Shown piece after piece: positions 1-64,000 of a DNA stretch of 64,000 bases. A program made the translations under genes and the position numbers. The stretch comes from a virus, in the IMG/VR virus record IMGVR_UViG_3300037149_000100. One strand, given 5' to 3'. Position 1 is the first letter of the stretch. Each line of letters opens with the position of its first letter. The notes beneath the pieces were generated by a model, which was not told where the DNA came from, did no database searches, and was given only the letters and a program-made list of their open reading frames with translations.

Positions 1-1
1 T

Positions 2-67
2 GCCTCAGATGGTGTGGCCTACATGACTTGCACGGTGCCGGATATGATGGCTGAGGTGGGCGTATGA
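2..67 (+). CDS. 3' end of a CDS entering the window (partial, unknown product)
   Basis: Open frame ...ASDGVAYMTCTVPDMMAEVGV ending TGA at 65-67, converging on the 83..2881 gene. Confidence 0.5.
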   Translation, partial: ASDGVAYMTCTVPDMMAEVGV

Positions 68-90
68 GCTTACCCTTTCGGGTCAAGCTT
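67..90. terminator. Hairpin between convergent genes (possible bidirectional terminator)
   Basis: AGCTTACCC-TTTC-GGGT(C)AAGCT inverted repeat spanning the gap between two converging stop codons. Confidence 0.45.
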
Positions 91-2881
91 TCACCCATTT
101 CCCCTCGCTCCAGATATCTTTAATGGCTTTGGCTATCACTTCATTGGGGATGCTGGCCATACAAGCGTGGCAGGGGTGTGCATAATCCTGTCCAGGGGGA
201 TTGTCACATGGTCCTTGAGACATAGAGGAGATAGCGGGATCCTCTTTGTAACATGGACGACAGGGGAGTTTTACCCCAATGTTCAAGTTATGGTCATAAC
301 CAGAGCCTTGGGCACTCGTTGATCCCCAAATAATGACCGCAGGAACTTTATAGGGTCTGCCACCTTCTTTGCACCAAGTAAAATTGGTCACATGATTTGG
401 GAAAGAGTCTACGCCCACGTGCATTTTTGCATTAGCAATCAGATCGATAGCCAGCTTAAGAGTTTTTCCCATATGAGTATGATCCGCTCCAGGAATTTTT
501 GGGTCTCCCTCTCCACCAAGCTGCACAAATGGGATGCCAGGGCATTGCCTAACGATATCTTCCCAACGTTCAGCACTAATCGACTTGTACACTGACCACC
601 CAGCCTTTACCTGTATTGTTGCATAATTAGCTGGTAGCCCCAATTTTTCGAAATCAATACTCGGGGTATTCAGGCTCAAGGATGCCATCTCTTCAGGAAG
701 TCCCATCTCTTTCGCAAAATATTTAATTAAGTGCTGACGCATCTCTACGTTAGGGTAGCCCTCATGAAGAGGATAACCGATTAAATTGATTACTTTTTCA
801 TATTCATGCATTTTACTTGGCAATAGATTGAAGTCAAACCACTTATCAACACCCGCTGTATAAAATAGCTTTTCCAGTTCAGCCCCTATTGCAGGGTGAC
901 AGTAATAGTGTATTTCGCAACCAGGGTGCTTCCTTCTCAAGTCGGGTATCAAATTTAAGGAAATCAAAATGTCTCCCACTGCTCCCGGACGGTTAAGGGC
1001 TATTTTTTTAACCTTCTTCGTCGTTTTTTTTAGATAATTCTGAGAGATTACGGCTTGATTGAGCGCACTGACCCGCCGATCCCACTCCTTATCCTCACAC
1101 CCGATGTGTTTTGAGGCTTCGACAGCCCATTTGTAGGCCGCATCCTTGTCCCCAAGATTTTCATAGCAGAAAGACATTAGTCTTCTAGGCTGATCCTCAC
1201 TTTTGTTCATTTCCCGCCATAGTTCAGTGATCTCTATTTTACATTCCACAGCCCTATAGCAGTAGCCAACGCACTTTTGCCAGTCGCCATCCTGGAAGGC
1301 CATGTAGCCCAACTCCATCCAGAATTCAGCCCACTCTGGAGCCTTGGAGAGACCAAACAGGAGAGATTTCTCCGCTTCAGCCAACTTCCCACCGGCCCGT
1401 TCGCATCTTCCCTTGTAAAGGCAGGAAAATAGATACTCATCACGGAACGCATCTCCGAAATTGATTCGCATGTCATAATATTTGACGGCTTGGAGGTAAC
1501 GGCCTGCGTCCTTGTGGGTATTGGCCAGATAGAAAGCGGTTCGGGGGTTCGGATCCTCAGCAATTTCCTCCTCAAGGATACGGAGGTTGCGCTGGTTGGA
1601 ATTTTCACCCACACCAGGGGCTGCATCATGCCGGATGACAGTATCCTTGAGGGTGATTCCAGGGTGACCACCGTGGTTTGGATACTCGTGAATCCTACCC
1701 GAGAAGTCTATACCCAATCGTGTTTTCCACATCCTGTGATGCACCCATTGCATTTGCTGAGTGTCTATCATCATGCCAAATACTTTATACTGAGATAAAT
1801 ACACTGCTCGTTTAAAGTTAGCCGGTGTAAGCAGTTCATCATCCGCATCAAACCATACAAGGTAATCGGCGGTGGGAATCTGGTCAATTCGGTCCACAAA
1901 CACGTTTCGAGCCTTGCTGAAGTCCCAGAGCTTCCAATCCCCGGTCTCATCTTGTCTTGAGGCCCCCGTATAGGTTTCATAAAGTAACGGCTTTGACCAA
2001 GAAGCCCTCGCTACTTCTTCAGTTTTATCAGTGGAGCCAGTATCAATCATAACCAGTCCATCCACCACACTTTCAATGGACTTGAGGACACGAGGGAGGT
2101 CACGCTCTTCGTTTTTGACGATCATTCCACACCAAACCTCGGGCTTTTTCTGCAAGGGGCGTAGAACTAAGTCACGCTGGCCTCCACCCTCCATGGGAGA
2201 GGTCCAGTCAACAGTAAAGAGGTCTTGTCCTTGAACTAAAAGTTCAAGAAGGCTGGTCAGAGAGTGGAAGAACGGATGTATCGTATAGTGACCTTCATCT
2301 AGGTCTCGTTCAAATCCGCTTACTCCGTGATCGGGAAGACGCAAAAAGAGGACTCCATCATCAGCCAACAGACTTTTCATTTTACGCAAGGCTTCAAGAG
2401 GATTGTAAACATGCTCGAACATGTGGATCATAGTAATGACCTGGAACTTCTCCGTATGAGTCCATTCCCTAATCTGCTCCTCCGTTAGGGCCTCAAAATC
2501 AGCCATCAACATCGGAACTCCAAGTTCCTTACTATACTCAGGCACTATCTCTATGTTGTCCATTGCAAAGGCATCACAACCTAGTTGTTGAAAACAGTGG
2601 CTTAACCATGGCCACTTAGCCCCAATATCCAAGGTTTTCCCAGGCTTCCCACCCATAAAATTGGTAAAAATGCTCTCTGCGAGGGCTCGGTTAATGCCTT
2701 TCTCGTAATCTGACATCAGATGCCCGGTAAACCCGCCATTTTCATCTTTTTCATGGGCCGCTTCGTACACTTTTGGGGGCATGGGGCTTTGGAACCAACA
2801 GTCACAGTTGTTACACATCCAGTATGGGGAGCTACCACACTTTTGCGAGGTTTCAGTGGAACAGATGGGGCATTTGGTCAT
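83..2881 (-). CDS. Multidomain SAM-methyltransferase / GT2 glycosyltransferase / TPR / GT9-like glycosyltransferase fusion
   Basis: N-terminal CPIC..CNNC zinc ribbon, LDIGA motif I and HMFEHVYNP (Methyltransf_23-like); MIVKNEERDL, IDTGSTD, DFSKARN and DADD (GT2); helical TPR region; RPGAVGDIL and HVGVDS..H..PAVIIWG (GT9-like). Confidence 0.85.
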   Translation of the reverse strand: MTKCPICSTETSQKCGSSPYWMCNNCDCWFQSPMPPKVYEAAHEKDENGGFTGHLMSDYEKGINRALAESIFTNFMGGKPGKTLDIGAKWPWLSHCFQQLGCDAFAMDNIEIVPEYSKELGVPMLMADFEALTEEQIREWTHTEKFQVITMIHMFEHVYNPLEALRKMKSLLADDGVLFLRLPDHGVSGFERDLDEGHYTIHPFFHSLTSLLELLVQGQDLFTVDWTSPMEGGGQRDLVLRPLQKKPEVWCGMIVKNEERDLPRVLKSIESVVDGLVMIDTGSTDKTEEVARASWSKPLLYETYTGASRQDETGDWKLWDFSKARNVFVDRIDQIPTADYLVWFDADDELLTPANFKRAVYLSQYKVFGMMIDTQQMQWVHHRMWKTRLGIDFSGRIHEYPNHGGHPGITLKDTVIRHDAAPGVGENSNQRNLRILEEEIAEDPNPRTAFYLANTHKDAGRYLQAVKYYDMRINFGDAFRDEYLFSCLYKGRCERAGGKLAEAEKSLLFGLSKAPEWAEFWMELGYMAFQDGDWQKCVGYCYRAVECKIEITELWREMNKSEDQPRRLMSFCYENLGDKDAAYKWAVEASKHIGCEDKEWDRRVSALNQAVISQNYLKKTTKKVKKIALNRPGAVGDILISLNLIPDLRRKHPGCEIHYYCHPAIGAELEKLFYTAGVDKWFDFNLLPSKMHEYEKVINLIGYPLHEGYPNVEMRQHLIKYFAKEMGLPEEMASLSLNTPSIDFEKLGLPANYATIQVKAGWSVYKSISAERWEDIVRQCPGIPFVQLGGEGDPKIPGADHTHMGKTLKLAIDLIANAKMHVGVDSFPNHVTNFTWCKEGGRPYKVPAVIIWGSTSAQGSGYDHNLNIGVKLPCRPCYKEDPAISSMSQGPCDNPPGQDYAHPCHACMASIPNEVIAKAIKDIWSEGKWVKA

Positions 2882-2996
2882 TTAATCTCCTTGTGAGTCC
2901 TGCTACTTCTCACTCATTCTCATACTAATACTCCATTCCAGACCAAACCGTGCAGTATTTTCAAATATCAGCCCCTTTTAGAGAGGTGGTAGTATC

Positions 2997-3419
2997 ATGT
3001 TCAAGTTTTCTGCAAAGCTCCTGGCCACAGACGCATGGGATGGGATTGATATCAAACTTCACAACCGTGAGCAGGATTTGTGGTCCAGACAGGTCTGGCG
3101 TGGCCTTAACGACCAATTTAACCAACTTAGAGAACAATATAAAATCAAAGGTGTGGCTCTCAAGGAATGGCTCAAGGAATATGGCATCGGAGGGCTCGTG
3201 CAGTCCAAGGATCAGGTCATTGTTGGAGCGATGAGAGATATTGCCAAAATGTTGGATGAAACGGTGAAATCCAACAAGGAAGGTGGAACCTTCCGACAGA
3301 ATGAGATCCAGGCGTTCAAGAACGAGTATGGCACCAATCGGATCGACTGGTTGTATGCGTTGAACGGTCAGAAACGTAGTAGTAAGAGTCGTAAGGTTTG
3401 CTCAGGTCTGTTGGAGTAG
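2997..3419 (+). CDS. Hypothetical protein
   Basis: 140-aa ORF with GAGGT SD; N-terminus MFKFSAKLLA resembles the leaders of the 31602 and 40404 ORFs. Confidence 0.7.
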   Translation: MFKFSAKLLATDAWDGIDIKLHNREQDLWSRQVWRGLNDQFNQLREQYKIKGVALKEWLKEYGIGGLVQSKDQVIVGAMRDIAKMLDETVKSNKEGGTFRQNEIQAFKNEYGTNRIDWLYALNGQKRSSKSRKVCSGLLE

Positions 3420-4174
3420 TGGTGGACATCCAGTCTATTGTCAGAAAATATATCGACATGATGCCTAAATCCCAGACTGGGTTGACAATGCCAATGCCTA
3501 AAATTGCGATTGTCAATGCGCTAACCACTAAATGGAACGGGATCACCGTTTGGGATGGTAAGGGTTTGGACACAGTAGTTATCAAGCTCCAGAAACGAAT
3601 TACCAAGGATGAGCCCTCGCTTAACCGCACCATCGCTCATGAAGTCTGCCACGCCTGGGCCTTTTGGATGGTGGGGATCAATGAAGAGCGGAGCCCTTGG
3701 CATCGCGGTCACTCTGCTACGGGTGGGTGGTACAGGGCTGCTCAGATTGTGAATCAGCACGAGGGCAATCCGGAATTTGTGACTGAGTTTTCTGATGAGG
3801 CGATTGTGGTTAATAACGATAGAGAGTTTTATGTGTTTATTAAGAAGACCTCCAGAGGGGTATTTTGGGCATGGTTTAGTCGAGTTACTGATAATCTAGC
3901 TAGACAACTTCGATATCAAATCACAGATGGTGAGGTCAATAACTACCCCATGACCGTCATCAAGACTTCTGACGCCCGATTCCTTCTCCCCGGAGCTAAG
4001 CTGCCAAGATGTGCGAGACCGGTTGAAATGCCGGAAAACTTGACTCAAAAGATTGAAGAGGCGCTCATGAGAGACCCCCTTACCATAGACACTCCTAGAG
4101 ATATCAAGACAATCGTCTCTCAGGCCAAGCTGGCAACAGGGAAGCATAAACGGGAAGCCCATTTCCTAGTTTAA
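3419..4174 (+). CDS. SprT-like zinc metalloprotease domain protein (start uncertain, GTG near 3419/3422)
   Basis: TIAHEVCHA (HExxH) followed by GHS..GW, an SprT-like arrangement. Confidence 0.7.
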   Translation: MVDIQSIVRKYIDMMPKSQTGLTMPMPKIAIVNALTTKWNGITVWDGKGLDTVVIKLQKRITKDEPSLNRTIAHEVCHAWAFWMVGINEERSPWHRGHSATGGWYRAAQIVNQHEGNPEFVTEFSDEAIVVNNDREFYVFIKKTSRGVFWAWFSRVTDNLARQLRYQITDGEVNNYPMTVIKTSDARFLLPGAKLPRCARPVEMPENLTQKIEEALMRDPLTIDTPRDIKTIVSQAKLATGKHKREAHFLV

Positions 4175-4327
4175 TTTCTCCATTAAAAGCTGCCGCAGGA
4201 TACAAATACGAGTATCAAAGTAGATGCTAAGGTTCAGTAGATTTTCACTGTTCTTGCGCCTCCGCAAGGTGACCCCACCCGCTACGGATGCCTCAATCCC
4301 CGTGGTAACATGGGCCGGAAGGTGTGT

Positions 4328-4735
4328 ATGTCAAAAAAGAGTTATTCCGACATTGTTTGTTTGGTTCGTAACGAAATTGATTCGATACGAAAACGAGATG
4401 GAGAGCTTGCCCCGTCCGCTTATCTGGTTATGGAGATTGCAACACGCATGAAGAACGTCCAGCCATGGGACGGATATGATTCGACTGCCACCCTAGCTCT
4501 GAACCTCAGAGGAGTTGTTGAAGAGATGCTCAAGGGGAAGAAGAACCCTCTCCGTCAGGTGGATCCGAAGAAGCCGGAGGATCCGGACATGGAAGTAATT
4601 TGGATCAGCCCTAATGAGTATGACAACCTGGAAGATTCACTTGGTAACAAACAATTAGTGGGGCGATCCGTTGACCGGTGCCCCACCCTGACCAAAAAAG
4701 AGAAATTGAAGAAGAAACTCAGACAAGCTAGTTAG
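4328..4735 (+). CDS. Hypothetical protein
   Basis: ORF 4310..4735; ATG at 4328 follows GGAAGGTG; basic C-terminus. Confidence 0.6.
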   Translation: MSKKSYSDIVCLVRNEIDSIRKRDGELAPSAYLVMEIATRMKNVQPWDGYDSTATLALNLRGVVEEMLKGKKNPLRQVDPKKPEDPDMEVIWISPNEYDNLEDSLGNKQLVGRSVDRCPTLTKKEKLKKKLRQAS

Positions 4736-5379
4736 ATGGGGTGCCCGAAATCTGTAATATCTGGATCCGACATGCCCCGGAAGAAGTGCCATTTATCATC
4801 TACTCCTTCAACTACTTGAGGATCATACCAATGACAGGGGTCGGGGCTTTCTTCAATGAACTCGTCAGAAATGATGTAATCCACAGAATGATGTAGGTCT
4901 TCCAAGGTGCCACAGTTGACAATCACATGGTCAAAGCCCTCATAGGATAGCATGTCCACTTCAGATGCATGGCGGGCCACTTCCCCACTCACTCGCTCCC
5001 CTGCCTCCCTCTCTTCATCCGTCCTGACAATTTTGACCAGAAAGAATCCAGCCTTTTTAAGAGCCTCAAATTCGTTGTAGAACCTCGCATCCGTCACAAT
5101 AACGTTTGTATTTGGGTCGGTTTCCTCCACTTCTTTAATTAGTAGATTGATCCAAACGTTGGGGTCCTTGGCTCTGAATAGTTCAGTGCCCACGGTTTGA
5201 AGGAACTCTCGCCATTTCTCCCTAGGCATCCCACATCTATCTTGAGCGTAATACATGATGTCATAGAGGGGCTGAGCGAACTTCTTGATCACCCCTCCGT
5301 GTTTTTTGATAATATACTCCCCACATGTGTCTTTGCCAGATCTCATCAATCCGCTGAACGCAATTCTGATTTGCCTCAT
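4732..5379 (-). CDS. Deoxynucleoside monophosphate kinase (T4 gp1-like)
   Basis: AFSGLMRSGKDT P-loop, FAQPL, REFLQTVGTE, IVTDARFYNE, HASE; ATGA overlap with the helicase stop. Confidence 0.88.
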   Translation of the reverse strand: MRQIRIAFSGLMRSGKDTCGEYIIKKHGGVIKKFAQPLYDIMYYAQDRCGMPREKWREFLQTVGTELFRAKDPNVWINLLIKEVEETDPNTNVIVTDARFYNEFEALKKAGFFLVKIVRTDEEREAGERVSGEVARHASEVDMLSYEGFDHVIVNCGTLEDLHHSVDYIISDEFIEESPDPCHWYDPQVVEGVDDKWHFFRGMSDPDITDFGHPI

Positions 5380-7289
5380 TTGCACACCCCTAACTCGGTT
5401 AAGAACCTACTCGGTGCCACCCACTGTGGTTCCTTGTAGGCGAACTCAATTGCAGCGGGGACGCCCAATATTAACGTGTCCTTAGCTCTAGTACACGCCA
5501 CGTATAGAAGCCGCCTTTCCTCAGAAATCTCATCATCACTTTGACAGAACTTATGAGGTAAACTTCCGTCGAAGAGGTTGGTTACATAAACGGTTTTCCA
5601 TTCGAGCCCCTTAGCTGCATGGATGGTGCTGATGATGACCTTACCTTCCCCACCGATGTCTTTTTGATCCTGCATGGTTAGCTGGAACACCACATCGTCA
5701 ATCGTCATCTCCCTCTCAGCCATCAACGCATTGATCATCTCTTTCAGCCGCACGATGTTATTCAGCTTTTGTTCAATCTTGTCCTTGTGCTTTTCATATT
5801 TCTTCTTCAAATACGCTTCATATCCAATCGCTTTGACCAAATAATCAATTGCATCAGAGGGATTTGCTGAGCGTTTCACTAATTCGTCTATAATATTGAT
5901 GTAACCCCCCAATTTTTGGAACTGTGCGCCTTTTAGACTTTGAACCAGATCCCCATCGTGCCGAAGATTGGCATTCAGGAGCACCTTTTCCAACGCCGCA
6001 TCACCCACTCCCCGCTTTGGCACCATACTGGACCGCCGCATGGCTGAAAAATCACGAGGATTTGACGCGATTTTGAGGTAAGAAAGGATATCCTTGACTT
6101 CTTCAGCCTGCAAGAGCCCCATCGCCCCCCTGACGATATAAGGGATGCGGTTTTTGACTAATTCGGTCTCAATGTCGCGCACCTGAGACCCCGCACGGAC
6201 CAAAATAGCGATATCCTTGTAATGGACTTTGCCATTTCGATTGATGATTTCGTTGCTGATGTTCTCAGCCAAGTCTCTGGGGGTGTTGGAGTGCCGGAGA
6301 ATGATTTGTCCATGCTCATTCTTCCCACCACGATGAGATTCCATCCGGAGAGGGATCGTATCGGTCATGAAGGTCTGGACTTTGTTCGCCAAGGTGACAA
6401 TTTCAGGGACTGAACGGTGATTTTGCTCCAATTTGTAGAGTTTGGGCTGAACACCCCGCCACTCCTTAGTGTAATTCATGAGAATGCTAGGATTAGCCCC
6501 TTGAAACCCAAAAATGGACTGATTTACGTCCCCTACACATAACATATTGAAGTTTCCGGGAGGTAATAGAAGATTGATAAGATCCCATTGGATTTGATTG
6601 GTATCCTGGGACTCATCTTGAAGCACAAAATCGAATTGCTTCTGCAAGTTGGCTAACCACCGCTCATCCGACTGCCCTCTTCGGACAAACAGATGGATCA
6701 TATCATCAAAATCAACCACAGAATCATGGGTTTTTTGTTTTTCATAGGCTGCCCAGATATCAAGCTCTTCATTGTTCATCGCATGATAGCCCGCATGGGC
6801 CACCAGAGCCTTCTGATGCACCTCAGCGGTGTAATCGACCCTGAACCCCACTCCTCTGGCCCGATGGTAACCCAACTTGTCCTTGAGCAGGTATGGGTTG
6901 AGGATATCACCCAATTCTCGGTCCTCAATCAGCTTTTTCAGCATTTCCTTCTGGTCATACTCATCCAGAGGGGTGACTTTCTCATTCAGACCGAATCCCT
7001 TCGGTGCCCTGCGGATTGCACTCAATGCCAGGGAGTGGATGGTGCCGATCCAGGGGTGATTGGGCTCCGCTGCCATGCCGACCCGTTCCAGGATCTCGTT
7101 TGCAGCCTTGTTCGTAAAAGTCAGGGCAAGTATCCGTTTTGGACTGATCCCTTCATCTATAAGATGCTTGATACGGGCCGTAAGGGTTGTCGTTTTTCCG
7201 CTCCCGGCCCCCGCGATGATTGCGGCAGGGGCTCCGATGGGGTGAGAGACGGCTAGAGATTGTTCGGGGTTCAGAGCAGAGAAGTCCAT
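5376..7289 (-). CDS. uvrD: UvrD/PcrA/Rep SF1 DNA helicase
   Basis: AGAGSGKT, LTFTNKAA, QDESQD, VGDVNQSIFGFQGA, LEQNHRS, STIHAAKGLEW, EERRLLYVACTRAK. Confidence 0.95.
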   Translation of the reverse strand: MDFSALNPEQSLAVSHPIGAPAAIIAGAGSGKTTTLTARIKHLIDEGISPKRILALTFTNKAANEILERVGMAAEPNHPWIGTIHSLALSAIRRAPKGFGLNEKVTPLDEYDQKEMLKKLIEDRELGDILNPYLLKDKLGYHRARGVGFRVDYTAEVHQKALVAHAGYHAMNNEELDIWAAYEKQKTHDSVVDFDDMIHLFVRRGQSDERWLANLQKQFDFVLQDESQDTNQIQWDLINLLLPPGNFNMLCVGDVNQSIFGFQGANPSILMNYTKEWRGVQPKLYKLEQNHRSVPEIVTLANKVQTFMTDTIPLRMESHRGGKNEHGQIILRHSNTPRDLAENISNEIINRNGKVHYKDIAILVRAGSQVRDIETELVKNRIPYIVRGAMGLLQAEEVKDILSYLKIASNPRDFSAMRRSSMVPKRGVGDAALEKVLLNANLRHDGDLVQSLKGAQFQKLGGYINIIDELVKRSANPSDAIDYLVKAIGYEAYLKKKYEKHKDKIEQKLNNIVRLKEMINALMAEREMTIDDVVFQLTMQDQKDIGGEGKVIISTIHAAKGLEWKTVYVTNLFDGSLPHKFCQSDDEISEERRLLYVACTRAKDTLILGVPAAIEFAYKEPQWVAPSRFLTELGVCK

Positions 7290-7294
7290 ACAGG

Positions 7295-7303
7295 ATATTA
7301 CTC
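7295..7303 (-). promoter_or_regulatory. Class-A motif GAGTAWTAK (candidate promoter), 5 nt before the helicase ATG
   Basis: GAGTAATAT-CCTGT-ATG; same motif at 2925(-), 26422, 27706, 33060, 46428, 47373 and 59165. Confidence 0.6.
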
Positions 7304-7342
7304 AAAACTTTCCGTCTACCCATGCCTTTGGTGAGGATTCAT

Positions 7343-8206
7343 ATGATAGCAATTGCATCTGGTCGGCAGCTTGGTCCTGGGGATCTCTCGATCACCATCC
7401 GAGATGAGCACGGGGCTCCCTTTAACCCTGCGACCATCTCTTATAGCCTCTTTTCCGTAGTCAATGGGGTTGAAACTCTCATGAGCCAACCCAATCTGAC
7501 CCCTCAGCAGAGGTGGACGGGTGTCTATTACGTTCAGATGGCTATCCCCACCATTTGGACCGGCCAATTCAAATTAGTTTGGTATGTGAATCAAAATGCT
7601 GGCGATCCCATCACTACTATTTATGAAGATTTTGAAATAGTGGAGTTTAATCCCCCAACCAACTCTGTGGAGGCGATGAGTGTCTACCTCTCCATGCGTC
7701 CTGGGGTGACCCCGCAGACGGCTGAACTGGTTATGAGGGTTCGGGAACTTCTTTCAGACACAAATCCTGATCGTAATTATCATTTCCGGCCCCCAACCCC
7801 TGCAAAGACTGTGGCGGGTTATACCTCCAGAGTTGGCTTCATCTGGGAAGATCATACCATTATTCGTGCTCTTAAACTAACTATTGCTCAGCTTAATTCT
7901 TGGAACCCTATGACTCTCTATAATTATTCACTTGACACCCTCCCGGTATCAGTGGGTGGAAGTAATTTTGGTGAAGCCGCAGCGTTAGGTGCCGCTGCTA
8001 AATGTCTGTCATCTGAAGGGGCTCGTTGGGCCGCTGAAGAGTTTGGGTACAGCTTGAATGGGGTAAGTTTGGATATAAATAAGGCTGCAACTTACCAAAA
8101 TCTGGCCAGTGCGTACGAGGCGGAGTTCCAAGTATGGGCACCCCTACTAACTGCTGTGCGCCCTGCGTCAGTTGGGTTGCGCCAATCTCGTTGGCTTTTA
8201 GGTTAA
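7343..8206 (+). CDS. Putative virion structural protein (head-tail adaptor/neck candidate)
   Basis: ATG at 7343 after GAGG; first gene of the structural run; Ig-like N-half and helical C-half with FGYSLNGVSLDI. Confidence 0.5.
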   Translation: MIAIASGRQLGPGDLSITIRDEHGAPFNPATISYSLFSVVNGVETLMSQPNLTPQQRWTGVYYVQMAIPTIWTGQFKLVWYVNQNAGDPITTIYEDFEIVEFNPPTNSVEAMSVYLSMRPGVTPQTAELVMRVRELLSDTNPDRNYHFRPPTPAKTVAGYTSRVGFIWEDHTIIRALKLTIAQLNSWNPMTLYNYSLDTLPVSVGGSNFGEAAALGAAAKCLSSEGARWAAEEFGYSLNGVSLDINKAATYQNLASAYEAEFQVWAPLLTAVRPASVGLRQSRWLLG

Positions 8207-8236
8207 ATCATATCAACACTTACATTGGATTAACTC

Positions 8237-9586
8237 ATGGCAGAACTCCACTTTAATCATCCAGAGGACCACAATCCTCGTCAACATATGCACGTAGAGC
8301 ACCCACCAATGGTGCAGAACCTTATTGTTTTGAACAGCGATTACAACGGCTCCAGGGACCTCTGCTGGACTAATTTGGGTGATAAGAATGTAGTCGGCTA
8401 TAACATATATAGAGCGTACGACTCCCCTACCGCATGGTCGCTTCTTAACACCACAGATCCGCTCCCCATCCCCTTCTATCGTGATCAAACTACTTACAAA
8501 ACCGTAACCTACACGGTGCAGCCTGCTGATTGGGTTAGCTTTGGTGGGGATGGCTCCTATGTGTTCAAGATTCCCACGGCCCCCATTTGGTCCGTTCCGG
8601 TTCCAAAGCGACACCCCACCGTAGCAAACAATCCGGCTGATGTACAACTCACTATTGATGGTGAGTTTGTCCCGGTTGCCAGGGTGGATGGCCAAGAAGC
8701 GTTGATTTACATTCAACAATATGGTCTTGCAGGAGGTGGTTCCGTCACAGTCTTACCGACAACGGACTTTGTTCCAAATCAGATTACTACACATAGCGTG
8801 ACCGTCACTTATTATACCCTATTGAACTATGTGGACATTTATTTGGCTGGGGCGGCAGGAACTCGCACCTTTTATACGGTCGTTCCGGTCATGGCTGGAG
8901 GTTACGAGGCCCACAAGCCTGGGTTCTTCGGCACGGAGATGAAAACCACCTATGAGATTGACAGCATGGACTACATGTTGGCTGAAATGGTTCGAAGAAA
9001 TGCGTTTATCTTTGAACAATCGGGTGAGCCCGCTAATTTGATGATTCGTCGCACCAAAGGGACTCCTTGCGGCTGCTTGGTTGCGAATGGAGAGCCCCGC
9101 ACCGGTTGTAATTCATGCTATGAGACTGGAATCATTGGCGGTTACTACGGCCCATACGAGATTTTGTTTATCGATCCAGATGTGGCAGCAACCCGAACTA
9201 TAAATGAAGGTGGAGTGAAAGTGGAACGTCAAAGCCGCTCCTACTTGGGACCCACCCCGTTGATTGCAGCGGGTGATTTCATCGTTCGCCGCAATGGTGA
9301 GCGTTTGGTCATCTCAGACCCAGTTTACAAGTCCCCTCGTGGGGTTTTGGTGCAGCAGGACTTCAATGTGAACCTCTTGGGTGCCAATGATACTCGATAC
9401 CAGATTCCTTTGGTCTCGCCGCAGCCCCCAGTTCTGCCAATCAAAACTTATGATCCTCGTTTTGTCGAAAAACGTGAACTTCCGGCTGAACCGCTCACCG
9501 ATCCGACCGATAATCCGGATAAGCAGTGGGATAATGAGAAGAAGCCCAAGGGGCGCACCGTTGTCTTCGGCAACATCGAAACCTAA
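8237..9586 (+). CDS. Putative neck/head-closure protein with zinc-binding loop
   Basis: RRTKGTPCGC...CNSCYETGIIGGY resembles the CxC..CxxC-G motif of large-myophage neck proteins; lies upstream of the sheath gene. Confidence 0.55.
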   Translation: MAELHFNHPEDHNPRQHMHVEHPPMVQNLIVLNSDYNGSRDLCWTNLGDKNVVGYNIYRAYDSPTAWSLLNTTDPLPIPFYRDQTTYKTVTYTVQPADWVSFGGDGSYVFKIPTAPIWSVPVPKRHPTVANNPADVQLTIDGEFVPVARVDGQEALIYIQQYGLAGGGSVTVLPTTDFVPNQITTHSVTVTYYTLLNYVDIYLAGAAGTRTFYTVVPVMAGGYEAHKPGFFGTEMKTTYEIDSMDYMLAEMVRRNAFIFEQSGEPANLMIRRTKGTPCGCLVANGEPRTGCNSCYETGIIGGYYGPYEILFIDPDVAATRTINEGGVKVERQSRSYLGPTPLIAAGDFIVRRNGERLVISDPVYKSPRGVLVQQDFNVNLLGANDTRYQIPLVSPQPPVLPIKTYDPRFVEKRELPAEPLTDPTDNPDKQWDNEKKPKGRTVVFGNIET

Positions 9587-9613
9587 TATTCATCCCCGCG
9601 AAGGATCATTCGA

Positions 9614-10021
9614 ATGCTCACAACCGATATCATTCATAGTTTATCCGACACAAGGCTTTATTCTAAGCCGCTCCGACAGGCCTTAGAATCAAAGGTGATA
9701 ATCAATCCGGAGTGGGCCTACTGGTATGCTCGGAGTGTGATGAAACAAAGATGGCCGGAGGCGGAGCCGGTTATCGCTAAGAATCCAAAGTATGCCTACC
9801 GGTATGCTCGGGATGTGATGAAACAAAGATGGCCGGAGGCGGAGCCGACGATTCGGACTGATCCGCAGTGGGCCTACCGGTATGCTCGGGATGTGATGAA
9901 ACAAAGATGGCCGGAGGCGGAGCCGACGATTCGGACTGATCCGCAGTGGGCCTACTGGTATGCTCGGGATGTGATGAAACTAAACATGACGCAAGCGAAG
10001 AAATGGAGTAAGGGAAAATAA
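9614..10021 (+). CDS. 26-aa tandem-repeat protein, copy 1 (WAYxYARDVMKQRWPEAEP family)
   Basis: Three full 78-bp units, a partial unit and a cap; paralogues at 30787-31287 and 46469-46807. Confidence 0.8.
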   Translation: MLTTDIIHSLSDTRLYSKPLRQALESKVIINPEWAYWYARSVMKQRWPEAEPVIAKNPKYAYRYARDVMKQRWPEAEPTIRTDPQWAYRYARDVMKQRWPEAEPTIRTDPQWAYWYARDVMKLNMTQAKKWSKGK

Positions 10022-10073
10022 TCGGCACCGGCCTCAAATAATAACTTCCCATCTCCTATCATAGAGGTTACTC

Positions 10074-10457
10074 ATGGACTCAAAACATCTTGCTTCCCTA
10101 ATTGCTGATAAAGTTGAAATCTGCGAAGAAGCAGATCCTGCGATGGACGCATCCAGTCAATTTGCTCAAACTGCTCCTGGTGTTCAGGATCAGATGGCCA
10201 ACCCACTCAGCCCCATCATGCAGGATGCCGATTTCTTCACTTATCTGATGCCCGGAGCCGTTTTTGAAGCTCATGATGGCTCTCAGTGGCTCATTACTGA
10301 TTATGAGTGGGATGGCCGTATTGGAATTGAAAATCGCTGGTATCCCCGGCAGATTGCCAATGTTAACACCAACGATGTGAGGCGTTCTATATGTGCTTGG
10401 GTGGAACCGGTTAACGTCCGCGTACCCGCCCCTATCCCAGGTGTTGTATATAATTAA
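10074..10457 (+). CDS. Hypothetical protein (likely virion-associated)
   Basis: 127-aa ORF with AGAGGT SD within the structural region. Confidence 0.7.
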   Translation: MDSKHLASLIADKVEICEEADPAMDASSQFAQTAPGVQDQMANPLSPIMQDADFFTYLMPGAVFEAHDGSQWLITDYEWDGRIGIENRWYPRQIANVNTNDVRRSICAWVEPVNVRVPAPIPGVVYN

Positions 10458-10466
10458 GAGGCGTTA

Positions 10467-12059
10467 ATGCTTGATCTTACAGGTGAGAATTTAGCCACTT
10501 ATCTTCTCCGTGAATTGCGGATGGTGGTGAATCGAAATCCTCGCTTCAAGAGCTTGGGTGGCGAGACATTTGTTCAAGCATCCAACCTCATCCAGTGGGG
10601 GGATTTACAAATCCAAATTTCTAACGTATCCTCCTCAGGAAACCGCCTCAGTCCTGACTATTTCATGTGTAACCAGCATGGCCACACTGTTTTAGCCAAA
10701 TTACAAGGTCATGATGGAGTGTTTGTTGACTGGGTTCAGGAAAATCAAATCCTCACCAACAACGCTACCCCATCCAGCACCCTTGTTTGCCCGCAACCTG
10801 GAGTCTACTACTTAAATGTAGACTCAGTGGATGAGGGAACTCGTGAAGTGGGGCTAACAGTCCAGACTTACACATGGTCAACTGGAAAAACGGGGTATGG
10901 GGTTGGTTCTGGAGTTTATTTTGCCCCAGCGATTGATGCATCCACCGTGCATACCGTAGACCCTACTGTTTCTTTTATAATTCAAGGGGGTCAGCTATAC
11001 GTCACCTCCTACGCGACTCAGCAGCCCCTCCAACTCCGAACTCCTTCTCGTATACTAACCCCTAACGTGGATTTCTGGTATGTGAGGCAAGAGTCCTTTG
11101 TGATTTGTGAATCCACCTTCTCTGGCTCTCAGACTGTCACCCTTCCGGTCAGTTCCTATTCAAATCTGGTCATTACGGACCAAGATGGATACGAACTGCG
11201 AAGTGGCATTGATTACCAGTTCACTTCTTCTACCTCGATTCAACTCCAGCAATACACCCCTCCAGGGTCAACGCTTACGGGGACTTTTACCGTTAAGGCA
11301 GACCCAACGACCACTTCTGTAGTCCAGAGCGAGAATATGCTTCCCATTCCTCCCCTCTCCCCTTCCGAGCTTATGGCGGCGGGTCAGGTAGTGATTCGCT
11401 CAACTTTTGGCCCCGTTTACACCGAAACAGATTTGACGGTTGCTGGGGATGGCACCATATGGCTCAACAACCTCCTTCGTCCCGGTGAAAAAATGCTTTG
11501 GGAGATCAGGGTTAACTCTGGGCAGAACAGCATGGTGGCTAAAAAGCTGGCTGCTAACAAGAATATCATCAATGGATTGACTATTGGAATTGGAGATATG
11601 GTTACGGTTGGGGACCAATGTGTAATCATGGTTTCCCCCAATCTAACAGAGACTTATGAAGTCTATGGCTCCAAAGAGAACGTCAGCTTTGAAATTAGGG
11701 TTAAGGCGAACGATAGACTCACGGCTTCAGACATTTCCTCCATGATTCGCTCCTTTCTATTGGTTCAGGGGCGAGAGAACATGGAAGCGAACGGTTTGAC
11801 CATATTCGAAATATCCAGAGCTTCAATGACTGAACCGAAAGACATGAGTGGAGTCACCCCTTCGACCACATTTACCCTCACAGTGTCCGCTGCGGCTGAT
11901 TGGGAGTATTATCTACCTCTTATCACCCGAATCGGCTACTTTACGATTCAGATTGGTGGACCTACGGATGGTTTTATCACTGATTTTCCTGGAAAACCTG
12001 AAGTTTTACCTCGTCTTACCGCACTGGGAGCGGCTCAGTTCGTCCCATATTACGCCTAA
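10467..12059 (+). CDS. Putative tail completion/terminator-like structural protein with beta-rich insert
   Basis: Thr/Ser/Val-rich; C-terminal VSFEIRVKANDRLTASDISSMI fits a tail-terminator-like pattern; two genes before the sheath. Confidence 0.5.
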   Translation: MLDLTGENLATYLLRELRMVVNRNPRFKSLGGETFVQASNLIQWGDLQIQISNVSSSGNRLSPDYFMCNQHGHTVLAKLQGHDGVFVDWVQENQILTNNATPSSTLVCPQPGVYYLNVDSVDEGTREVGLTVQTYTWSTGKTGYGVGSGVYFAPAIDASTVHTVDPTVSFIIQGGQLYVTSYATQQPLQLRTPSRILTPNVDFWYVRQESFVICESTFSGSQTVTLPVSSYSNLVITDQDGYELRSGIDYQFTSSTSIQLQQYTPPGSTLTGTFTVKADPTTTSVVQSENMLPIPPLSPSELMAAGQVVIRSTFGPVYTETDLTVAGDGTIWLNNLLRPGEKMLWEIRVNSGQNSMVAKKLAANKNIINGLTIGIGDMVTVGDQCVIMVSPNLTETYEVYGSKENVSFEIRVKANDRLTASDISSMIRSFLLVQGRENMEANGLTIFEISRASMTEPKDMSGVTPSTTFTLTVSAAADWEYYLPLITRIGYFTIQIGGPTDGFITDFPGKPEVLPRLTALGAAQFVPYYA

Positions 12060-12069
12060 AAGGAGATTT

Positions 12070-12492
12070 ATGGCCATCAGAGAGTACAAGTGTTCATCCT
12101 GTGGGGTTATGATTGAAAAAATCATTCCCACTGCCCAGATTCCAAAAGAATCCATCCCTTGCACAAAATGTGGGGAGAGTGCAGCCTTCCAGCCCATTCC
12201 CTCCAGTGTGGGTCTTTTGACGGAGAACTTCTCCGAACAGAAGATTGACATAACTATTGGAAAGGATGCAAATCGTCGCTGGCAAGATATTTCTGATAGA
12301 AATGAGCTACGAGAAAAAGTTAGGGCACAGTCAGGAGAGGTCGGACTCTCCATGGTTGGACGGAATGAGTTCGCACCCCTTCCCGAAACCGAAAAGAAAA
12401 ATAGGACGGAAGCCCTTGCAGCCGTTACAAAAGATGGCTTCCGTCACGCTCCGGACACCAAAACTGACCGGAAGATTTTAGGCACTGATTAA
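12070..12492 (+). CDS. FmdB-type zinc-ribbon protein
   Basis: AGGAG SD then MAIREYKCSSCG...PCTKCG; true start is ATG 12070, not 11848. Confidence 0.75.
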   Translation: MAIREYKCSSCGVMIEKIIPTAQIPKESIPCTKCGESAAFQPIPSSVGLLTENFSEQKIDITIGKDANRRWQDISDRNELREKVRAQSGEVGLSMVGRNEFAPLPETEKKNRTEALAAVTKDGFRHAPDTKTDRKILGTD

Positions 12493-12507
12493 AGTGGCGA
12501 AAGAAAA

Positions 12508-12530
12508 GACTTCTCCGACCTAAAATGAAA
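12508..12530 (+). promoter_or_regulatory. Class-B bipartite motif (candidate late promoter) before the tail sheath gene
   Basis: GACTTC-N11-ATGAAA; similar elements precede about a dozen other genes, mostly virion-type. Confidence 0.5.
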
Positions 12531-12583
12531 CCACGATATTAAAGGGCTCTTGATCCAATTCGCAACCATAGGGAGAGATAAAC

Positions 12584-15500
12584 ATGGCTCTGTTCGCACA
12601 ATATACCGCACCGGGTGTTTACACGTTTGAAACGGTGAGCAACCCCGGAGTTATCACCTACGGGAATATTCGCCTTCCCGTGTTCATCGGTGAGGGACAG
12701 GAGACCTTCTCTGTAACCAACGTTGAGACACATCGCGGAAGTTCCGCATACGCCGATGACTTGGTAGTTAATGAGACCCTCCCAGTTCTGACGATTGGCC
12801 AGTTGAACTTCCAGTTGACTTATACCCCCATTGTTACGGGGAATGGAACCGGAACCCTCACCAACACCCCCACTGACCTCACCGTCACCCTCTCCGATGG
12901 AGTCACCCCAGTTGTGGTGACCAGCCTTAATGGAACGACTGGTGCTTTCTCCATTTTCTCTATCTACCCAGTCGGCACCGAACTGATGGTCACCTACTAC
13001 TTCAAGCGCAAGGACACTTATATTGCGAATGAAAACGATGCCCCCCAAGTTCCCACTTTTGCTACCTGGAATGCTGATTCCAACTTCCCGCTTACCCTCT
13101 CCCTTCCTGGTGAGCTTGGGAACGATGTGGACTTGGGCTTCACCTTCACCGCAGCCTCCCCAGTTTCTGACGCACAGGCAATTAGCGGCGTGGGAACCGA
13201 TGCAATCTCCATCGAATTGAACGAAGCTGCTCTTACACTCAGCACCACCGGCGACCTCACCTTTGCGACCCATACGGTTCAACGTGCTTCTGGTTCGTGG
13301 GTAACAGATGGTGTGGGCGTGGGCACTGCCGTTCGTTTTGCTGCCACGACTGCTAACAACACTGCTTCAGGAGCCTACCTGATTGTCACTGGAGTTTCTA
13401 CCACTACCACTGCAAATGACACCCTGACTTTTGCCAGCACCTTCACGGTTGAAGTGGATGCGTCTGCTACGGCAACTGCCTATATGGTCCGCACCTATGG
13501 TGATCTGGCAAATCTCCTCATCGTGGGAATTCCCACCCTGGCTGGTAACCTAGTCCTTCAGGCTCCTCTCTCCAGCGGAATCGCTGCCAAGACTGTGGCG
13601 GCTGTGGTTGCCTCTGCTCCATTCACTGGTGGTGCAGGCCCCAACTCCAACACCGTTTTCACCACCTCCTTCGTCCCTGTCGTAGATGGCACCAACGGCG
13701 GAGTCGTAACCACCAACCCAGCTTACATGAAGGCTTTGGTCAATGGTCAGCCAGCTACCGTCGCCTCCCTGAATGGTCAGACCGGAACTTTTGTCATGGC
13801 TTCCCCAGTTTTGGCCGGTCAGACCTTCACCGTCAGCTACTTCACCAACAAGTATCAGGATACTTACGACATGATTCCTGCTACTAACGTGATCAGCATT
13901 GATGCTGTGGGTTACGGCCCAAGTCGCAGCGATTTCGTCAACGGTGTGGATTATGTCCTTCAGACTCCCCCCAATGCGGATGCTCGTATTCAGTGGGGTG
14001 GCTCTGCTTCAGTCATGGCAGGAACGGCCACCGCTGGCTACACCCCATTTAGTGCTTCGGTTATCACCGATACGTTGGTGGATGAGATTATGTTCCTCCG
14101 CCCCGTTCAGGGAGCCGTCACCGGCAAGAATTACACCTTCACTCTCTCTGACACCCCAACTGATGGGTCTGGTCTGAGTGCTGTTACCAACAACCCCGCC
14201 TTGGTCCATGTTTACGTTGGCACCAGCCCAGAGGAAGCTCTTCTGGCCGGTGAGGTTCGCGTCACTCAGGTCGTTGGGGACACCGGCACGGTTGTGCTTT
14301 ACAATCCCCCCGCCACTGGCCAGAGTGTGTATGCCACCTACTACCGTAACATCCTGAATGACCACACCTTCACTCTGTCAGTGGTCAACCCAGGAATCAC
14401 CGGTCAGGGCACCTACTCAATCGCTGATGAGAAGGGGAATGTTCTCCCATCCATCACCTCCGGAGCCTCTTCGGTTACTGAAGCCGCCTTCCTAGAATAC
14501 GGTGGGGTCGTTTGGCCCAATAAGTTCTCTGATTTGAACGGTGTGGGTGGAAGTAGCCCCGATGAGACCGTTACTGTGACCTTCCAGGAAGGGGATGCTC
14601 CATTTATCATCACTCCTGGTATTCAGGCCACCCTGATCTCCGCTGTGAACGTTGGCTTGGAGTTCACCGCCACTAATTTCGGCACCGGACCCAACACTGT
14701 GGCCTCTATCATCTTTGTTGGAGCCTCTGCTAAGGCTGACTCTGCTGCTATCTCGGTAACGAGCAACGCAGTGACCGTATATATTGAGAAAGCGGACACA
14801 ACCACTCGCACCCTACAGGATATTCTCAACCTCTTCGTCACCTACCCCACTTCTACCCCAACAACCGGTGTGATTATCGCCTCCACTGTGGGTACCCCCA
14901 ACCTCACTACTTCGGCTTCGGCTGGTGCGATAGAGCACTTCACTGGCGGGGTTGCCACCGTCCAGACCCCTCGCTCCCTGCACTACTGTGTGACTTCCAG
15001 CCGTACCGCTCTCCAGGCTAGCGCTGATGGATTGGGTATCACTGGTGGGGCTACAACCCCTGTGGGTTCCAATGTTGGTTCCAACGCTGTGGGAACTACC
15101 GGTTGGCTCAACCAGACCTTCCTGGACCCCAATACGGGTGTTCAGTTCACCATCCTCAATCCGGATGATGTTCTGGCTGATCCTCTCTACGGCTTCCAGT
15201 CTCTCCCATCTCCTCGTTACCACTTTGAGCCGGGGGATACCCTCACCTTCGTCACCAGCAAAGCAACCGCTCGTACCGCCAGCGTTGTCCCAACCGTCAA
15301 CGTCTATGGCTTGAACCTGGAAGTCATCTCCACCTACGGCATGAACGCAGGGGATACGGCTCTCGTGACCACCTTCAACGCCTCCGGAAACGAGCCCTCT
15401 GTCGGAGATTACTACTACATCTCATACACGACCGAGAAGAATGCCTCCGATTTCGCCTTGAAGATATTCGATAACACGGGTGACGCTTACACTCAGTACG

Positions 15501-16456
15501 GTGTTCCCACTCCCGAAAACCGCCTCTCCATGGCAGTCAGTCTGTTCGCTCAGAATGGCGGAAACATCTTCGCCTGCCTCCAGGTTCCCAAGCAGACCGG
15601 TTTGAATACCGCAGCCGATCAGACCTACATCAACGCAATCAGCACTCTAGCTGCTCCAGTTCCTGGAAACGAGCAGAAGGCTGGTATGATTCAGGTTCTG
15701 ACCACTAGCCCAACGGTTATTCAGTACCTGAGCCGTTTCCTCCTGACCCAAGCCTCCCCACGTAACAGTGGAGAAGCGATGAGTGTTTACGGATATGGTT
15801 TCTCTGACACTCCTTCGTCCATGATCAGCCTAGCTAGTAGTCTGAAGAGTGAACGCATGATTGGAATTGGAGCCATCGGAGCAGTTCTCCAGCTTGTCAA
15901 TCCCACCACTGGCGTGGCCGTCAACTACACAGTTGATGGGTCCTTCCTCGCCGCCGCAATGGCGGGTATGATGGTCGATCCAGCCATCGACGTTGCCACC
16001 ACCCTGACTCGTCAGAGCATGGTTGGATTCCAGGGTCTCATCACTCGTTACGATGACCCCACCATGGATTCGATGACCGCTAGCGGCCTAACTTGCCTTG
16101 TGGAAAACCCCGGAGCCTTCATTGTCCGTCACTGGGTCACCACCGACAACTCCAGCCCCCTGAAGCGCGAACCTACTTCTCGCTTGGTGGTCGATTATGT
16201 TCGCCAGACGATGCGTGGTAGCTTGAACCAGTTTATCGGTCGCAAGCTCATCCTCAGCACCCTCAACACCGTTACTTCAGTGGTTAGTTCCACTCTAGTC
16301 AGCTTGGTCGCTGAGGAGGTTATCGAGGGTTACAGCACCATCGTAGTCGCCGCTGACCCCTCTGATCCAACTACCCTGAATGTTAGCTTTACAATTAAGC
16401 CGATTTTCAGCTTGCTCTGGATCTCTGTACAGCTCACCGTAACCACCCAGCTTTAA
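12584..16456 (+). CDS. Contractile tail sheath protein (1290 aa, with inserted beta domains)
   Basis: N-terminal YTAPGVYT..RLPVFIG; C-terminal sheath core (VDGSFLAAAMAG, RHWVTT, DYVRQ..FIGRK, NVSFTIKPIFSLLWISV). Confidence 0.92.
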   Translation: MALFAQYTAPGVYTFETVSNPGVITYGNIRLPVFIGEGQETFSVTNVETHRGSSAYADDLVVNETLPVLTIGQLNFQLTYTPIVTGNGTGTLTNTPTDLTVTLSDGVTPVVVTSLNGTTGAFSIFSIYPVGTELMVTYYFKRKDTYIANENDAPQVPTFATWNADSNFPLTLSLPGELGNDVDLGFTFTAASPVSDAQAISGVGTDAISIELNEAALTLSTTGDLTFATHTVQRASGSWVTDGVGVGTAVRFAATTANNTASGAYLIVTGVSTTTTANDTLTFASTFTVEVDASATATAYMVRTYGDLANLLIVGIPTLAGNLVLQAPLSSGIAAKTVAAVVASAPFTGGAGPNSNTVFTTSFVPVVDGTNGGVVTTNPAYMKALVNGQPATVASLNGQTGTFVMASPVLAGQTFTVSYFTNKYQDTYDMIPATNVISIDAVGYGPSRSDFVNGVDYVLQTPPNADARIQWGGSASVMAGTATAGYTPFSASVITDTLVDEIMFLRPVQGAVTGKNYTFTLSDTPTDGSGLSAVTNNPALVHVYVGTSPEEALLAGEVRVTQVVGDTGTVVLYNPPATGQSVYATYYRNILNDHTFTLSVVNPGITGQGTYSIADEKGNVLPSITSGASSVTEAAFLEYGGVVWPNKFSDLNGVGGSSPDETVTVTFQEGDAPFIITPGIQATLISAVNVGLEFTATNFGTGPNTVASIIFVGASAKADSAAISVTSNAVTVYIEKADTTTRTLQDILNLFVTYPTSTPTTGVIIASTVGTPNLTTSASAGAIEHFTGGVATVQTPRSLHYCVTSSRTALQASADGLGITGGATTPVGSNVGSNAVGTTGWLNQTFLDPNTGVQFTILNPDDVLADPLYGFQSLPSPRYHFEPGDTLTFVTSKATARTASVVPTVNVYGLNLEVISTYGMNAGDTALVTTFNASGNEPSVGDYYYISYTTEKNASDFALKIFDNTGDAYTQYGVPTPENRLSMAVSLFAQNGGNIFACLQVPKQTGLNTAADQTYINAISTLAAPVPGNEQKAGMIQVLTTSPTVIQYLSRFLLTQASPRNSGEAMSVYGYGFSDTPSSMISLASSLKSERMIGIGAIGAVLQLVNPTTGVAVNYTVDGSFLAAAMAGMMVDPAIDVATTLTRQSMVGFQGLITRYDDPTMDSMTASGLTCLVENPGAFIVRHWVTTDNSSPLKREPTSRLVVDYVRQTMRGSLNQFIGRKLILSTLNTVTSVVSSTLVSLVAEEVIEGYSTIVVAADPSDPTTLNVSFTIKPIFSLLWISVQLTVTTQL

Positions 16457-16462
16457 ACTCGA

Positions 16463-16484
16463 ATGGGGGACTTCGGTCCCCCAT
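16463..16484 (+). terminator. cUUCGg stem-loop after the sheath gene (terminator or mRNA stabiliser)
   Basis: ATGGGGGAC-TTCG-GTCCCCCAT, perfect 9-bp stem; no strong U tract. Confidence 0.6.
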
Positions 16485-16504
16485 CTATCCTTCTGGAGAT
16501 TTGA

Positions 16505-17257
16505 GTGAAGATTCATCCAACCGTACAGCACCTGAATGGCATCGTAACTGTTGCTCTTCAGGCATCGTTTGTTGGCGACTCCACGGATGCAACCGACAAA
16601 CAACGTATCGCTGCATACTCTGATCCCCTAGTAAACCTAGGAGGACTATTCACCAGTCCATCCCTTCCATCCATCGGAACCATCACTCTTACCGGAATCC
16701 CTAATCCAACTGAAACATTTGCTATTGATACCCAATTGTTTACCTGGATTGCTTCAGGCACACCAACCACCGGGCAGGTTCTCCTTGGCACTGATGCCCC
16801 AACCAGTGCTGCAAATATCATCACTGCTATTACCGCTGCTGCCTTAACGACTGTTACGGCTTCGATTAGTGGTTCAGCCATCACTGTTACCGCCGTGACT
16901 AATGGGGAAGCAGGCAATCAAATAGCTTTCTCTGATGTTTCCTCCAATATGACAATGGATGGTAATGGCACCCTCGGCGGCACCCAATTTGGGCGAGAAG
17001 CCATCACCTTCCAGATGGGGTCAGCAGAAGTTTTCAGGGGAGTGACGACTCAAATGGCTCAAACTCCAGTGAGTTTCATGACTCAGCTTCCACTAGGTTC
17101 CCCAGGTCTCCTACCCACTCAGTCCATCTGTTCAGATCCAGTGAATGCTGCGGCTGCTTGGTGTGAGCAGATGGACTCACGTATTTCTTTAGTGATGACA
17201 GCCTTGCGAGGAAATGAACCTCCGCAACTTGTTGCGCTTCCTGATTCCACAGTGTAA
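16505..17257 (+). CDS. Putative tail-associated structural protein
   Basis: GTG start after GGAG; Thr/Ala/Gly-rich beta insert similar in style to sheath inserts. Confidence 0.55.
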   Translation: MKIHPTVQHLNGIVTVALQASFVGDSTDATDKQRIAAYSDPLVNLGGLFTSPSLPSIGTITLTGIPNPTETFAIDTQLFTWIASGTPTTGQVLLGTDAPTSAANIITAITAAALTTVTASISGSAITVTAVTNGEAGNQIAFSDVSSNMTMDGNGTLGGTQFGREAITFQMGSAEVFRGVTTQMAQTPVSFMTQLPLGSPGLLPTQSICSDPVNAAAAWCEQMDSRISLVMTALRGNEPPQLVALPDSTV

Positions 17258-17268
17258 GAGGTAAAAAC

Positions 17269-19593
17269 ATGCGTTCTAACAGACTTAATGACCGATTAAA
17301 CAAAATGGCTCTTGAGCAGACCGATAAAAAGGACTGGCCCAAGGATGAAAACCTAGAAGAGCTTGATGTTCCGGGTAACAAGGCTGTTTCGGTTTCTAAG
17401 AGTGGGAGTGCAGCTTGCAAGTGTGGTGAAGAAGGCTGTGCCGGTTGCGACAAAGACAAGAAAACCTCGGCCTGCACCTGTGGGAAACCCGGCTGCTCTG
17501 ATTGCGGCGCAAAAAAGAATGCTGATTGGATTGGTGATTTGGTTAAACAAACCGTGCAGTATCTGACTCAACACAGGAATGACCCTGATCTGATTGAGAA
17601 AATCCAACCCCTTCCACTCGCTCGCAAGGTCGGCCCCGCCGCTCTCCAGAATCCAGTCAATCAGTTTGTGCAGGATGGCAACTCTTCTGCACTGGCTGGA
17701 GAACTGGAAACTATTGTCCAAGGCAAGCGAACAGCTGCATCCAAAAAGAAAGCTGAGGAGTCCTCCGTGGAAATTGATGCCCCCAAGAAAACAGAAACCC
17801 CAGGCGAACAGCCCGAAGGGTTTGTTGATCCAAAACGTCCCATCCCTGCTGAAAAGCCGGTCAAACCATCTGCTGACAACGCTCCCAAGGCTGCAAATCC
17901 AGAGCTTCCTGGCACTCATCGTCGCGTAAAGCTGGATGAGAATACCGAGCCCGATCCATCCCCCACCGCATGGTCAGTGGACAATACTCGTGAACTTCAA
18001 CACAAGGCGGCTGGCAATTTTGATACCAAGAAGCCCCCTGAAAATAAGGTTAACCCCGCACCTACCTCTTATTCGGTGGACAACACTCGTGAAACTCGGC
18101 GTGAAGTCAAGGAACTCACTACGGAAGAGCAGGATCAATTAAAACGTAAGAATGGCTCTGATTTGCAGGTTTTCACTCCCAAGACGGCTGAAGAGATTGA
18201 CATGATTGTTGAGGCTTCGGGTTCATGGGTAGGCCATCGTCTAGCTACTGGCACTTTCCAGAGAGGAATGCCCAGTTTTATCATTAACGCCACCGAAGCC
18301 ATCGCCGTAGTGTCCGCACAGGGCGATTGCTTTGACGCCCAGGCCACCAGTCCCACTAACAAGTATGCAGCCATCCTGAGCCCCTCCAAGCCCGCTAGCA
18401 AGTCTGCGGCGGGTGGTTCCTCAGAAGAGCCTGAGTCTGAAGAAGAAACCTCTGTTGACTCAGTTGTCGTCTCCCTACTTGAAGCCTGCAAGACCGAATG
18501 GACTAGCCTTGGAGATCCTGTCAACCCAGCTACTTGGCCAAAAGAAATTGACCGTGCGTTGCTGAGTCTTAATGACGAGATTGTCGCAGCAATCCAAAAG
18601 GTTGAGGATAAGTTAGTTGAAGGCGAGTTCTACAGCAAGAATGTAGATGAAGGTCTTGAGGGTGGGGGTAGCTCTGTTGGAGTTGGCTCTCTGAATGTTG
18701 CACCTCCTGAAGAAGAAGTTCCTGAGTCCCCTGAGTCAATGGAAATGGGTGAAGAGGGAATGGGTGAAGAGGGAATGGGTGAAGAGGAAGGTCTGAACAC
18801 CGCAGCGGATGAAGCCGACGAGGCCCTCATTCCTGAGGCTCCGAAAACCGGTGGTTTGAAGAGTGCGGCGGCTAAGACAGCCGTAGAGTTTCCCGATGTC
18901 TCGGCTGCGGAAACCCGCAAAGCTCTGAAGTTTACCCAGTCTCTCAAAGAGGACATTGCCGACAAGTTTTTTGAGTTCAAGAAGATCGTCCAGGAAGCAA
19001 ATGACTCCTCCTTGATCAAGAATGTCGGAGAAGTTTTTGTTGGATTGAAGACAAAGCTCGAAGAAGTGGAGAAAATCCTTTCGAAGCAGATTCAGGTTCT
19101 TGAGACCGCTGAATCCGCCATTCAGGACAAGAAAGACCTCAATGCTAAGAAATCTTTCCTTATGGCTGACGGTGGAACTCCTTGTGAGAAGTGCGGCGAA
19201 ACTGTGATGCACTCCCCCTATGGGAAGGCTGATGGCCCAGTCGTTTGCGACAAGTGCCAAGGTGGGAAGAAGGAAGAGACAAAGACTTCTTCAGACGAAC
19301 GTGATAGCTGTTCTGACCATGAGGGCACAGTAGAGAAGGAAGCTTCCGCTAAGAAGACCGCCGCCTGCCCGGTCTGTGGAGCCACGGTGATGCAGAACGG
19401 CAAGGATACCAATGGTGTCACATGCCCCAACTGCGCCAACAAGCCCTCCGTACAGACCCCAGGAACTCCAACAAATACGACTCCGGCAGCCCCCAAGCTA
19501 CCGCAGAATGGTCCGGTCAGCCCCTCCCCAATCAAGCAGTACGGGTCCAAGTCCAAGTTTAAGGGACTGAATCTCGCTGCGGCTGGAGAGTGA
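17269..19593 (+). CDS. Mosaic low-complexity protein with CxxC ribbons (candidate inner-head polyprotein)
   Basis: 774 aa; several CxxC pairs, SVDNTRE twice, MGEEG three times, many K-x-A linkers. Confidence 0.75.
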   Translation: MRSNRLNDRLNKMALEQTDKKDWPKDENLEELDVPGNKAVSVSKSGSAACKCGEEGCAGCDKDKKTSACTCGKPGCSDCGAKKNADWIGDLVKQTVQYLTQHRNDPDLIEKIQPLPLARKVGPAALQNPVNQFVQDGNSSALAGELETIVQGKRTAASKKKAEESSVEIDAPKKTETPGEQPEGFVDPKRPIPAEKPVKPSADNAPKAANPELPGTHRRVKLDENTEPDPSPTAWSVDNTRELQHKAAGNFDTKKPPENKVNPAPTSYSVDNTRETRREVKELTTEEQDQLKRKNGSDLQVFTPKTAEEIDMIVEASGSWVGHRLATGTFQRGMPSFIINATEAIAVVSAQGDCFDAQATSPTNKYAAILSPSKPASKSAAGGSSEEPESEEETSVDSVVVSLLEACKTEWTSLGDPVNPATWPKEIDRALLSLNDEIVAAIQKVEDKLVEGEFYSKNVDEGLEGGGSSVGVGSLNVAPPEEEVPESPESMEMGEEGMGEEGMGEEEGLNTAADEADEALIPEAPKTGGLKSAAAKTAVEFPDVSAAETRKALKFTQSLKEDIADKFFEFKKIVQEANDSSLIKNVGEVFVGLKTKLEEVEKILSKQIQVLETAESAIQDKKDLNAKKSFLMADGGTPCEKCGETVMHSPYGKADGPVVCDKCQGGKKEETKTSSDERDSCSDHEGTVEKEASAKKTAACPVCGATVMQNGKDTNGVTCPNCANKPSVQTPGTPTNTTPAAPKLPQNGPVSPSPIKQYGSKSKFKGLNLAAAGE

Positions 19594-19668
19594 AATGAAC
19601 TTTGTATCTATAGAATCCTACTCTGAGGGTTCAATGCTAAACTTGCGTTCCAATAGGGGGATATAAAC

Positions 19669-20355
19669 ATGACCAACTCACCTTTCACTGATTCCTATCT
19701 TTATAGGCAAGGAACAACTGCGCAGACAAAAACAGTAATCTCCAGCCGCTTCAAGATTTTTACCCATGCGGTAGGAGTCGGCAAATTTGTGAAGATGGGT
19801 GTCACTTCCAGCTTCAATATCTCAGAATCAAAGAATGTGGAAGCCATTCGCGGTCTGGGTTATGGTGACATCGTTGCCGAGCTTGTGCCCGGTATCACCC
19901 AGCCGATGACGCTGACGATTAACCGCACCGCACTCTACCTTGCCAACATCATGCAGATGCTGGGTTACAAGGCTGGTGTGAGTGGCTTGGTTCGTTCGCT
20001 CAAGCATCACAAATGGCCATTTGATATCAAGACCGAGATCGCATTCAGCGAACTCGCCTCAATGGCTCAGAATGTCGGTCAGGCAGACTTGGCTGATGTG
20101 GCCGCAGAGGGTGGGTTAAACAACTACGGCAACCCCGGCCTCTATGCGGTCGTCACCATCTATGAGGGCTGCTGGATGGAGTCCTACACCTCTAACTTCC
20201 AGATTGAACAGGCAGCCGTTACCGAAGACGCAACCATCATCGTCACCGATGTGTTTGATGTCAACGGATCCGTTTACGGAGACTTCATTGACTCTGGTCT
20301 GGCTCCTTCAGATGTTACCGGTGCCTCGCTCCTCTTCTCTGGTACCACTTCCTAA
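19669..20355 (+). CDS. Tail tube protein
   Basis: 228 aa; SFNISESKNVEAIRGLG..AELVPG..TLTINR..YEGCWMESY matches the myophage tube pattern; downstream of the sheath. Confidence 0.82.
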   Translation: MTNSPFTDSYLYRQGTTAQTKTVISSRFKIFTHAVGVGKFVKMGVTSSFNISESKNVEAIRGLGYGDIVAELVPGITQPMTLTINRTALYLANIMQMLGYKAGVSGLVRSLKHHKWPFDIKTEIAFSELASMAQNVGQADLADVAAEGGLNNYGNPGLYAVVTIYEGCWMESYTSNFQIEQAAVTEDATIIVTDVFDVNGSVYGDFIDSGLAPSDVTGASLLFSGTTS

Positions 20356-21038
20356 TGAATGAATTGTTGAAGAAGCACTCGCCCTCAGCCAATAAAGAGG
20401 CGGGCGCTTCTTTGCTTGTTCGTAAAGAGGCTGTGGACGCAGAATTGACCGAATTGGCCAGACCGGGTGTGGGAACTATCTATGACCGAGAATATCAGAC
20501 TGGAGGGAACCCATTCGCTAATAAGCGACCCGCTAACCCCAATCAGAATGATGATGCGGTTCCGGTTGCCCCAGATTCTAAGGAAGTGACCGCTGAACTC
20601 CAGACTGAGATGGTTGGAGAGGGTGGGAAACGTCACCAACGCCACTATCCCATGAAAGACAACAAAATAATGTCCGAAACGACAAAAGAAGAAATTGGAG
20701 ACGAGCAGGGTGAGGATTGGATCCATCACCACAGCAGCTTGACGGCCAAAGTTCACTCTTATGACTTTGAACAGGATCGAAATCGTAAGATTGCAAATAG
20801 AGTGGCGGCTAACCGCTACTTCAAGCAGTATGTCTCGGCAGAAAACATCAAAACCAACAACGATATCCTTATGGTCAACATTCCTCGCGGAAAAGTTGCT
20901 CAGGCGGAGTTCAGTCCCACAGCCATGCTTCGTATGGAACGAGAACTCTCTACCACTTTGAATGTACGTGCTAAATATGCACATGTAGTGCTCAACGCTG
21001 GCTTCGATGGAGTTTGCTTCGAGTTCATGTTGGTTTAA
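20355..21038 (+). CDS. Hypothetical protein (head module)
   Basis: 227-aa ORF overlapping the tube stop (TAATG); KEA and KIA motifs. Confidence 0.7.
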   Translation: MNELLKKHSPSANKEAGASLLVRKEAVDAELTELARPGVGTIYDREYQTGGNPFANKRPANPNQNDDAVPVAPDSKEVTAELQTEMVGEGGKRHQRHYPMKDNKIMSETTKEEIGDEQGEDWIHHHSSLTAKVHSYDFEQDRNRKIANRVAANRYFKQYVSAENIKTNNDILMVNIPRGKVAQAEFSPTAMLRMERELSTTLNVRAKYAHVVLNAGFDGVCFEFMLV

Positions 21039-21039
21039 G

Positions 21040-21909
21040 ATGAAGAAGCAAGCCACTGGCGTTCTCTCAGACCCTATAATCAGCCTCACGCAGTGGGATA
21101 AACTGCACGGGGGGAAGTTTGGTCACAAGAACGCTTCTTTCTCTAAAATTGCTGGTAATACTTCCAAATATTTGCTCTCCCATGTGACCATTATGGCCTC
21201 TGTGATGTGCGAAAAAGATCCCACAGACTGGCTAATTGTTCCAGAATGCAGTTACTTGGTCAACAACAATGATGATGGCTGGGAAAATACAGTTTTAAAG
21301 ATGTCCTATAGAAGTTTTGTTGGTGCATTTAATTTTCTGGAGCACTATCAAAACAGTAAAGCGGCGAAAGGCCACATCCTTGATGCCGTCCTACGTAAGA
21401 TACACCTTAATTCTGAAGTTTGGGCCTATTTCGTGGATCTGCTGGTTGCAACCGATCTCTCTAATGAGGATCTGGTTCACAAGATCAGAAGCGAGAAAAT
21501 AAAGTATCTCTCTATGGGATGCACCACAGATTTAGTCGTCTGCTCCTACTGTGGGCAGCGAGTTACGGATAATGGCAACTACTGTTCTCACCTCCAATAC
21601 AATAAAGGCTCATTCCTTCCCGATGATGATGGTATTCCTCGTCGTGTAGCAGAGTTGTGCGGCCATAAGACCCTACCAAATGGTGGTGTCCGGTTTATCG
21701 AAGCCAGTTGGGTCGCTATCCCTGCATTCCCCGGTGCCTCCGTTCAGAAAATCATTTCTACAGATTGGGAAGGCCCAAAAACAGCCTTTACCAAAGATGC
21801 GGAATTGTTAGACGCTAGTGGTCATCGGACCTCCAGCAAAGCTGCATCCCAACTAGTTCTACCCAAACCCTCAGCCCTCACGGCTGAACTTGGTCGCTTA
21901 AAGCTATAG
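21040..21909 (+). CDS. Prohead (capsid maturation) serine protease with zinc-ribbon insert
   Basis: NNNDDGW, FLEH, LSMGC, CSYCG..CSH, FIEASWVAIPAF (HK97/herpes-type protease pattern); upstream of scaffold and capsid genes; likely start MKKQA at 21040. Confidence 0.8.
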   Translation: MKKQATGVLSDPIISLTQWDKLHGGKFGHKNASFSKIAGNTSKYLLSHVTIMASVMCEKDPTDWLIVPECSYLVNNNDDGWENTVLKMSYRSFVGAFNFLEHYQNSKAAKGHILDAVLRKIHLNSEVWAYFVDLLVATDLSNEDLVHKIRSEKIKYLSMGCTTDLVVCSYCGQRVTDNGNYCSHLQYNKGSFLPDDDGIPRRVAELCGHKTLPNGGVRFIEASWVAIPAFPGASVQKIISTDWEGPKTAFTKDAELLDASGHRTSSKAASQLVLPKPSALTAELGRLKL

Positions 21910-21994
21910 TACCATTAATAAACTAGAGAGTTAAAACAACTTTCTAACCCCAGGAATAGAGAGCCTATTTCACCACCAAAAAGGAGTCAGAACC

Positions 21995-23251
21995 ATGGCC
22001 GAAGATCGTAAGTCCCTGAAAGAACGCCTCGCTAGCATCCGAGAAACAAAACAGTCTACCCATAAGGAAGCTAAGATTCGCGTAGCCTCTGCATGGACGC
22101 TTGCCAAGTCGCTGCTTCCGACCGCTCCGAACGAAATCCAGTACAAACTCGCTTCCTCACTCTTGGCAAACAGCACCAAGTCTCTGACCGCAATGCTGCG
22201 TCAGACGGCCATCAATGCTCATTATACCAAGGTTGCAGAGAAGTTCGAGCAGGTACACAAGGTCGAACTCAATGAGTTCCTCGAAGATGAGTCCTTCCTC
22301 AAGAAGATGAAGAACGAAGTCGAGAAGGAATTGAAGAGCGAGCCCAAGACGGCCAAGACCAAGAAGGCTGATGAGACCGAAGAGCCCAAGGATGAGGCTC
22401 CGAAGGATGAGGCCCCCAAGGACGAAATGCCCCCGATGGACGAAATGCCTCCAGAGGGTGACGTTCCTCCAGTTGACGAAGAAATGCCCCCAACGGATGA
22501 GACGATGCCCCCAGTTGACGAGACGATGCCTCCTGAAGGTGGAGCCCCCGCTGGTGAGCCCATTCCTGACGAAAAGAAACAGGAACTCCAGGAAAAGATT
22601 GACAATCTTGAAGCTGATGTTACTTCCCTTGAGGAAGCGATTGAAGGCGAAGAGGAACTCGATTTCACCAAGATTTTCAATGAAGACGACATGGGCGAAA
22701 AAACCGATGCGTTGGCAAATGAAGGTGAGGGCGAAGAGTTTGGTGAAGACGGTCTCCCCGTTGAAGCTGATGGTGGTGCAGGGTTCTTCGGATCCGAGCC
22801 CAATGAGCTTGAAGAGGGTGGAGCAACTGCATCCCCAGAAGATTTCTTCCATCATGCTTCCCGCTATGACATCACTTCTCTTGACATTTTGCTTGCTGAC
22901 TCCAAGACAGCCGCAAAGGTGCAGGGTGTGGATGATCCAATCGTAGAGCGCGGCGATATGGCTGATGACCTTCTAAATGAGGGTGGAGTGCCAGACTCTG
23001 AGGAAGACCATGAAGATGTGATCCTCTATGAGGTCCTGAAGACCTTGGGCGTGGATAAGTATGATCCGGGTGCCAAGCGTGAGGGTGAGCCAAAGCTCGA
23101 ACCCCCCAAGAAGTCTGTCGCTTCCAAGACTCCTGGCAAGCCAGCCGCAAAAGCTGCTTCGATTCGCAGCCTCGGCAATGTCAAGACCGCCACGGATATG
23201 AGCAAAGAGCAGGCAATGCTTGCCAACCTCGTCTTCACGGATGACATCTAA
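21995..23251 (+). CDS. Putative capsid scaffolding protein
   Basis: Acidic, coiled-coil, with DE(T)MPP repeats; between protease and capsid genes; AGGAG SD. Confidence 0.65.
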   Translation: MAEDRKSLKERLASIRETKQSTHKEAKIRVASAWTLAKSLLPTAPNEIQYKLASSLLANSTKSLTAMLRQTAINAHYTKVAEKFEQVHKVELNEFLEDESFLKKMKNEVEKELKSEPKTAKTKKADETEEPKDEAPKDEAPKDEMPPMDEMPPEGDVPPVDEEMPPTDETMPPVDETMPPEGGAPAGEPIPDEKKQELQEKIDNLEADVTSLEEAIEGEEELDFTKIFNEDDMGEKTDALANEGEGEEFGEDGLPVEADGGAGFFGSEPNELEEGGATASPEDFFHHASRYDITSLDILLADSKTAAKVQGVDDPIVERGDMADDLLNEGGVPDSEEDHEDVILYEVLKTLGVDKYDPGAKREGEPKLEPPKKSVASKTPGKPAAKAASIRSLGNVKTATDMSKEQAMLANLVFTDDI

Positions 23252-23277
23252 GTAGTAAGCGAATAGCTCTCTGAACT

Positions 23278-23307
23278 ATCAGCCCCTCTTACGAGGGGCT
23301 GATTTTT
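23278..23307 (+). terminator. Rho-independent terminator
   Basis: ATCAGCCCCTC-TTAC-GAGGGGCTGAT followed by a T run. Confidence 0.75.
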
Positions 23308-23760
23308 ATGTGGACAAATGAAAGCAAAACTTGGGAGTTGATTTATATTCTTAAAGAAAAGAAGATGATGACTTCCAGGATTTGGAATTCGCTTAAACAG
23401 CGAACCTCTACGGCCAAGTTTTACTACTTCACCAGTCGTAATGGTTTTCAATTCTTTCAAAATAGAGTTTATACGGCTCAATATGTTAGAAATTGGATGT
23501 GGGTCTACGAACAGTTTAAGAACAAACTTTCTAACCCTAACGCCAATTACATGAATGTAAAATATCAGGTTAGTGTGGAAGACGTAGAGCACCCAGAAGG
23601 CTGTAAATGGGCCGAAGTAACTGGCCTAAACCTGGATGATATGGACTCCCTCTCCAGTCAGTGCGACACCTTCGCCTATCAGAGTGATGCGGAGCCGAAG
23701 GTGCTCAGGGAGTTCCCGTTGACCACATTTACTCAAAATAAGGCGGAATTGCTGTATTAA
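23308..23760 (+). CDS. Hypothetical protein (AT-richer insert; start uncertain)
   Basis: 150-aa ORF converging on the GIY-YIG gene. Confidence 0.5.
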   Translation: MWTNESKTWELIYILKEKKMMTSRIWNSLKQRTSTAKFYYFTSRNGFQFFQNRVYTAQYVRNWMWVYEQFKNKLSNPNANYMNVKYQVSVEDVEHPEGCKWAEVTGLNLDDMDSLSSQCDTFAYQSDAEPKVLREFPLTTFTQNKAELLY

Positions 23761-23762
23761 CT

Positions 23763-24317
23763 CTATCTAGTTAATGACCAGCCCTCGTTCAAATAGTAAT
23801 CAATCTGCTGATTTCTCACTCGCTTATACTTCTGTCCCTTATACATTTTTATTGTATTAGCAAACATTTCTTTCATTGATTGTCTCCACTCCTCATTGTT
23901 GGCCACATTATTATTCCCGCGCTTCTTTGCAATGGCTGACATTTTTTGTTTAGTTTCTTTCGAGCGTTTCACTCCAAGCTGAGACCCAGCGGTTACACAG
24001 GTATTATATAGTTCCACTCCATCAGATTTCAGTTTTTCCAACCAATACTGCTCTCTAAGCAGGAGAGCTTCTCGGGTGGGCTCAGTAACCTCTATAACTG
24101 ACCATTGGAATGCGTTGACTCCATATCTTTCCCACGCCCGACTTAAATGCTCATTACTGTGGATTTTTTTGTTAAGCTCATTATGGTGCCGCCGCCATCT
24201 TCGGTAGAAGTTCAGGGCTGAACCTATATAGCAGACTCCGCTCTCCTTATTATCTATGCGATACACCCCCGCCCTCATGTCGTACGGAAAGGGGTAGGTT
24301 CCCAATGGTCTCGCCAT
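23763..24317 (-). CDS. Free-standing GIY-YIG homing endonuclease with NUMOD3-like motif
   Basis: GVYRI...CYIGS..RW.RH...REQYW...YN, then GVKRSKETKQKMS; GAGGAG SD. Confidence 0.9.
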   Translation of the reverse strand: MARPLGTYPFPYDMRAGVYRIDNKESGVCYIGSALNFYRRWRRHHNELNKKIHSNEHLSRAWERYGVNAFQWSVIEVTEPTREALLLREQYWLEKLKSDGVELYNTCVTAGSQLGVKRSKETKQKMSAIAKKRGNNNVANNEEWRQSMKEMFANTIKMYKGQKYKRVRNQQIDYYLNEGWSLTR

Positions 24318-24483
24318 TATTTTTTCTCCTCATTAATAGAACGCGAATATCATGTGATAAAAGTAACCTTGTTTTATAAATACCCCTTCCTTCTTTGCAC
24401 AAGCAACTTCACATTGTAGTGATCTCGCCACCTCGGCTGATCCGTGAAGAAGCGATAAAAATCAACTCATATAGGAGAGATTA

Positions 24484-25292
24484 ATGTATCTCGAACTTAG
24501 TGACTTGGGTCTTCACAGTGGAAACGTTGTGAATGTAAGGTTTAAACTTGGAGAACGCTTAACAGATAATGCTGATGCCAATTCCAAACGAAGCCGGTCA
24601 ATTGGTGCAGGATCGGAACGCTTAGAGGCCATAATAACCCACCTAAATTGAAAGCTAAGCTTTTAATATGGTGAAGGAATGGTCCAGACCACGAACACCC
24701 ATTTGGGGTGGCGGTGAAAACCGAAGTGGTAGAGAAAAAAGCAAATATGGGGTTAAAACCATAAAAAGCTTAGAATAGTGAGTACTACGGTCAGAATGAC
24801 GGAACTTGCGTCCCCAATCTGACTCTCACAGGTGATCCTGGGACTGATAATGCTGCATTGACTGCTGCTGGTTACACCTCTGGTGCAATCGTCAGTATTC
24901 TTTACAACGGGGCAGTTACCCCTGGCGTTCTCAACCTGATCATCCACCCTCTGGACGGCGCAAACTCCCTCACCGGAGCCGGTCCAGAAGTGCCCTACGG
25001 CTTCCTGCTCTTGGGTGCTGGCCAGTTCTCGTCTTCCATTACCCCTTCGGGTTCTGGCAAGACCCCTGTGGTCCGCGCATTCCCCAAGTTCAAGGTTCCC
25101 TCCGCTCAGGTCACCGGAACCCCCCTCGTTGGTCAGCGTCTCTACACTGCTAACGTTGGTGGATCGATTGGTCCTGGCATGTTTACGGCTACCGCTGGTA
25201 CCGCGAACACCGCTGGTTCCATCGTAGTGGGTATCTGCACCCACGCTATCTCTGCCACCGAGCCTTGGCTTGGCGTTGCCTCGTTCTTGTAA
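24484..25292 (+). CDS. Head decoration/minor capsid-like protein, spliced (exon 1 24484-24497, exon 2 24779-25292; 175 aa)
   Basis: AGGAG SD before ATG 24484; joined exons give MYLELEYYGQNDGTCVPN... in frame with ORF 24858..25292; Gly/Thr-rich; directly upstream of the capsid gene. Confidence 0.7.
24498..24778 (+). ncRNA. Group I self-splicing intron without an internal ORF
   Basis: P2 TTCACAGTG-GAAA-CGTTGTGAA (24512-33); P AAACTTGGAGAACGC pairing with Q GCCAATTCCAAACGAAGC; R TAGAGGCCATA (24623-33) pairing with S GAAGGAATGGTCC (24673-85); P9 CGGT-GAAA-ACCG; exon ends in U, intron ends in G, removal restores frame. Confidence 0.85.
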
Positions 25293-25307
25293 AGGGAGAC
25301 AAATACA

Positions 25308-26246
25308 ATGACTATTCTTTCCCGCACCCAAGCACAGACCGCCCAGCTTGGTCAGATTCTGAAGACCGCAGCCGGTCGCCAGAAGCTCGCCGCCGCTCTA
25401 GGCCCCTCTCTTCGTCGTCGTCGTGACTACATGTCAATCGCCCGCAAGGCATTGATGGTGGAAACGCTTCCCGATGGAGCCCTCCCGATTTATGACAAGG
25501 AATTTGACGAAACCGGACGCAGCTTCGTGCAGGCGTTCGTGGTCGGTGAACAGGGTGGAGACGTTGTTAACGTTGCCAACCCAATCCGTGTCACGGTCCC
25601 AACGTTTGAAATCGTGTCCAACCCCATGATTCCAATCACCCAGATCAAAGAGCGCAGATTCGATATCGTTTCTCGCGCCCTCAATCTGGCCAAGGCCGAA
25701 GTCGGTGCCGCTGAGGACAACTACGTGTTCGATCTGTTCCTTCATATTGACTCCGCTGCCACCACAGCCACTGCCGTAACCGGTTATACCGATTACGTGT
25801 ACAACAAGAGCCTCGCCTACTCCGTCAGTTCTTCGGCTGGTCCTTACGGAATCTCCGTAAGTCCATTCGCAGACGCCTTCGGAATGGTTCAGCGCCACGA
25901 CCTTAGCGTTGCCTACATCTTCATGAATCCTCGTGATTATGTGGACATCCTGAAGTGGACTGATAGCAACATCGACCGAGAGACTCAGCGTCACTTGCTG
26001 AAAACCGGCATCATGGGCTATCTGTGGGGAGCAACGATCTTGCAGTCCAGAAAAGTCGCCTATGGTGACATCTGGATTATGGCTGATGCTGAGTTCCTCG
26101 GTGTCATCCCTGAGCGTGTCCCCCTGACGGTGCTTTCCGCAGACCGTCCTGACCTCAGGCAGATCGGCTTCAGTGTTTTCGAGATTCTGGGATTTTTAAT
26201 TTTCAATCCTTCTGGATTGGAGAGAATCGTAATCACCCGGTCTTAA
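25308..26246 (+). CDS. Major capsid protein (HK97-like fold)
   Basis: 312 aa; DYMSIARKALMVETLPDGALPIYDKE, VTVPTFEI.SNP.I, GIMGYLWGATI; strong SD; followed by a terminator. Confidence 0.88.
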   Translation: MTILSRTQAQTAQLGQILKTAAGRQKLAAALGPSLRRRRDYMSIARKALMVETLPDGALPIYDKEFDETGRSFVQAFVVGEQGGDVVNVANPIRVTVPTFEIVSNPMIPITQIKERRFDIVSRALNLAKAEVGAAEDNYVFDLFLHIDSAATTATAVTGYTDYVYNKSLAYSVSSSAGPYGISVSPFADAFGMVQRHDLSVAYIFMNPRDYVDILKWTDSNIDRETQRHLLKTGIMGYLWGATILQSRKVAYGDIWIMADAEFLGVIPERVPLTVLSADRPDLRQIGFSVFEILGFLIFNPSGLERIVITRS

Positions 26247-26268
26247 AAAGTCCTTGATAATTAAGGCA

Positions 26269-26300
26269 AAGGGCCTCTTCGGAGGCCCTTGTTATTTCTT
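26269..26300 (+). terminator. Rho-independent terminator after the capsid gene
   Basis: AAGGGCCTC-TTCG-GAGGCCCTT followed by T-rich GTTATTTCTT. Confidence 0.8.
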
Positions 26301-26445
26301 ACAAAAATTAGTAAAAAATCGGCACCGGCCTCCACTCAATCTCAATTACTCTTAACCCAATTCATCCTACGTAAAACTAATCCAACTCAGTAAAATAATC
26401 TATCCAATTCCCTAGAATACCGAGTATTATATTGTAGGAGGTCCC

Positions 26446-27696
26446 ATGGACCAGACAATCAAAGATGCTTTTGCGGAAATACCCCATGATCCAGATTGGT
26501 TGGATCGCTACTTGAATTTTCTTGAGGAATCCACTATTCCGACTGAGGATGACTACTCCGAGTCTCATCATATTCTTCCCAGGAGTCTGTTTCCTGACTT
26601 TCAGTTGTTTACTCAGAACCCTTGGAATCGCATTGACTTGAAGGGGACGGACCATCTGATCGCTCACTACTTCCTACTGAAAGCTTTACCAGAGGTTCAT
26701 GCACTCAGACATGCGTTCTGCTTCATGGTGGGCATTAGGCAGGATCAGCCGGTTCCTGATATCTCTCCCATCCTTCTTCAAGAGATGGCTGAAGAGTATG
26801 TGTTTCAGAAAACTGGGCTCAGATGGGTAACTAAAGATGGTCAGGAGCTGAAGATTTTGCCTCATGAACACACGAAGTATTTAATGGACGGGTGGGCTCT
26901 GGGTAGGGCTTATACCCATTCTAATGAAACTCGGCTAAAAATTATTGATGGAAATAGGGAGTGGCACCGACTTGAATCTCTCAAGTCTGACGCTTATGTA
27001 TATCTGCCCCACGGTGATCAACATCATCGTCGTATATTTGGCTGCCCCCCAGAAGTTAGGGCAAAAATTTCTGCTGGGCTGACCGGATTGGTTCAGTCTG
27101 CTGAAACGATTGAAAAGCGGCGGCTGAAAATAGTTGGGACACATTGGGTCTGGAACCCAGACTCCAAGAAACAGTTATCCGTTTCTCGCCAGGGTGAGGG
27201 CAACAACCGCTTTGGCCAAGTTGGTTATTGGCGAGACAAACATCATTCTGAAGAGGAAAAGCAAAAAACCTCTGAGTCTCTCAAGCAGTTCAACAGGGAA
27301 CACCCTGATGTGAATCGGGATAACAAGCCCAGAGGGGAGGATCATTGGACGTTCGGCAGGGAGCGACCAGAGGAGACGAGACAGAAGATATCTGCCTCGC
27401 TGACGGGCAAGAAACAGTCCACAGCGACCAAACAGAAACGTGCGGAGTCCCTAGCGATGACTAAACTTCCCTCTTTTACTCCAGAAGAGGAAAGTATTTT
27501 TCATCGCATCCTCTCTGCCCCGACTGACAGAGAGCGAGAGTGTCTGGCTAGGTTGATTAGTTCCACCAAGCAAGCACCGGCCAAATCCTTAGCTCTGGGT
27601 CTCTGCTTCCTTCTCAACGGAGAGTGGCAGACTCGTGACCGCCGCTACTGGAGGACGGCTGAAACTTGGCTGAAGAAAAATAACATCGTTATTTGA
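26446..27696 (+). CDS. HNH homing endonuclease with multiple NUMOD3-like repeats
   Basis: ESHHILPRS...NRIDL...HLIAH, then repeated HSNETRLKI / PEVRAKIS / HSEEEKQK / RPEETRQKIS; AGGAGG SD. Confidence 0.88.
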   Translation: MDQTIKDAFAEIPHDPDWLDRYLNFLEESTIPTEDDYSESHHILPRSLFPDFQLFTQNPWNRIDLKGTDHLIAHYFLLKALPEVHALRHAFCFMVGIRQDQPVPDISPILLQEMAEEYVFQKTGLRWVTKDGQELKILPHEHTKYLMDGWALGRAYTHSNETRLKIIDGNREWHRLESLKSDAYVYLPHGDQHHRRIFGCPPEVRAKISAGLTGLVQSAETIEKRRLKIVGTHWVWNPDSKKQLSVSRQGEGNNRFGQVGYWRDKHHSEEEKQKTSESLKQFNREHPDVNRDNKPRGEDHWTFGRERPEETRQKISASLTGKKQSTATKQKRAESLAMTKLPSFTPEEESIFHRILSAPTDRERECLARLISSTKQAPAKSLALGLCFLLNGEWQTRDRRYWRTAETWLKKNNIVI

Positions 27697-27754
27697 CAAC
27701 AAACAGAGTAATAGTTCAATATCCCCTACGGGGGAACTCTTCCATGGAGAACAA

Positions 27755-28438
27755 ATGAACAAATGCTATAAATTCACCCGAGACGTTAACTTTCCCCTGA
27801 TGGGACCGGATGGGAAGACTCCAATGGGGTTTACGGCTCAGCCGGAGGACACGCTTACCCAGGTCTCCCACACCACCTATCAGCACTCTGATGGGTACAA
27901 GGAGCGTGAGATTGTGTTGACCGATCAGGGTATTGAGACCATGATTGGTCACGAGTGGCTTGAAGAGATTGGTGTCGAAGGCGAAGAGGGGGAAGACCAG
28001 GAACAGCCCACTGACCCCTATGATATCATCGCTGCGGCTCAGGCTCAGATTGCTGCCGCTCAGGCCGCTATCGATCAGGTCACTGCTAACAAGGCTATCG
28101 CCAAGGCTGCGGCTCTTAGGCCCCATGTCAGACCCAACACCCCTACTCCCAAGCCAGTCCCCACCCCCCAGGCTCCCCGTCCCGTTCCTCATCCGGTCAA
28201 GCCTGTCGTGCCAGCCCCCAAGCCAGCCCCAGCCCCTAAACCACTGCCTAAGCCAATCGCTAAGGTCGTAGCTCCTGCGGCTCCTGAGAAGACCTCTCCG
28301 ATCCTTGAGTCCGCTCTCGGTGAAGACCTTACGCAGGGTCACGGACAGCTTTCCGAAGCTGAGGCAGTGGATGCGGTTCTTTCCAGAGTCAAAAGGGTGA
28401 ATCGTCCCCGCACACCAGCAGGATCGGCAAAGGGCTAA
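27755..28438 (+). CDS. Hypothetical Pro/Ala/Lys-rich protein
   Basis: 227 aa, GGAG SD, PKP/PAP low-complexity tract. Confidence 0.7.
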   Translation: MNKCYKFTRDVNFPLMGPDGKTPMGFTAQPEDTLTQVSHTTYQHSDGYKEREIVLTDQGIETMIGHEWLEEIGVEGEEGEDQEQPTDPYDIIAAAQAQIAAAQAAIDQVTANKAIAKAAALRPHVRPNTPTPKPVPTPQAPRPVPHPVKPVVPAPKPAPAPKPLPKPIAKVVAPAAPEKTSPILESALGEDLTQGHGQLSEAEAVDAVLSRVKRVNRPRTPAGSAKG

Positions 28439-28439
28439 C

Positions 28440-28889
28440 ATGCTCCATCAATACCAGTCTGATCGTGAATTGAAGTTCCCTGACCAGCGGCTCTACACTA
28501 AGCCAGGGGATCTTCTAATGTACAACGACCTAACCTTTGCGCTGACGATTTATCGAAACTCTGTTCTGTTGGGAACGGTTCAATTCTCTCGAAGTGGATT
28601 GCAAGAGTTCCTTCGGCTTGGTTGGGTAAAAAAGCCTACCGAAGTCAACTCTCCCCCTAACCTTCCAGTTCCTTCTTACATTGTTGGAGTGGATTTGGGT
28701 TTTGGCGAGGATAAGTTGATGGAGGTAACGGCTATCCAGACATCCGATGGGGAACGAAAGATTGTTGACATCACAGAAGTGAAAGGGATTCCTGACTCCA
28801 TGCTTCCACTTGTTCCTGGGGTAACCCCGGATGAGCATGTGATCGAAGATGCAGCGATCCCCAGAACACGCAAAGCAAAAAAGTCTTAA
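28440..28889 (+). CDS. Hypothetical protein
   Basis: 149-aa ORF abutting the previous stop. Confidence 0.7.
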   Translation: MLHQYQSDRELKFPDQRLYTKPGDLLMYNDLTFALTIYRNSVLLGTVQFSRSGLQEFLRLGWVKKPTEVNSPPNLPVPSYIVGVDLGFGEDKLMEVTAIQTSDGERKIVDITEVKGIPDSMLPLVPGVTPDEHVIEDAAIPRTRKAKKS

Positions 28890-28919
28890 GACTACCGGCC
28901 CCTTTTAAGAGAGTGGCCG

Positions 28920-29828
28920 ATGTCGAATAATCCAAAGCAGCCAGATGAGGTGTGGGTTAGTATCCCGCTCTCCTATCTGGCTGTTTCTCGTTATAAAGTT
29001 GCTTTGAATATTAGGGAACTCACTACCCTGACGAACCAGTTCAGTCTGAAATATGTGAAGGGCTGTGTCCCAACCCTGATTCGTTCTCTCCCCAAAGAGC
29101 TTTCAATGCAGTATCGGGTGAAGTGTCAGAAAGAAGACTCAGACCCGGCTGGGCATGAAGTTCGAGTGAAGTTTGACATCTCCCAGGTAACCAAAGATAC
29201 CACCCTGAATGACCTTCAGGTTCGCTGTAGCTGCACGTGTCCCGCCTTTTTGTATTGGGGGGCTCAGTGGCACCTTCATGAACAGGACAGCTTAGAGGGG
29301 CAGCCACGGCCCCTCCTACAGGCTCCCCAGGAACGGCTTGACCTACGGAATGGTTACATGATCTGCAAGCATGTTAAAGTCGTATCTGATCGGATCATCC
29401 CTTCGATTAGTAAGGTCATTAAAAATATCTCCCGAGATCTTTTGGTCAAAGAGAACAAGACTCGTGAAGAGCAGGAGCTTCAGAGTCAGGAAGCTGATGA
29501 GAAGTTACAGCAGGCTCTACCACACGAAAAAGGTGAACCGCAGGCCCCCGCCCGACCCCCTAAGTCACCCCCTAAGCAGACTCCTCCGCAGAAGGCCCTC
29601 ACTCAAATGCAAGGGCCAAGCCCCCAAGAGGTTCAACGCAGACAGGATATGCTTCAGAAAGAGGAGGATCGCCTCATGGACCTCGTTATGAAGCCTATCG
29701 AACAAACCGAATCCGTAGAGGACATGCAGGAAGGCAAGCCTGCAAAACCCAAGAAACCAGAGCGAAGTGGTTTGGATATGGGGTTAAAACCCGGTCAAAA
29801 AGTTCGCTCACGCCCAGGAGTAATTTGA
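28920..29828 (+). CDS. SWIM-type zinc-finger protein
   Basis: VRCSCTCPAF...ICKH (CxC...CxH). Confidence 0.7.
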   Translation: MSNNPKQPDEVWVSIPLSYLAVSRYKVALNIRELTTLTNQFSLKYVKGCVPTLIRSLPKELSMQYRVKCQKEDSDPAGHEVRVKFDISQVTKDTTLNDLQVRCSCTCPAFLYWGAQWHLHEQDSLEGQPRPLLQAPQERLDLRNGYMICKHVKVVSDRIIPSISKVIKNISRDLLVKENKTREEQELQSQEADEKLQQALPHEKGEPQAPARPPKSPPKQTPPQKALTQMQGPSPQEVQRRQDMLQKEEDRLMDLVMKPIEQTESVEDMQEGKPAKPKKPERSGLDMGLKPGQKVRSRPGVI

Positions 29829-30805
29829 TGAAACATGCGGCCCTTCCAGATACCAGTAAACTCCCCAAACAACCAATGTCTAAGGAGTTCGATGCGGTTC
29901 GCCGCACCTACCAGACTATGGTGGATGAAAATATTCAAGCGATGAGTTGGAAAGAGTTCCAGCAGAAGTTCCAGCAGGCTGTGAAACAGTTTCCCCAGTT
30001 GTTCACAGAGATTCGCCATAACAGGCCAGCCATTCAACAATCTGATTTAAAGAGTTGGATTGATAAACAGGAAAGTAGGGAAAACTACAATATCACATAT
30101 GATAAGTATCATAGCCCTGAGCACTCCTATCGAGATGTAGAGCAGTTGGTCGTGCAGTTGAATCGGGGCGCGGAGGCTAGCAAAATTCTTGAAGAAGACT
30201 CACCATTGGGTCAGTTTGTAGATATGGTTGGGTCTGCCTCCTCCCCATCTGGGCACCCTGCCCGAAGAGATACGGTGGGTTGGCTCCGAGTTGATTTTGT
30301 GGATGAGGATTATCTGTTTGTTGACGAGATTCAGTCCGATTTGGTCAATGGAGTATCTCAGGCTCAGGCATTCCTTAAGCACCCCAACTACCAATCCTGG
30401 TACAACGCTCAGAACGAGGGAGTCAGGGTCCAAATTGATGCTATTCCGGATGCGAAACAGCGTTTCAGAGGGGCGAAGGGCCAGTTTGAGATGATGGGGT
30501 ATACGGTGGAAACCTTAGAGGAAATCAAGGGCAAACTGATCAAATTGTTCGAGGATTGGAGTGAGTACGCCCTCGCCACCATCCTGGAAATCGCACGATC
30601 TCATGAGATTAAATATGTGGCGATTAATAGCTCAGATAGTATTGCTACTAGAGACCCATCAGTTGACCCGCAAAAAGTCAAGATGTATTATGACAATTTG
30701 GCCAAGTCGTTTGGATTCAAAAAGCAACAGATTGACCTACCTCAGATATCAGGGGCTTTTTGGGTCCGGAAGGCATCGATTCGCTCTTATTTGACAGCGC
30801 GATAG
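29825..30805 (+). CDS. Hypothetical protein with possible GNAT-like domain
   Basis: GWLRVD...LFVDEIQSD and C-terminal IARSHEIKYVAI...YYDNLAKSFGF resemble GNAT-like modules of phage polyvalent proteins. Confidence 0.5.
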   Translation: MMKHAALPDTSKLPKQPMSKEFDAVRRTYQTMVDENIQAMSWKEFQQKFQQAVKQFPQLFTEIRHNRPAIQQSDLKSWIDKQESRENYNITYDKYHSPEHSYRDVEQLVVQLNRGAEASKILEEDSPLGQFVDMVGSASSPSGHPARRDTVGWLRVDFVDEDYLFVDEIQSDLVNGVSQAQAFLKHPNYQSWYNAQNEGVRVQIDAIPDAKQRFRGAKGQFEMMGYTVETLEEIKGKLIKLFEDWSEYALATILEIARSHEIKYVAINSSDSIATRDPSVDPQKVKMYYDNLAKSFGFKKQQIDLPQISGAFWVRKASIRSYLTAR

Positions 30806-31287
30806 GTTCCCTTACTCCATTTCTCCGCCTCCGGCCATCTTTGTTTCAGCACATCCATAGCATACCGGTAGGCCCACTCCGGATCAGTCCGAATCATCGG
30901 CTCCGCCTCCGGCCATCTTTGTTTCATCACATCCCGAGCATACCGGTAGGCATACTTTGGATTCTTAGCGATAACCGGCTCCGCCTCCGGCCATCTTTGT
31001 TTCAGCACATCCATAGCATACCGGTAGGCCCACTCCGGATCAGTCCGAATCATCGGCTCCGCCTCCGGCCATCTTTGTTTCATCACATCCCGAGCATACC
31101 GGTAGGCCCGCTCCGGATCAGTCCGAATCGTTGGCTCCGCCTCTGGCCATCTTTGTTTCAGCACATCCATAGCATACCAGTAGGCCCACTCCGGATTGAT
31201 TATCGCCTTTGGTTCTAAAGCCTGCCGGAGCGGCTTAGAATAAAGTTTTGTGCTGGATAAACTTTTAATGATATTGTATGCTAACAC
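30787..31287 (-). CDS. 26-aa tandem-repeat protein, copy 2
   Basis: About five 78-bp units, near-identical in DNA to copy 1; opposite strand. Confidence 0.8.
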   Translation of the reverse strand: MLAYNIIKSLSSTKLYSKPLRQALEPKAIINPEWAYWYAMDVLKQRWPEAEPTIRTDPERAYRYARDVMKQRWPEAEPMIRTDPEWAYRYAMDVLKQRWPEAEPVIAKNPKYAYRYARDVMKQRWPEAEPMIRTDPEWAYRYAMDVLKQRWPEAEKWSKGTYRAVK

Positions 31288-31303
31288 TGGATGCCCTTAG
31301 CGA

Positions 31304-31364
31304 CCTCTACTAGTGAATCGAGAAGTCCACAGCACAAATGGACTTCCTACTTCTTAGGATGTAG
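31304..31364. promoter_or_regulatory. Back-to-back pair of class-B motifs (candidate divergent promoters)
   Basis: Minus strand GACTTC-N11-GTAGAGG (31327-31304) and plus strand GACTTC-N12-ATGTAG (31341-64). Confidence 0.5.
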
Positions 31365-31384
31365 ACTTTCTATTAGGAGCCCCT

Positions 31385-31588
31385 ATGACTACAAAAATTG
31401 CTGCCGTTGACGCTGAGGCGATGAACAACCTTTTCGCTGAGGAACTCACCAAGACAGGTTCTAAGGTCGCTGCCGGAGAGAAGCTCCAGTGCTTTGATGA
31501 CCATAAGGATTATGTGTCTACCCTCGAATCCGTCTTGAGTGACGACAAGAACGATGCGTGGGAACCTAACGACATGATTCTCGACTAA
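31385..31588 (+). CDS. Small acidic hypothetical protein
   Basis: AGGAG SD; 67 aa with KIAA and KVAA. Confidence 0.7.
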   Translation: MTTKIAAVDAEAMNNLFAEELTKTGSKVAAGEKLQCFDDHKDYVSTLESVLSDDKNDAWEPNDMILD

Positions 31589-31601
31589 TCGGGATAGAAT
31601 A

Positions 31602-32507
31602 ATGAAGCTCTCGGCCAGCCTAGTTCTCTTAGGTTTGAGAACACAAGAACAAGGACGGATAAAAACATCCGCCCTTGACCGTTCTGTGTTTTCGAGTTTG
31701 GTGAGAATTATGAGTTTCAACGAGGATTTCAACATTTACATTCATGAGGCCCTCAAGGCCCATAACCTTCCTGTCGATCCAAAAATGAATTGGGCCAAAT
31801 GGCTCAATGCGGTGTATCGGACCCGAGTCGCCCCCAATAACGAGGAAATGCGTGACGAGGCTATTCATGAAGTTCTGGTCCACCATCTGTTTGAAGAGAA
31901 GTCAGATGTGCTGAATCGGTTTGACCCCGCTCGACTCCCTGAGAAAATTCAGCAGCGGCCCCTAGAAGAGCAGGTCAGTTCTTATCTGAAAACCTGCTTT
32001 ATTTACATGATGGGGGATGCGATTAAATATCTTCGAAAGATGTATCCGGAGCAGGAGACTGCCATGGGGCTCACAACCGAAGACCCAGACGCTCCGAGTA
32101 TTCTCAATAAAATCCAGCATGGAGTAGTTGACCAGGAAGAGGAAGAACTCGTTCAGAATGTTGAAATGCGTAAACTCCGTCATGCCTTTGACGAATGGTG
32201 TACGCGAAAGCTTCGTCCCGCCACGGCAAAACAAATAGTTCAGTTTTTTGACTTGATTATCATCTTTGATGGTGGCCAGGGAGAAATGCTGGATGAGTTT
32301 GCCTCTCGTTCTGGGGTAAGTCGTGCGAGAGCCAATCAACTTCTTTACCACGAACTACCCCGATACCTACGTCAATTTTCTAGTTCTCCGGAAGGGAAAG
32401 GTTTCAGTCTTGCCAAGCGTATCCGCACCAAGATTGAGAATGAAAGGCATGAAGCCGAACTACCTGCGAGAGAGCCAGAACCAGAGCTTGCCCAATCAAC
32501 CCCTTAA
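31602..32507 (+). CDS. Sigma70/ECF-like protein with N-terminal leader
   Basis: Region-2-like RDEAIHEV..NRFDP..SSYLK..AIKYLRK and region-4-like HTH EFASRSGVSRARANQLL. Confidence 0.55.
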   Translation: MKLSASLVLLGLRTQEQGRIKTSALDRSVFSSLVRIMSFNEDFNIYIHEALKAHNLPVDPKMNWAKWLNAVYRTRVAPNNEEMRDEAIHEVLVHHLFEEKSDVLNRFDPARLPEKIQQRPLEEQVSSYLKTCFIYMMGDAIKYLRKMYPEQETAMGLTTEDPDAPSILNKIQHGVVDQEEEELVQNVEMRKLRHAFDEWCTRKLRPATAKQIVQFFDLIIIFDGGQGEMLDEFASRSGVSRARANQLLYHELPRYLRQFSSSPEGKGFSLAKRIRTKIENERHEAELPAREPEPELAQSTP

Positions 32508-32525
32508 TCCTTTGGAGGAAACCTC

Positions 32526-32996
32526 ATGCGTGAGAAAAGAGAACTAGAAACCCCAGTAGTGGCTGCCAAACAGCCTGTTAAGTTTGCCCGATTCAAACAG
32601 ATTGCCAATGAAGATCCGGCAGCCCTGTCGGATGCGCTTTGCGAATTGTCAGAAGCATTTTCCAGTATGGCTGAGGCTTCGGAAGCATTGATTGAAAACC
32701 TTGATCTGACCCCAGCACCGAAGGAAGCATCCATTCGTGAAAAGGTCGCGGCTCGTAAGAAGTTCGCCACCATGCTGAAGAAGCTGGCCAACGAAGCTCC
32801 TGAAAAGGTCGAAGAGGCCCTGAATGAGATTTATAATGCCGTTGATGAGGTGGCCCTTGCGATTGAGAACCTTTCTAGCAATTTGGGCTTTACCCTGGGT
32901 GAAGTTTCGGAAGAGCCGGTTGGAGATGAAGAAGTGGTGGAAGTTACCGAGGAAGTCCCAGAGGCTGAGCCCTCTGAGGAAGAATTCCCAGCCTAA
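32526..32996 (+). CDS. Hypothetical helical acidic protein
   Basis: GGAGG SD; internally duplicated K(Q/K)(I/L)ANE.P helices. Confidence 0.7.
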   Translation: MREKRELETPVVAAKQPVKFARFKQIANEDPAALSDALCELSEAFSSMAEASEALIENLDLTPAPKEASIREKVAARKKFATMLKKLANEAPEKVEEALNEIYNAVDEVALAIENLSSNLGFTLGEVSEEPVGDEEVVEVTEEVPEAEPSEEEFPA

Positions 32997-33010
32997 CTAG
33001 CTAAAAAGTG

Positions 33011-33057
33011 AAATTAGAATGCGTGTAGGTAAAAAATGCCTTCACGCATTTTAATTT
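33011..33057. terminator. Long imperfect hairpin before the second GIY-YIG gene
   Basis: AAATTAGAATGCGTGTAGGTA...TGCCTTCACGCATTTTAATTT inverted repeat. Confidence 0.6.
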
Positions 33058-33094
33058 TAGAGTATTATATGGTAAGGATACGTGGAGAGAGCAG

Positions 33095-33784
33095 TTGGCA
33101 CCGAAGAGAAAGTATGAAAAGCAACCCTACGAGGTCGGAGTTTACGGGATACTAAATACCATTACAAACAAGTGGTACATTGGGTCTTCTATTGAGTTGT
33201 CAAGGAGATTCGGGCATCACCTGAGAGAACTGAGGAATGGGAAGCACCATTCTCTTAAGCTTCAACGTTCATTTGACAAATATGGCGAAGGGGCGTTTCA
33301 GTTCAAGATACTCTTGGTATGTGAAGCCAAAGATGTGGAAATGTTCGAAAACAGAGCCATCATAGCTTATGATTCTTACAAGAATGGGTATAATGTGGCT
33401 GCGGAAGCTAAGGGTGGGTTTATGCGCGGAAGAAAATGGCCAGAGGCTACGAAAGCCGCAAGGGTTGTTAGCATGTGTGGGCGACCCATGTCAGATAGTA
33501 ATAAAGCAAGTCAATCCGTGAGAAAGCTGGCAGAGTGGGCAGATCCTGCTACACATGAGGCCAGATCAATTAGTATGCGAAAGCCCAAGAGTCCGGAGGG
33601 TCGTGAAGCCATAATTCAGGGTTTAAAGAAACGTTATGAGTCTCCGGAAGCTCACAAAGCAACAGCCGAGGCGACAAGAAAAACGTGGGCTGAAAGACGC
33701 GAAAAATACGGTTCAACTGGTAGAAAACCAAAAAATAAAAACAGTCTAACTACTTCTGAGGAGGTGACTTACGGCGGAAAATAG
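33095..33784 (+). CDS. GIY-YIG homing endonuclease
   Basis: GVYGI...WYIGS..RRF.HH...EN..I...GYN with a basic helical tail; TTG start. Confidence 0.88.
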   Translation: MAPKRKYEKQPYEVGVYGILNTITNKWYIGSSIELSRRFGHHLRELRNGKHHSLKLQRSFDKYGEGAFQFKILLVCEAKDVEMFENRAIIAYDSYKNGYNVAAEAKGGFMRGRKWPEATKAARVVSMCGRPMSDSNKASQSVRKLAEWADPATHEARSISMRKPKSPEGREAIIQGLKKRYESPEAHKATAEATRKTWAERREKYGSTGRKPKNKNSLTTSEEVTYGGK

Positions 33785-34520
33785 TCCTTATTTCGAGTCA
33801 ATTGTAGCATCGAGAGCGATGCTGTTAGACCCTGATGACTATCAAGGAGACCATACCTTGTCATTAGAAACTCAGGCAGATATGGTCTCCCAATCAACCA
33901 TATCCTACATCCAGGATAATTTTGGGAAGTTTATGGAGTATCTGAAGTTTCTCAGCTTTGAGGACCAAGAGCTACTCCTCTCCTATTATCTCCTGAGTAA
34001 AACTCAGTGGTCAATTGCCCGTCTGCATGGTTCAACTCAGACTATTTGCAGCTTCAAGCTGCGATTGGCTATGAAACGACTAGGCACTTATGTCCTCATG
34101 GGGATTCCTTCCAAGGAAAAGATCAATCAGACCTTAGCAACAATTGGGATGGTCGATTTTCATTCAGGAGACTCATCATCCCCCATCCCCTACTCAGATA
34201 TGATAGACCTTTATGCCAAGACTCGTTCATTCAAAACGGTGGCATTGGCTTATGGGGTGAAACGTCCAGATGTGCGGAGGGCGCTTTCATCACTCTCCAA
34301 AACATTACTAGCTACCAAGGAGTCCCCCACACTCGCATTAGGGGCCTATGTGTTTGGGCTGATAGATAAAGCGTCCGCACAGGGTCGGGGTCTGAGTCAA
34401 CGAGAACGTGCCAAAATATGCCCAATTTACCGTAGAGACCCAGACATGCTGGGGAAGTTCGAAATCAACGTAGCGGCCCCCGAGTTCGACCACTTCCTCC
34501 TGTCTCGTGCGAACAATTAA
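33771..34520 (+). CDS. Sigma region-4-like HTH protein (first ATG 33819; probable start at ACG 33771)
   Basis: LSFEDQELLLSYY..KTQWSIARLHGSTQTICSFKLRLAMKRL (sigma-4 pattern) and a second HTH SFKTVALAYGVKRPDVRRAL. Confidence 0.6.
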   Translation, partial: TAENSPYFESIVASRAMLLDPDDYQGDHTLSLETQADMVSQSTISYIQDNFGKFMEYLKFLSFEDQELLLSYYLLSKTQWSIARLHGSTQTICSFKLRLAMKRLGTYVLMGIPSKEKINQTLATIGMVDFHSGDSSSPIPYSDMIDLYAKTRSFKTVALAYGVKRPDVRRALSSLSKTLLATKESPTLALGAYVFGLIDKASAQGRGLSQRERAKICPIYRRDPDMLGKFEINVAAPEFDHFLLSRANN

Positions 34521-34553
34521 TGCCACGGCTAAAAAAGACTATCCATCTCATTA

Positions 34554-34868
34554 ATGAAATGGAGTCGCACACCCATGCAAGCGGATATTCACCAACAAGT
34601 TTACTATCTATCTGGCAAGACTCAAAAACTGGCGTCTTCGAAACAGGCGTCAGATAAGGGATTGAAGAAGGCTGCGTCGATGGGCCTTATTAGGGTTGCG
34701 GGGAACTTTTTTGAGTGCCCCAGCAGCAAGGATTTATGGAAAGTGGACGGGGATAAAGTGAAACGTGTTTCTTCAGTAGAAGTGGACTTCAACGAAAAAC
34801 TTTCCGCAGCCGATCCAGAATATCCCAATAGGTATCTGAAAGATATCCTGGCCCAACTCGACTTTTAA
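34554..34868 (+). CDS. Hypothetical protein
   Basis: About 100-aa ORF; KLAS, KQAS and KAAS motifs; start may be the second ATG. Confidence 0.65.
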   Translation: MKWSRTPMQADIHQQVYYLSGKTQKLASSKQASDKGLKKAASMGLIRVAGNFFECPSSKDLWKVDGDKVKRVSSVEVDFNEKLSAADPEYPNRYLKDILAQLDF

Positions 34869-34882
34869 AAAGGTAGACCCTA

Positions 34883-36262
34883 ATGGACGACAACAAGCAA
34901 TTCTCACTTATCGATTCTTTTCTTCAGGATCTTACCCCTGATTATGGAAATATCGGCCTGAAAAAGCCGCAGAAGATGGATGAGCAGTTCACCGATGCCT
35001 CTTCTCAGGTGGATAACGCCTTCCTCGATCAAATTGGCGGTCGCTCTGAGCACACTGTCGTTCCGAGTGGACGAACGGCTGCTGGTGGTCGTGAGACTAA
35101 ACCCATCAGGGATGCAACAACAGGTGACTCTGCTTTGGCTGATGCGTTTAGAACGCTTGAAGCCGTTGACCAGCATAACGAACTTGACGTAATTACTGAT
35201 GCAGAGATAGCAAATCGAGTCAATTATCTACTCAGTCTTGGGCATAGTCCCAGTCGTGTTGCCAGCTACGCCAAGAAATTGGCAGTTGAGGTGCAGCGTG
35301 ATGCGCTCAAAGTTCCAGCCGCTCAGTCCAATACGGATGAGACGGAAGCGATAGCCAAAACCATGGGCACCAATGCGGATTACTGGGAACCAAACAAGTT
35401 TGAGATGCTGGGCTCCGCCTACATCGAGCCTAATTTCTTCAGGAATAGCTGCAAAGCCTCCTTCGATAAAATCAAGAAAGAGGGACATCTTCATACCCTA
35501 TCAGTAAAAAAGATCGCCGCCTGCCCTGGATGCCAGTATAACAATTGTGGTAACTGTGGCCTTTACAGCCGTCCCATCGTCGCTTCGGCCAGTGAGTTGA
35601 AAACTGTTGTCAAAACAGCTTTAGACAAGAAAGGCATCAAAGTTACTTCCACGTTGAAGGCTGCGTTGGCCCAATTACGTAGTGGGGGTGAGAAGGAACC
35701 CCAGCAGCTTCCCTACAGCCGCAACACTGAAAAGTATGTGGTTAGGACGGCTGGAGACAAGCAAGCCACGGTCCATAAGGAAGCCAGTGTCGAAGAGATT
35801 GGCACTATGGTTGGCTCTGGCATCCCCCTCAAGGATGTGTACAAGACCGCCACTGCTCAGTATGGCAAGACTTCAGCGATGACTGCGATCAAGCGTTACA
35901 TTCTGGGTCTTAAACAGAGCGGGGCAAAAATCATTTTGGCTGCGATTGACTGCACTCTGCTGAAGAACAAGCTGGCAACTGGCAACGCCATTGTTGGGGA
36001 GAAAAAGTGTGCCTCATGCTCGTATCGTAACGGAATGCATTGCGGTTTGACGGGTGGGACGCTTCTTACTTTCCCTGGAATGGACCATGTGTCTTCCAAG
36101 CATATTGTTCATGCAGGCGTGAAAGACGGGCATGAAGTTCTATTCGAGTTTGACCTCCTGGATACCGGAGAGGACAGCCCCATCGAATACAAGGAAGTGC
36201 CCGAGCAGGCTGACACTGATGTGATACTGACCCGCTCGTCAGAGATTAACATCGAGGATTAA
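34883..36262 (+). CDS. Hypothetical protein with two Cys4 clusters
   Basis: CPGCQY..C..C and CASCSY...HC; many K/R-x-A motifs. Confidence 0.7.
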   Translation: MDDNKQFSLIDSFLQDLTPDYGNIGLKKPQKMDEQFTDASSQVDNAFLDQIGGRSEHTVVPSGRTAAGGRETKPIRDATTGDSALADAFRTLEAVDQHNELDVITDAEIANRVNYLLSLGHSPSRVASYAKKLAVEVQRDALKVPAAQSNTDETEAIAKTMGTNADYWEPNKFEMLGSAYIEPNFFRNSCKASFDKIKKEGHLHTLSVKKIAACPGCQYNNCGNCGLYSRPIVASASELKTVVKTALDKKGIKVTSTLKAALAQLRSGGEKEPQQLPYSRNTEKYVVRTAGDKQATVHKEASVEEIGTMVGSGIPLKDVYKTATAQYGKTSAMTAIKRYILGLKQSGAKIILAAIDCTLLKNKLATGNAIVGEKKCASCSYRNGMHCGLTGGTLLTFPGMDHVSSKHIVHAGVKDGHEVLFEFDLLDTGEDSPIEYKEVPEQADTDVILTRSSEINIED

Positions 36263-36763
36263 ATGGAAAAAGACGGAACGATCACTTTCACGGTTCAGAC
36301 CACTGGCTCAGCCTCTGATAGGGCTTTGGATGGAGAACTGTCAAAGCGTATGGTGGAAATCTTGGGCATGATCAACGATCCAAATAAGCCCGTGTCTGAA
36401 ATTAACCGGCTGATTGCTGGAGAGATTGCGGTGGTTTCGGGAGAGATGAGTATGCTCACCCAGGCCAACATGTACAAGCAGAAGCTGTATACTGAACAGA
36501 TCAGATCGCTGCGTGACCTATCCAAGACCCTGAGTGAGTCTGAACTCCTTTCTAAAAAGGATTTCTTGAACTTTGACGGCCCCAAGTTTCAGTTTGTGTT
36601 CCAGGAGCTTGCCGGTGCGGTTAGAAAGTCAGCCAAGGACTCTGGACTTGGCGAGGATCAAATTAATACTCTGCTTCGTAACTTCCGAGATACGGTAACT
36701 CAGATGGAGCCAGAGCTTCGCAAACAAACCGAAAAAATAGACTCCAGTTTTCTTCAGAGGTAA
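36263..36763 (+). CDS. Hypothetical helical protein
   Basis: 166-aa ORF, GAGG SD, coupled to the upstream gene. Confidence 0.7.
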   Translation: MEKDGTITFTVQTTGSASDRALDGELSKRMVEILGMINDPNKPVSEINRLIAGEIAVVSGEMSMLTQANMYKQKLYTEQIRSLRDLSKTLSESELLSKKDFLNFDGPKFQFVFQELAGAVRKSAKDSGLGEDQINTLLRNFRDTVTQMEPELRKQTEKIDSSFLQR

Positions 36764-36765
36764 CA

Positions 36766-39700
36766 ATGGCACGAGTAGAAAAATCATTCACCACGTTAGG
36801 CTTGGAGGGCATCCTTCAGGGTGTTGTTGCTTGCCTTGTTGATGCCGAGAAGAAAGCTAAATCCTCTCGTGAAATCCAGTCTATTGATGTGAGTCGCCGT
36901 GGTCTCAGACAAGACCTTTATGTTGGTAAGCTGATGGTCATTCCAGCCTCCGTGATGGATGAGATGGATAAGATTCCCGACCCCCTGCTGAAGGGAGCGG
37001 TGATTAGCCTCTTTGATGGCGAGGACGCCTCTTATTTGGAAATGCACCGACTCAGCACTAGCGAGTTTGATAATTTGACTCCAAAGGACATTAGCGAGTA
37101 TAAGGATAAGGTGTTCAAGGACTCTGAGGGTAAGTTAGGTTGTATCGTCATCTTCCAGCCAGCCTGGGGCAATGCTCGTGACCTCCATGCTTTCCACTTC
37201 ACTACAGATGTCCCCAAACTGACCCTCCTGGTTCGTCACCTCGTGTTCTCAGCTTATTACAACCCCAGCCTTTCTGCTTTGTTTGACACCCTCTCTGAAG
37301 AAGCTATCAAGTTGGATGCGGTAAACATCACTCACGATCATATTGGACCCGCATATGAGTTCCAGTCCAAGGAGAATGTTTACCCACAGTTGGACAAGAT
37401 GGCTAAGATTGCATCTATCATGAAGATGAGTCCTGATGAGTTCACCACAGCCTATCTGGAAGCCGCCGTTTGGACCGGAACGGATGAAACGGGTGAGTCC
37501 CTGGATCGAGAAGGAAAATTCTCTATCGAGGACTTCTCTACTGAAGCCCTCCGAAAAGCCGAAGAAGATTGCACCGCTTTCATGGAAATGGCTGGCCCTG
37601 AATTGGACGCTCTGAGTTCCGATCAAGCTGGACACCTGTTCTGGTTGAACCGTAACGGTCACGGAACCGGATTCTGGGATGAGGATAAACTTTCTCCTGA
37701 AGCCCAGCAGTCTTTGGCCAAGCTAGCTCATTCATTCGGTGAGTGTGATATGTATGTCAGCGAGGACGGGGAATTGGAACTCTCTGGGGGTCAGATTCCC
37801 GCACCCACTCCCCAGCCTGGGAGTGGTCACATTCTTCCCAAGGAATCAAAGTGGATTCGTCTTAACGCCTCAGCCCTTCCTCTCATCCTCGCTGACAAAA
37901 TCACACCTGAAGAAACAAGTGTATTTGACGAACTGACCATACAGTTAAAAAAAAAGACCGCTAATCGCAAAATCGCTGAAGGGACAGATCCTTTTGACGG
38001 TTACTGCCCCATCTGTGGAAGTCCCGGATGCCAAGGTGAATGCTCTTCATCAACAGGCGGCAAAGAAAATTTTGAGGAGCGAACCGCCACTGGGGATGCC
38101 GGTTCGGTAAGGATCCCCACCTCCCCTAACACTGGAACCCGAGCCGAAGAAGACTTTGAACAACCAGGGTCCCAGCCGACTGAAGAGGAGCCGGTCCATT
38201 TTGGATCACTTCGAATGGCTGCTTTCTTAGAGAAAATAGCGAGTGGTGAAGTCCTCAATGGCTACACGCAGATGCGTGAGACTTTCAAGTCTGATTTTGC
38301 CTCTAAGGACGAAGCTACCAAGGAAACTGACCATGAGGGTACGATAGAGAAGCAGGCCGCTCTCCCCCCTCCCCCTCCAGCAATCATCGCTCCCGCACCC
38401 GCTCAGGCTGCTCCGGTAACGGGGATTGGGGCCAAGCCTCACTCAGCCGTTCTGAATGCCATTCAAAAAGCTCTCCAAGGAGCGGGGGTGGGTAAGGGCT
38501 CCTCTGAAGAATCCTCTCAGGCTACCGAACTTCTTCTAGCCAGAATGATGGCTAATAAGAGCATCACAAGTAACATCAAGAAGACCAACGAAGGGCAATT
38601 TTCCATCACTCTTACCCCTGAAGTGGTAAACCAACTCGTCAATGTTTATAAATTAACTCCTGGTCAGAACTCCACCGCTCAAAAAGATAAGCCAGAGTTA
38701 CAAACTGAAGTGAGTGATGTGACGATAGATAGCAGACCTCAGTGGTATAAGGACAAGATGAACGTCCAATCCGCCGATCAGGAGATTAGCTCCGCCGCCA
38801 ATCAACTTGTGGAGCAGCACCATGGTGAGTATCTCTCCAAAGAGAACCTCACACGCCTCCTCTCTCATATGACCAATAATGTCAAGGCAGTGTTTTCTTT
38901 TCTGACACAACAAGGGCTGCTCCAAGCATACGGTAAGGATAGCTTCAAAGTTATGACTCGAACCGAGCAGGAAGATAACTCGGATAGTGGGGTCTTCTGC
39001 CCCAACTGCGCTGGTCCTGGGGTTCCGATGGGGAATCTTGGTGGGCGTGAACATTTCCGTTGCCGGAACTGCGGGTCTGATTTTAGCCAAAAAATGGCTA
39101 GTGATACCAAAGTCGCCTCTACCCATAAGATGGCACTCACCTATATGCACCCTGGTGAGGCATTGGAACAATTCTATCCCGAGATTTTGAAAGATACCTC
39201 TGACTACCCAATTGGCTACCCGGAGCGTAACTCTACTCCCCCTCCCCTTCCTCTGGAGCTTCAAAACGAGCCTGGGGGTGAATCTCAAGTCACTGATAAA
39301 GACTACAGTGATGGTGGGATGAAGCACTCACTGGGAGAACCGGGGCTGGTTCCCTCGCAGGATAGCAATTCCGTTCCACTCAAGCCTAATGAGCGTTCAA
39401 TTCGTGGCCCCTTTTTCTCCGATCAGTTCTATCGGATTCACACCGACATTGAGCCAGCCTTGCTGACTATGAAGTCCTCCCTGGAGAACAAGACTGCTGC
39501 CTCACCTTCCAAAGCAGCCATCATTGCTGAGTTCCTCCGCAAGCTGTCGGGTGAGATTGCTTCTTCCTTGCTAGCCGCTTTCGTAGTGACTGACCGCCCC
39601 CTTTTCACCAACAGCCCCTCTTATTCGGTCATCAACCTTTCGAATGAGTCTACGATATGCCCTATGAACCCCCTGCTCACCAGTGGTGGGATGAGCCCAT

Positions 39701-39903
39701 ACGTGGCTCAGTTCAAATCTCTACTCTCCTCAATCAATAGCGGGGAGTTGACCGAAGCGATCAACAATGCTTGGGCTCAGGGTGGGGTGTGGCATGATGG
39801 TCCGGATGGCCGCTTCCTCTACGAAATTTTTGTTAGAATTGAAAAAGTTGATATCGAAACGCTGGATATCACGTATAAGTATATTACGGGTACCAAGGAG
39901 TAG
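36766..39903 (+). CDS. 1045-aa mosaic protein (candidate inner-head polyprotein)
   Basis: Discrete modules (QAGHLFWLNRNGHGTGFWD domain, CPIC, CPNC..CRNC ribbons) joined by K/R-x-A-rich linkers. Confidence 0.75.
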   Translation: MARVEKSFTTLGLEGILQGVVACLVDAEKKAKSSREIQSIDVSRRGLRQDLYVGKLMVIPASVMDEMDKIPDPLLKGAVISLFDGEDASYLEMHRLSTSEFDNLTPKDISEYKDKVFKDSEGKLGCIVIFQPAWGNARDLHAFHFTTDVPKLTLLVRHLVFSAYYNPSLSALFDTLSEEAIKLDAVNITHDHIGPAYEFQSKENVYPQLDKMAKIASIMKMSPDEFTTAYLEAAVWTGTDETGESLDREGKFSIEDFSTEALRKAEEDCTAFMEMAGPELDALSSDQAGHLFWLNRNGHGTGFWDEDKLSPEAQQSLAKLAHSFGECDMYVSEDGELELSGGQIPAPTPQPGSGHILPKESKWIRLNASALPLILADKITPEETSVFDELTIQLKKKTANRKIAEGTDPFDGYCPICGSPGCQGECSSSTGGKENFEERTATGDAGSVRIPTSPNTGTRAEEDFEQPGSQPTEEEPVHFGSLRMAAFLEKIASGEVLNGYTQMRETFKSDFASKDEATKETDHEGTIEKQAALPPPPPAIIAPAPAQAAPVTGIGAKPHSAVLNAIQKALQGAGVGKGSSEESSQATELLLARMMANKSITSNIKKTNEGQFSITLTPEVVNQLVNVYKLTPGQNSTAQKDKPELQTEVSDVTIDSRPQWYKDKMNVQSADQEISSAANQLVEQHHGEYLSKENLTRLLSHMTNNVKAVFSFLTQQGLLQAYGKDSFKVMTRTEQEDNSDSGVFCPNCAGPGVPMGNLGGREHFRCRNCGSDFSQKMASDTKVASTHKMALTYMHPGEALEQFYPEILKDTSDYPIGYPERNSTPPPLPLELQNEPGGESQVTDKDYSDGGMKHSLGEPGLVPSQDSNSVPLKPNERSIRGPFFSDQFYRIHTDIEPALLTMKSSLENKTAASPSKAAIIAEFLRKLSGEIASSLLAAFVVTDRPLFTNSPSYSVINLSNESTICPMNPLLTSGGMSPYVAQFKSLLSSINSGELTEAINNAWAQGGVWHDGPDGRFLYEIFVRIEKVDIETLDITYKYITGTKE

Positions 39904-39905
39904 GG

Positions 39906-40391
39906 ATGTCTGACACCAATATCGTCATCGCTCAGTTGAAGAATTTGATGAGTGAGGTTTTGGAGCTTCGTGACCAGAAACCCGAGGCCCAGACCAAAGC
40001 CCTCGAATTCCTTAAGAACGTAATCAACGCTCTTCATCTGGGACGCAAGACAGGGGCAAAGAGGGCCGCAGTCGGACCCACGCGCTTCGATACTCCCGCC
40101 ACCGAGTACTTGTTTGGTCTGAAGCCAGACCTCGAATCTGGAGAGCCTAATCATGGTAACGGATGGTGGGGGCTGTATCTTGGTATGCTCTCTGAGGGGA
40201 ACCAGGAAATGACATCACTTCCCCAGCCTGATATGAACTTGCTAAAACAGAATCATGGAGCCATCCTTCACGAATCTGCTGATGACGACTCTGACTCCGT
40301 TACGGGTCAGTTCTTTCCCCTTGAAGAAGACGCTGTGGACCAATGGGAAGAGTCTATCAGTGGCGATGAACCAGAACTTTCCAACATTTAA
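39906..40391 (+). CDS. Hypothetical acidic protein
   Basis: AGGAG SD; 161 aa. Confidence 0.7.
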   Translation: MSDTNIVIAQLKNLMSEVLELRDQKPEAQTKALEFLKNVINALHLGRKTGAKRAAVGPTRFDTPATEYLFGLKPDLESGEPNHGNGWWGLYLGMLSEGNQEMTSLPQPDMNLLKQNHGAILHESADDDSDSVTGQFFPLEEDAVDQWEESISGDEPELSNI

Positions 40392-40403
40392 TAGAGGTAG
40401 CAA

Positions 40404-41669
40404 ATGAAACTCTCACTCACCGCAAGACTTTTCCTGGCCGATGTCTCTGGGTCCACCAAGGCCACTATCATGCAGATGTACAAAGCCAAACCAACCTTCC
40501 CCAAGGATGAGGCCCAGATCGATGCCGTCCTTGCGGCTCTGGACTCCACGCTACCTCCAGGGCTTCCTTCAAATCGTCAGAAAGTATATCTGAAATATTT
40601 GGCCAAACAGCTATGGGGCATCACACCTCCAGGATTTGTTCTGAAAATGGCTCCTGATGGACAGATTGATTTTGAGGACAAGCCTCGTGTCAGTTCTACA
40701 CTGGCTAATTTTGAGCAGGCCATCAAGGACCAGACGCTAACTGGAGAAGCAACAAACGTCGAAGCCTATGCTACCCTGTCAGATATGCAGGAAGCTGCGG
40801 CCACAGAGAAAGGCCAGAAAGTAAAGGCCAAGTTCACTATTGATAATCTCCCCGAAGAGGCTGAATCCTCCAAGGGTGGACAGCCGGGTAACCCCCGTCA
40901 GGCTGTGGCTGAGGGTAGCAAGGTTATCGCTCAGGATGGAAGTTGGAAGTGCTATAAGATCAAAGCCGGGGACCCCAAGGGCAAGGAAGCCGGAAGCTGG
41001 CTAGGAATGAATGGCTGGTGGGGCGTGAGTTGGTGTGTGGGCCGCGATTATAGTAGTGAAGCTTGGAAGAGCCGTCCTTACATGAACGAAGGAGACTTCT
41101 ACTTCCTGGTTCGTGATGGAATCAGCCGCTACGCTATTGCTACGGATGGTTCTAAGGCTGATGTCTACAATCCTGCGGATGATGTGATTTGGCAGACCGG
41201 TGGAGCCAGTGGTGGGAATTTCCCATCCCTAGAAGCCACAGCCAAGCAGTTGGGAGCGGAGTTTAATGCTAGCTCTGTTTCTAGTCTTCCCCAAGAAGCA
41301 TTAGGTATCCTCCGTGCCGCGACCGCTGCGGACCCCTATTTGGCTGGTCTGATTCCCCCTGATCAGTTGAATGAGACCGATACGGCCTCGTTGGACAAGA
41401 TTATTGCCTCCTGCCCTGCTGAAGGATTGGTCGAAGACTTGAACTCCAATTCAGGTTACCGTGGTAAGGGTGTGACGGCGGGTATCGTCAATCGCTGCGT
41501 GGCCAAGAACAACAAGAACGGTGCGAAAGACTTCAGTGCCGTGTGGGACCAGTTTGGCGAACAGGCTATGATCATGTATATCGAAGCCCTTGCCACTAAC
41601 GGCTATAAAGAGCTACCCCCCTCATTGGAGGCTTACTTTGTCAAGGAAGCGGAGAACTTCGAGTTCTAA
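40404..41669 (+). CDS. Hypothetical protein with PcfJ-like motif
   Basis: EAGSWLG...SWCVG...Y..EGDFYFL..DG..RYAI resembles PcfJ-like domains; GAGGT SD. Confidence 0.5.
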   Translation: MKLSLTARLFLADVSGSTKATIMQMYKAKPTFPKDEAQIDAVLAALDSTLPPGLPSNRQKVYLKYLAKQLWGITPPGFVLKMAPDGQIDFEDKPRVSSTLANFEQAIKDQTLTGEATNVEAYATLSDMQEAAATEKGQKVKAKFTIDNLPEEAESSKGGQPGNPRQAVAEGSKVIAQDGSWKCYKIKAGDPKGKEAGSWLGMNGWWGVSWCVGRDYSSEAWKSRPYMNEGDFYFLVRDGISRYAIATDGSKADVYNPADDVIWQTGGASGGNFPSLEATAKQLGAEFNASSVSSLPQEALGILRAATAADPYLAGLIPPDQLNETDTASLDKIIASCPAEGLVEDLNSNSGYRGKGVTAGIVNRCVAKNNKNGAKDFSAVWDQFGEQAMIMYIEALATNGYKELPPSLEAYFVKEAENFEF

Positions 41670-41692
41670 GCTGAATGAGAAAGTAAGGTAGT

Positions 41693-43546
41693 ATGAGTAG
41701 TAGGCAGCGATTTACTCAAAAAGCAAGAGAATCCGTGTTGGGTGGGTTGGTTGACACCCATATTACAGACAGTACCACTATGCTCAATGCATTGGAGTTC
41801 ATTGAATCTCCAAGTGGACTAAATATAACCTTATACCCGGTTCAGCGTGTTCTGATCAAGTTGATTTTTGGCATTCCGATGGATTGGAATGAGCATGAAG
41901 TCCCCGTTTACGATCAATTCTGTGAAAAACTCCTGTTTACCTTTACAGAACGTGAATACATCCGTTATGTATTTGAAAAGGGGCGCATCAATATCCCCAC
42001 TTGGGAAGATGCCAGCCCACTTGGTTATAATGAAATTGATATGATTGTTGGTCGTCGTGGTGGAAAGTCTGTGGTGGTCGCCGCAGTCGCTGCTTATAAG
42101 CTCTACCTCTTGTTGAGCCACCGAGATCCCCAGGAATATTATGGTCTGGTTCCCGGTTCCCCTATAGACCTGACGATGATGGCACAGGACTCTAAGGGGT
42201 CTTCTCGTTTATATGACCAGCTAAAAGAGGACATCAACCGAGCCCCCTTCTTCGCACCATATATCAAATCCATGACTGGTGAGGAGATGACGTTCATCTC
42301 AGAGGCTGACCGTGGCAAGCGAGAACTCACCCCATCCATTAAAGCAGCCGCTTATCCGTGTACAACCAATGCAGTGCGGGGACCCAGCAGCTATTTCCTG
42401 GCCCTGGACGAGTTTGCCCACTACAGGCAGCAGATTGGATCCACTTCGGACGAGATGTACTCCGCCGCCGCCCCAGCTACGATGCAGTTCAAAGGTGGGG
42501 GAACGAGAGAGGGTTTGAGGGAAAGTATGATTTTTATCATAACTTCCCCAGTTAACAAAATTGGTAAATACTATACCTTGTTCAGGGATGCGTTAGAAGA
42601 AGGCCCCAGCAGCCCTGTGTTGGCCTTCCAATGCAGCACCGCAGAAATGAACCCCCGTTCAGATACCCCATTCCTCAAAAAGGAATACAAGGACAACCCC
42701 GAAAAGTTCAAGGCTGAGTATGGTGGGGAGTTCCTGGATGCTTCGGAAACCTACGTCAAGGGCTTGACGATTGATGAGTGCGTTGATCAAGATAGGGGTA
42801 ACGTCACCACCCTCCTCTCTTCCATGCTCGGGCACAATTACTTCTGGGGACTTGATTTAGGAATGAAGCATGATGCCACAGCCCTGGCAGTCTGTCACTG
42901 GGAAGGGGGGCAGAACAGAGCATGGCTCGTATTCGACTATATAGATAGACTAATGGTTGGGGAGGACAAATACAAGGATGTGGCTGAACTTCCGCTGGAT
43001 GATGTGCTTGACTGGCTAAAGAACGCGCACTCCATGCTCCCGTGCTTCCAGGGGGTAACTGACCAGTATGGTGGGTCTCTCTTGGTCCAACTTCTCACAG
43101 CGAATCAGGTTACGGGGATTGAATTACTGCATTTGACTTCAGGTGTGAACTCGCAGATGTATCTGACACTAAAAACTCTTATGGAGAATCGTCAGGTAAA
43201 GTTTCCCAATGTTTCAAAGTTCGTATTGGAAATGAAGTTCTTAGAGGCATCCTTTATTAACAAATATCAGGTGGTTGTAAAAGCCCCAACGGAAAAGGAC
43301 GCTCATGATGACATGGCCGATGCGGCAGCTCTTGCGGCATACAAAGCGCAGCTATGGGCTCTGGGTGATGGAAAACGAGTCATGTGGGATATCATGCAGG
43401 GGGTGCCACAGAACATGGTTCCTGGAACTATCAGGGGGGGATGGGATATGAACGGCTCCCTGGCCAGCTTAAAATCTTATGAACGACAGTTGCAACATCA
43501 ATTAAATCCTTATGGTGCAGTTAGAAACCCCTATCAAAGGCATTAA
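41693..43546 (+). CDS. terL: Terminase large subunit
   Basis: Walker A VGRRGGKS, Walker B LALDEFA, ITSP coupling motif, nuclease GLDLG..HDAT and HDDMAD. Confidence 0.93.
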   Translation: MSSRQRFTQKARESVLGGLVDTHITDSTTMLNALEFIESPSGLNITLYPVQRVLIKLIFGIPMDWNEHEVPVYDQFCEKLLFTFTEREYIRYVFEKGRINIPTWEDASPLGYNEIDMIVGRRGGKSVVVAAVAAYKLYLLLSHRDPQEYYGLVPGSPIDLTMMAQDSKGSSRLYDQLKEDINRAPFFAPYIKSMTGEEMTFISEADRGKRELTPSIKAAAYPCTTNAVRGPSSYFLALDEFAHYRQQIGSTSDEMYSAAAPATMQFKGGGTREGLRESMIFIITSPVNKIGKYYTLFRDALEEGPSSPVLAFQCSTAEMNPRSDTPFLKKEYKDNPEKFKAEYGGEFLDASETYVKGLTIDECVDQDRGNVTTLLSSMLGHNYFWGLDLGMKHDATALAVCHWEGGQNRAWLVFDYIDRLMVGEDKYKDVAELPLDDVLDWLKNAHSMLPCFQGVTDQYGGSLLVQLLTANQVTGIELLHLTSGVNSQMYLTLKTLMENRQVKFPNVSKFVLEMKFLEASFINKYQVVVKAPTEKDAHDDMADAAALAAYKAQLWALGDGKRVMWDIMQGVPQNMVPGTIRGGWDMNGSLASLKSYERQLQHQLNPYGAVRNPYQRH

Positions 43547-43585
43547 AAATCAAAACTTCCTCCCCCTATTGAGAGAGGGAGGCGT

Positions 43586-43783
43586 GTGTCGGACTCTGAT
43601 GAACTGCTCTTCAAAATCCAGCAGGATATTGAAAAACTGACCAAGCGGGTTGGTCAGATAGAGGAGGATTCTGGCTCGGTCACAATGGTTCAAAGCAGAA
43701 TCTTGAACTCTTTAAATGACCTACAGACTTCTGTATTGAAAGTACGAGAAGCCTTATTGAGAGTGAGAGAGAAACTAGGATGA
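43586..43783 (+). CDS. Small coiled-coil protein
   Basis: GGAGG SD, GTG start, heptad pattern. Confidence 0.6.
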   Translation: MSDSDELLFKIQQDIEKLTKRVGQIEEDSGSVTMVQSRILNSLNDLQTSVLKVREALLRVREKLG

Positions 43784-44469
43784 GCGAAGAACTATTTGAT
43801 GACGAAGAAATTTCCAGTGAGGAGGGGAAGCGGTCAAGAACTCGGTATTTACCGAGTAAGACGACTATCAAGGATGACCTCCAGGAAATCTATGATACGG
43901 AGCGTCAGATTGGCTCTGCTGTGTTCAAACTTCACCAACTCATTGCTCAGGTGGGGGAGATGCTAAGCAAAAAAGCTGACTCAGAGGAGTTAAGTGAAGG
44001 TCTTGAAGACCTCAACCTGTATCTTGAAACCAACAGTAAAACCGTCCAAGAGCGTTTATCTGATATCAAAGCTGCGGCTGATGCGTTCACCAATCATTTG
44101 GCCAAGATTGATAACGACTGGATCAGGGTCCAGAGGGCTACCAACGAGACCCTGAAATCCCATGGAATAGATCCCACGACCCTGGCCGAGGAATCTGACA
44201 AAATAAAAAAATTGGGAAGATGGATGACTGTAATCCAGATGGTTGGAGTATCACTTGTAGTGAGTGTCGTCTCAGCTATAATTATGTCCACAGTTAGCAA
44301 GACCATCATCTCTGATCAGAAATTGATAAATGATCAATTGTTGCAGCAGAATCAGCAAATTTTGTTGCAAAATCAGCAAATCCAACGTATACTGGATGAT
44401 CACATGGCTGATGACGAGAGGCGTTATCAGCGAAACGTTGACCCACTCCCCGACAAAACCCATCACTAG
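43780..44469 (+). CDS. Coiled-coil membrane protein (one TM; possible lysis/holin-like)
   Basis: Hydrophobic WMTVIQMVGVSLVVSVVSAIIM flanked by coiled coils. Confidence 0.55.
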   Translation: MSEELFDDEEISSEEGKRSRTRYLPSKTTIKDDLQEIYDTERQIGSAVFKLHQLIAQVGEMLSKKADSEELSEGLEDLNLYLETNSKTVQERLSDIKAAADAFTNHLAKIDNDWIRVQRATNETLKSHGIDPTTLAEESDKIKKLGRWMTVIQMVGVSLVVSVVSAIIMSTVSKTIISDQKLINDQLLQQNQQILLQNQQIQRILDDHMADDERRYQRNVDPLPDKTHH

Positions 44470-44538
44470 GCAAAAATTTCCGTATACGGTTTCACTGGGT
44501 TGTGGGTATAATAGGTTGCAGGTTCACAGGAGGTTTTC

Positions 44539-45351
44539 TTGACAGATTCTTTTGTTTTCTCTTCAAAAATGCTAGGACACGGCTCGGATGCCGTTCCTGA
44601 ATACGAAGGTGAACCGTTCACAGGAGACGGAAAGCACTTCATCGGTCAGGACGGATTTGTCGTTCCGGCAGGCTTCATCGAGTTCTTCGAACGCTACCCC
44701 GTATACGTCCGGAACTGGGTGTCGAAGAAACTCCGCAAGTGCAGCACTCATCCAGATGTGGAGGACTGGACGCAGACGCTGCTAACGCACTTGTACCAGC
44801 TTCACCACGGTCGCACCATCAAGGGTACCAAGGGGGAGGAGGATCGTGAGATTGGGGGAACCCTGTACAAGCTGGGATTCACCGATGTGATTCACGCTTT
44901 CAACCCATGGGCTCAGCACGGTGCTTCGGCCCGTAGGTTTTTCAATTTCGTCAACACTTGTCTTACCAACAAATACATCAGTCTTCGATCCAAGTACGGC
45001 AAGGACGCGACCAACCACTCGCTGTTCAGTCTCGACTCCCCCACCCCCATCCAGGGCATGGACGAGTCCAACGGCCCGATTAGCCGTGAATACCTGTTGA
45101 TGGACCGCTCCACCCTCTATCGGGATCAGGTGGCTGAGAATCGTCCCCTCACCGCTGATGATGTGTTCATCCAGCAGTTCAGGGATTTCGTGGAGCGAAA
45201 GGATCCGGAATTGCTTCCCCTGGTCAGTGCGATCATGAACAAGGATAAGGTGGATGAGATTCTTGAAGTTCTGGGTTATGACCAGAACCGCTACCTCCGT
45301 GACCGGAAGAAACTGATTCGACTGTCCAAGTCGTTTCAGGCAGGAGACTAG
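44539..45351 (+). CDS. Divergent sigma70-like protein
   Basis: AGGAGG SD and TTG; DVEDWTQ..AFNP..RFFNFVNTCLTNKYISLR..SLD (region 2-like) and C-terminal EILEVLG HTH-like. Confidence 0.55.
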   Translation: MTDSFVFSSKMLGHGSDAVPEYEGEPFTGDGKHFIGQDGFVVPAGFIEFFERYPVYVRNWVSKKLRKCSTHPDVEDWTQTLLTHLYQLHHGRTIKGTKGEEDREIGGTLYKLGFTDVIHAFNPWAQHGASARRFFNFVNTCLTNKYISLRSKYGKDATNHSLFSLDSPTPIQGMDESNGPISREYLLMDRSTLYRDQVAENRPLTADDVFIQQFRDFVERKDPELLPLVSAIMNKDKVDEILEVLGYDQNRYLRDRKKLIRLSKSFQAGD

Positions 45352-45386
45352 AGCCGTTCGCATCGCAACAAACCCGGAGGAGTTAA

Positions 45387-45719
45387 ATGAGCAAAACCGA
45401 CAAAATCATGGAAGTCCCCAAATCAGCCGATGAGAAGCGGACGGACCCCCCAGAGCCGCATCAACTCAAGGCTCGTGTGCGGAAAGTTTATCCTCCGCAC
45501 ATGCAAGTGCGGAGGTATGGTGAGGGTGGATTCTATGTCAAGCCCCACGGTCTCCCCCACCTCAACCATTGGATCTACTACGATCATTGGGTTGACCGAA
45601 CTGACTTGCCCGGTATTCTGAGATGGTTTGAGGGGCGCTACCCTGAAACGTGTGGGTTACCGGTGCGGTTTATTAACTGCGCTCCTATTGAGTGTGGCAG
45701 AGAAGTGATCCCAAACTAA
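45387..45719 (+). CDS. Hypothetical protein
   Basis: GGAGGAG SD; 110 aa. Confidence 0.65.
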   Translation: MSKTDKIMEVPKSADEKRTDPPEPHQLKARVRKVYPPHMQVRRYGEGGFYVKPHGLPHLNHWIYYDHWVDRTDLPGILRWFEGRYPETCGLPVRFINCAPIECGREVIPN

Positions 45720-45734
45720 GTAGAGGAGAACGGC

Positions 45735-46157
45735 GTGGGCCATGGAGTTGAAGAGGGGGACGTTTGCGGTCGCAATGGATGCGAGGGGGTAATAGAAGTG
45801 CATCCCGTGGAGGGGTGTAGTTGTCATATTAGCCCACCATGCTCGGCGTGTACAAAGCCACGAAACTTCTGTCCTGAGTGCGGATGGGAACTTGCCGATG
45901 ATGAGGTTTTCAATGACTACCTAGTCAATGTGGATCATGAGACTGGCTCATTTAGATTCTGGGAACCCAGGCCGCTCGACCCCACTAAAATTGATTGGAG
46001 ATCCAGCTCTCATACCAATTCATCTATGATTAAGGAGGGTGTCTACCCTCCAGGAACCACTTCTGGGGAGGTTCGAAAACTGGTGGATGGGACGTTTGGT
46101 GGTCGTTTTGAATATTTCAAGGACGGTAAGTTCAAGTTCATCGCCTACACGGATTAA
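45735..46157 (+). CDS. Cys-rich hypothetical protein
   Basis: GAGGAG SD, GTG start; C..C, CSCHISPPCSAC, CPECG. Confidence 0.7.
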   Translation: MGHGVEEGDVCGRNGCEGVIEVHPVEGCSCHISPPCSACTKPRNFCPECGWELADDEVFNDYLVNVDHETGSFRFWEPRPLDPTKIDWRSSSHTNSSMIKEGVYPPGTTSGEVRKLVDGTFGGRFEYFKDGKFKFIAYTD

Positions 46158-46169
46158 AGGAGCTAGATT

Positions 46170-46307
46170 ATGAACGGATACTATGATGAGGGCTGGAATG
46201 CCAGAGTCCAGGGGGAGGCATACGACTTCACCAAATCCCAGGACTGGCGGGATGGGTGGAAAGATTGCGATGAGGCTCCAGAGAAGGATCACATCTTGAT
46301 GGATTGA
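46170..46307 (+). CDS. 45-aa Rmf/CrpP-fold-like protein (not in ORF track)
   Basis: AGGAG SD; MNGYYDEGWNARVQGEAYDFTKSQDWRDGWKDCDEAPEKDHILMD shows the Y.EG..A...G...W..GW pattern. Confidence 0.6.
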   Translation: MNGYYDEGWNARVQGEAYDFTKSQDWRDGWKDCDEAPEKDHILMD

Positions 46308-46313
46308 AACAAC

Positions 46314-46423
46314 GGTGTCGATGACCTGGGACCACGGCTCCCATGCCTCACGGCGGGTTATCCCATGGGTAGTAGGTTGGGCTAACCTCCCAATTTGCGG
46401 AGCGGTTCGAATCCGTTGGCACC
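46314..46423 (+). ncRNA. tRNA-like element (T-arm plus acceptor-like stem; non-canonical)
   Basis: AGCGG-TTCGAAT-CCGTT T-arm at 46401-17; GGTGTC pairs with GGCACC; no recognisable D or anticodon arm. Confidence 0.35.
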
Positions 46424-46468
46424 CTCAGAGTAATATGGTGTAACTAGTGGCCATTAAGGATCATTCAA

Positions 46469-46807
46469 GTGTTCACAACCGAAATTATTTTAAGTTTATC
46501 CAACAAAAAGCTTTACTCCAAGCCGCTCCGGCAAGCTGTAGAACCAAGGGCGGTGACGGACCCACGGTTGGCCTACACGTATGCTTTGGCGATACTAAAA
46601 CAAAGATGGCCAGAGGCGGAGCCGATTATCACTAAATATCCTATGTGGGCCTACTGTTATGCTTTGTATGTGATGAAACAGAGATGGTCGGAGGCAGAGC
46701 CGGTTATCGCTAAGGATCCTGAGTGGTCCTATTTGTATGCTCGGAATGTGATGAAACTAAACGAAACGCAAGCGAAGGAATGGAATGGAATGGAGTCTGA
46801 GCGATGA
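46469..46807 (+). CDS. 26-aa tandem-repeat protein, copy 3 (diverged)
   Basis: Same N-cap (LYSKPLRQA) and C-cap (KLN.TQAK.W); two full units plus a partial unit. Confidence 0.8.
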   Translation: MFTTEIILSLSNKKLYSKPLRQAVEPRAVTDPRLAYTYALAILKQRWPEAEPIITKYPMWAYCYALYVMKQRWSEAEPVIAKDPEWSYLYARNVMKLNETQAKEWNGMESER

Positions 46808-47430
46808 GTGAAGAAGATTTTGAATTTGGTGACAAGCTACCCTTTCTGGATGATGAGATTCACCCCGATAGGTGGTTAAGGGCTAGGACCGAAATTGATC
46901 ATGTTTCCCTTCTTGAAGAATTCATAAAGAAGCCCATTACGGGGAACGTGATAAATTGCCCTCTGGGGACTCACTCAGATTCCACACCCTCATTCAATAT
47001 CTACCGGAACACCAATTCGTCCCATTGTTTCGGTTGCCCTGGGACCACGAAAGAACAATACAACGACAACGTTACGCTGGTCGCCAAGTGGTTTAGCATC
47101 AACAAAGTTGCAGCCCTGCAATGGCTGGAGAAGCACTTCAAGCTCCCTCCCATCGCTGGGCAAGCGGCTGAGCCTGAAGAGGAAGATGAAACAGATGAAG
47201 AGCCAGCCAACCCCTTCACCGTGAAAGATTTGGCACCAGCCTTCCTCGCTCTTGCCCCCACCCTGATTGAAACGGTGGGGGATGCGAAGTATTTGATTAA
47301 GAAATACTTCCTAGCCGAACATCTGGAGAATCCGCTACTTTTGGCCCAGGTTCTCGGACGGGCAAGGTTGGAGAGTATTAGACTATCAGGACACGTGACG
47401 AATGAAGGAACAGGAAGAGCAGTTAAGTGA
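46804..47430 (+). CDS. Stand-alone CHC2 zinc-finger (DnaG N-terminal-like) protein
   Basis: CPLGTHSDSTPSFNIY..HCFGC; no TOPRIM domain. Confidence 0.8.
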   Translation: MSEEDFEFGDKLPFLDDEIHPDRWLRARTEIDHVSLLEEFIKKPITGNVINCPLGTHSDSTPSFNIYRNTNSSHCFGCPGTTKEQYNDNVTLVAKWFSINKVAALQWLEKHFKLPPIAGQAAEPEEEDETDEEPANPFTVKDLAPAFLALAPTLIETVGDAKYLIKKYFLAEHLENPLLLAQVLGRARLESIRLSGHVTNEGTGRAVK

Positions 47431-50400
47431 GCAGGATCCCATCATAACTGGGAAGAAGCCCCGCAAAAAGAAAGAAAAAAAGCCCAAGGCCCCCAAGGTA
47501 AAGAAGACGCTCCGCGAGATATTTATGGAGCGCCTTGCCCTTATTGACATTGAAAAGCTGAAGAAGCCCTGGATGGCCACCAAGTCATTCAGGTTGATCG
47601 ATACGGCTGAGGAGCTTCAACGCTGGGTCGATACGGTCATGAGCGATCCTGGACGCTGCCAGACCCACAGTTGGGCTTCTCATACGGGTCCCGTCATCGC
47701 AGTCGATACGGAGACGGATGGCCTGGACATTCGGGTGATTAATGGGAAAATGAAGACCAAGTTGGCAGGCGTCTGTTTGTCTGCTGATGGGGTAGAGGGT
47801 CTGTACATTCCTGTGGGGCACGAGTCAGGGAACAACATCCCCGCGACTCAATTGGCCCCTATCCTTCAGAAGCTGTTTGACCGATGCCATCTGGTATTTT
47901 TTAATGCCAAGTTCGACCGGGAGGTGCTGCGGTTGAGCCTTGGCATCACTTTCAGAGATTACCCGTTTTTCGAGGATGTGCAGACACTCACATATCTTGA
48001 TGATCCTAAGGCCAAGGTCGATGACAAAGGGTCTGGTTCGTTACAGGAAGGCTTGAAAGTTCTATCCAAAGTAAAATTGGGTCTGGAGCAGATTGAACTG
48101 GAAGATTTGGTCAAGGTAAAGGCCAAGGTCTTTAATGTAGAATTGAATAAAGATACTCAGCGCATGGTGTACTGCCCTTTCACCTGGGTTCCAACCGGCA
48201 TGGCTCTCTGGTATGCTGCTTCCGATGCGATCACCACATGGTTGCTTTGGAAGCTGTTTCATTCGGAACGAGATTTTTCCAAGATGCTTGGGGTACACCG
48301 GCTTGATCACCTTCTAGTCGATACGATTACTTGGATTGAACGTCAGCGCCCCCGTGTGGATGGCGAACGCCTTAAAGATACGATTGATTTCCATGCGAGT
48401 CGAGTCAAGCAGCTTACTGAGGAGTTGGGTAGGATCGCAGGGATAGAAAATTTCAATCCTGGGTCTACGGCCCAGATTACCCAAGTCTTATTCCAGGACA
48501 GAGGCATGGAGGTGATCGAACGGTCAGAAAAAACCAACGACCCCTCTACGGCTATCGGTGTGTTGAAGGAACTGCACAAGCGGTACCCTAAGGATGAATT
48601 TTTGATTAAACTGATGGACTTCCGCGAATATGCGGCTCTCCATCCATCCAGTATGCGGTACGACCCGATTGACCACACAATCAGATTCTATCTTAAACAG
48701 AACGTGGTGGCTGGTGGCCGACTCGCTGCGGCGGGTGGTGAGTTTGAAAAGGATGGTGGTTGCGGACTCAACCCTCAGGCCATCAAGAAAGTAGGCGGAA
48801 ACTGGTGGGTTAGGGGAAAGCTACTCCCAGACCAGTCGGTTGCACCTGAGGTCGAATCCTACCCGGATACTTCCAAACTGGACCCTTCCTGTTTCAATAG
48901 GGATAAGCAGTTGGCCCCCAACATTCATCCCAACAACCATACCGCTACCTACTTCGGTAAACATTATTGCATGATCCCTTCGTGTACTACTTGTGAGGGG
49001 AGGGTTGATTCCAGAATTGACGCGAATGAAATTATTAATTTCAGAGGTTTAATCGTAGCAGACCCTGGGTGGAGTATTTACGTCTACGATTTTTCAAATA
49101 TCGAGATGAGAGTCGCGGCAAACGTAAGCTCAGAGCCACTCTTCATCAAAGAGTTCCTGGAAGGGACGGGGGACTTTCACTCCCTTACCGCTACCGCTCT
49201 TTTTCCTGAGTTCTCAGACCCTGCCACTCCTAAAGCTAGGAAGAAAGAGCTTCGCTCCCTCGCTAAAATCATCAATTTCGCCTTGCTGTACGGCGGCACC
49301 GCTTATACGATTATGGAGAATCTGAATAAAGAAGGTTTTGCCACCACTTTTGACGAGGCTGAGGAACTGGTTAAACGGTACTGGGATTCTGTGCCTACGT
49401 TTGCCGCATGGTGTCAAAATAAGCGTGATGTGGCCAGGGCGAAGATGATTTGCCGAACCTCCACGGGTCGAATCATTAATTTTGAATCGGCCATGAAGGG
49501 ATTCAAAATCCATATACCTGAGAAGTGGGAAAAGGATAATTTCTGGGAGTGGAAGAAACTGACCAAGCGCGAAGTGGAACTGACCCGTCTGGAGCTTAAA
49601 GAGGATGCACTGGCGATTAAACAAGCCGCTGAAGCGATGTGGGCTAATCCTAAAACCGGAGTAAGGAACGCTCAGGAGTTTAATCGGTTTCTGGGCAAGG
49701 CAGAACGTGTAGCCCTTAACATTCCGTTGCAGGGGGTGGCTGGGGATCTAATGCGCTGTGCGTTGAACCGAATCCGTGTCTGGGCCTTGGCGAACCCAGG
49801 ACTGGAGAAGGTGTTCCGTCTCCACCTGACCGTGCATGACGAAATTGACTTCTCAGTTAAGAATGAGTTTGCTCCCTACGTTCTTCCTCGTTTAAACCGT
49901 TTCATGAAGCTTCGTAAACTCCATGAATCCAAGAAATGGCCGGTGCCGATTGAAACCGACTGTGAGTATGGCCAGACCTGGGATGTAAACTACCACCTGA
50001 CTGGAGATGATAGCCATAAGGCGGCTGGGTGGTCCGGAGTCCCTGGGATGGAGTCCTACATCCCTCCTGATTTTGCTGAGGATGTGGTCGAGAAGATTGT
50101 TTACGCATGGTCGAATGGTGGTGAGGAGAGAGTAACCAAGTGGCTCCAGCAACTCCACCCCAGGGTCCAGGGCTACCTGAGTGAGCTTAATGATGACCCT
50201 GATACGGTTCGTCATTACATTACTATAATGCTGCAACTCCACGAATTCTGGCAGATTGACGAAGATGAGCAAGATGAGCAAACGCTTATGCAGTATGCAG
50301 AGGAGAATGGTTTGAAAATAACGGATGAACCTCTTATCGGTGGACTGGCCGGGTATTTGGACTCAGTGCCACCAGAAGATATTATAGAAGTGGCTGAACC

Positions 50401-50770
50401 GGTTGCTCCAGAGTCAGAACCAACGGCTGAAGCCGAACCCAATCCTGAAGTGCCGATCACCACGTTGGAGGAACTTCATGAAGCTGTGGAGAGCATTGTA
50501 ACAATTGCAACTGAGGAGATAGTCGAAGAAGATGTGTTTTTTCGGGAACCTCCTCGTAAAGAAGTTGCCCCAATCATAATAGAAGAAAAGCCCTGGCTTC
50601 CCATGGTTCGTAATCTGAATAAAATTGAACAGGATGATTTTTTAAAACAAGTGGGGTTTCCGCTAGGCACCGAAGAAATCCAATTTGTTTATGAGTTTGA
50701 CAAAGAACCAGTTAACCTACCCTATTGTATGACTACTACTATTCCGGAAGAGTATCTCGTATGTTCATAA
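47402..50770 (+). CDS. polA: Family A DNA polymerase with 3'-5' exonuclease
   Basis: Exo AVDTET, FNAKFD, YAASD; motif A YDFSNIEMR; motif B RSLAKIINFALLYG; motif C TVHDEI. Confidence 0.95.
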   Translation: MKEQEEQLSEQDPIITGKKPRKKKEKKPKAPKVKKTLREIFMERLALIDIEKLKKPWMATKSFRLIDTAEELQRWVDTVMSDPGRCQTHSWASHTGPVIAVDTETDGLDIRVINGKMKTKLAGVCLSADGVEGLYIPVGHESGNNIPATQLAPILQKLFDRCHLVFFNAKFDREVLRLSLGITFRDYPFFEDVQTLTYLDDPKAKVDDKGSGSLQEGLKVLSKVKLGLEQIELEDLVKVKAKVFNVELNKDTQRMVYCPFTWVPTGMALWYAASDAITTWLLWKLFHSERDFSKMLGVHRLDHLLVDTITWIERQRPRVDGERLKDTIDFHASRVKQLTEELGRIAGIENFNPGSTAQITQVLFQDRGMEVIERSEKTNDPSTAIGVLKELHKRYPKDEFLIKLMDFREYAALHPSSMRYDPIDHTIRFYLKQNVVAGGRLAAAGGEFEKDGGCGLNPQAIKKVGGNWWVRGKLLPDQSVAPEVESYPDTSKLDPSCFNRDKQLAPNIHPNNHTATYFGKHYCMIPSCTTCEGRVDSRIDANEIINFRGLIVADPGWSIYVYDFSNIEMRVAANVSSEPLFIKEFLEGTGDFHSLTATALFPEFSDPATPKARKKELRSLAKIINFALLYGGTAYTIMENLNKEGFATTFDEAEELVKRYWDSVPTFAAWCQNKRDVARAKMICRTSTGRIINFESAMKGFKIHIPEKWEKDNFWEWKKLTKREVELTRLELKEDALAIKQAAEAMWANPKTGVRNAQEFNRFLGKAERVALNIPLQGVAGDLMRCALNRIRVWALANPGLEKVFRLHLTVHDEIDFSVKNEFAPYVLPRLNRFMKLRKLHESKKWPVPIETDCEYGQTWDVNYHLTGDDSHKAAGWSGVPGMESYIPPDFAEDVVEKIVYAWSNGGEERVTKWLQQLHPRVQGYLSELNDDPDTVRHYITIMLQLHEFWQIDEDEQDEQTLMQYAEENGLKITDEPLIGGLAGYLDSVPPEDIIEVAEPVAPESEPTAEAEPNPEVPITTLEELHEAVESIVTIATEEIVEEDVFFREPPRKEVAPIIIEEKPWLPMVRNLNKIEQDDFLKQVGFPLGTEEIQFVYEFDKEPVNLPYCMTTTIPEEYLVCS

Positions 50771-51228
50771 CTTCCAAAAATCCAAAATACCTTAATCTGG
50801 GGCGAGACATTGAAAATGCCACGCTCCGGATGGCCCATATGAGACGGCTGATTGATATGATGCAAGGGTGTATGGGGTCCGGTATCACCGTCTTGGAGTC
50901 CTTTAAAGAATTGGATACGAAGGGAAAATATGCGAAGGTCGAGGGGCCAAAGCTGGAGCACCTCGTTCAAGTCAAGATGATTTTGTCAAATATTCAAGAA
51001 TGTATTGCCATTGCCGACAGTGAGTTTGAGAAATATGCGGATGAGTTTGGCAAATTAGATAAGACATTCACCAGACTGAAGAATGCCCCGCAACCCAAAG
51101 AGAAAAAGGCGGCTGAGCCTCAGCCACAGCTTCCGGAGTCCACCGCAGCCTCATTTCCTGATGCTTTGCCAGCCCCAGTAGAACCGTCAGAATTACCTGA
51201 ATCCACTGAAGAGTCCAAGGATAACTGA
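50761..51228 (+). CDS. Hypothetical protein
   Basis: ORF 50725..51228; likely start ATG 50761 overlapping the polymerase end. Confidence 0.65.
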   Translation: MFITSKNPKYLNLGRDIENATLRMAHMRRLIDMMQGCMGSGITVLESFKELDTKGKYAKVEGPKLEHLVQVKMILSNIQECIAIADSEFEKYADEFGKLDKTFTRLKNAPQPKEKKAAEPQPQLPESTAASFPDALPAPVEPSELPESTEESKDN

Positions 51229-51236
51229 GAAAAATG

Positions 51237-51261
51237 GACTTTTCCTCCCTTTCGTAGGGAG
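51237..51261 (+). promoter_or_regulatory. Class-B motif before the portal gene
   Basis: GACTTT-TCCTCCCTTTC-GTAGGGAG. Confidence 0.5.
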
Positions 51262-51272
51262 TTTGGTGGTGT

Positions 51273-53588
51273 ATGGCAGGAAGACGCAAACAGACGAGAA
51301 TCAATAAGGTAGCGAGTAAGGATATTCCCCAGTTCTCTGTAGGGAAATATTCCAGTTTTAACATAAACGGTACGATCGAAGATCCCGTTAGGAACGGCTC
51401 TGCCACTGATGCTAAAGTCAGAATGGCCAATAAGATGCGGAAGAGTGCAGACCTATGGGCTGGGGAGAACGGTCCTGCCAACATTTCTGACTCTGAAAAC
51501 ATTGGCTATTATAGCTATGAGTTCCCAGTAGATGCTCTGGAACTCCCACAGTCTAGAGCCCAGGAACTCCGGTTCTACCGTCTCGCGTATGATCGTGACC
51601 CTATTGTTGGGCGAGGTATTGACCTTCATACTGAAATCCCAATGAACAAAATAAATCTGGATCGTCCTAAGTGCTCATCTGAGGCGTTTGGCGATTATAT
51701 TTACGACTTTTACCAGGGTTTGGTAACAAATTCACGGTTATTTGAGACCCTACTTCACGCCAGTCGGGAGTACTGGAATATTGGTGAGGCATTCCTATTT
51801 GTAGAGGATGATCCCGATATTAAGCCCTCCGAAGCTGCTGCGGAATACGTCCAGGCCATGGATGAGCAGGACGACCAGAAGATGGCCGAACAAGGCCAGT
51901 CTCGTTCCTATTTTGAGACGGACAATACCTCTTGGGGTTCCGAAGCGGTCAGCATGACCACAAAGCACTCCTCAGCTAAACTGGCCGCACAGGTGGGCTT
52001 TGACCCACTTGCCGATACGGACAAGGCAATTCGCAAGAGGGTTGCAGCCCTTAACGAAATCATGAGTGACCTGAAATCTCTGGAGAAAACTGCCAGTGCT
52101 AAACAAGCAGCCCCTCCTGAAGATGCGGGACCGGCCATCGGAGAGTCTACGGATGCCCCCACGGGTGGCACGGATCTACCAGCCCCCGGTGCCGAACCGG
52201 GTGCCGATGATGCGGGTTTAGGCGCTGATGGTGATGCCGGAGGTGGCGGAATCATGCCCTCTGACTCCATGGGCGGAGGTGGTGGAGGTATGGGGATGAG
52301 CATGGGAGGTGGCGGAGGTATGGGTATGGATGATACGGGCACCGGTATGGAGACCCCTGTCCCCCCCAAGGATCTTGAAACCCGTCGAATGGAAGAAGTG
52401 ATTAAGCTGTTGAGGAGAAAGAAAGAACTCCTGAAAGAGTTAGAAGATCTTCACGATATCCGCAAGAACGACTTCGAACTCTTCTCCCATCTATCCAATA
52501 AAGATTATATGGGTTTTGACCGTATTCAGCTTCTTCCCCCTGAAAATGTTGAAATCAAGAAGTCTTCGACGTTTGGCTCTGAACCCACTATCTTCTACAA
52601 GCCCCCAGAAGATGCTAAAGCATCGTACATCGAGAACCCTGATACCCCTGATGAGGTTAAAGACAGCCTTTCAGCCGATGGGGTCATTCCACTGAATGAC
52701 AATCCATTCAAGGGCTCTTATGCGATTCATTTCGCTCGTAAGAAAGCCCCATTCGAGGATCATGGTCGCTCGATTCTTCAGCGTTGTATGAGGAGCATCA
52801 TCTACCGTGAAAAGCTCCGTCAGGTGCAGACAACTATTGCTTCCCGCAACATGACCCCCAAGACTTTGGTGGTTGCTCCGGGTGTGGCAAATGGTGAGTT
52901 GATGGCCCTCAGAGGTCATATTGATGAAGCCAAATCAGATCCAGATTACACCGTGGTCGTCAACTATGAATGCACCTGGAATGAGATTGGCTCTGAGGGT
53001 CGCCTTCTCACTCTGGATGGTGAGTGGAGCCATACCGGCAATGACTTAGCCATCGGTCTCGGCTTCAGTCCTGATATCCTTAATGGCGAGGGACTCTACA
53101 GTAACACCCGTACTCAGTTGGACATCCTCAGCACTACTTACCTCCAGTTCCGTGCGGTTGTTGCCTACATCGTGCAAGAACTGATATTCAAGCCCATCGC
53201 AATGAAGAAGGGCTTTTACGAAATCGACCGATATGGCCGACCCCGCTGGCTCTACCCCGAAGTGAAGTTTGGCCGCATGGCTCTTCGCAATGCTGGAGAG
53301 ACCTATCAGATGTTGTTCGATCTTTACCAGAAGGGCTCTGTACCGGTTAGTGTTCTGCTTGAACTCCTTGATGTGGACCCAGAAGTCTGCCGCAAGAACC
53401 TAGAAGCTGATCTCTTCACCGTTAACGACTCCAAGTTCAATGCTTTCCTGGAAAATCTCTACAGTAATGTTGCTAGTTCTGATTCATTTGCTACGACTGA
53501 TATTGCGGATAAGTTTAAACGTGCGCTTGGTTTGAAAGAAAAGGATATTGATGAATCTGAGATCGAAGGTTCCGGCGAGGGCATCTAA
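51273..53588 (+). CDS. Portal protein with large low-complexity insertion
   Basis: YDRDPIVGRGIDLHTEIP, EYWNIGEAF, IHFARK..HGRSILQR, LAIGLGFS patterns typical of phage portals. Confidence 0.82.
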   Translation: MAGRRKQTRINKVASKDIPQFSVGKYSSFNINGTIEDPVRNGSATDAKVRMANKMRKSADLWAGENGPANISDSENIGYYSYEFPVDALELPQSRAQELRFYRLAYDRDPIVGRGIDLHTEIPMNKINLDRPKCSSEAFGDYIYDFYQGLVTNSRLFETLLHASREYWNIGEAFLFVEDDPDIKPSEAAAEYVQAMDEQDDQKMAEQGQSRSYFETDNTSWGSEAVSMTTKHSSAKLAAQVGFDPLADTDKAIRKRVAALNEIMSDLKSLEKTASAKQAAPPEDAGPAIGESTDAPTGGTDLPAPGAEPGADDAGLGADGDAGGGGIMPSDSMGGGGGGMGMSMGGGGGMGMDDTGTGMETPVPPKDLETRRMEEVIKLLRRKKELLKELEDLHDIRKNDFELFSHLSNKDYMGFDRIQLLPPENVEIKKSSTFGSEPTIFYKPPEDAKASYIENPDTPDEVKDSLSADGVIPLNDNPFKGSYAIHFARKKAPFEDHGRSILQRCMRSIIYREKLRQVQTTIASRNMTPKTLVVAPGVANGELMALRGHIDEAKSDPDYTVVVNYECTWNEIGSEGRLLTLDGEWSHTGNDLAIGLGFSPDILNGEGLYSNTRTQLDILSTTYLQFRAVVAYIVQELIFKPIAMKKGFYEIDRYGRPRWLYPEVKFGRMALRNAGETYQMLFDLYQKGSVPVSVLLELLDVDPEVCRKNLEADLFTVNDSKFNAFLENLYSNVASSDSFATTDIADKFKRALGLKEKDIDESEIEGSGEGI

Positions 53589-56500
53589 TGATTACACAAC
53601 TTGGAACCCTACCATGGACTTCTGAAGTTCTCACTGGTAACGGAGAGTTCCTGGAGGTATCTCCGGGCACCTTCTATGTCGTATCCAACAGCCTCTCGAA
53701 TGGAACGTTCGGAGTATTCAAATCCACGGATTATGGTAACACTTTTACCGAAACCGTAACCTACACTTTTCCTACCGCAGGGGATGTTGTGTTTGATCCC
53801 GCTATTAGTTTTGACGGGACACACATTCGTATCATTGGGGCCGTTACAAATGCCGCAAATAGCACCCTGATAGATCTGGTGGTCTTCACCCTCACCCCCG
53901 GATCTCCAGATACCCTCTCCTCCCCTTCAGTCGTGATCACCGGTACCAGGATTCATTCCGGATACGATATTATTTCACGTTCAGATGGAACGAGTGTTAT
54001 CGTTACAGCCGTGACCAATCCTACCAATCCAACTCTGACCAACGATTACACATTAGTTGGGATTGGACTAGCCTCAGACGGCACTGTTAGCAGCATCACC
54101 CCCCTTCTCGCCCCCGCATGGGCTATTTACACCATCTATACGGTTGGGACTAGAGTCTCTTATGGAGGTGCAGGTTACCTCTGCATTAAAGCGAACACCT
54201 CTGGTTCTTCTTTCACTACGGATATGACGGCAGGCGATTGGGCTGTAGAAACGATTCGAACTGGGGAAACCTACGGGGCCGTCTCTCTTGTTCTAGCTTC
54301 AGACGGTTTCACCGTTGAAGCCTACTACACGGCTCATCTCAAGGTTGTCACCTTTGGTTCCGTAATCCAGCAAATTAGAATGCGAACGCTCAGCAGTGGA
54401 ACTTGGTCAGGCGAAACAATCGTGTACTACTATGCCAGTAGCCTTGTTGGCACAAAGCTTACCGTTCTTCCGCTGGGTGACCCATCCTACGATAGGGCCA
54501 TGTCTCATCTTTATTACACCCAAACTGGGAACCAACTCTCTTCAACTCTCTTGGTTGGAACCAGAGTATCCGGAACTTGGCATTTTGTCACCTATACGGG
54601 ATCCACCACTCTTACTTACATGGAGCCCACCCTCACTTATGATTCGGGTGACAACATTCACCTTAACTACCTGTGGGGGAACGTAAATACGGGTAAGGGG
54701 GGATTGCTAGTCTCAAATTTGCTGGACCCCACTAGCCTACAATACACATTCCAAAATGGGCATTACGACCAGCTTCTTCTGACATGGTTAAGAGGGACCA
54801 AAAGTGTGGTAGACACCACCTCCTCTTGGGCTGTGATTGGAGAGCAGCTACCCCAAACCCCCACCACTCCCCCTTCGTATACGCCATTGTTTGTTTCTTT
54901 CTACAACTCCCCTCCAGTAGTCAGTCTGGTTATTGACTCAGGCACCTCTGTGATCTCTCCTCCAATTGAAACAGTAAAAAGGGGAGCCACAACCATTTTG
55001 GATGCTACGGGGACTTATGATCCAGACTATGACTCCATGCACTTCACATGGAGTAGCGACGACACAACTGGGCTGGTTCAACTAGCCCCAGTTGCCGGGA
55101 ACCCTGCTCTCCTAAACGTTACTATTCCCAATGGAGTTGGTCCAAGTGAGTTCACTTTAAACGTTACAGTTTCAGTAGTAGATTTGGCGCTGGATGGAAT
55201 CACACCGCTTCACTCTCCCGTAACCGCAACTGCAACTCTTACAGTCGCCGCAACAGCTCCACCAATAATCACCTGGAATCCCTCTCTCTTCACTTACAAC
55301 TCACTTACAAGTCAATGGGACATCCCCCTTCCTCGAAATAGCACTGTTGCGTTAGTCCCTACCGTTGTTGGTTCGTATGGAGCCACAGCCAGCTTTGCTA
55401 CCAATGTGATGACCCTTCAGACTGTTCCGACTCAAGGTGCGGTGGCTATTGGTCAAACGTTGCAAGGTAACGGAGGGTCCCCCAATGCCCTGACTGGGCT
55501 TACCATTACAGGTCGCCTTACCGGTGTGCTGAATGAGGCAGGGTCTACTTATTCCATCTCTGGGACAGTGGGAACAATTGCGACAGAAAGCATTACCACA
55601 GGCAATTACTACCCACTCACGTATGCCTGGACTCAGGTCTCGGGGACGCAGGTTCCAATTCTAATCAACACAAACATTTCCTATCTCTGGATACTTTTGA
55701 GCGGAACCTATGTGTTGGGGAGCACTATAACTTTCCAAGTTACCGTATCGGATGGCATCAACACTCCAGTGGCTTCGACTGTAGCGATTGCTATTTCGTC
55801 AATCAACACCACCACTTTGGACACAAAGTATATAAGCAGAGCAGTTTTCTCCACTCCGGCTTTATCATCGATTCAAACTCGCAACAATCCTACCGATCAA
55901 TCAAGTTGGGGTGCAATGGAGGTTGGGATTGTAACATCTAATTTCGCTCAGATGAAGGTATCCCGCAACTCCGCTACAGGGAGCAGACGGCAAACCTATA
56001 TTAGCGAATATTCAGTTGCAATCATTGGGGAAGAAGGTGGTGGAGATTACTATTACCGAAAGGTGTTTCTCCTGGGGAATGATCGTGGAAAAATTGTAGA
56101 CGCACTTCTTTTGGAAGATGATGATCTCCTCGTTCTGACGGATGGAAACCAGCTTCTTCGATACTCGGATTTCGGGCTTTATAATACTTCTGATTTTTAC
56201 CAGGATTCCATAGACCTTAGCTCTTACTTCACCAACACAACTACGGTTCAGTGGTTCATAGCCACCCCCGCCTTTGGTGGCTCCAGAGTGGCAGCTTTTG
56301 CCACTTCTGATGGGGCGTTATTGATACAGATTGCAGAGGAGACCTTTGCTCTTGGGGATGTGCTGCTTCTCTCCACTTCCAGTTTCAATCTATATGGTGG
56401 GAATGACGTTGTGTTCATCAGATTCCAACAGGTGGAAAGTCTCAGACAGGGGACAGTCCTGGTGGGATCCCTCTCCCCCAAGACCGCCACATCCGCCTTG

Positions 56501-56788
56501 GAATATTTTGAAACGGTATTTGATCTCAGCCTGAGATCTATTGTAAATGTGTGGGATCGAACGAGTCGCATCAATCAGAATGTCATTACTGGTGAGTTTC
56601 TGAGCAACTTTGAATCCAACTACACAGGAGTCCTTCAGGCCCCAATGCTGACTCTTACCCAGAACACCGATACCTCTGTAACCCTCTCATGGACTCAGGT
56701 TCGCCCAGATTTGGTCGAGACATACCAGATTTTCAGTAGCTCTACACCCGGAGTCTCGGTTGCCCCCCTTTCTGATGCCACGAGTTAG
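53588..56788 (+). CDS. Large beta-rich virion protein (propeller-like, PKD/Ig-like and carbohydrate-binding-like modules)
   Basis: KSTDYGNTF Asp-box, W..YTVGTRVSYGG..YLCI, LDATGTYDPD, LTYAWTQVSG..FQVTVSDG, and the N-half of an FN3 domain at the C-terminus. Confidence 0.7.
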   Translation: MITQLGTLPWTSEVLTGNGEFLEVSPGTFYVVSNSLSNGTFGVFKSTDYGNTFTETVTYTFPTAGDVVFDPAISFDGTHIRIIGAVTNAANSTLIDLVVFTLTPGSPDTLSSPSVVITGTRIHSGYDIISRSDGTSVIVTAVTNPTNPTLTNDYTLVGIGLASDGTVSSITPLLAPAWAIYTIYTVGTRVSYGGAGYLCIKANTSGSSFTTDMTAGDWAVETIRTGETYGAVSLVLASDGFTVEAYYTAHLKVVTFGSVIQQIRMRTLSSGTWSGETIVYYYASSLVGTKLTVLPLGDPSYDRAMSHLYYTQTGNQLSSTLLVGTRVSGTWHFVTYTGSTTLTYMEPTLTYDSGDNIHLNYLWGNVNTGKGGLLVSNLLDPTSLQYTFQNGHYDQLLLTWLRGTKSVVDTTSSWAVIGEQLPQTPTTPPSYTPLFVSFYNSPPVVSLVIDSGTSVISPPIETVKRGATTILDATGTYDPDYDSMHFTWSSDDTTGLVQLAPVAGNPALLNVTIPNGVGPSEFTLNVTVSVVDLALDGITPLHSPVTATATLTVAATAPPIITWNPSLFTYNSLTSQWDIPLPRNSTVALVPTVVGSYGATASFATNVMTLQTVPTQGAVAIGQTLQGNGGSPNALTGLTITGRLTGVLNEAGSTYSISGTVGTIATESITTGNYYPLTYAWTQVSGTQVPILINTNISYLWILLSGTYVLGSTITFQVTVSDGINTPVASTVAIAISSINTTTLDTKYISRAVFSTPALSSIQTRNNPTDQSSWGAMEVGIVTSNFAQMKVSRNSATGSRRQTYISEYSVAIIGEEGGGDYYYRKVFLLGNDRGKIVDALLLEDDDLLVLTDGNQLLRYSDFGLYNTSDFYQDSIDLSSYFTNTTTVQWFIATPAFGGSRVAAFATSDGALLIQIAEETFALGDVLLLSTSSFNLYGGNDVVFIRFQQVESLRQGTVLVGSLSPKTATSALEYFETVFDLSLRSIVNVWDRTSRINQNVITGEFLSNFESNYTGVLQAPMLTLTQNTDTSVTLSWTQVRPDLVETYQIFSSSTPGVSVAPLSDATS

Positions 56789-56796
56789 GAGTCAAA

Positions 56797-57453
56797 ATGC
56801 CCGCGCCCTTTAATCTCATTCAAACGATTGGTAGTGGAGCTGTAACCACCTTCTCGCTGGCTGGATTGGACCCCACCCTCACCTACAAGTTTTATGTCAA
56901 CTCTACCAATAGTGACGGGATCAGTCCCAATTCAAATGTAGTAACTTTTGGAGCCCCCTCACTTCTATTCACGTACCTTCCCCGCTTTTTCAAAACCGTT
57001 CCAGGCACCTCCGGGGTGTTGACCCAGCCAGTGACGATGGAGGATGGTTCGGATCCTACCTCTTACACTTGGACCGCCACGCTGACGATGCTGAGTGTGA
57101 TTCTTAACTTCCCTCCGAATACCTCAGATGACACGATCCTTGACATCCCCGCTCCCACTATGGCTCCTACCGAGCTTACAAATTATGAGTGGGTATGGTT
57201 TGACCCCGCCAGTGGGACATTTTATCTTTCGAATAATTATACTAGCTGGTTCACCAATGGAGCCCGACTTTCATTTAATGTTACGGCCACCAGAATCTCT
57301 GATGGGTTGGTTCTCAATGGAGCTTATTATGCATTCCAAGCCCCACCTTCACTTGAGATTGACCCCTTAACAACGTTCGGTTTTGCAGGATCAGGGTTCC
57401 AGCCCTTCGGCCAGGGAACATTTTTTCAGGGAGTCGTAAATGTCCGCAGTTAG
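56797..57453 (+). CDS. Virion protein: C-half FN3 domain plus baseplate-wedge-like C-terminal peptide
   Basis: AGGAG SD; [25 protein letters not shown]; ends [17 protein letters not shown]. Confidence 0.65.
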
Positions 57454-59155
57454 TAAACCCACAATTCAAACCAATCCATTTGCTTACGCAGGATTAAAAA
57501 ACGCCATCTCTTATGCGTCCAACTCTCCGGCTGCCTCCACCCATGACGGTTTTCCCCAGGTTACGATGCAACCTATCGCCTTTGGTGGACAGCCCCCTAC
57601 GGGACAAGACTTTAATGGTATTTTCAATTTTATAACTGCATCTCAAGTCTGGACTAATTGTGGTGGCTATTGGTGGTATGACTCGAATTTTGCCAATACG
57701 ATTGGTTACCCCATTGGGGCAGTTTTGACGACAAATGATTTAGGCTATGAGTTTGCCTGCATTGAAGACGGAACCGCTGTGGACCCCAATGTTAGTGGTC
57801 CTGATGGCACCAATTGGGCTTCTTGGGGCGGCTTGGTATCTGGAGCCTTGAGACATGTTCAGGACACAGGTTTACTAAATGCTTTAGTGATTACAACCAA
57901 ACCTATCGTTACCAAACTTTACGATGGCATGAGTTTCAGTGTAGTGGTGAAGAACACCATCACTGGGGCCTGCACGTTGAATGTAGGTACTGGGGCAATC
58001 GCCATTGTTCGCTCAGATGGCTCTACCCCGCACCCAAATGATATGGTAGCGGGTGGGTGCTATGAGTTTGTGTATGATAAGACTCAAAATAAGTTCTTTG
58101 TTGGTTCCAGTGTAGCGGGGGCAACCGGCTCAACTGGACCCACTGGGGCTCAGGGACAGACTGGCAAGACCGGATTGACCGGAGCCACAGGGTTGACAGG
58201 GTTGACCGGACAGAGTGGCTATACTGGACCCACTGGAGCAGCTGGCCTTACTGGAATGACAGGTTTGACTGGCCTTACTGGTCTTACTGGTCTTACCGGG
58301 CAGAGTGGTTATACTGGTTACACCGGACCCACCGGAGCCATTGGTTACACCGGACCCACCGGAGCCACCGGCCTTACTGGGTACACTGGACCCACTGGGG
58401 CTCAGGGTGTGGTCGGACCCAGTATGGGGGTTCAGGGTGCTCGTAGTGCACTCAAAATTTATACCACCGGGACTAATAGCAACGTATACATCTCCTTCAA
58501 GCAGCTGGTGGTTGCCTCCTCTTCCTATGTTCCTGTAGTTCTTAGTGCCAATTCCGTAGTGTTAAACTCTGCCTCCTCTGGGGTAAACGGGAGAGACTCG
58601 AATACCACCCTCTACTCCTCTACTTTCTATGATGTTTATGTTATTTCTGATGATTACAGCGCTGCTGCTCTGGCCACTTACGCCGGGACTACACCAGTCT
58701 TACCCTCACCCTTTGTCTACTCTGCCAGGGTGGGCACCTTCCTTACGGACAGTACTACTAACGCCTTCCCCCTCTCCATATTACAGATTAATGATCGCAC
58801 AACTTATGTGGTCACCCCTGGGACAAACTTACCATCCCCACTTGTCATAGCCTCCGGAGTAACCTCTGGAGCATCTGTGCCAGTAAAGGGCGTCTGTGTT
58901 CCACCTTCTGCAATAGAAATAGACCTAGGGATTTACGGCATCTTCTCCGGAGGACAAGGTATCTGGGCCGCACCTAGCTCAAGTTACTCCTCCTACCTCA
59001 CTGCTCCTCTCTATCTTAGTTGCAATGGCTCTTCTAGTGTGAGGGGACCGTGGGCGATAAGGGAAATGATGATGTTAGAGAACAGCTATGTTCAGTGGGG
59101 GAGCAGCGATGGGAGTGCCCAACTTCGCTGTGGGGGGTACAGGGACACGTTCTAA
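57440..59155 (+). CDS. Tail fibre protein with collagen-like domain
   Basis: N-terminal [28 protein letters not shown] fibre anchor; G-X-T triplet run; globular tip. Confidence 0.8.
58118..58440 (+). repeat. Coding collagen-like (G-X-T) repeat
   Basis: About 35 triplets such as GLT, GPT, GYT and GAT. Confidence 0.9.
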
Positions 59156-59164
59156 CCAATTTTC

Positions 59165-59173
59165 GAGTAATAG
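59165..59173 (+). promoter_or_regulatory. Class-A motif GAGTAWTAK, 5 nt before the SbcC-like ATG
   Basis: GAGTAATAG-GTTAG-ATG with no SD. Confidence 0.6.
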
Positions 59174-59178
59174 GTTAG

Positions 59179-59865
59179 ATGGACTTCAACTCTCAATTCG
59201 AATCTGTGCGCTCCGGTCTGCTCACCGAACAGACCATTCTTCAACGTAACCAAGCCAAAATTGATGACCTGGAAGCCCAGAAAGTCATGAATACGAAGGC
59301 TTTGGGCATCATCGACAAGGCCATTCAGGTCATCAGCGCCAACGGCATTGGCAAGGTAGAGTCCATTGTGTCAGACGGGCTGAAGCTGGTTTTTAACCAA
59401 GATATCCAACTTGTGATCGAACGGAAGGAAGGGGCCAGGGGTGACTCATACCGTCTCATGGTCCAAGAGGGGGATGTGATCGGACCCCCAATCGATACAA
59501 TGGGCGGAGGTGTGGTCAATGTGATATCCTTCCTACTCAGAGTGATCATGATCCAGCGGTTCAAACTGAACAAATTGATCGTCTTGGACGAGGCTTTTAA
59601 CAACGTGTCCTCCGACCGGCTACCAAAGGTCTCAGAGATGCTGAAATCACTCTGTGACGATCACGATTACACCATTCTGTCAATTACTCAGCAGCCTTTG
59701 CTGGCATGTGCGGCAGACCGAGTATTGAGTGTAGAGACGGGGCCGCTCCTCAGAGAGCTTACCTCCGATGAACTGGATGAATTGAGGGCAAATGGCTCAA
59801 ATCAAAGTAAAGTCCGAACCAGAGATTCTAGCAAGGTTGCAGGAACTGTTGCAACGACATCGTAA
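59179..59865 (+). CDS. C-terminal half of an SbcC/Rad50/gp46-like ABC ATPase
   Basis: Coiled coil, signature-like MGGG, Walker B LIVLDEAF, SITQ; no Walker A. Confidence 0.8.
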   Translation: MDFNSQFESVRSGLLTEQTILQRNQAKIDDLEAQKVMNTKALGIIDKAIQVISANGIGKVESIVSDGLKLVFNQDIQLVIERKEGARGDSYRLMVQEGDVIGPPIDTMGGGVVNVISFLLRVIMIQRFKLNKLIVLDEAFNNVSSDRLPKVSEMLKSLCDDHDYTILSITQQPLLACAADRVLSVETGPLLRELTSDELDELRANGSNQSKVRTRDSSKVAGTVATTS

Positions 59866-60181
59866 ACGCTTTGTCAAGACCAGATTGAAACCTAACGGAT
59901 CCAACTGTGCTCATAAAGTGTGGGACGATGCTGCGAAGGAATGGTTTTGCGAAGGGTGTGGGAGTAGAGACCCTGAGGTTTGTTTGAATCCCATGTGCTT
60001 TGAGGCTGAGTTCACCAAAGAAGAGCTTGCTGAAGCGTTTCGAAATGATATTTGTAACACCCAGCGGATGCTTCGTGATTATCGTGATGTGGCCACACTT
60101 TTGTGGGTGCTTTCACAATTTTCCCCCACTTCCGACTATGAGCAGACCAAGGAGTCTTTGCTTGGTATGGAGCAAAAATGA
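59792..60181 (+). CDS. Hypothetical Cys-containing protein
   Basis: GAGG SD; 129 aa. Confidence 0.65.
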   Translation: MAQIKVKSEPEILARLQELLQRHRKRFVKTRLKPNGSNCAHKVWDDAAKEWFCEGCGSRDPEVCLNPMCFEAEFTKEELAEAFRNDICNTQRMLRDYRDVATLLWVLSQFSPTSDYEQTKESLLGMEQK

Positions 60182-60273
60182 AAAATGAGCCTATACGAAT
60201 TGCCGATGCGGCGGGTATAATAGCTGTAGTGGCAGTTTTGCTGGCCGCTCACTTCCTCCTGCATTGGATCTGA
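60178..60273 (+). CDS. 31-aa membrane peptide (not in ORF track)
   Basis: GGAG SD, ATGA overlap; hydrophobic AAGIIAVVAVLLAAHFLLHWI. Confidence 0.4.
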   Translation: MKNEPIRIADAAGIIAVVAVLLAAHFLLHWI

Positions 60274-60274
60274 C

Positions 60275-61276
60275 ATGAAAACACTGGTCAAAACAATCTA
60301 CGGCTCCAAGCTGTTCGGCACCGCCCTCCCCGCTTCAGATACGGACTTCAAGTCTGTGTTTGTCTGTGACATGGAGGAACTGGTCTTCGGGAAGACCGCT
60401 ACCCAGAACACCGTCGAAGGGGTGGGCAGTCAGAAAGTGGAGTCGGAGGCTCACCACATCTCTCACTTCTGCCGAATGCTTAAGCAGGGTCAAACCCTGG
60501 CCTACAGTATGCTTTTCACTCCCGATCATGCGGTGGTGGAGACCTCTGATGCGTGGAAAGAACTGGTGGAGAATAAGAGTCGGTTGGTGAGCAAGAATCT
60601 CCGGCCCTTCGTTGGCTACGCTCGGAGTCAGGCCCAGAAGTACAGCCTGAAGGGCGAACGGCTCCGAACCCTTGATCACTTTATTGAAGACATCAAAATG
60701 TCCCTGGACGAAAAAGAAGTCACACGAGAGGGGCGGCTCCACGAATCCGCTTTCTGTGGCCTCCAGGAGCACTATAAGGATTCTGAGGGGGCTCGTCTCT
60801 GGACTGAGCACACGGTCAACATGGATGTTCGGCACATCGAGATCTGTGGTAAATCCTTTGGTGAGACCACTCCGTTGAAGCTGTGGCTGAAGCCCCTTCT
60901 AGACCTTCGTAATCGTTATGGGGGTCGCTCTCAACAGGCCAAAGAGGACAACGGAACAGATTTAAAGGCAATGTACCACAGCGTTCGTATTGCTAGTGAG
61001 ATGAATGAAATCCTCACCACCGGCAATCTGACTTACCCCAGGCCGGAGGCTGCACTTCTCCTAGATATTCGCAATGGCAAGCTGACGAATCGTGAGGTTG
61101 GTGATATTATCGACCGTCTCATTTGCACTGGTGATGAGTTGTTTGAAACCTCCACTCTTCGGGACAGACCTGATGACGAATGGTTGGATGACTGGCAGCT
61201 TCGCACTCAAGGGGATGCGGCTTTCTGGGCTTGGGCTGACCGTAACTCCATGGTGACACCCAATGCGCGTTCCTGA
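60275..61276 (+). CDS. Pol-beta superfamily nucleotidyltransferase (NrdC.11/RlaP-like)
   Basis: YGSKLFGT..SDTDFK, FVGYARSQ, DLKAMYHSVR, LLDIRNG. Confidence 0.85.
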   Translation: MKTLVKTIYGSKLFGTALPASDTDFKSVFVCDMEELVFGKTATQNTVEGVGSQKVESEAHHISHFCRMLKQGQTLAYSMLFTPDHAVVETSDAWKELVENKSRLVSKNLRPFVGYARSQAQKYSLKGERLRTLDHFIEDIKMSLDEKEVTREGRLHESAFCGLQEHYKDSEGARLWTEHTVNMDVRHIEICGKSFGETTPLKLWLKPLLDLRNRYGGRSQQAKEDNGTDLKAMYHSVRIASEMNEILTTGNLTYPRPEAALLLDIRNGKLTNREVGDIIDRLICTGDELFETSTLRDRPDDEWLDDWQLRTQGDAAFWAWADRNSMVTPNARS

Positions 61277-61442
61277 CCCAATCGAACTCTCAGAGGCACG
61301 AATAGACCGGCTGATGGCTCTGTTTGTTGACGAGCACACTTGCATGGCATGTGGCAAGCACGTAGACTATGAGTTGTATTGCATGTCTCCTCTGGGGGAT
61401 GGCCCATGCGTTTGCATGGAGTGCGCGGGGGTTAACGAGTAG
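61263..61442 (+). CDS. 59-aa zinc-finger protein (not in ORF track)
   Basis: MRVPDPIE...CMACG...CMECAG; fills the gap between neighbours. Confidence 0.55.
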   Translation: MRVPDPIELSEARIDRLMALFVDEHTCMACGKHVDYELYCMSPLGDGPCVCMECAGVNE

Positions 61443-61445
61443 CTT

Positions 61446-62174
61446 ATGACCTTCTATTGGCGAGACGAGTGGTGGAACAAAGACCTGAATGAGTTGAGGT
61501 CCAGAACAGAGAAGCTATATGAGAAAATAGGTCGGGACATGTGGCAAGTCACGGCTGAAAAAATGATTGCACTTCGAGGCTGGAAAGTTAAGGAGTCTGA
61601 GGTTATTCCAGTCCTTCAGGAATTGGGGGTGTATTACGTCCCCAAGAAAATGGTACCCGGCCCCCTGTATGTGTTCCCCAAGGTAGACGCCGCAGGACAC
61701 GTGACCTCCGCTCAGACTAAACCCCTCCATGAACTGTTTGGCCCCGGCAAGTACCACACGCTGGGGGTGAGTCAGAAAGTCTTCCTGGGACCTACCTGGA
61801 TAGGTAACTCAGATGCAACCCTGGAGAAGATTCTTAGACTGCACTCTGTCACCCTGGTAGAGGGTCCGTTTGATTTAGTAGCCGCAAAGATACTCGCACC
61901 CAATTTGCCTATCATGTCTTCGCTTACAAAATCTGTTGGCGATAAGCACATGGCTTATCTTAAAATACTGGGAGTGAAACGCCTCTACCTGCTGTTTGAT
62001 CATGATGAGGCGGGAGAGAAATCCAAAATAATTCTTCAGAAAGTCCTTGACATTAAGGTAGAGGCGATTGGGGAATGCCCAGGAGATGACCCATCTGGTG
62101 CGTTGAAAACGGTGGGTACAAAACTGGCTCTCCGTCGAGTATTAAAGACCATAGAAGAGGAACATGATGATTGA
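61446..62174 (+). CDS. Stand-alone TOPRIM (primase catalytic core-like) protein
   Basis: LVEGPFD, LLFDHDEAG and DP motifs; no zinc finger. Confidence 0.8.
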   Translation: MTFYWRDEWWNKDLNELRSRTEKLYEKIGRDMWQVTAEKMIALRGWKVKESEVIPVLQELGVYYVPKKMVPGPLYVFPKVDAAGHVTSAQTKPLHELFGPGKYHTLGVSQKVFLGPTWIGNSDATLEKILRLHSVTLVEGPFDLVAAKILAPNLPIMSSLTKSVGDKHMAYLKILGVKRLYLLFDHDEAGEKSKIILQKVLDIKVEAIGECPGDDPSGALKTVGTKLALRRVLKTIEEEHDD

Positions 62175-62532
62175 TTCTATCCCCCTACTCAGAGGAGCCC
62201 TTTATAAGGTCTTCAAACACCGTGACACAGCGGAGATGATGGATGTATTCATCTCTGGAGAGTGCAGTCGTTACTGGATTTACAACCTCACTTTGGAGGA
62301 TGGAACCATCACTCCATTTATTGACTACTCCCTTCAAGATGGCGGCGGGTGGTTAAACACAGGTTGCTCCTACGCCGATTTCGTAGCTGCTGTAGACGTT
62401 ATAATTTCTACATGGCCCCTCTCTGAAGATATCAAAACAATTCTTGAAAATGAAAAATCCAGGCTTGCGAAATTGATGCAAGAGAGTATCAGTAATAGCA
62501 AGCCTAATTCACTGCCCAAGGAGGCAAAATGA
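62164..62532 (+). CDS. Hypothetical protein
   Basis: GAGGA SD; 122 aa. Confidence 0.65.
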   Translation: MMIDSIPLLRGALYKVFKHRDTAEMMDVFISGECSRYWIYNLTLEDGTITPFIDYSLQDGGGWLNTGCSYADFVAAVDVIISTWPLSEDIKTILENEKSRLAKLMQESISNSKPNSLPKEAK

Positions 62533-62687
62533 GTAACGTAGCAAAGTTTTTCTATTCAGTCGGCGGAGTGGCGGTCGTCACTCTCGGTTCTTGGCTGATC
62601 GGCACCGGCCTAGTCCACGGTTTGATTGCGGGTGTGGTCCTCTGCATCGCAGCCCACATTTATATCAAAGTTATGGCGAAGGGGTAA
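62529..62687 (+). CDS. 52-aa two-TM membrane protein (not in ORF track)
   Basis: AGGAGG SD, ATGA overlap; two hydrophobic segments. Confidence 0.6.
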   Translation: MSNVAKFFYSVGGVAVVTLGSWLIGTGLVHGLIAGVVLCIAAHIYIKVMAKG

Positions 62688-62693
62688 AATAAA

Positions 62694-64000
62694 ATGATTT
62701 TTTGTAAAGGAACCTGGACCCTGCTGAAATTAGTGCAGGGTGATGGGGGTGTGACCCCATTGGAAGCCTTCAAGACAGCGTTTGAAGCCGCTGGATCTCG
62801 CTACATTCCTCTTGTGGCCATTAGCGAGGCTATTCACGAGAAGTCTTCTACGATTGGTCTCGCTCCCTTCCAACGGCCCCGCATGGGGGATCTGGAAGAT
62901 ATCGAGTTCTACGTGGATAAAACTGGCAAGGACTTTAAATCTGAGGATTTGGGGTGTTTCATCAACAACCAGTCCAACCTCCGTGAATGGGAAATGGCCG
63001 ATAATAAACTGTCATCGGGGTATATTCACATTCCCTTGGAGCCCTTCTGGGAGCCGGATATTAATCAGTGGGCCTTCACCCCTGGTGTGTATGGCATGTG
63101 GGTGATGATGTTCGAGTACATCGATGCGATGGATGTAAACAGCAAGAAGGAGCATCTGGCCTACAACTATGGAGCCCCCTTCAAGTTCCAGTCTGCGGAT
63201 ATCAAGAAGCAGATCACCGAACAGGTAGAGGACATCAACACTTTCGTCCGTAAGCACCATCAGGTGATAATTGACTTCAATATGGGTTACATCTGGATCA
63301 GTAGCGGTGCGAAGGCAATCCTCGAACCCATCATGACCCTGCTGGATGAGATGGGGTTGATTTTCGAAACCCCCACCGATCTGGTGGGAGACATCGGCCA
63401 GGATGACATCACTGATGCGCTGGAAGCCCTCTACAACACTTCCGTGATCAAGGATGATGTGGTACGTCGGTTGGAGGAGTTCAAGCTCCACGGGGCCGAT
63501 GGGGTGGAACCGGACTCTAATGCGGTGATGGAGAAGATCCTGAAGGCGTATTGTGCGTTCAGCGAGACTCAAGGATTCCATGTCGGTATGTCCGCACCCC
63601 TGGCACTTTTCCTGGAGCCTTGCTTCCTCTCCCCTACCTCAGCGAGGAGCACGTACGAGGTTACTGAACTCCTCAACACCCATGAGTCGGCTCGGGTTGC
63701 GGTGGCAGATATCACGTTCTGCCATTACAATGACCGCACCACCAAGAGTGGGGAGACCAGGAAGTTCCTGGAGAAGTTGTTTAGCATCCAGGCATCTCCA
63801 GGCATGTTCCATAAAGACCTTCCAGGTCTCATTGTGCGTGGTCTGAACATTGATAACTACAGGCGTTCGATTAAGACGCACATTAAGGCAACAGGAAATG
63901 CTCCGACGATTGCAGAGTATTGGAAGATGAGCTACGATTCGATGAAAGAAGCCATTTTCACTTATTATTCGGTCCTCAAGGACATCAAAGAATCCAAGTA
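62694..64000 (+). CDS. Partial CDS running off the window; possibly RdgC-like
   Basis: Open frame from ATG 62694 (MIFCKGTWTLL...); TFVRKHHQVIIDFNMGYIWISSGAKAILEPIMTLL resembles RdgC. Confidence 0.5.
   Translation, partial: MIFCKGTWTLLKLVQGDGGVTPLEAFKTAFEAAGSRYIPLVAISEAIHEKSSTIGLAPFQRPRMGDLEDIEFYVDKTGKDFKSEDLGCFINNQSNLREWEMADNKLSSGYIHIPLEPFWEPDINQWAFTPGVYGMWVMMFEYIDAMDVNSKKEHLAYNYGAPFKFQSADIKKQITEQVEDINTFVRKHHQVIIDFNMGYIWISSGAKAILEPIMTLLDEMGLIFETPTDLVGDIGQDDITDALEALYNTSVIKDDVVRRLEEFKLHGADGVEPDSNAVMEKILKAYCAFSETQGFHVGMSAPLALFLEPCFLSPTSARSTYEVTELLNTHESARVAVADITFCHYNDRTTKSGETRKFLEKLFSIQASPGMFHKDLPGLIVRGLNIDNYRRSIKTHIKATGNAPTIAEYWKMSYDSMKEAIFTYYSVLKDIKESK

What the first reader, a model, noticed from the sequence alone, without database searches (positions are those of the whole stretch)
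9614..46807. Dispersed family of 26-aa repeat genes with shuffled units and variable residues
Seen: three copies (9614+, 30787-, 46469+) share an N-cap (LYSKPLRQA), a similar upstream sequence (AAGGATCATTC / AAGGGCATCC) and a C-terminal (K/E)W end, but differ in unit number (about 4, 5 and 3) and order. The scaffold P-x-x-AY-x-YA-x-x-V-x-KQRWPEAEP-x-I-x-x-x is nearly constant. Positions 2, 3, 6, 9 and 10 vary (EW-W-RS, KY-R-RD, QW-R-RD, EW-R-MD, RL-T-LA, MW-C-LY). The VIAKNPKY block occurs with the same DNA in copies 1 and 2 at different array positions. Copy 2 follows a class-B motif and copy 3 a class-A motif. Inference: a modular solenoid binder diversified by unit exchange, conceptually like TALE/PPR or ankyrin arrays; target unknown.
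Basis: partly seen in the sequence, partly recalled or inferred. Interest (0 to 1): 0.7.

Follow-up and report, generated by a model that had tools for sequence, protein, structure and literature searches.

The report
Phage family of variable 26-residue repeat proteins
Three small genes scattered through a roughly 300-kb peat-soil phage encode stacks of a 26-residue two-helix repeat with a fixed core and one fast-changing surface, and they belong to a very large, unnamed, almost purely viral protein family that probably works as a swappable binding module.

Summary
Three paralogous genes (9614-10021 +, 30787-31287 -, 46469-46807 +) share a 31-aa N-cap, an SD sequence, 78-nt tandem units (3+cap, 5, 2+cap) and a degenerate C-cap. 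AlphaFold2 gives a helix-turn-helix solenoid (pLDDT 86.8) with no specific PDB relative. Positions 2, 3, 6, 9 and 10 form one stripe of helix A. They are also the most variable positions across 1,483 units of 325 homologues. Copies 1 and 2 share a 108-nt exact tract at different array positions, although their N-caps are only 82% identical. A strain 98% identical in the flanks has 4 different units in place of the 5 of copy 2. A 75%-identical relative lacks copy 2 altogether, so copy 2 is a 527-nt insertion. The family holds about 5,000-6,900 clusters at 50% identity, has no Pfam, NCBIfam or PHROG model of its own and was not found in the literature searched. Elsewhere the array is fused to other domains, including a GNAT-fold domain homologous to copy 2's neighbour. 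The best reading is a diversifying binding or targeting module. The target is unknown, no binding was tested, and a TALE/PPR-like code is not supported. Unit order could not be confirmed from reads.

The parts
9614..10021 (+). Copy 1 gene (135 aa): N-cap aa 1-31. Units at 9707-9784, 9785-9862 and 9863-9940; degenerate C-cap unit at 9941-10018.
   Evidence: A syntenic orthologue lies in a 75%-identical relative (L001/G001, 71% aa identity).
9601..9605 (+). Shine-Dalgarno AAGGA, 8 nt before the ATG of copy 1. The gap to the upstream gene is only 27 nt, so copy 1 is probably co-transcribed with it.
30787..31287 (-). Copy 2 gene (166 aa, GTG start): five units from 31194 down to 30805. The tail YRAVK plus stop (30804-30787) is read from the antisense of the neighbour gene's 3' end.
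31294..31298 (-). Shine-Dalgarno AAGGG of copy 2
30806..31332 (.). 527-nt segment (copy 2 without its last 19 nt, plus 45 nt upstream). Here a 75%-identical relative (G001) has only 13 nt between the same two flanking genes, so this is a cassette-like insertion or deletion.
46469..46807 (+). Copy 3 gene (112 aa, GTG start): units at 46562-46639 and 46640-46717, C-cap unit at 46718-46795. Its stop overlaps the start of the primase-like gene (ATGA).
46456..46460 (+). Shine-Dalgarno AAGGA of copy 3
9741..9848 (+). 108-nt tract identical to 30897-31004 (-). It spans units 1-2 of copy 1 and units 3-4 of copy 2, and marks exchange between the dispersed copies.
29825..30805 (+). Convergent neighbour of copy 2 (326 aa), overlapping it by 19 nt. 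It has a GNAT-like predicted fold and is homologous to the C-terminal domain fused to arrays of this repeat in other proteins.

Best explanation
Shown: the three genes are paralogues. Each encodes a small basic alpha-alpha solenoid made of a 31-aa N-cap, 2-5 units of 26 residues and a degenerate C-cap. One unit is a 12-residue helix A (P-x-x-A-Y-x-Y-A-x-x-V-M/L), a K-Q-R-W turn, a 7-residue helix B (P-E-A-E-P-x-I) and a 3-residue linker.

Shown: the arrays change quickly, by gain and loss of units and by exchange of tracts between copies 21 kb apart. A whole gene with its ribosome-binding site can appear in or vanish from an intergenic spot like a moron cassette.

Inferred from helix periodicity: A4, Y5, Y7, A8, V11, M/L12, W16 and I23 build the core, and positions 2, 3, 6, 9 and 10 form one outward stripe on helix A.

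Inferred: the stripe is a binding surface. The proteins act as adaptors or inhibitors that recognise host or competitor macromolecules, most likely proteins. The array is a portable targeting module, because other phages fuse it to unrelated domains: a GNAT-fold domain, an AAA+ ATPase and a 240-aa domain of unknown function.

Speculative: copy 2 works together with its GNAT-like neighbour.
For: Fold: AF2 of copy 2 gives pLDDT 86.8 and pTM 0.79, with alternating 12- and 7-residue helices. Only generic helical-repeat matches appear, best Z 6.4 to a designed repeat and 5.5 to a HEAT domain.

Variable face: helix-A positions 2, 3, 6, 9 and 10 fall in an 80-200 degree arc and scaffold positions in the opposite arc. 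Across 1,483 units from 325 homologues these five positions have the highest entropy (3.3-4.1 bits), together with position 22 (3.3 bits). Among the 7 full units of copies 1 and 2, pN/pS is 1.47 at variable codons and 0.08 at scaffold codons.

Turnover: there is a 108-nt exact tract between copies whose N-caps are 76/93 identical. In a strain with 98.3% DNA identity over 5.3 kb, six neighbouring proteins are 95.6-100% identical, but the copy-2 orthologue is 74% identical with 4 units instead of 5. Close relatives with the same N-cap carry 2, 3, 4, 5 or at least 7 units. A flank contig in run X4 reaches the copy-2 locus and continues into a different C-cap (LNEMQ type). Copy 2 is absent from the same site in G001.

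Module use: 58 of 240 homologues carry an N-terminal 'GTxWCT' domain before the array. Five paralogues on one 29-kb contig have a constant N-terminus, 9-14 variable units and a constant C-domain. That C-domain is homologous to copy 2's neighbour (hhalign probability 91.4%, E 9e-7, 211 columns). The neighbour's model (pLDDT 88.3) hits almost only GNAT acetyltransferases, with Z up to 9.9 and 34 chains at Z>=8. One array is fused to an AAA+ ATPase.

Family: 6,883 / 5,007 / 1,581 representative clusters at E<=1e-3 / 1e-10 / 1e-30. The nearest Atlas clusters are 95-100% viral.
Against: No binding was tested and no target is known.

Exposed positions vary more than buried ones in any protein. A pN/pS of 1.47 comes from non-independent unit pairs and is not a significance test.

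The AF2 model is less confident over units 3-4 (pLDDT 63-77), and its coordinates could not be inspected. The 'one face' claim therefore rests on helix periodicity.

The adjacency of copy 2 and the GNAT-like gene is not conserved, because G001 has the GNAT-like gene without copy 2. A functional pairing is therefore weakly based.

The GNAT assignment is by fold only, with Foldseek E no better than 0.026. No Pfam match was found and the cofactor motif was not checked.

The window, L004 and the other contigs are metagenome assemblies. Copy 2 holds a 129-nt exact internal repeat. Public contigs break at the array, so unit number and order are not independently confirmed.

Copy 1's orthologue (71% aa) is not clearly faster than its neighbours (68-91%).
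Confidence: 0.5

Rival explanations
1. The arrays are sequence-specific nucleic-acid binders with one unit per base, as in PUF, PPR or TALE. Positions 2, 3 and 6 would play the part of the PUF tripartite motif: edge contact, stacking residue, edge contact.
For: The three window proteins are basic (pI 9.83, 9.52, 8.97). Their variable stripe is rich in R and W/Y, for example EW-W-RS, KY-R-RD and QW-R-RD. Position 3 is often aromatic family-wide (Y 15%, W 13%). Copy 3 is translationally coupled to a primase-like gene, which lies next to the DNA polymerase gene. The resemblance to the PUF motif is recalled from memory, not tested.
Against: The median pI of 120 near-length homologues is 6.0, and only 28% are above 8. 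Each unit carries conserved acidic residues: E18 and E20 (fixed by the extraction anchor), D26 at 47% and D10 at 32%. No profile or fold match to PUF, PPR or TALE was found. Unit counts of 2-5 would specify very short sites. The matches to the HTH_35 'DNA-binding' Pfam family are summed sub-threshold repeat hits with no significant stretch.
Confidence: 0.12
2. The proteins are plain structural or scaffolding helical repeats with no specific ligand, for example spacers or assembly helpers. Variation at exposed positions would be neutral, and unit number would drift by replication slippage.
For: Copy 1 lies inside a virion-gene block, with a tail-sheath domain protein at 12584-16456, and is syntenic in G001. 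Its divergence lies within the range of its neighbours. Tandem 78-nt repeats are prone to slippage.
Against: The same five positions are the most variable across thousands of distant units, while equally exposed helix-B residues stay conserved. The copy-2 orthologue changes far faster than genes around it that are 95.6-100% identical. The array is fused to many unrelated domains, which fits a recognition module better than a fixed scaffold.
Confidence: 0.2
3. The mosaic pattern (shared 108-nt tract, different unit orders, 4 versus 5 units) is produced by short-read metagenome assembly across near-identical repeats, not by biology.
For: In two DNA runs no Logan contig spans the array. Flank contigs stop at 30852 or 30828 and resume at 31257, with only 69-110-nt pieces at 48-151x against about 30x for the flanks. 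Copy 2 has a 129-nt exact internal repeat. L004 and L002 begin or end inside the array.
Against: L004 carries units absent from the window's three genes, such as PEWAYGYAMDVIKQRWPEAEPIIAKD, so they cannot arise by reshuffling the window's units. Complete genes with 2, 3, 4 and 5 units are found in independent assemblies. The gene family itself does not depend on assembly.
Confidence: 0.12

Closest known systems
HEAT/ARM/TPR-type alpha-alpha solenoids and de novo designed helical repeat proteins (DHR)
   Same: Stacked helix-turn-helix units with capping units, a hydrophobic core and a variable surface. These are the best structural matches: 9k7u_A Z 6.4, 6e9t_B Z 6.3, symplekin HEAT 3gs3_A Z 5.5.
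   Different: The unit is 26 residues, against about 34 for TPR and about 37-47 for HEAT (recalled). No Pfam HEAT, TPR or Sel1 profile matches. The consensus AYxYAxxVIKGRWPEAEPxIxxDP is unlike any of them. Z values of 5-6 are in the range the tool calls non-specific for helical repeats.
PUF / PPR / TALE modular nucleic-acid readers
   Same: Tandem units with a constant scaffold and a few variable positions at fixed sites. Array length and unit order vary between paralogues.
   Different: No sequence or fold relation was found. The arrays are much shorter (2-5 units here). The family is mostly acidic to neutral. No evidence of nucleic-acid binding exists.
Ankyrin-repeat host-range and effector families of poxviruses and giant viruses (recalled from general knowledge)
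   Same: Virus-encoded, multi-copy, fast-evolving repeat arrays, often fused to a constant effector or adaptor domain. They are taken to be binders of host proteins.
   Different: A different repeat (33-aa ANK with a beta-hairpin). Those hosts are eukaryotic, while this family is in tailed phages.
Pfam HTH_35 (PF13693), Phage_FRD3 (PF05798), DUF982 (PF06169), FF (PF01846), Phage_YunG-like (PF24591)
   Same: Short parts of these profiles (about 20-40 positions) resemble one unit. Summed over repeats the scores sometimes pass the cut-off: DUF982 scores 31.3 bits on copy 2, and HTH_35 scores 38.7 bits on P0007. Automatic names such as 'winged helix-turn-helix DNA-binding' on homologue clusters come from this.
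   Different: Nearly all such hits have zero individually significant stretches and cover only part of the profile. The three window proteins do not meet HTH_35 or FRD3 at all. HTH_35 is a Ner-like 90-aa DNA-binding domain (passages read in PMC4542580 and PMC9023278), not a repeat.

Membership tests
TPR / HEAT / Sel1 / ARM repeat families | Match to the family's sequence profile | tested here: not met
   Pfam scan of copies 1-3 at E<=1 lists none of these families.
TPR / HEAT / Sel1 / ARM repeat families | Alpha-alpha solenoid fold | tested here: met
   AF2 gives alternating helices of 12 and 7 residues, pLDDT 86.8. Generic helical-repeat matches reach Z 5-6.4.
TPR / HEAT / Sel1 / ARM repeat families | Unit length (TPR 34, HEAT about 37-47, ARM about 42; recalled) | tested here: not met
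   The period is 78 nt, or 26 aa, in all three arrays.
PUF / PPR / TALE | Profile or fold match to the family | tested here: inconclusive
   No Pfam hit. No such chain appears among the rows shown by Foldseek or VIA. Absence from a fold list does not exclude the family.
PUF / PPR / TALE | Sequence-specific nucleic-acid binding | not testable with these tools
   Needs EMSA, SELEX or a structure. The only indirect data are the window copies at pI 9.0-9.8 and the family median of 6.0.
Pfam HTH_35 (PF13693, Ner-like HTH) | Score above the gathering cut-off with a significant domain over most of the 75-position profile | tested here: not met
   No hit on copies 1-3. In homologues the hits have 0 significant stretches and cover about positions 19-62.
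Pfam DUF982 (PF06169) | Score above the cut-off over the 73-position profile | tested here: inconclusive
   Copy 2 scores 31.3 bits (cut-off 22.2), but the match covers only profile positions 17-35. Copy 1 scores 14.2 bits and copy 3 has no hit.
Diversity-generating retroelement (DGR) targets | A reverse transcriptase with template repeat nearby, and adenine-specific variation | tested here: not met
   No reverse-transcriptase family among the 53 window ORFs scanned. The variable codons differ at all four bases, for example GAG/AAG/CAG and TGG/CGG/TAT. The rest of the roughly 300-kb genome was not available.
GNAT acyltransferases (for the neighbour ORF 29825-30805) | GNAT fold | tested here: met
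   Model pLDDT is 88.3. In VIA nearly all of the 50 rows shown are GNAT-type entries, best NatD at Z 9.9, rmsd 3.4, 140 aligned. The Foldseek top rows are GNAT but weak, with E>=0.026.
GNAT acyltransferases (for the neighbour ORF 29825-30805) | Profile match and acyl-CoA binding motif | tested here: not met
   No Pfam family at E<=1e-3 and no PHROG. A motif-B-like YYDNLAKSFGFKK is seen by eye only, and the cofactor loop was not verified.

The most novel reading that the evidence does not exclude
The 26-residue unit is a natural, very compact, programmable recognition module. Each unit would read one element of a linear target (a base of RNA or ssDNA, or a residue of an extended peptide) through positions 2, 3 and 6. 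Phages would re-target it by shuffling units between paralogues, and by fusing arrays to enzymes such as the GNAT-like domain they would aim those enzymes at chosen host molecules.
Probability: 0.1. Interest if true: 0.9.

Novelty: new variant of a known kind. Interest (0 to 1): 0.55.

Why it matters
The family is large: about 5,000 clusters at E<=1e-10 in 1.84 billion representatives. It is almost exclusively viral and has no model in Pfam, NCBIfam or PHROGs. It turned up no relevant paper in full-text searches for its motif, and it is sometimes mislabelled automatically as a 'winged helix DNA-binding' protein. A dedicated profile would annotate thousands of phage genes.

The pattern resembles viral host-interaction gene families. 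It combines a fixed scaffold, one hypervariable stripe, unit shuffling between dispersed copies, cassette-like gain and loss, tandem expansions to more than ten paralogues, and fusion to enzyme-like domains. These genes are therefore candidates for host-takeover or anti-defence functions in soil jumbo phages.

At 26 residues per unit it would also be an unusually short natural scaffold for engineered binders.

Tried and rejected
Whole-genome copy count: no genome is held for this window.

Complex prediction of copy 2 with its GNAT-like neighbour: the queue was full twice, then the tool was declared unavailable. Nothing was folded.

GenBank phage collection: tblastn with copy 2, copy 3 and homologue P0031 gave no match. 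The cultured relative Tunturiibacter phage Tunturi_5 (DNA polymerase 42.6% identical) gave no match to the family profile. The low-complexity filter and short units limit these searches.

A single protein found 1 locus, in an Acidobacteriota MAG. The scan uses exact peptide patterns, so it says little about absence.

PDB by sequence: nothing for copy 2, for the GTxWCT domain or for P0138. My guess that the P0138 N-terminus is PARP-like got no support and is dropped.

Foldseek against PDB and BFVD for copy 2: no match at E<=1e-3.

The Atlas gave only a weak PcfJ lead (0.89) for the GTxWCT domain.

tRNA or Rfam element upstream of copy 3: none.

Promoter and terminator consensus scans around copies 1 and 2: no more sites than in shuffles.

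A shared upstream word, AMCTAGTRG: 2 matches against 1.26 expected.

Read laying: contigs break at the array, so unit order, strand and expression level could not be read. RNA-library contigs touch only 30519-30939, 30692-30828 and 30999-31077, which does not show transcription.

Synteny of copy 3: the primase-like neighbour was not found in 4 related contigs.

First profile search of the fused C-domain against window ORFs with default filters: no hit. With filters off the neighbour was top at E 0.0018 among 199 ORFs, next best 0.26.

Full report
**1. What is in the sequence**

The window is part of a tailed phage.
- It encodes a family-A DNA polymerase with exonuclease domain, a primase-like zinc-ribbon protein, a UvrD-type helicase and a protein with a tail-sheath domain.
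- It also encodes GIY-YIG and NUMOD3 homing-endonuclease-like genes and a collagen-repeat protein.
- The polymerase is 42.6% identical to that of Tunturiibacter phage Tunturi_5, which is 308,711 bp.
- Related metagenomic contigs of 147 kb are rated 51% complete. Homologues of a window gene sit on contigs of 305 and 314 kb. The genome is therefore probably about 300 kb, and the window is about a fifth of it.
- The sequence is found in peat, permafrost and freshwater metagenomes. Of the 24 runs listed, 20 hold at least part of it, from 18 studies.

Three ORFs carry the repeat: 9614-10021 (+), 30787-31287 (-) and 46469-46807 (+).
- Tandem Repeats Finder reports 78-nt arrays at exactly these places and nowhere else. 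A six-frame motif scan finds no fourth copy.
- Each protein has a 31-aa N-cap containing LYSKPLRQA. It is followed by 26-aa units (3 + cap, 5, 2 + cap) and then a degenerate last unit, in which KQRWPEAE is replaced by KLN(M/E)TQAK, followed by (K/E)W.
- In copy 2 the last unit has the canonical KQRWPEAE instead.
- Similarity upstream of the start codons is limited to a Shine-Dalgarno AAGGA or AAGGG and its spacer.
- The sense frame is the coding one. All homologues match it, and scaffold codons show pN/pS of 0.08. The long antisense ORFs inside the arrays, such as 30760-31218 (+), are by-products of the repeat.

**2. Structure**

AlphaFold2 was run on copy 2 with a 50-sequence alignment. It gives mean pLDDT 86.8 and pTM 0.79.
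- Units 1-2 are modelled at pLDDT 94-98. The middle of the array is less certain (63-77).
- The pattern is helix A of 12 residues, a short turn, then helix B of 7 residues.
- Foldseek finds nothing at E<=1e-3 in the PDB or in BFVD.
- The exhaustive VIA search gives only generic helical-repeat matches, such as designed repeats at Z 6.4 and 6.3 and a HEAT domain at Z 5.5. The tool itself rates this range as non-specific for helical repeats.
- The fold is therefore an alpha-alpha solenoid with no specific solved relative.

On a helical wheel, positions 2, 3, 6, 9 and 10 of helix A occupy an 80-200 degree arc. A4, Y5, Y7, A8, V11 and M/L12 occupy the opposite arc. This is inferred from periodicity, because I could not inspect the coordinates.

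**3. Which positions vary**

I extracted 1,483 units from 325 homologous proteins, anchored on W16, E18 and E20.
- The highest entropies are at positions 6 (4.08 bits), 2 (3.96), 3 (3.84), 9 (3.52), 22 (3.32) and 10 (3.31).
- A4, V11, I12, R15, P17, A19 and I23 are strongly conserved. Y7 and A8 are also near-invariant, but the extraction filter constrained them.

Among the 7 full units of copies 1 and 2 there are 13 extra amino-acid states against 4 extra synonymous codons. pN/pS is 1.47 at the variable codons and 0.08 at the scaffold. The pairs are not independent, so this describes the pattern and is not a test.

**4. How the arrays change**

- *Exchange between copies.* Copies 1 and 2 share a 108-nt exact tract (9741-9848 = 30897-31004 on the other strand). 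It sits at units 1-2 of copy 1 and at units 3-4 of copy 2. Their N-caps are only 76/93 identical.
- *A near-identical strain.* Contig L004 is 98.3% identical over 5,304 nt. Six neighbouring proteins are 95.6-100% identical, and the immediate neighbour is 100% identical. The copy-2 orthologue is only 74% identical. It has 4 units instead of 5, including units not present anywhere in the window.
- *Unit numbers.* Close relatives with the same N-cap carry 2 (L007), 3 (P0004, P0023), 4 (L001, L004) and at least 7 (L002, truncated) units.
- *C-cap variant.* In DNA run X4, the contig that matches the flank of copy 2 (29800-30828) continues into a C-cap of the LNEMQ type instead of the window's sequence. 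A short contig in RNA-library run X15 does the same.
- *Gain or loss of the whole gene.* In G001, which is 75% identical over 10 kb, copy 1 has a syntenic orthologue. Copy 2 is absent there. The GNAT-like gene and the 67-aa gene are separated by 64 nt, where the window has a 527-nt segment (30806-31332). The YRAVK tail of copy 2 is read from the antisense of the neighbour's 3' end, and that sequence exists in G001 without copy 2. This is what one expects if a cassette was inserted and its frame ran on into the flank.

The caveat is that all of these are short-read metagenome assemblies.
- Copy 2 contains a 129-nt exact internal repeat.
- In the two DNA runs laid, contigs stop at the borders of the array. 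The interior is covered only by 69-110-nt pieces at raised depth.
- Unit number and order in the window are therefore not independently confirmed.

**5. The family**

- The near-length search found 1,444 proteins at E<=1e-3 among 4,950 candidates.
- The search among longer proteins found 871 at E<=1e-5 among 7,018 candidates.
- A profile search of 1.84 billion representatives found 6,883, 5,007 and 1,581 clusters at E<=1e-3, 1e-10 and 1e-30.
- Nearly all are unnamed. The nearest ESM-Atlas clusters are 95-100% viral.
- No Pfam, NCBIfam or PHROG family describes the repeat. The hits to HTH_35, Phage_FRD3, DUF982, FF, YunG-like, IBN_N and others cover a fraction of each profile and almost all have no individually significant stretch. 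They are sums of weak matches over many units.
- HTH_35 is a Ner-like DNA-binding domain (passages read in PMC4542580 and PMC9023278). The automatic 'winged helix' names on some clusters are most likely artefacts.
- Full-text searches found nothing relevant. I searched for RWPEAE, WPEAE, GRWPE, RWPEGE, KGRWP and WPEAEPYI, and for a word combination on phage helical repeats.
- No match was found in 50,697 GenBank phage records with three queries, nor in Tunturi_5.

**6. Clues to function from architecture**

- Arrays range from 1 to 34 units in the 240 homologues examined.
- One viral contig carries more than ten tandem paralogues (L003/L006).
- 58 of 240 homologues have an N-terminal domain of about 240 aa with a GTxWCT motif in front of the array. 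That domain has no Pfam, PDB or named Atlas relative.
- One bacterial protein joins the array to an AAA+ ATPase.
- Five paralogues on one 29-kb contig have a constant N-terminus, 9-14 variable units and a nearly constant 272-aa C-terminal domain.

That C-terminal domain is homologous to ORF 29825-30805, the convergent and overlapping neighbour of copy 2.
- BLASTP gives two collinear segments, E 0.002 and 0.038.
- The ORF is the top hit among 199 window ORFs, E 0.0018.
- Profile-profile comparison gives probability 91.4%, E 9e-7, over 211 columns.
- Its AF2 model (pLDDT 88.3) matches almost exclusively GNAT acetyltransferases. The best is NatD at Z 9.9, and 34 chains reach Z>=8. The list includes a phage anti-CRISPR acetyltransferase and acetyltransferase toxins. 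Foldseek agrees in kind but only weakly.

These fusions show that the array is a portable module attached to different 'business ends'. That is the usual signature of a recognition or adaptor domain. Whether copy 2 and its neighbour act together is open. The adjacency is not conserved in G001, and the complex prediction could not be run.

**7. Reading**

- *Most likely (about 0.5):* these are small solenoid binding proteins. Their helix-A stripe recognises host or competitor macromolecules. They are diversified by unit gain, loss and exchange and are spread as cassettes.
- *Less likely:* a PUF/PPR-like nucleic-acid reader (about 0.12). This phage's copies are basic and R/W-rich, but the family is not.
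- *Also possible:* a non-specific scaffold with neutral surface drift (about 0.2).
- *Caveat on turnover:* part of the mosaic evidence may be an assembly artefact (about 0.12).

The repeat is a new class within the known kind 'alpha-solenoid repeat proteins'. It is abundant, viral and unannotated.

Noticed in passing
window 29825-30805 (+): A 326-aa protein with no Pfam or PHROG match. Its confident AF2 model has a GNAT acetyltransferase-like fold with a long helical insertion. It has 31 homologues, all in related large phage contigs, and a distant homologue is fused to arrays of the 26-aa repeat.
   Followed up: yes
window 31385-31997 (+): RNA-library contigs from two different studies (X15, X16) both begin exactly at 31385, the ATG of a conserved 67-aa ORF (31385-31588). 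Their depth is higher than elsewhere in the stretch, while DNA contigs run on. This is a weak hint of a transcript end or a leaderless start.
   Followed up: no
window 46380-46430 (+), upstream of copy 3: A stretch that looks by eye like the 3' half of a tRNA (GGTTCGAATCC T-loop-like word, then an acceptor-like end). ARAGORN and Rfam call nothing there.
   Followed up: partly
window 23763-24317 (-), 33095-33784 (+), 26446-27696 (+): Two GIY-YIG domain genes and one NUMOD3-motif gene, which are homing-endonuclease-like. This phage genome carries other mobile genes besides the repeat cassettes.
   Followed up: no
window 57440-59155 (+); tandem repeats 58242-58399: A collagen triple-helix repeat protein (Pfam Collagen, 58 bits), with 9/18/27/36-nt DNA repeats. 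It is probably a fibre protein.
   Followed up: no
L003 and L006 (one 84,887-bp viral contig): More than ten tandem paralogues of the same repeat family in about 15 kb. Each has a conserved N-terminus (MKLRDLFEAMDLYKYHSNPEKL...), 5-11 units and a conserved tail (...KYNEFIKGLSK).
   Followed up: partly
window 30760-31218 (+) and 9689-10052 (-): Long open frames antisense to the arrays (152, 71 and 91 aa). They are repeat-generated artefacts, not genes.
   Followed up: yes
window 83-2881 (-): A 932-aa protein with a class-I methyltransferase domain (Methyltransf_23). The rest of the protein is unassigned.
   Followed up: no
P0121 (1,760 aa, metagenomic): A giant member of the family with about 30 units. 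Its N-terminus looks by eye like a signal peptide, so some members may be secreted bacterial proteins and not phage proteins.
   Followed up: no
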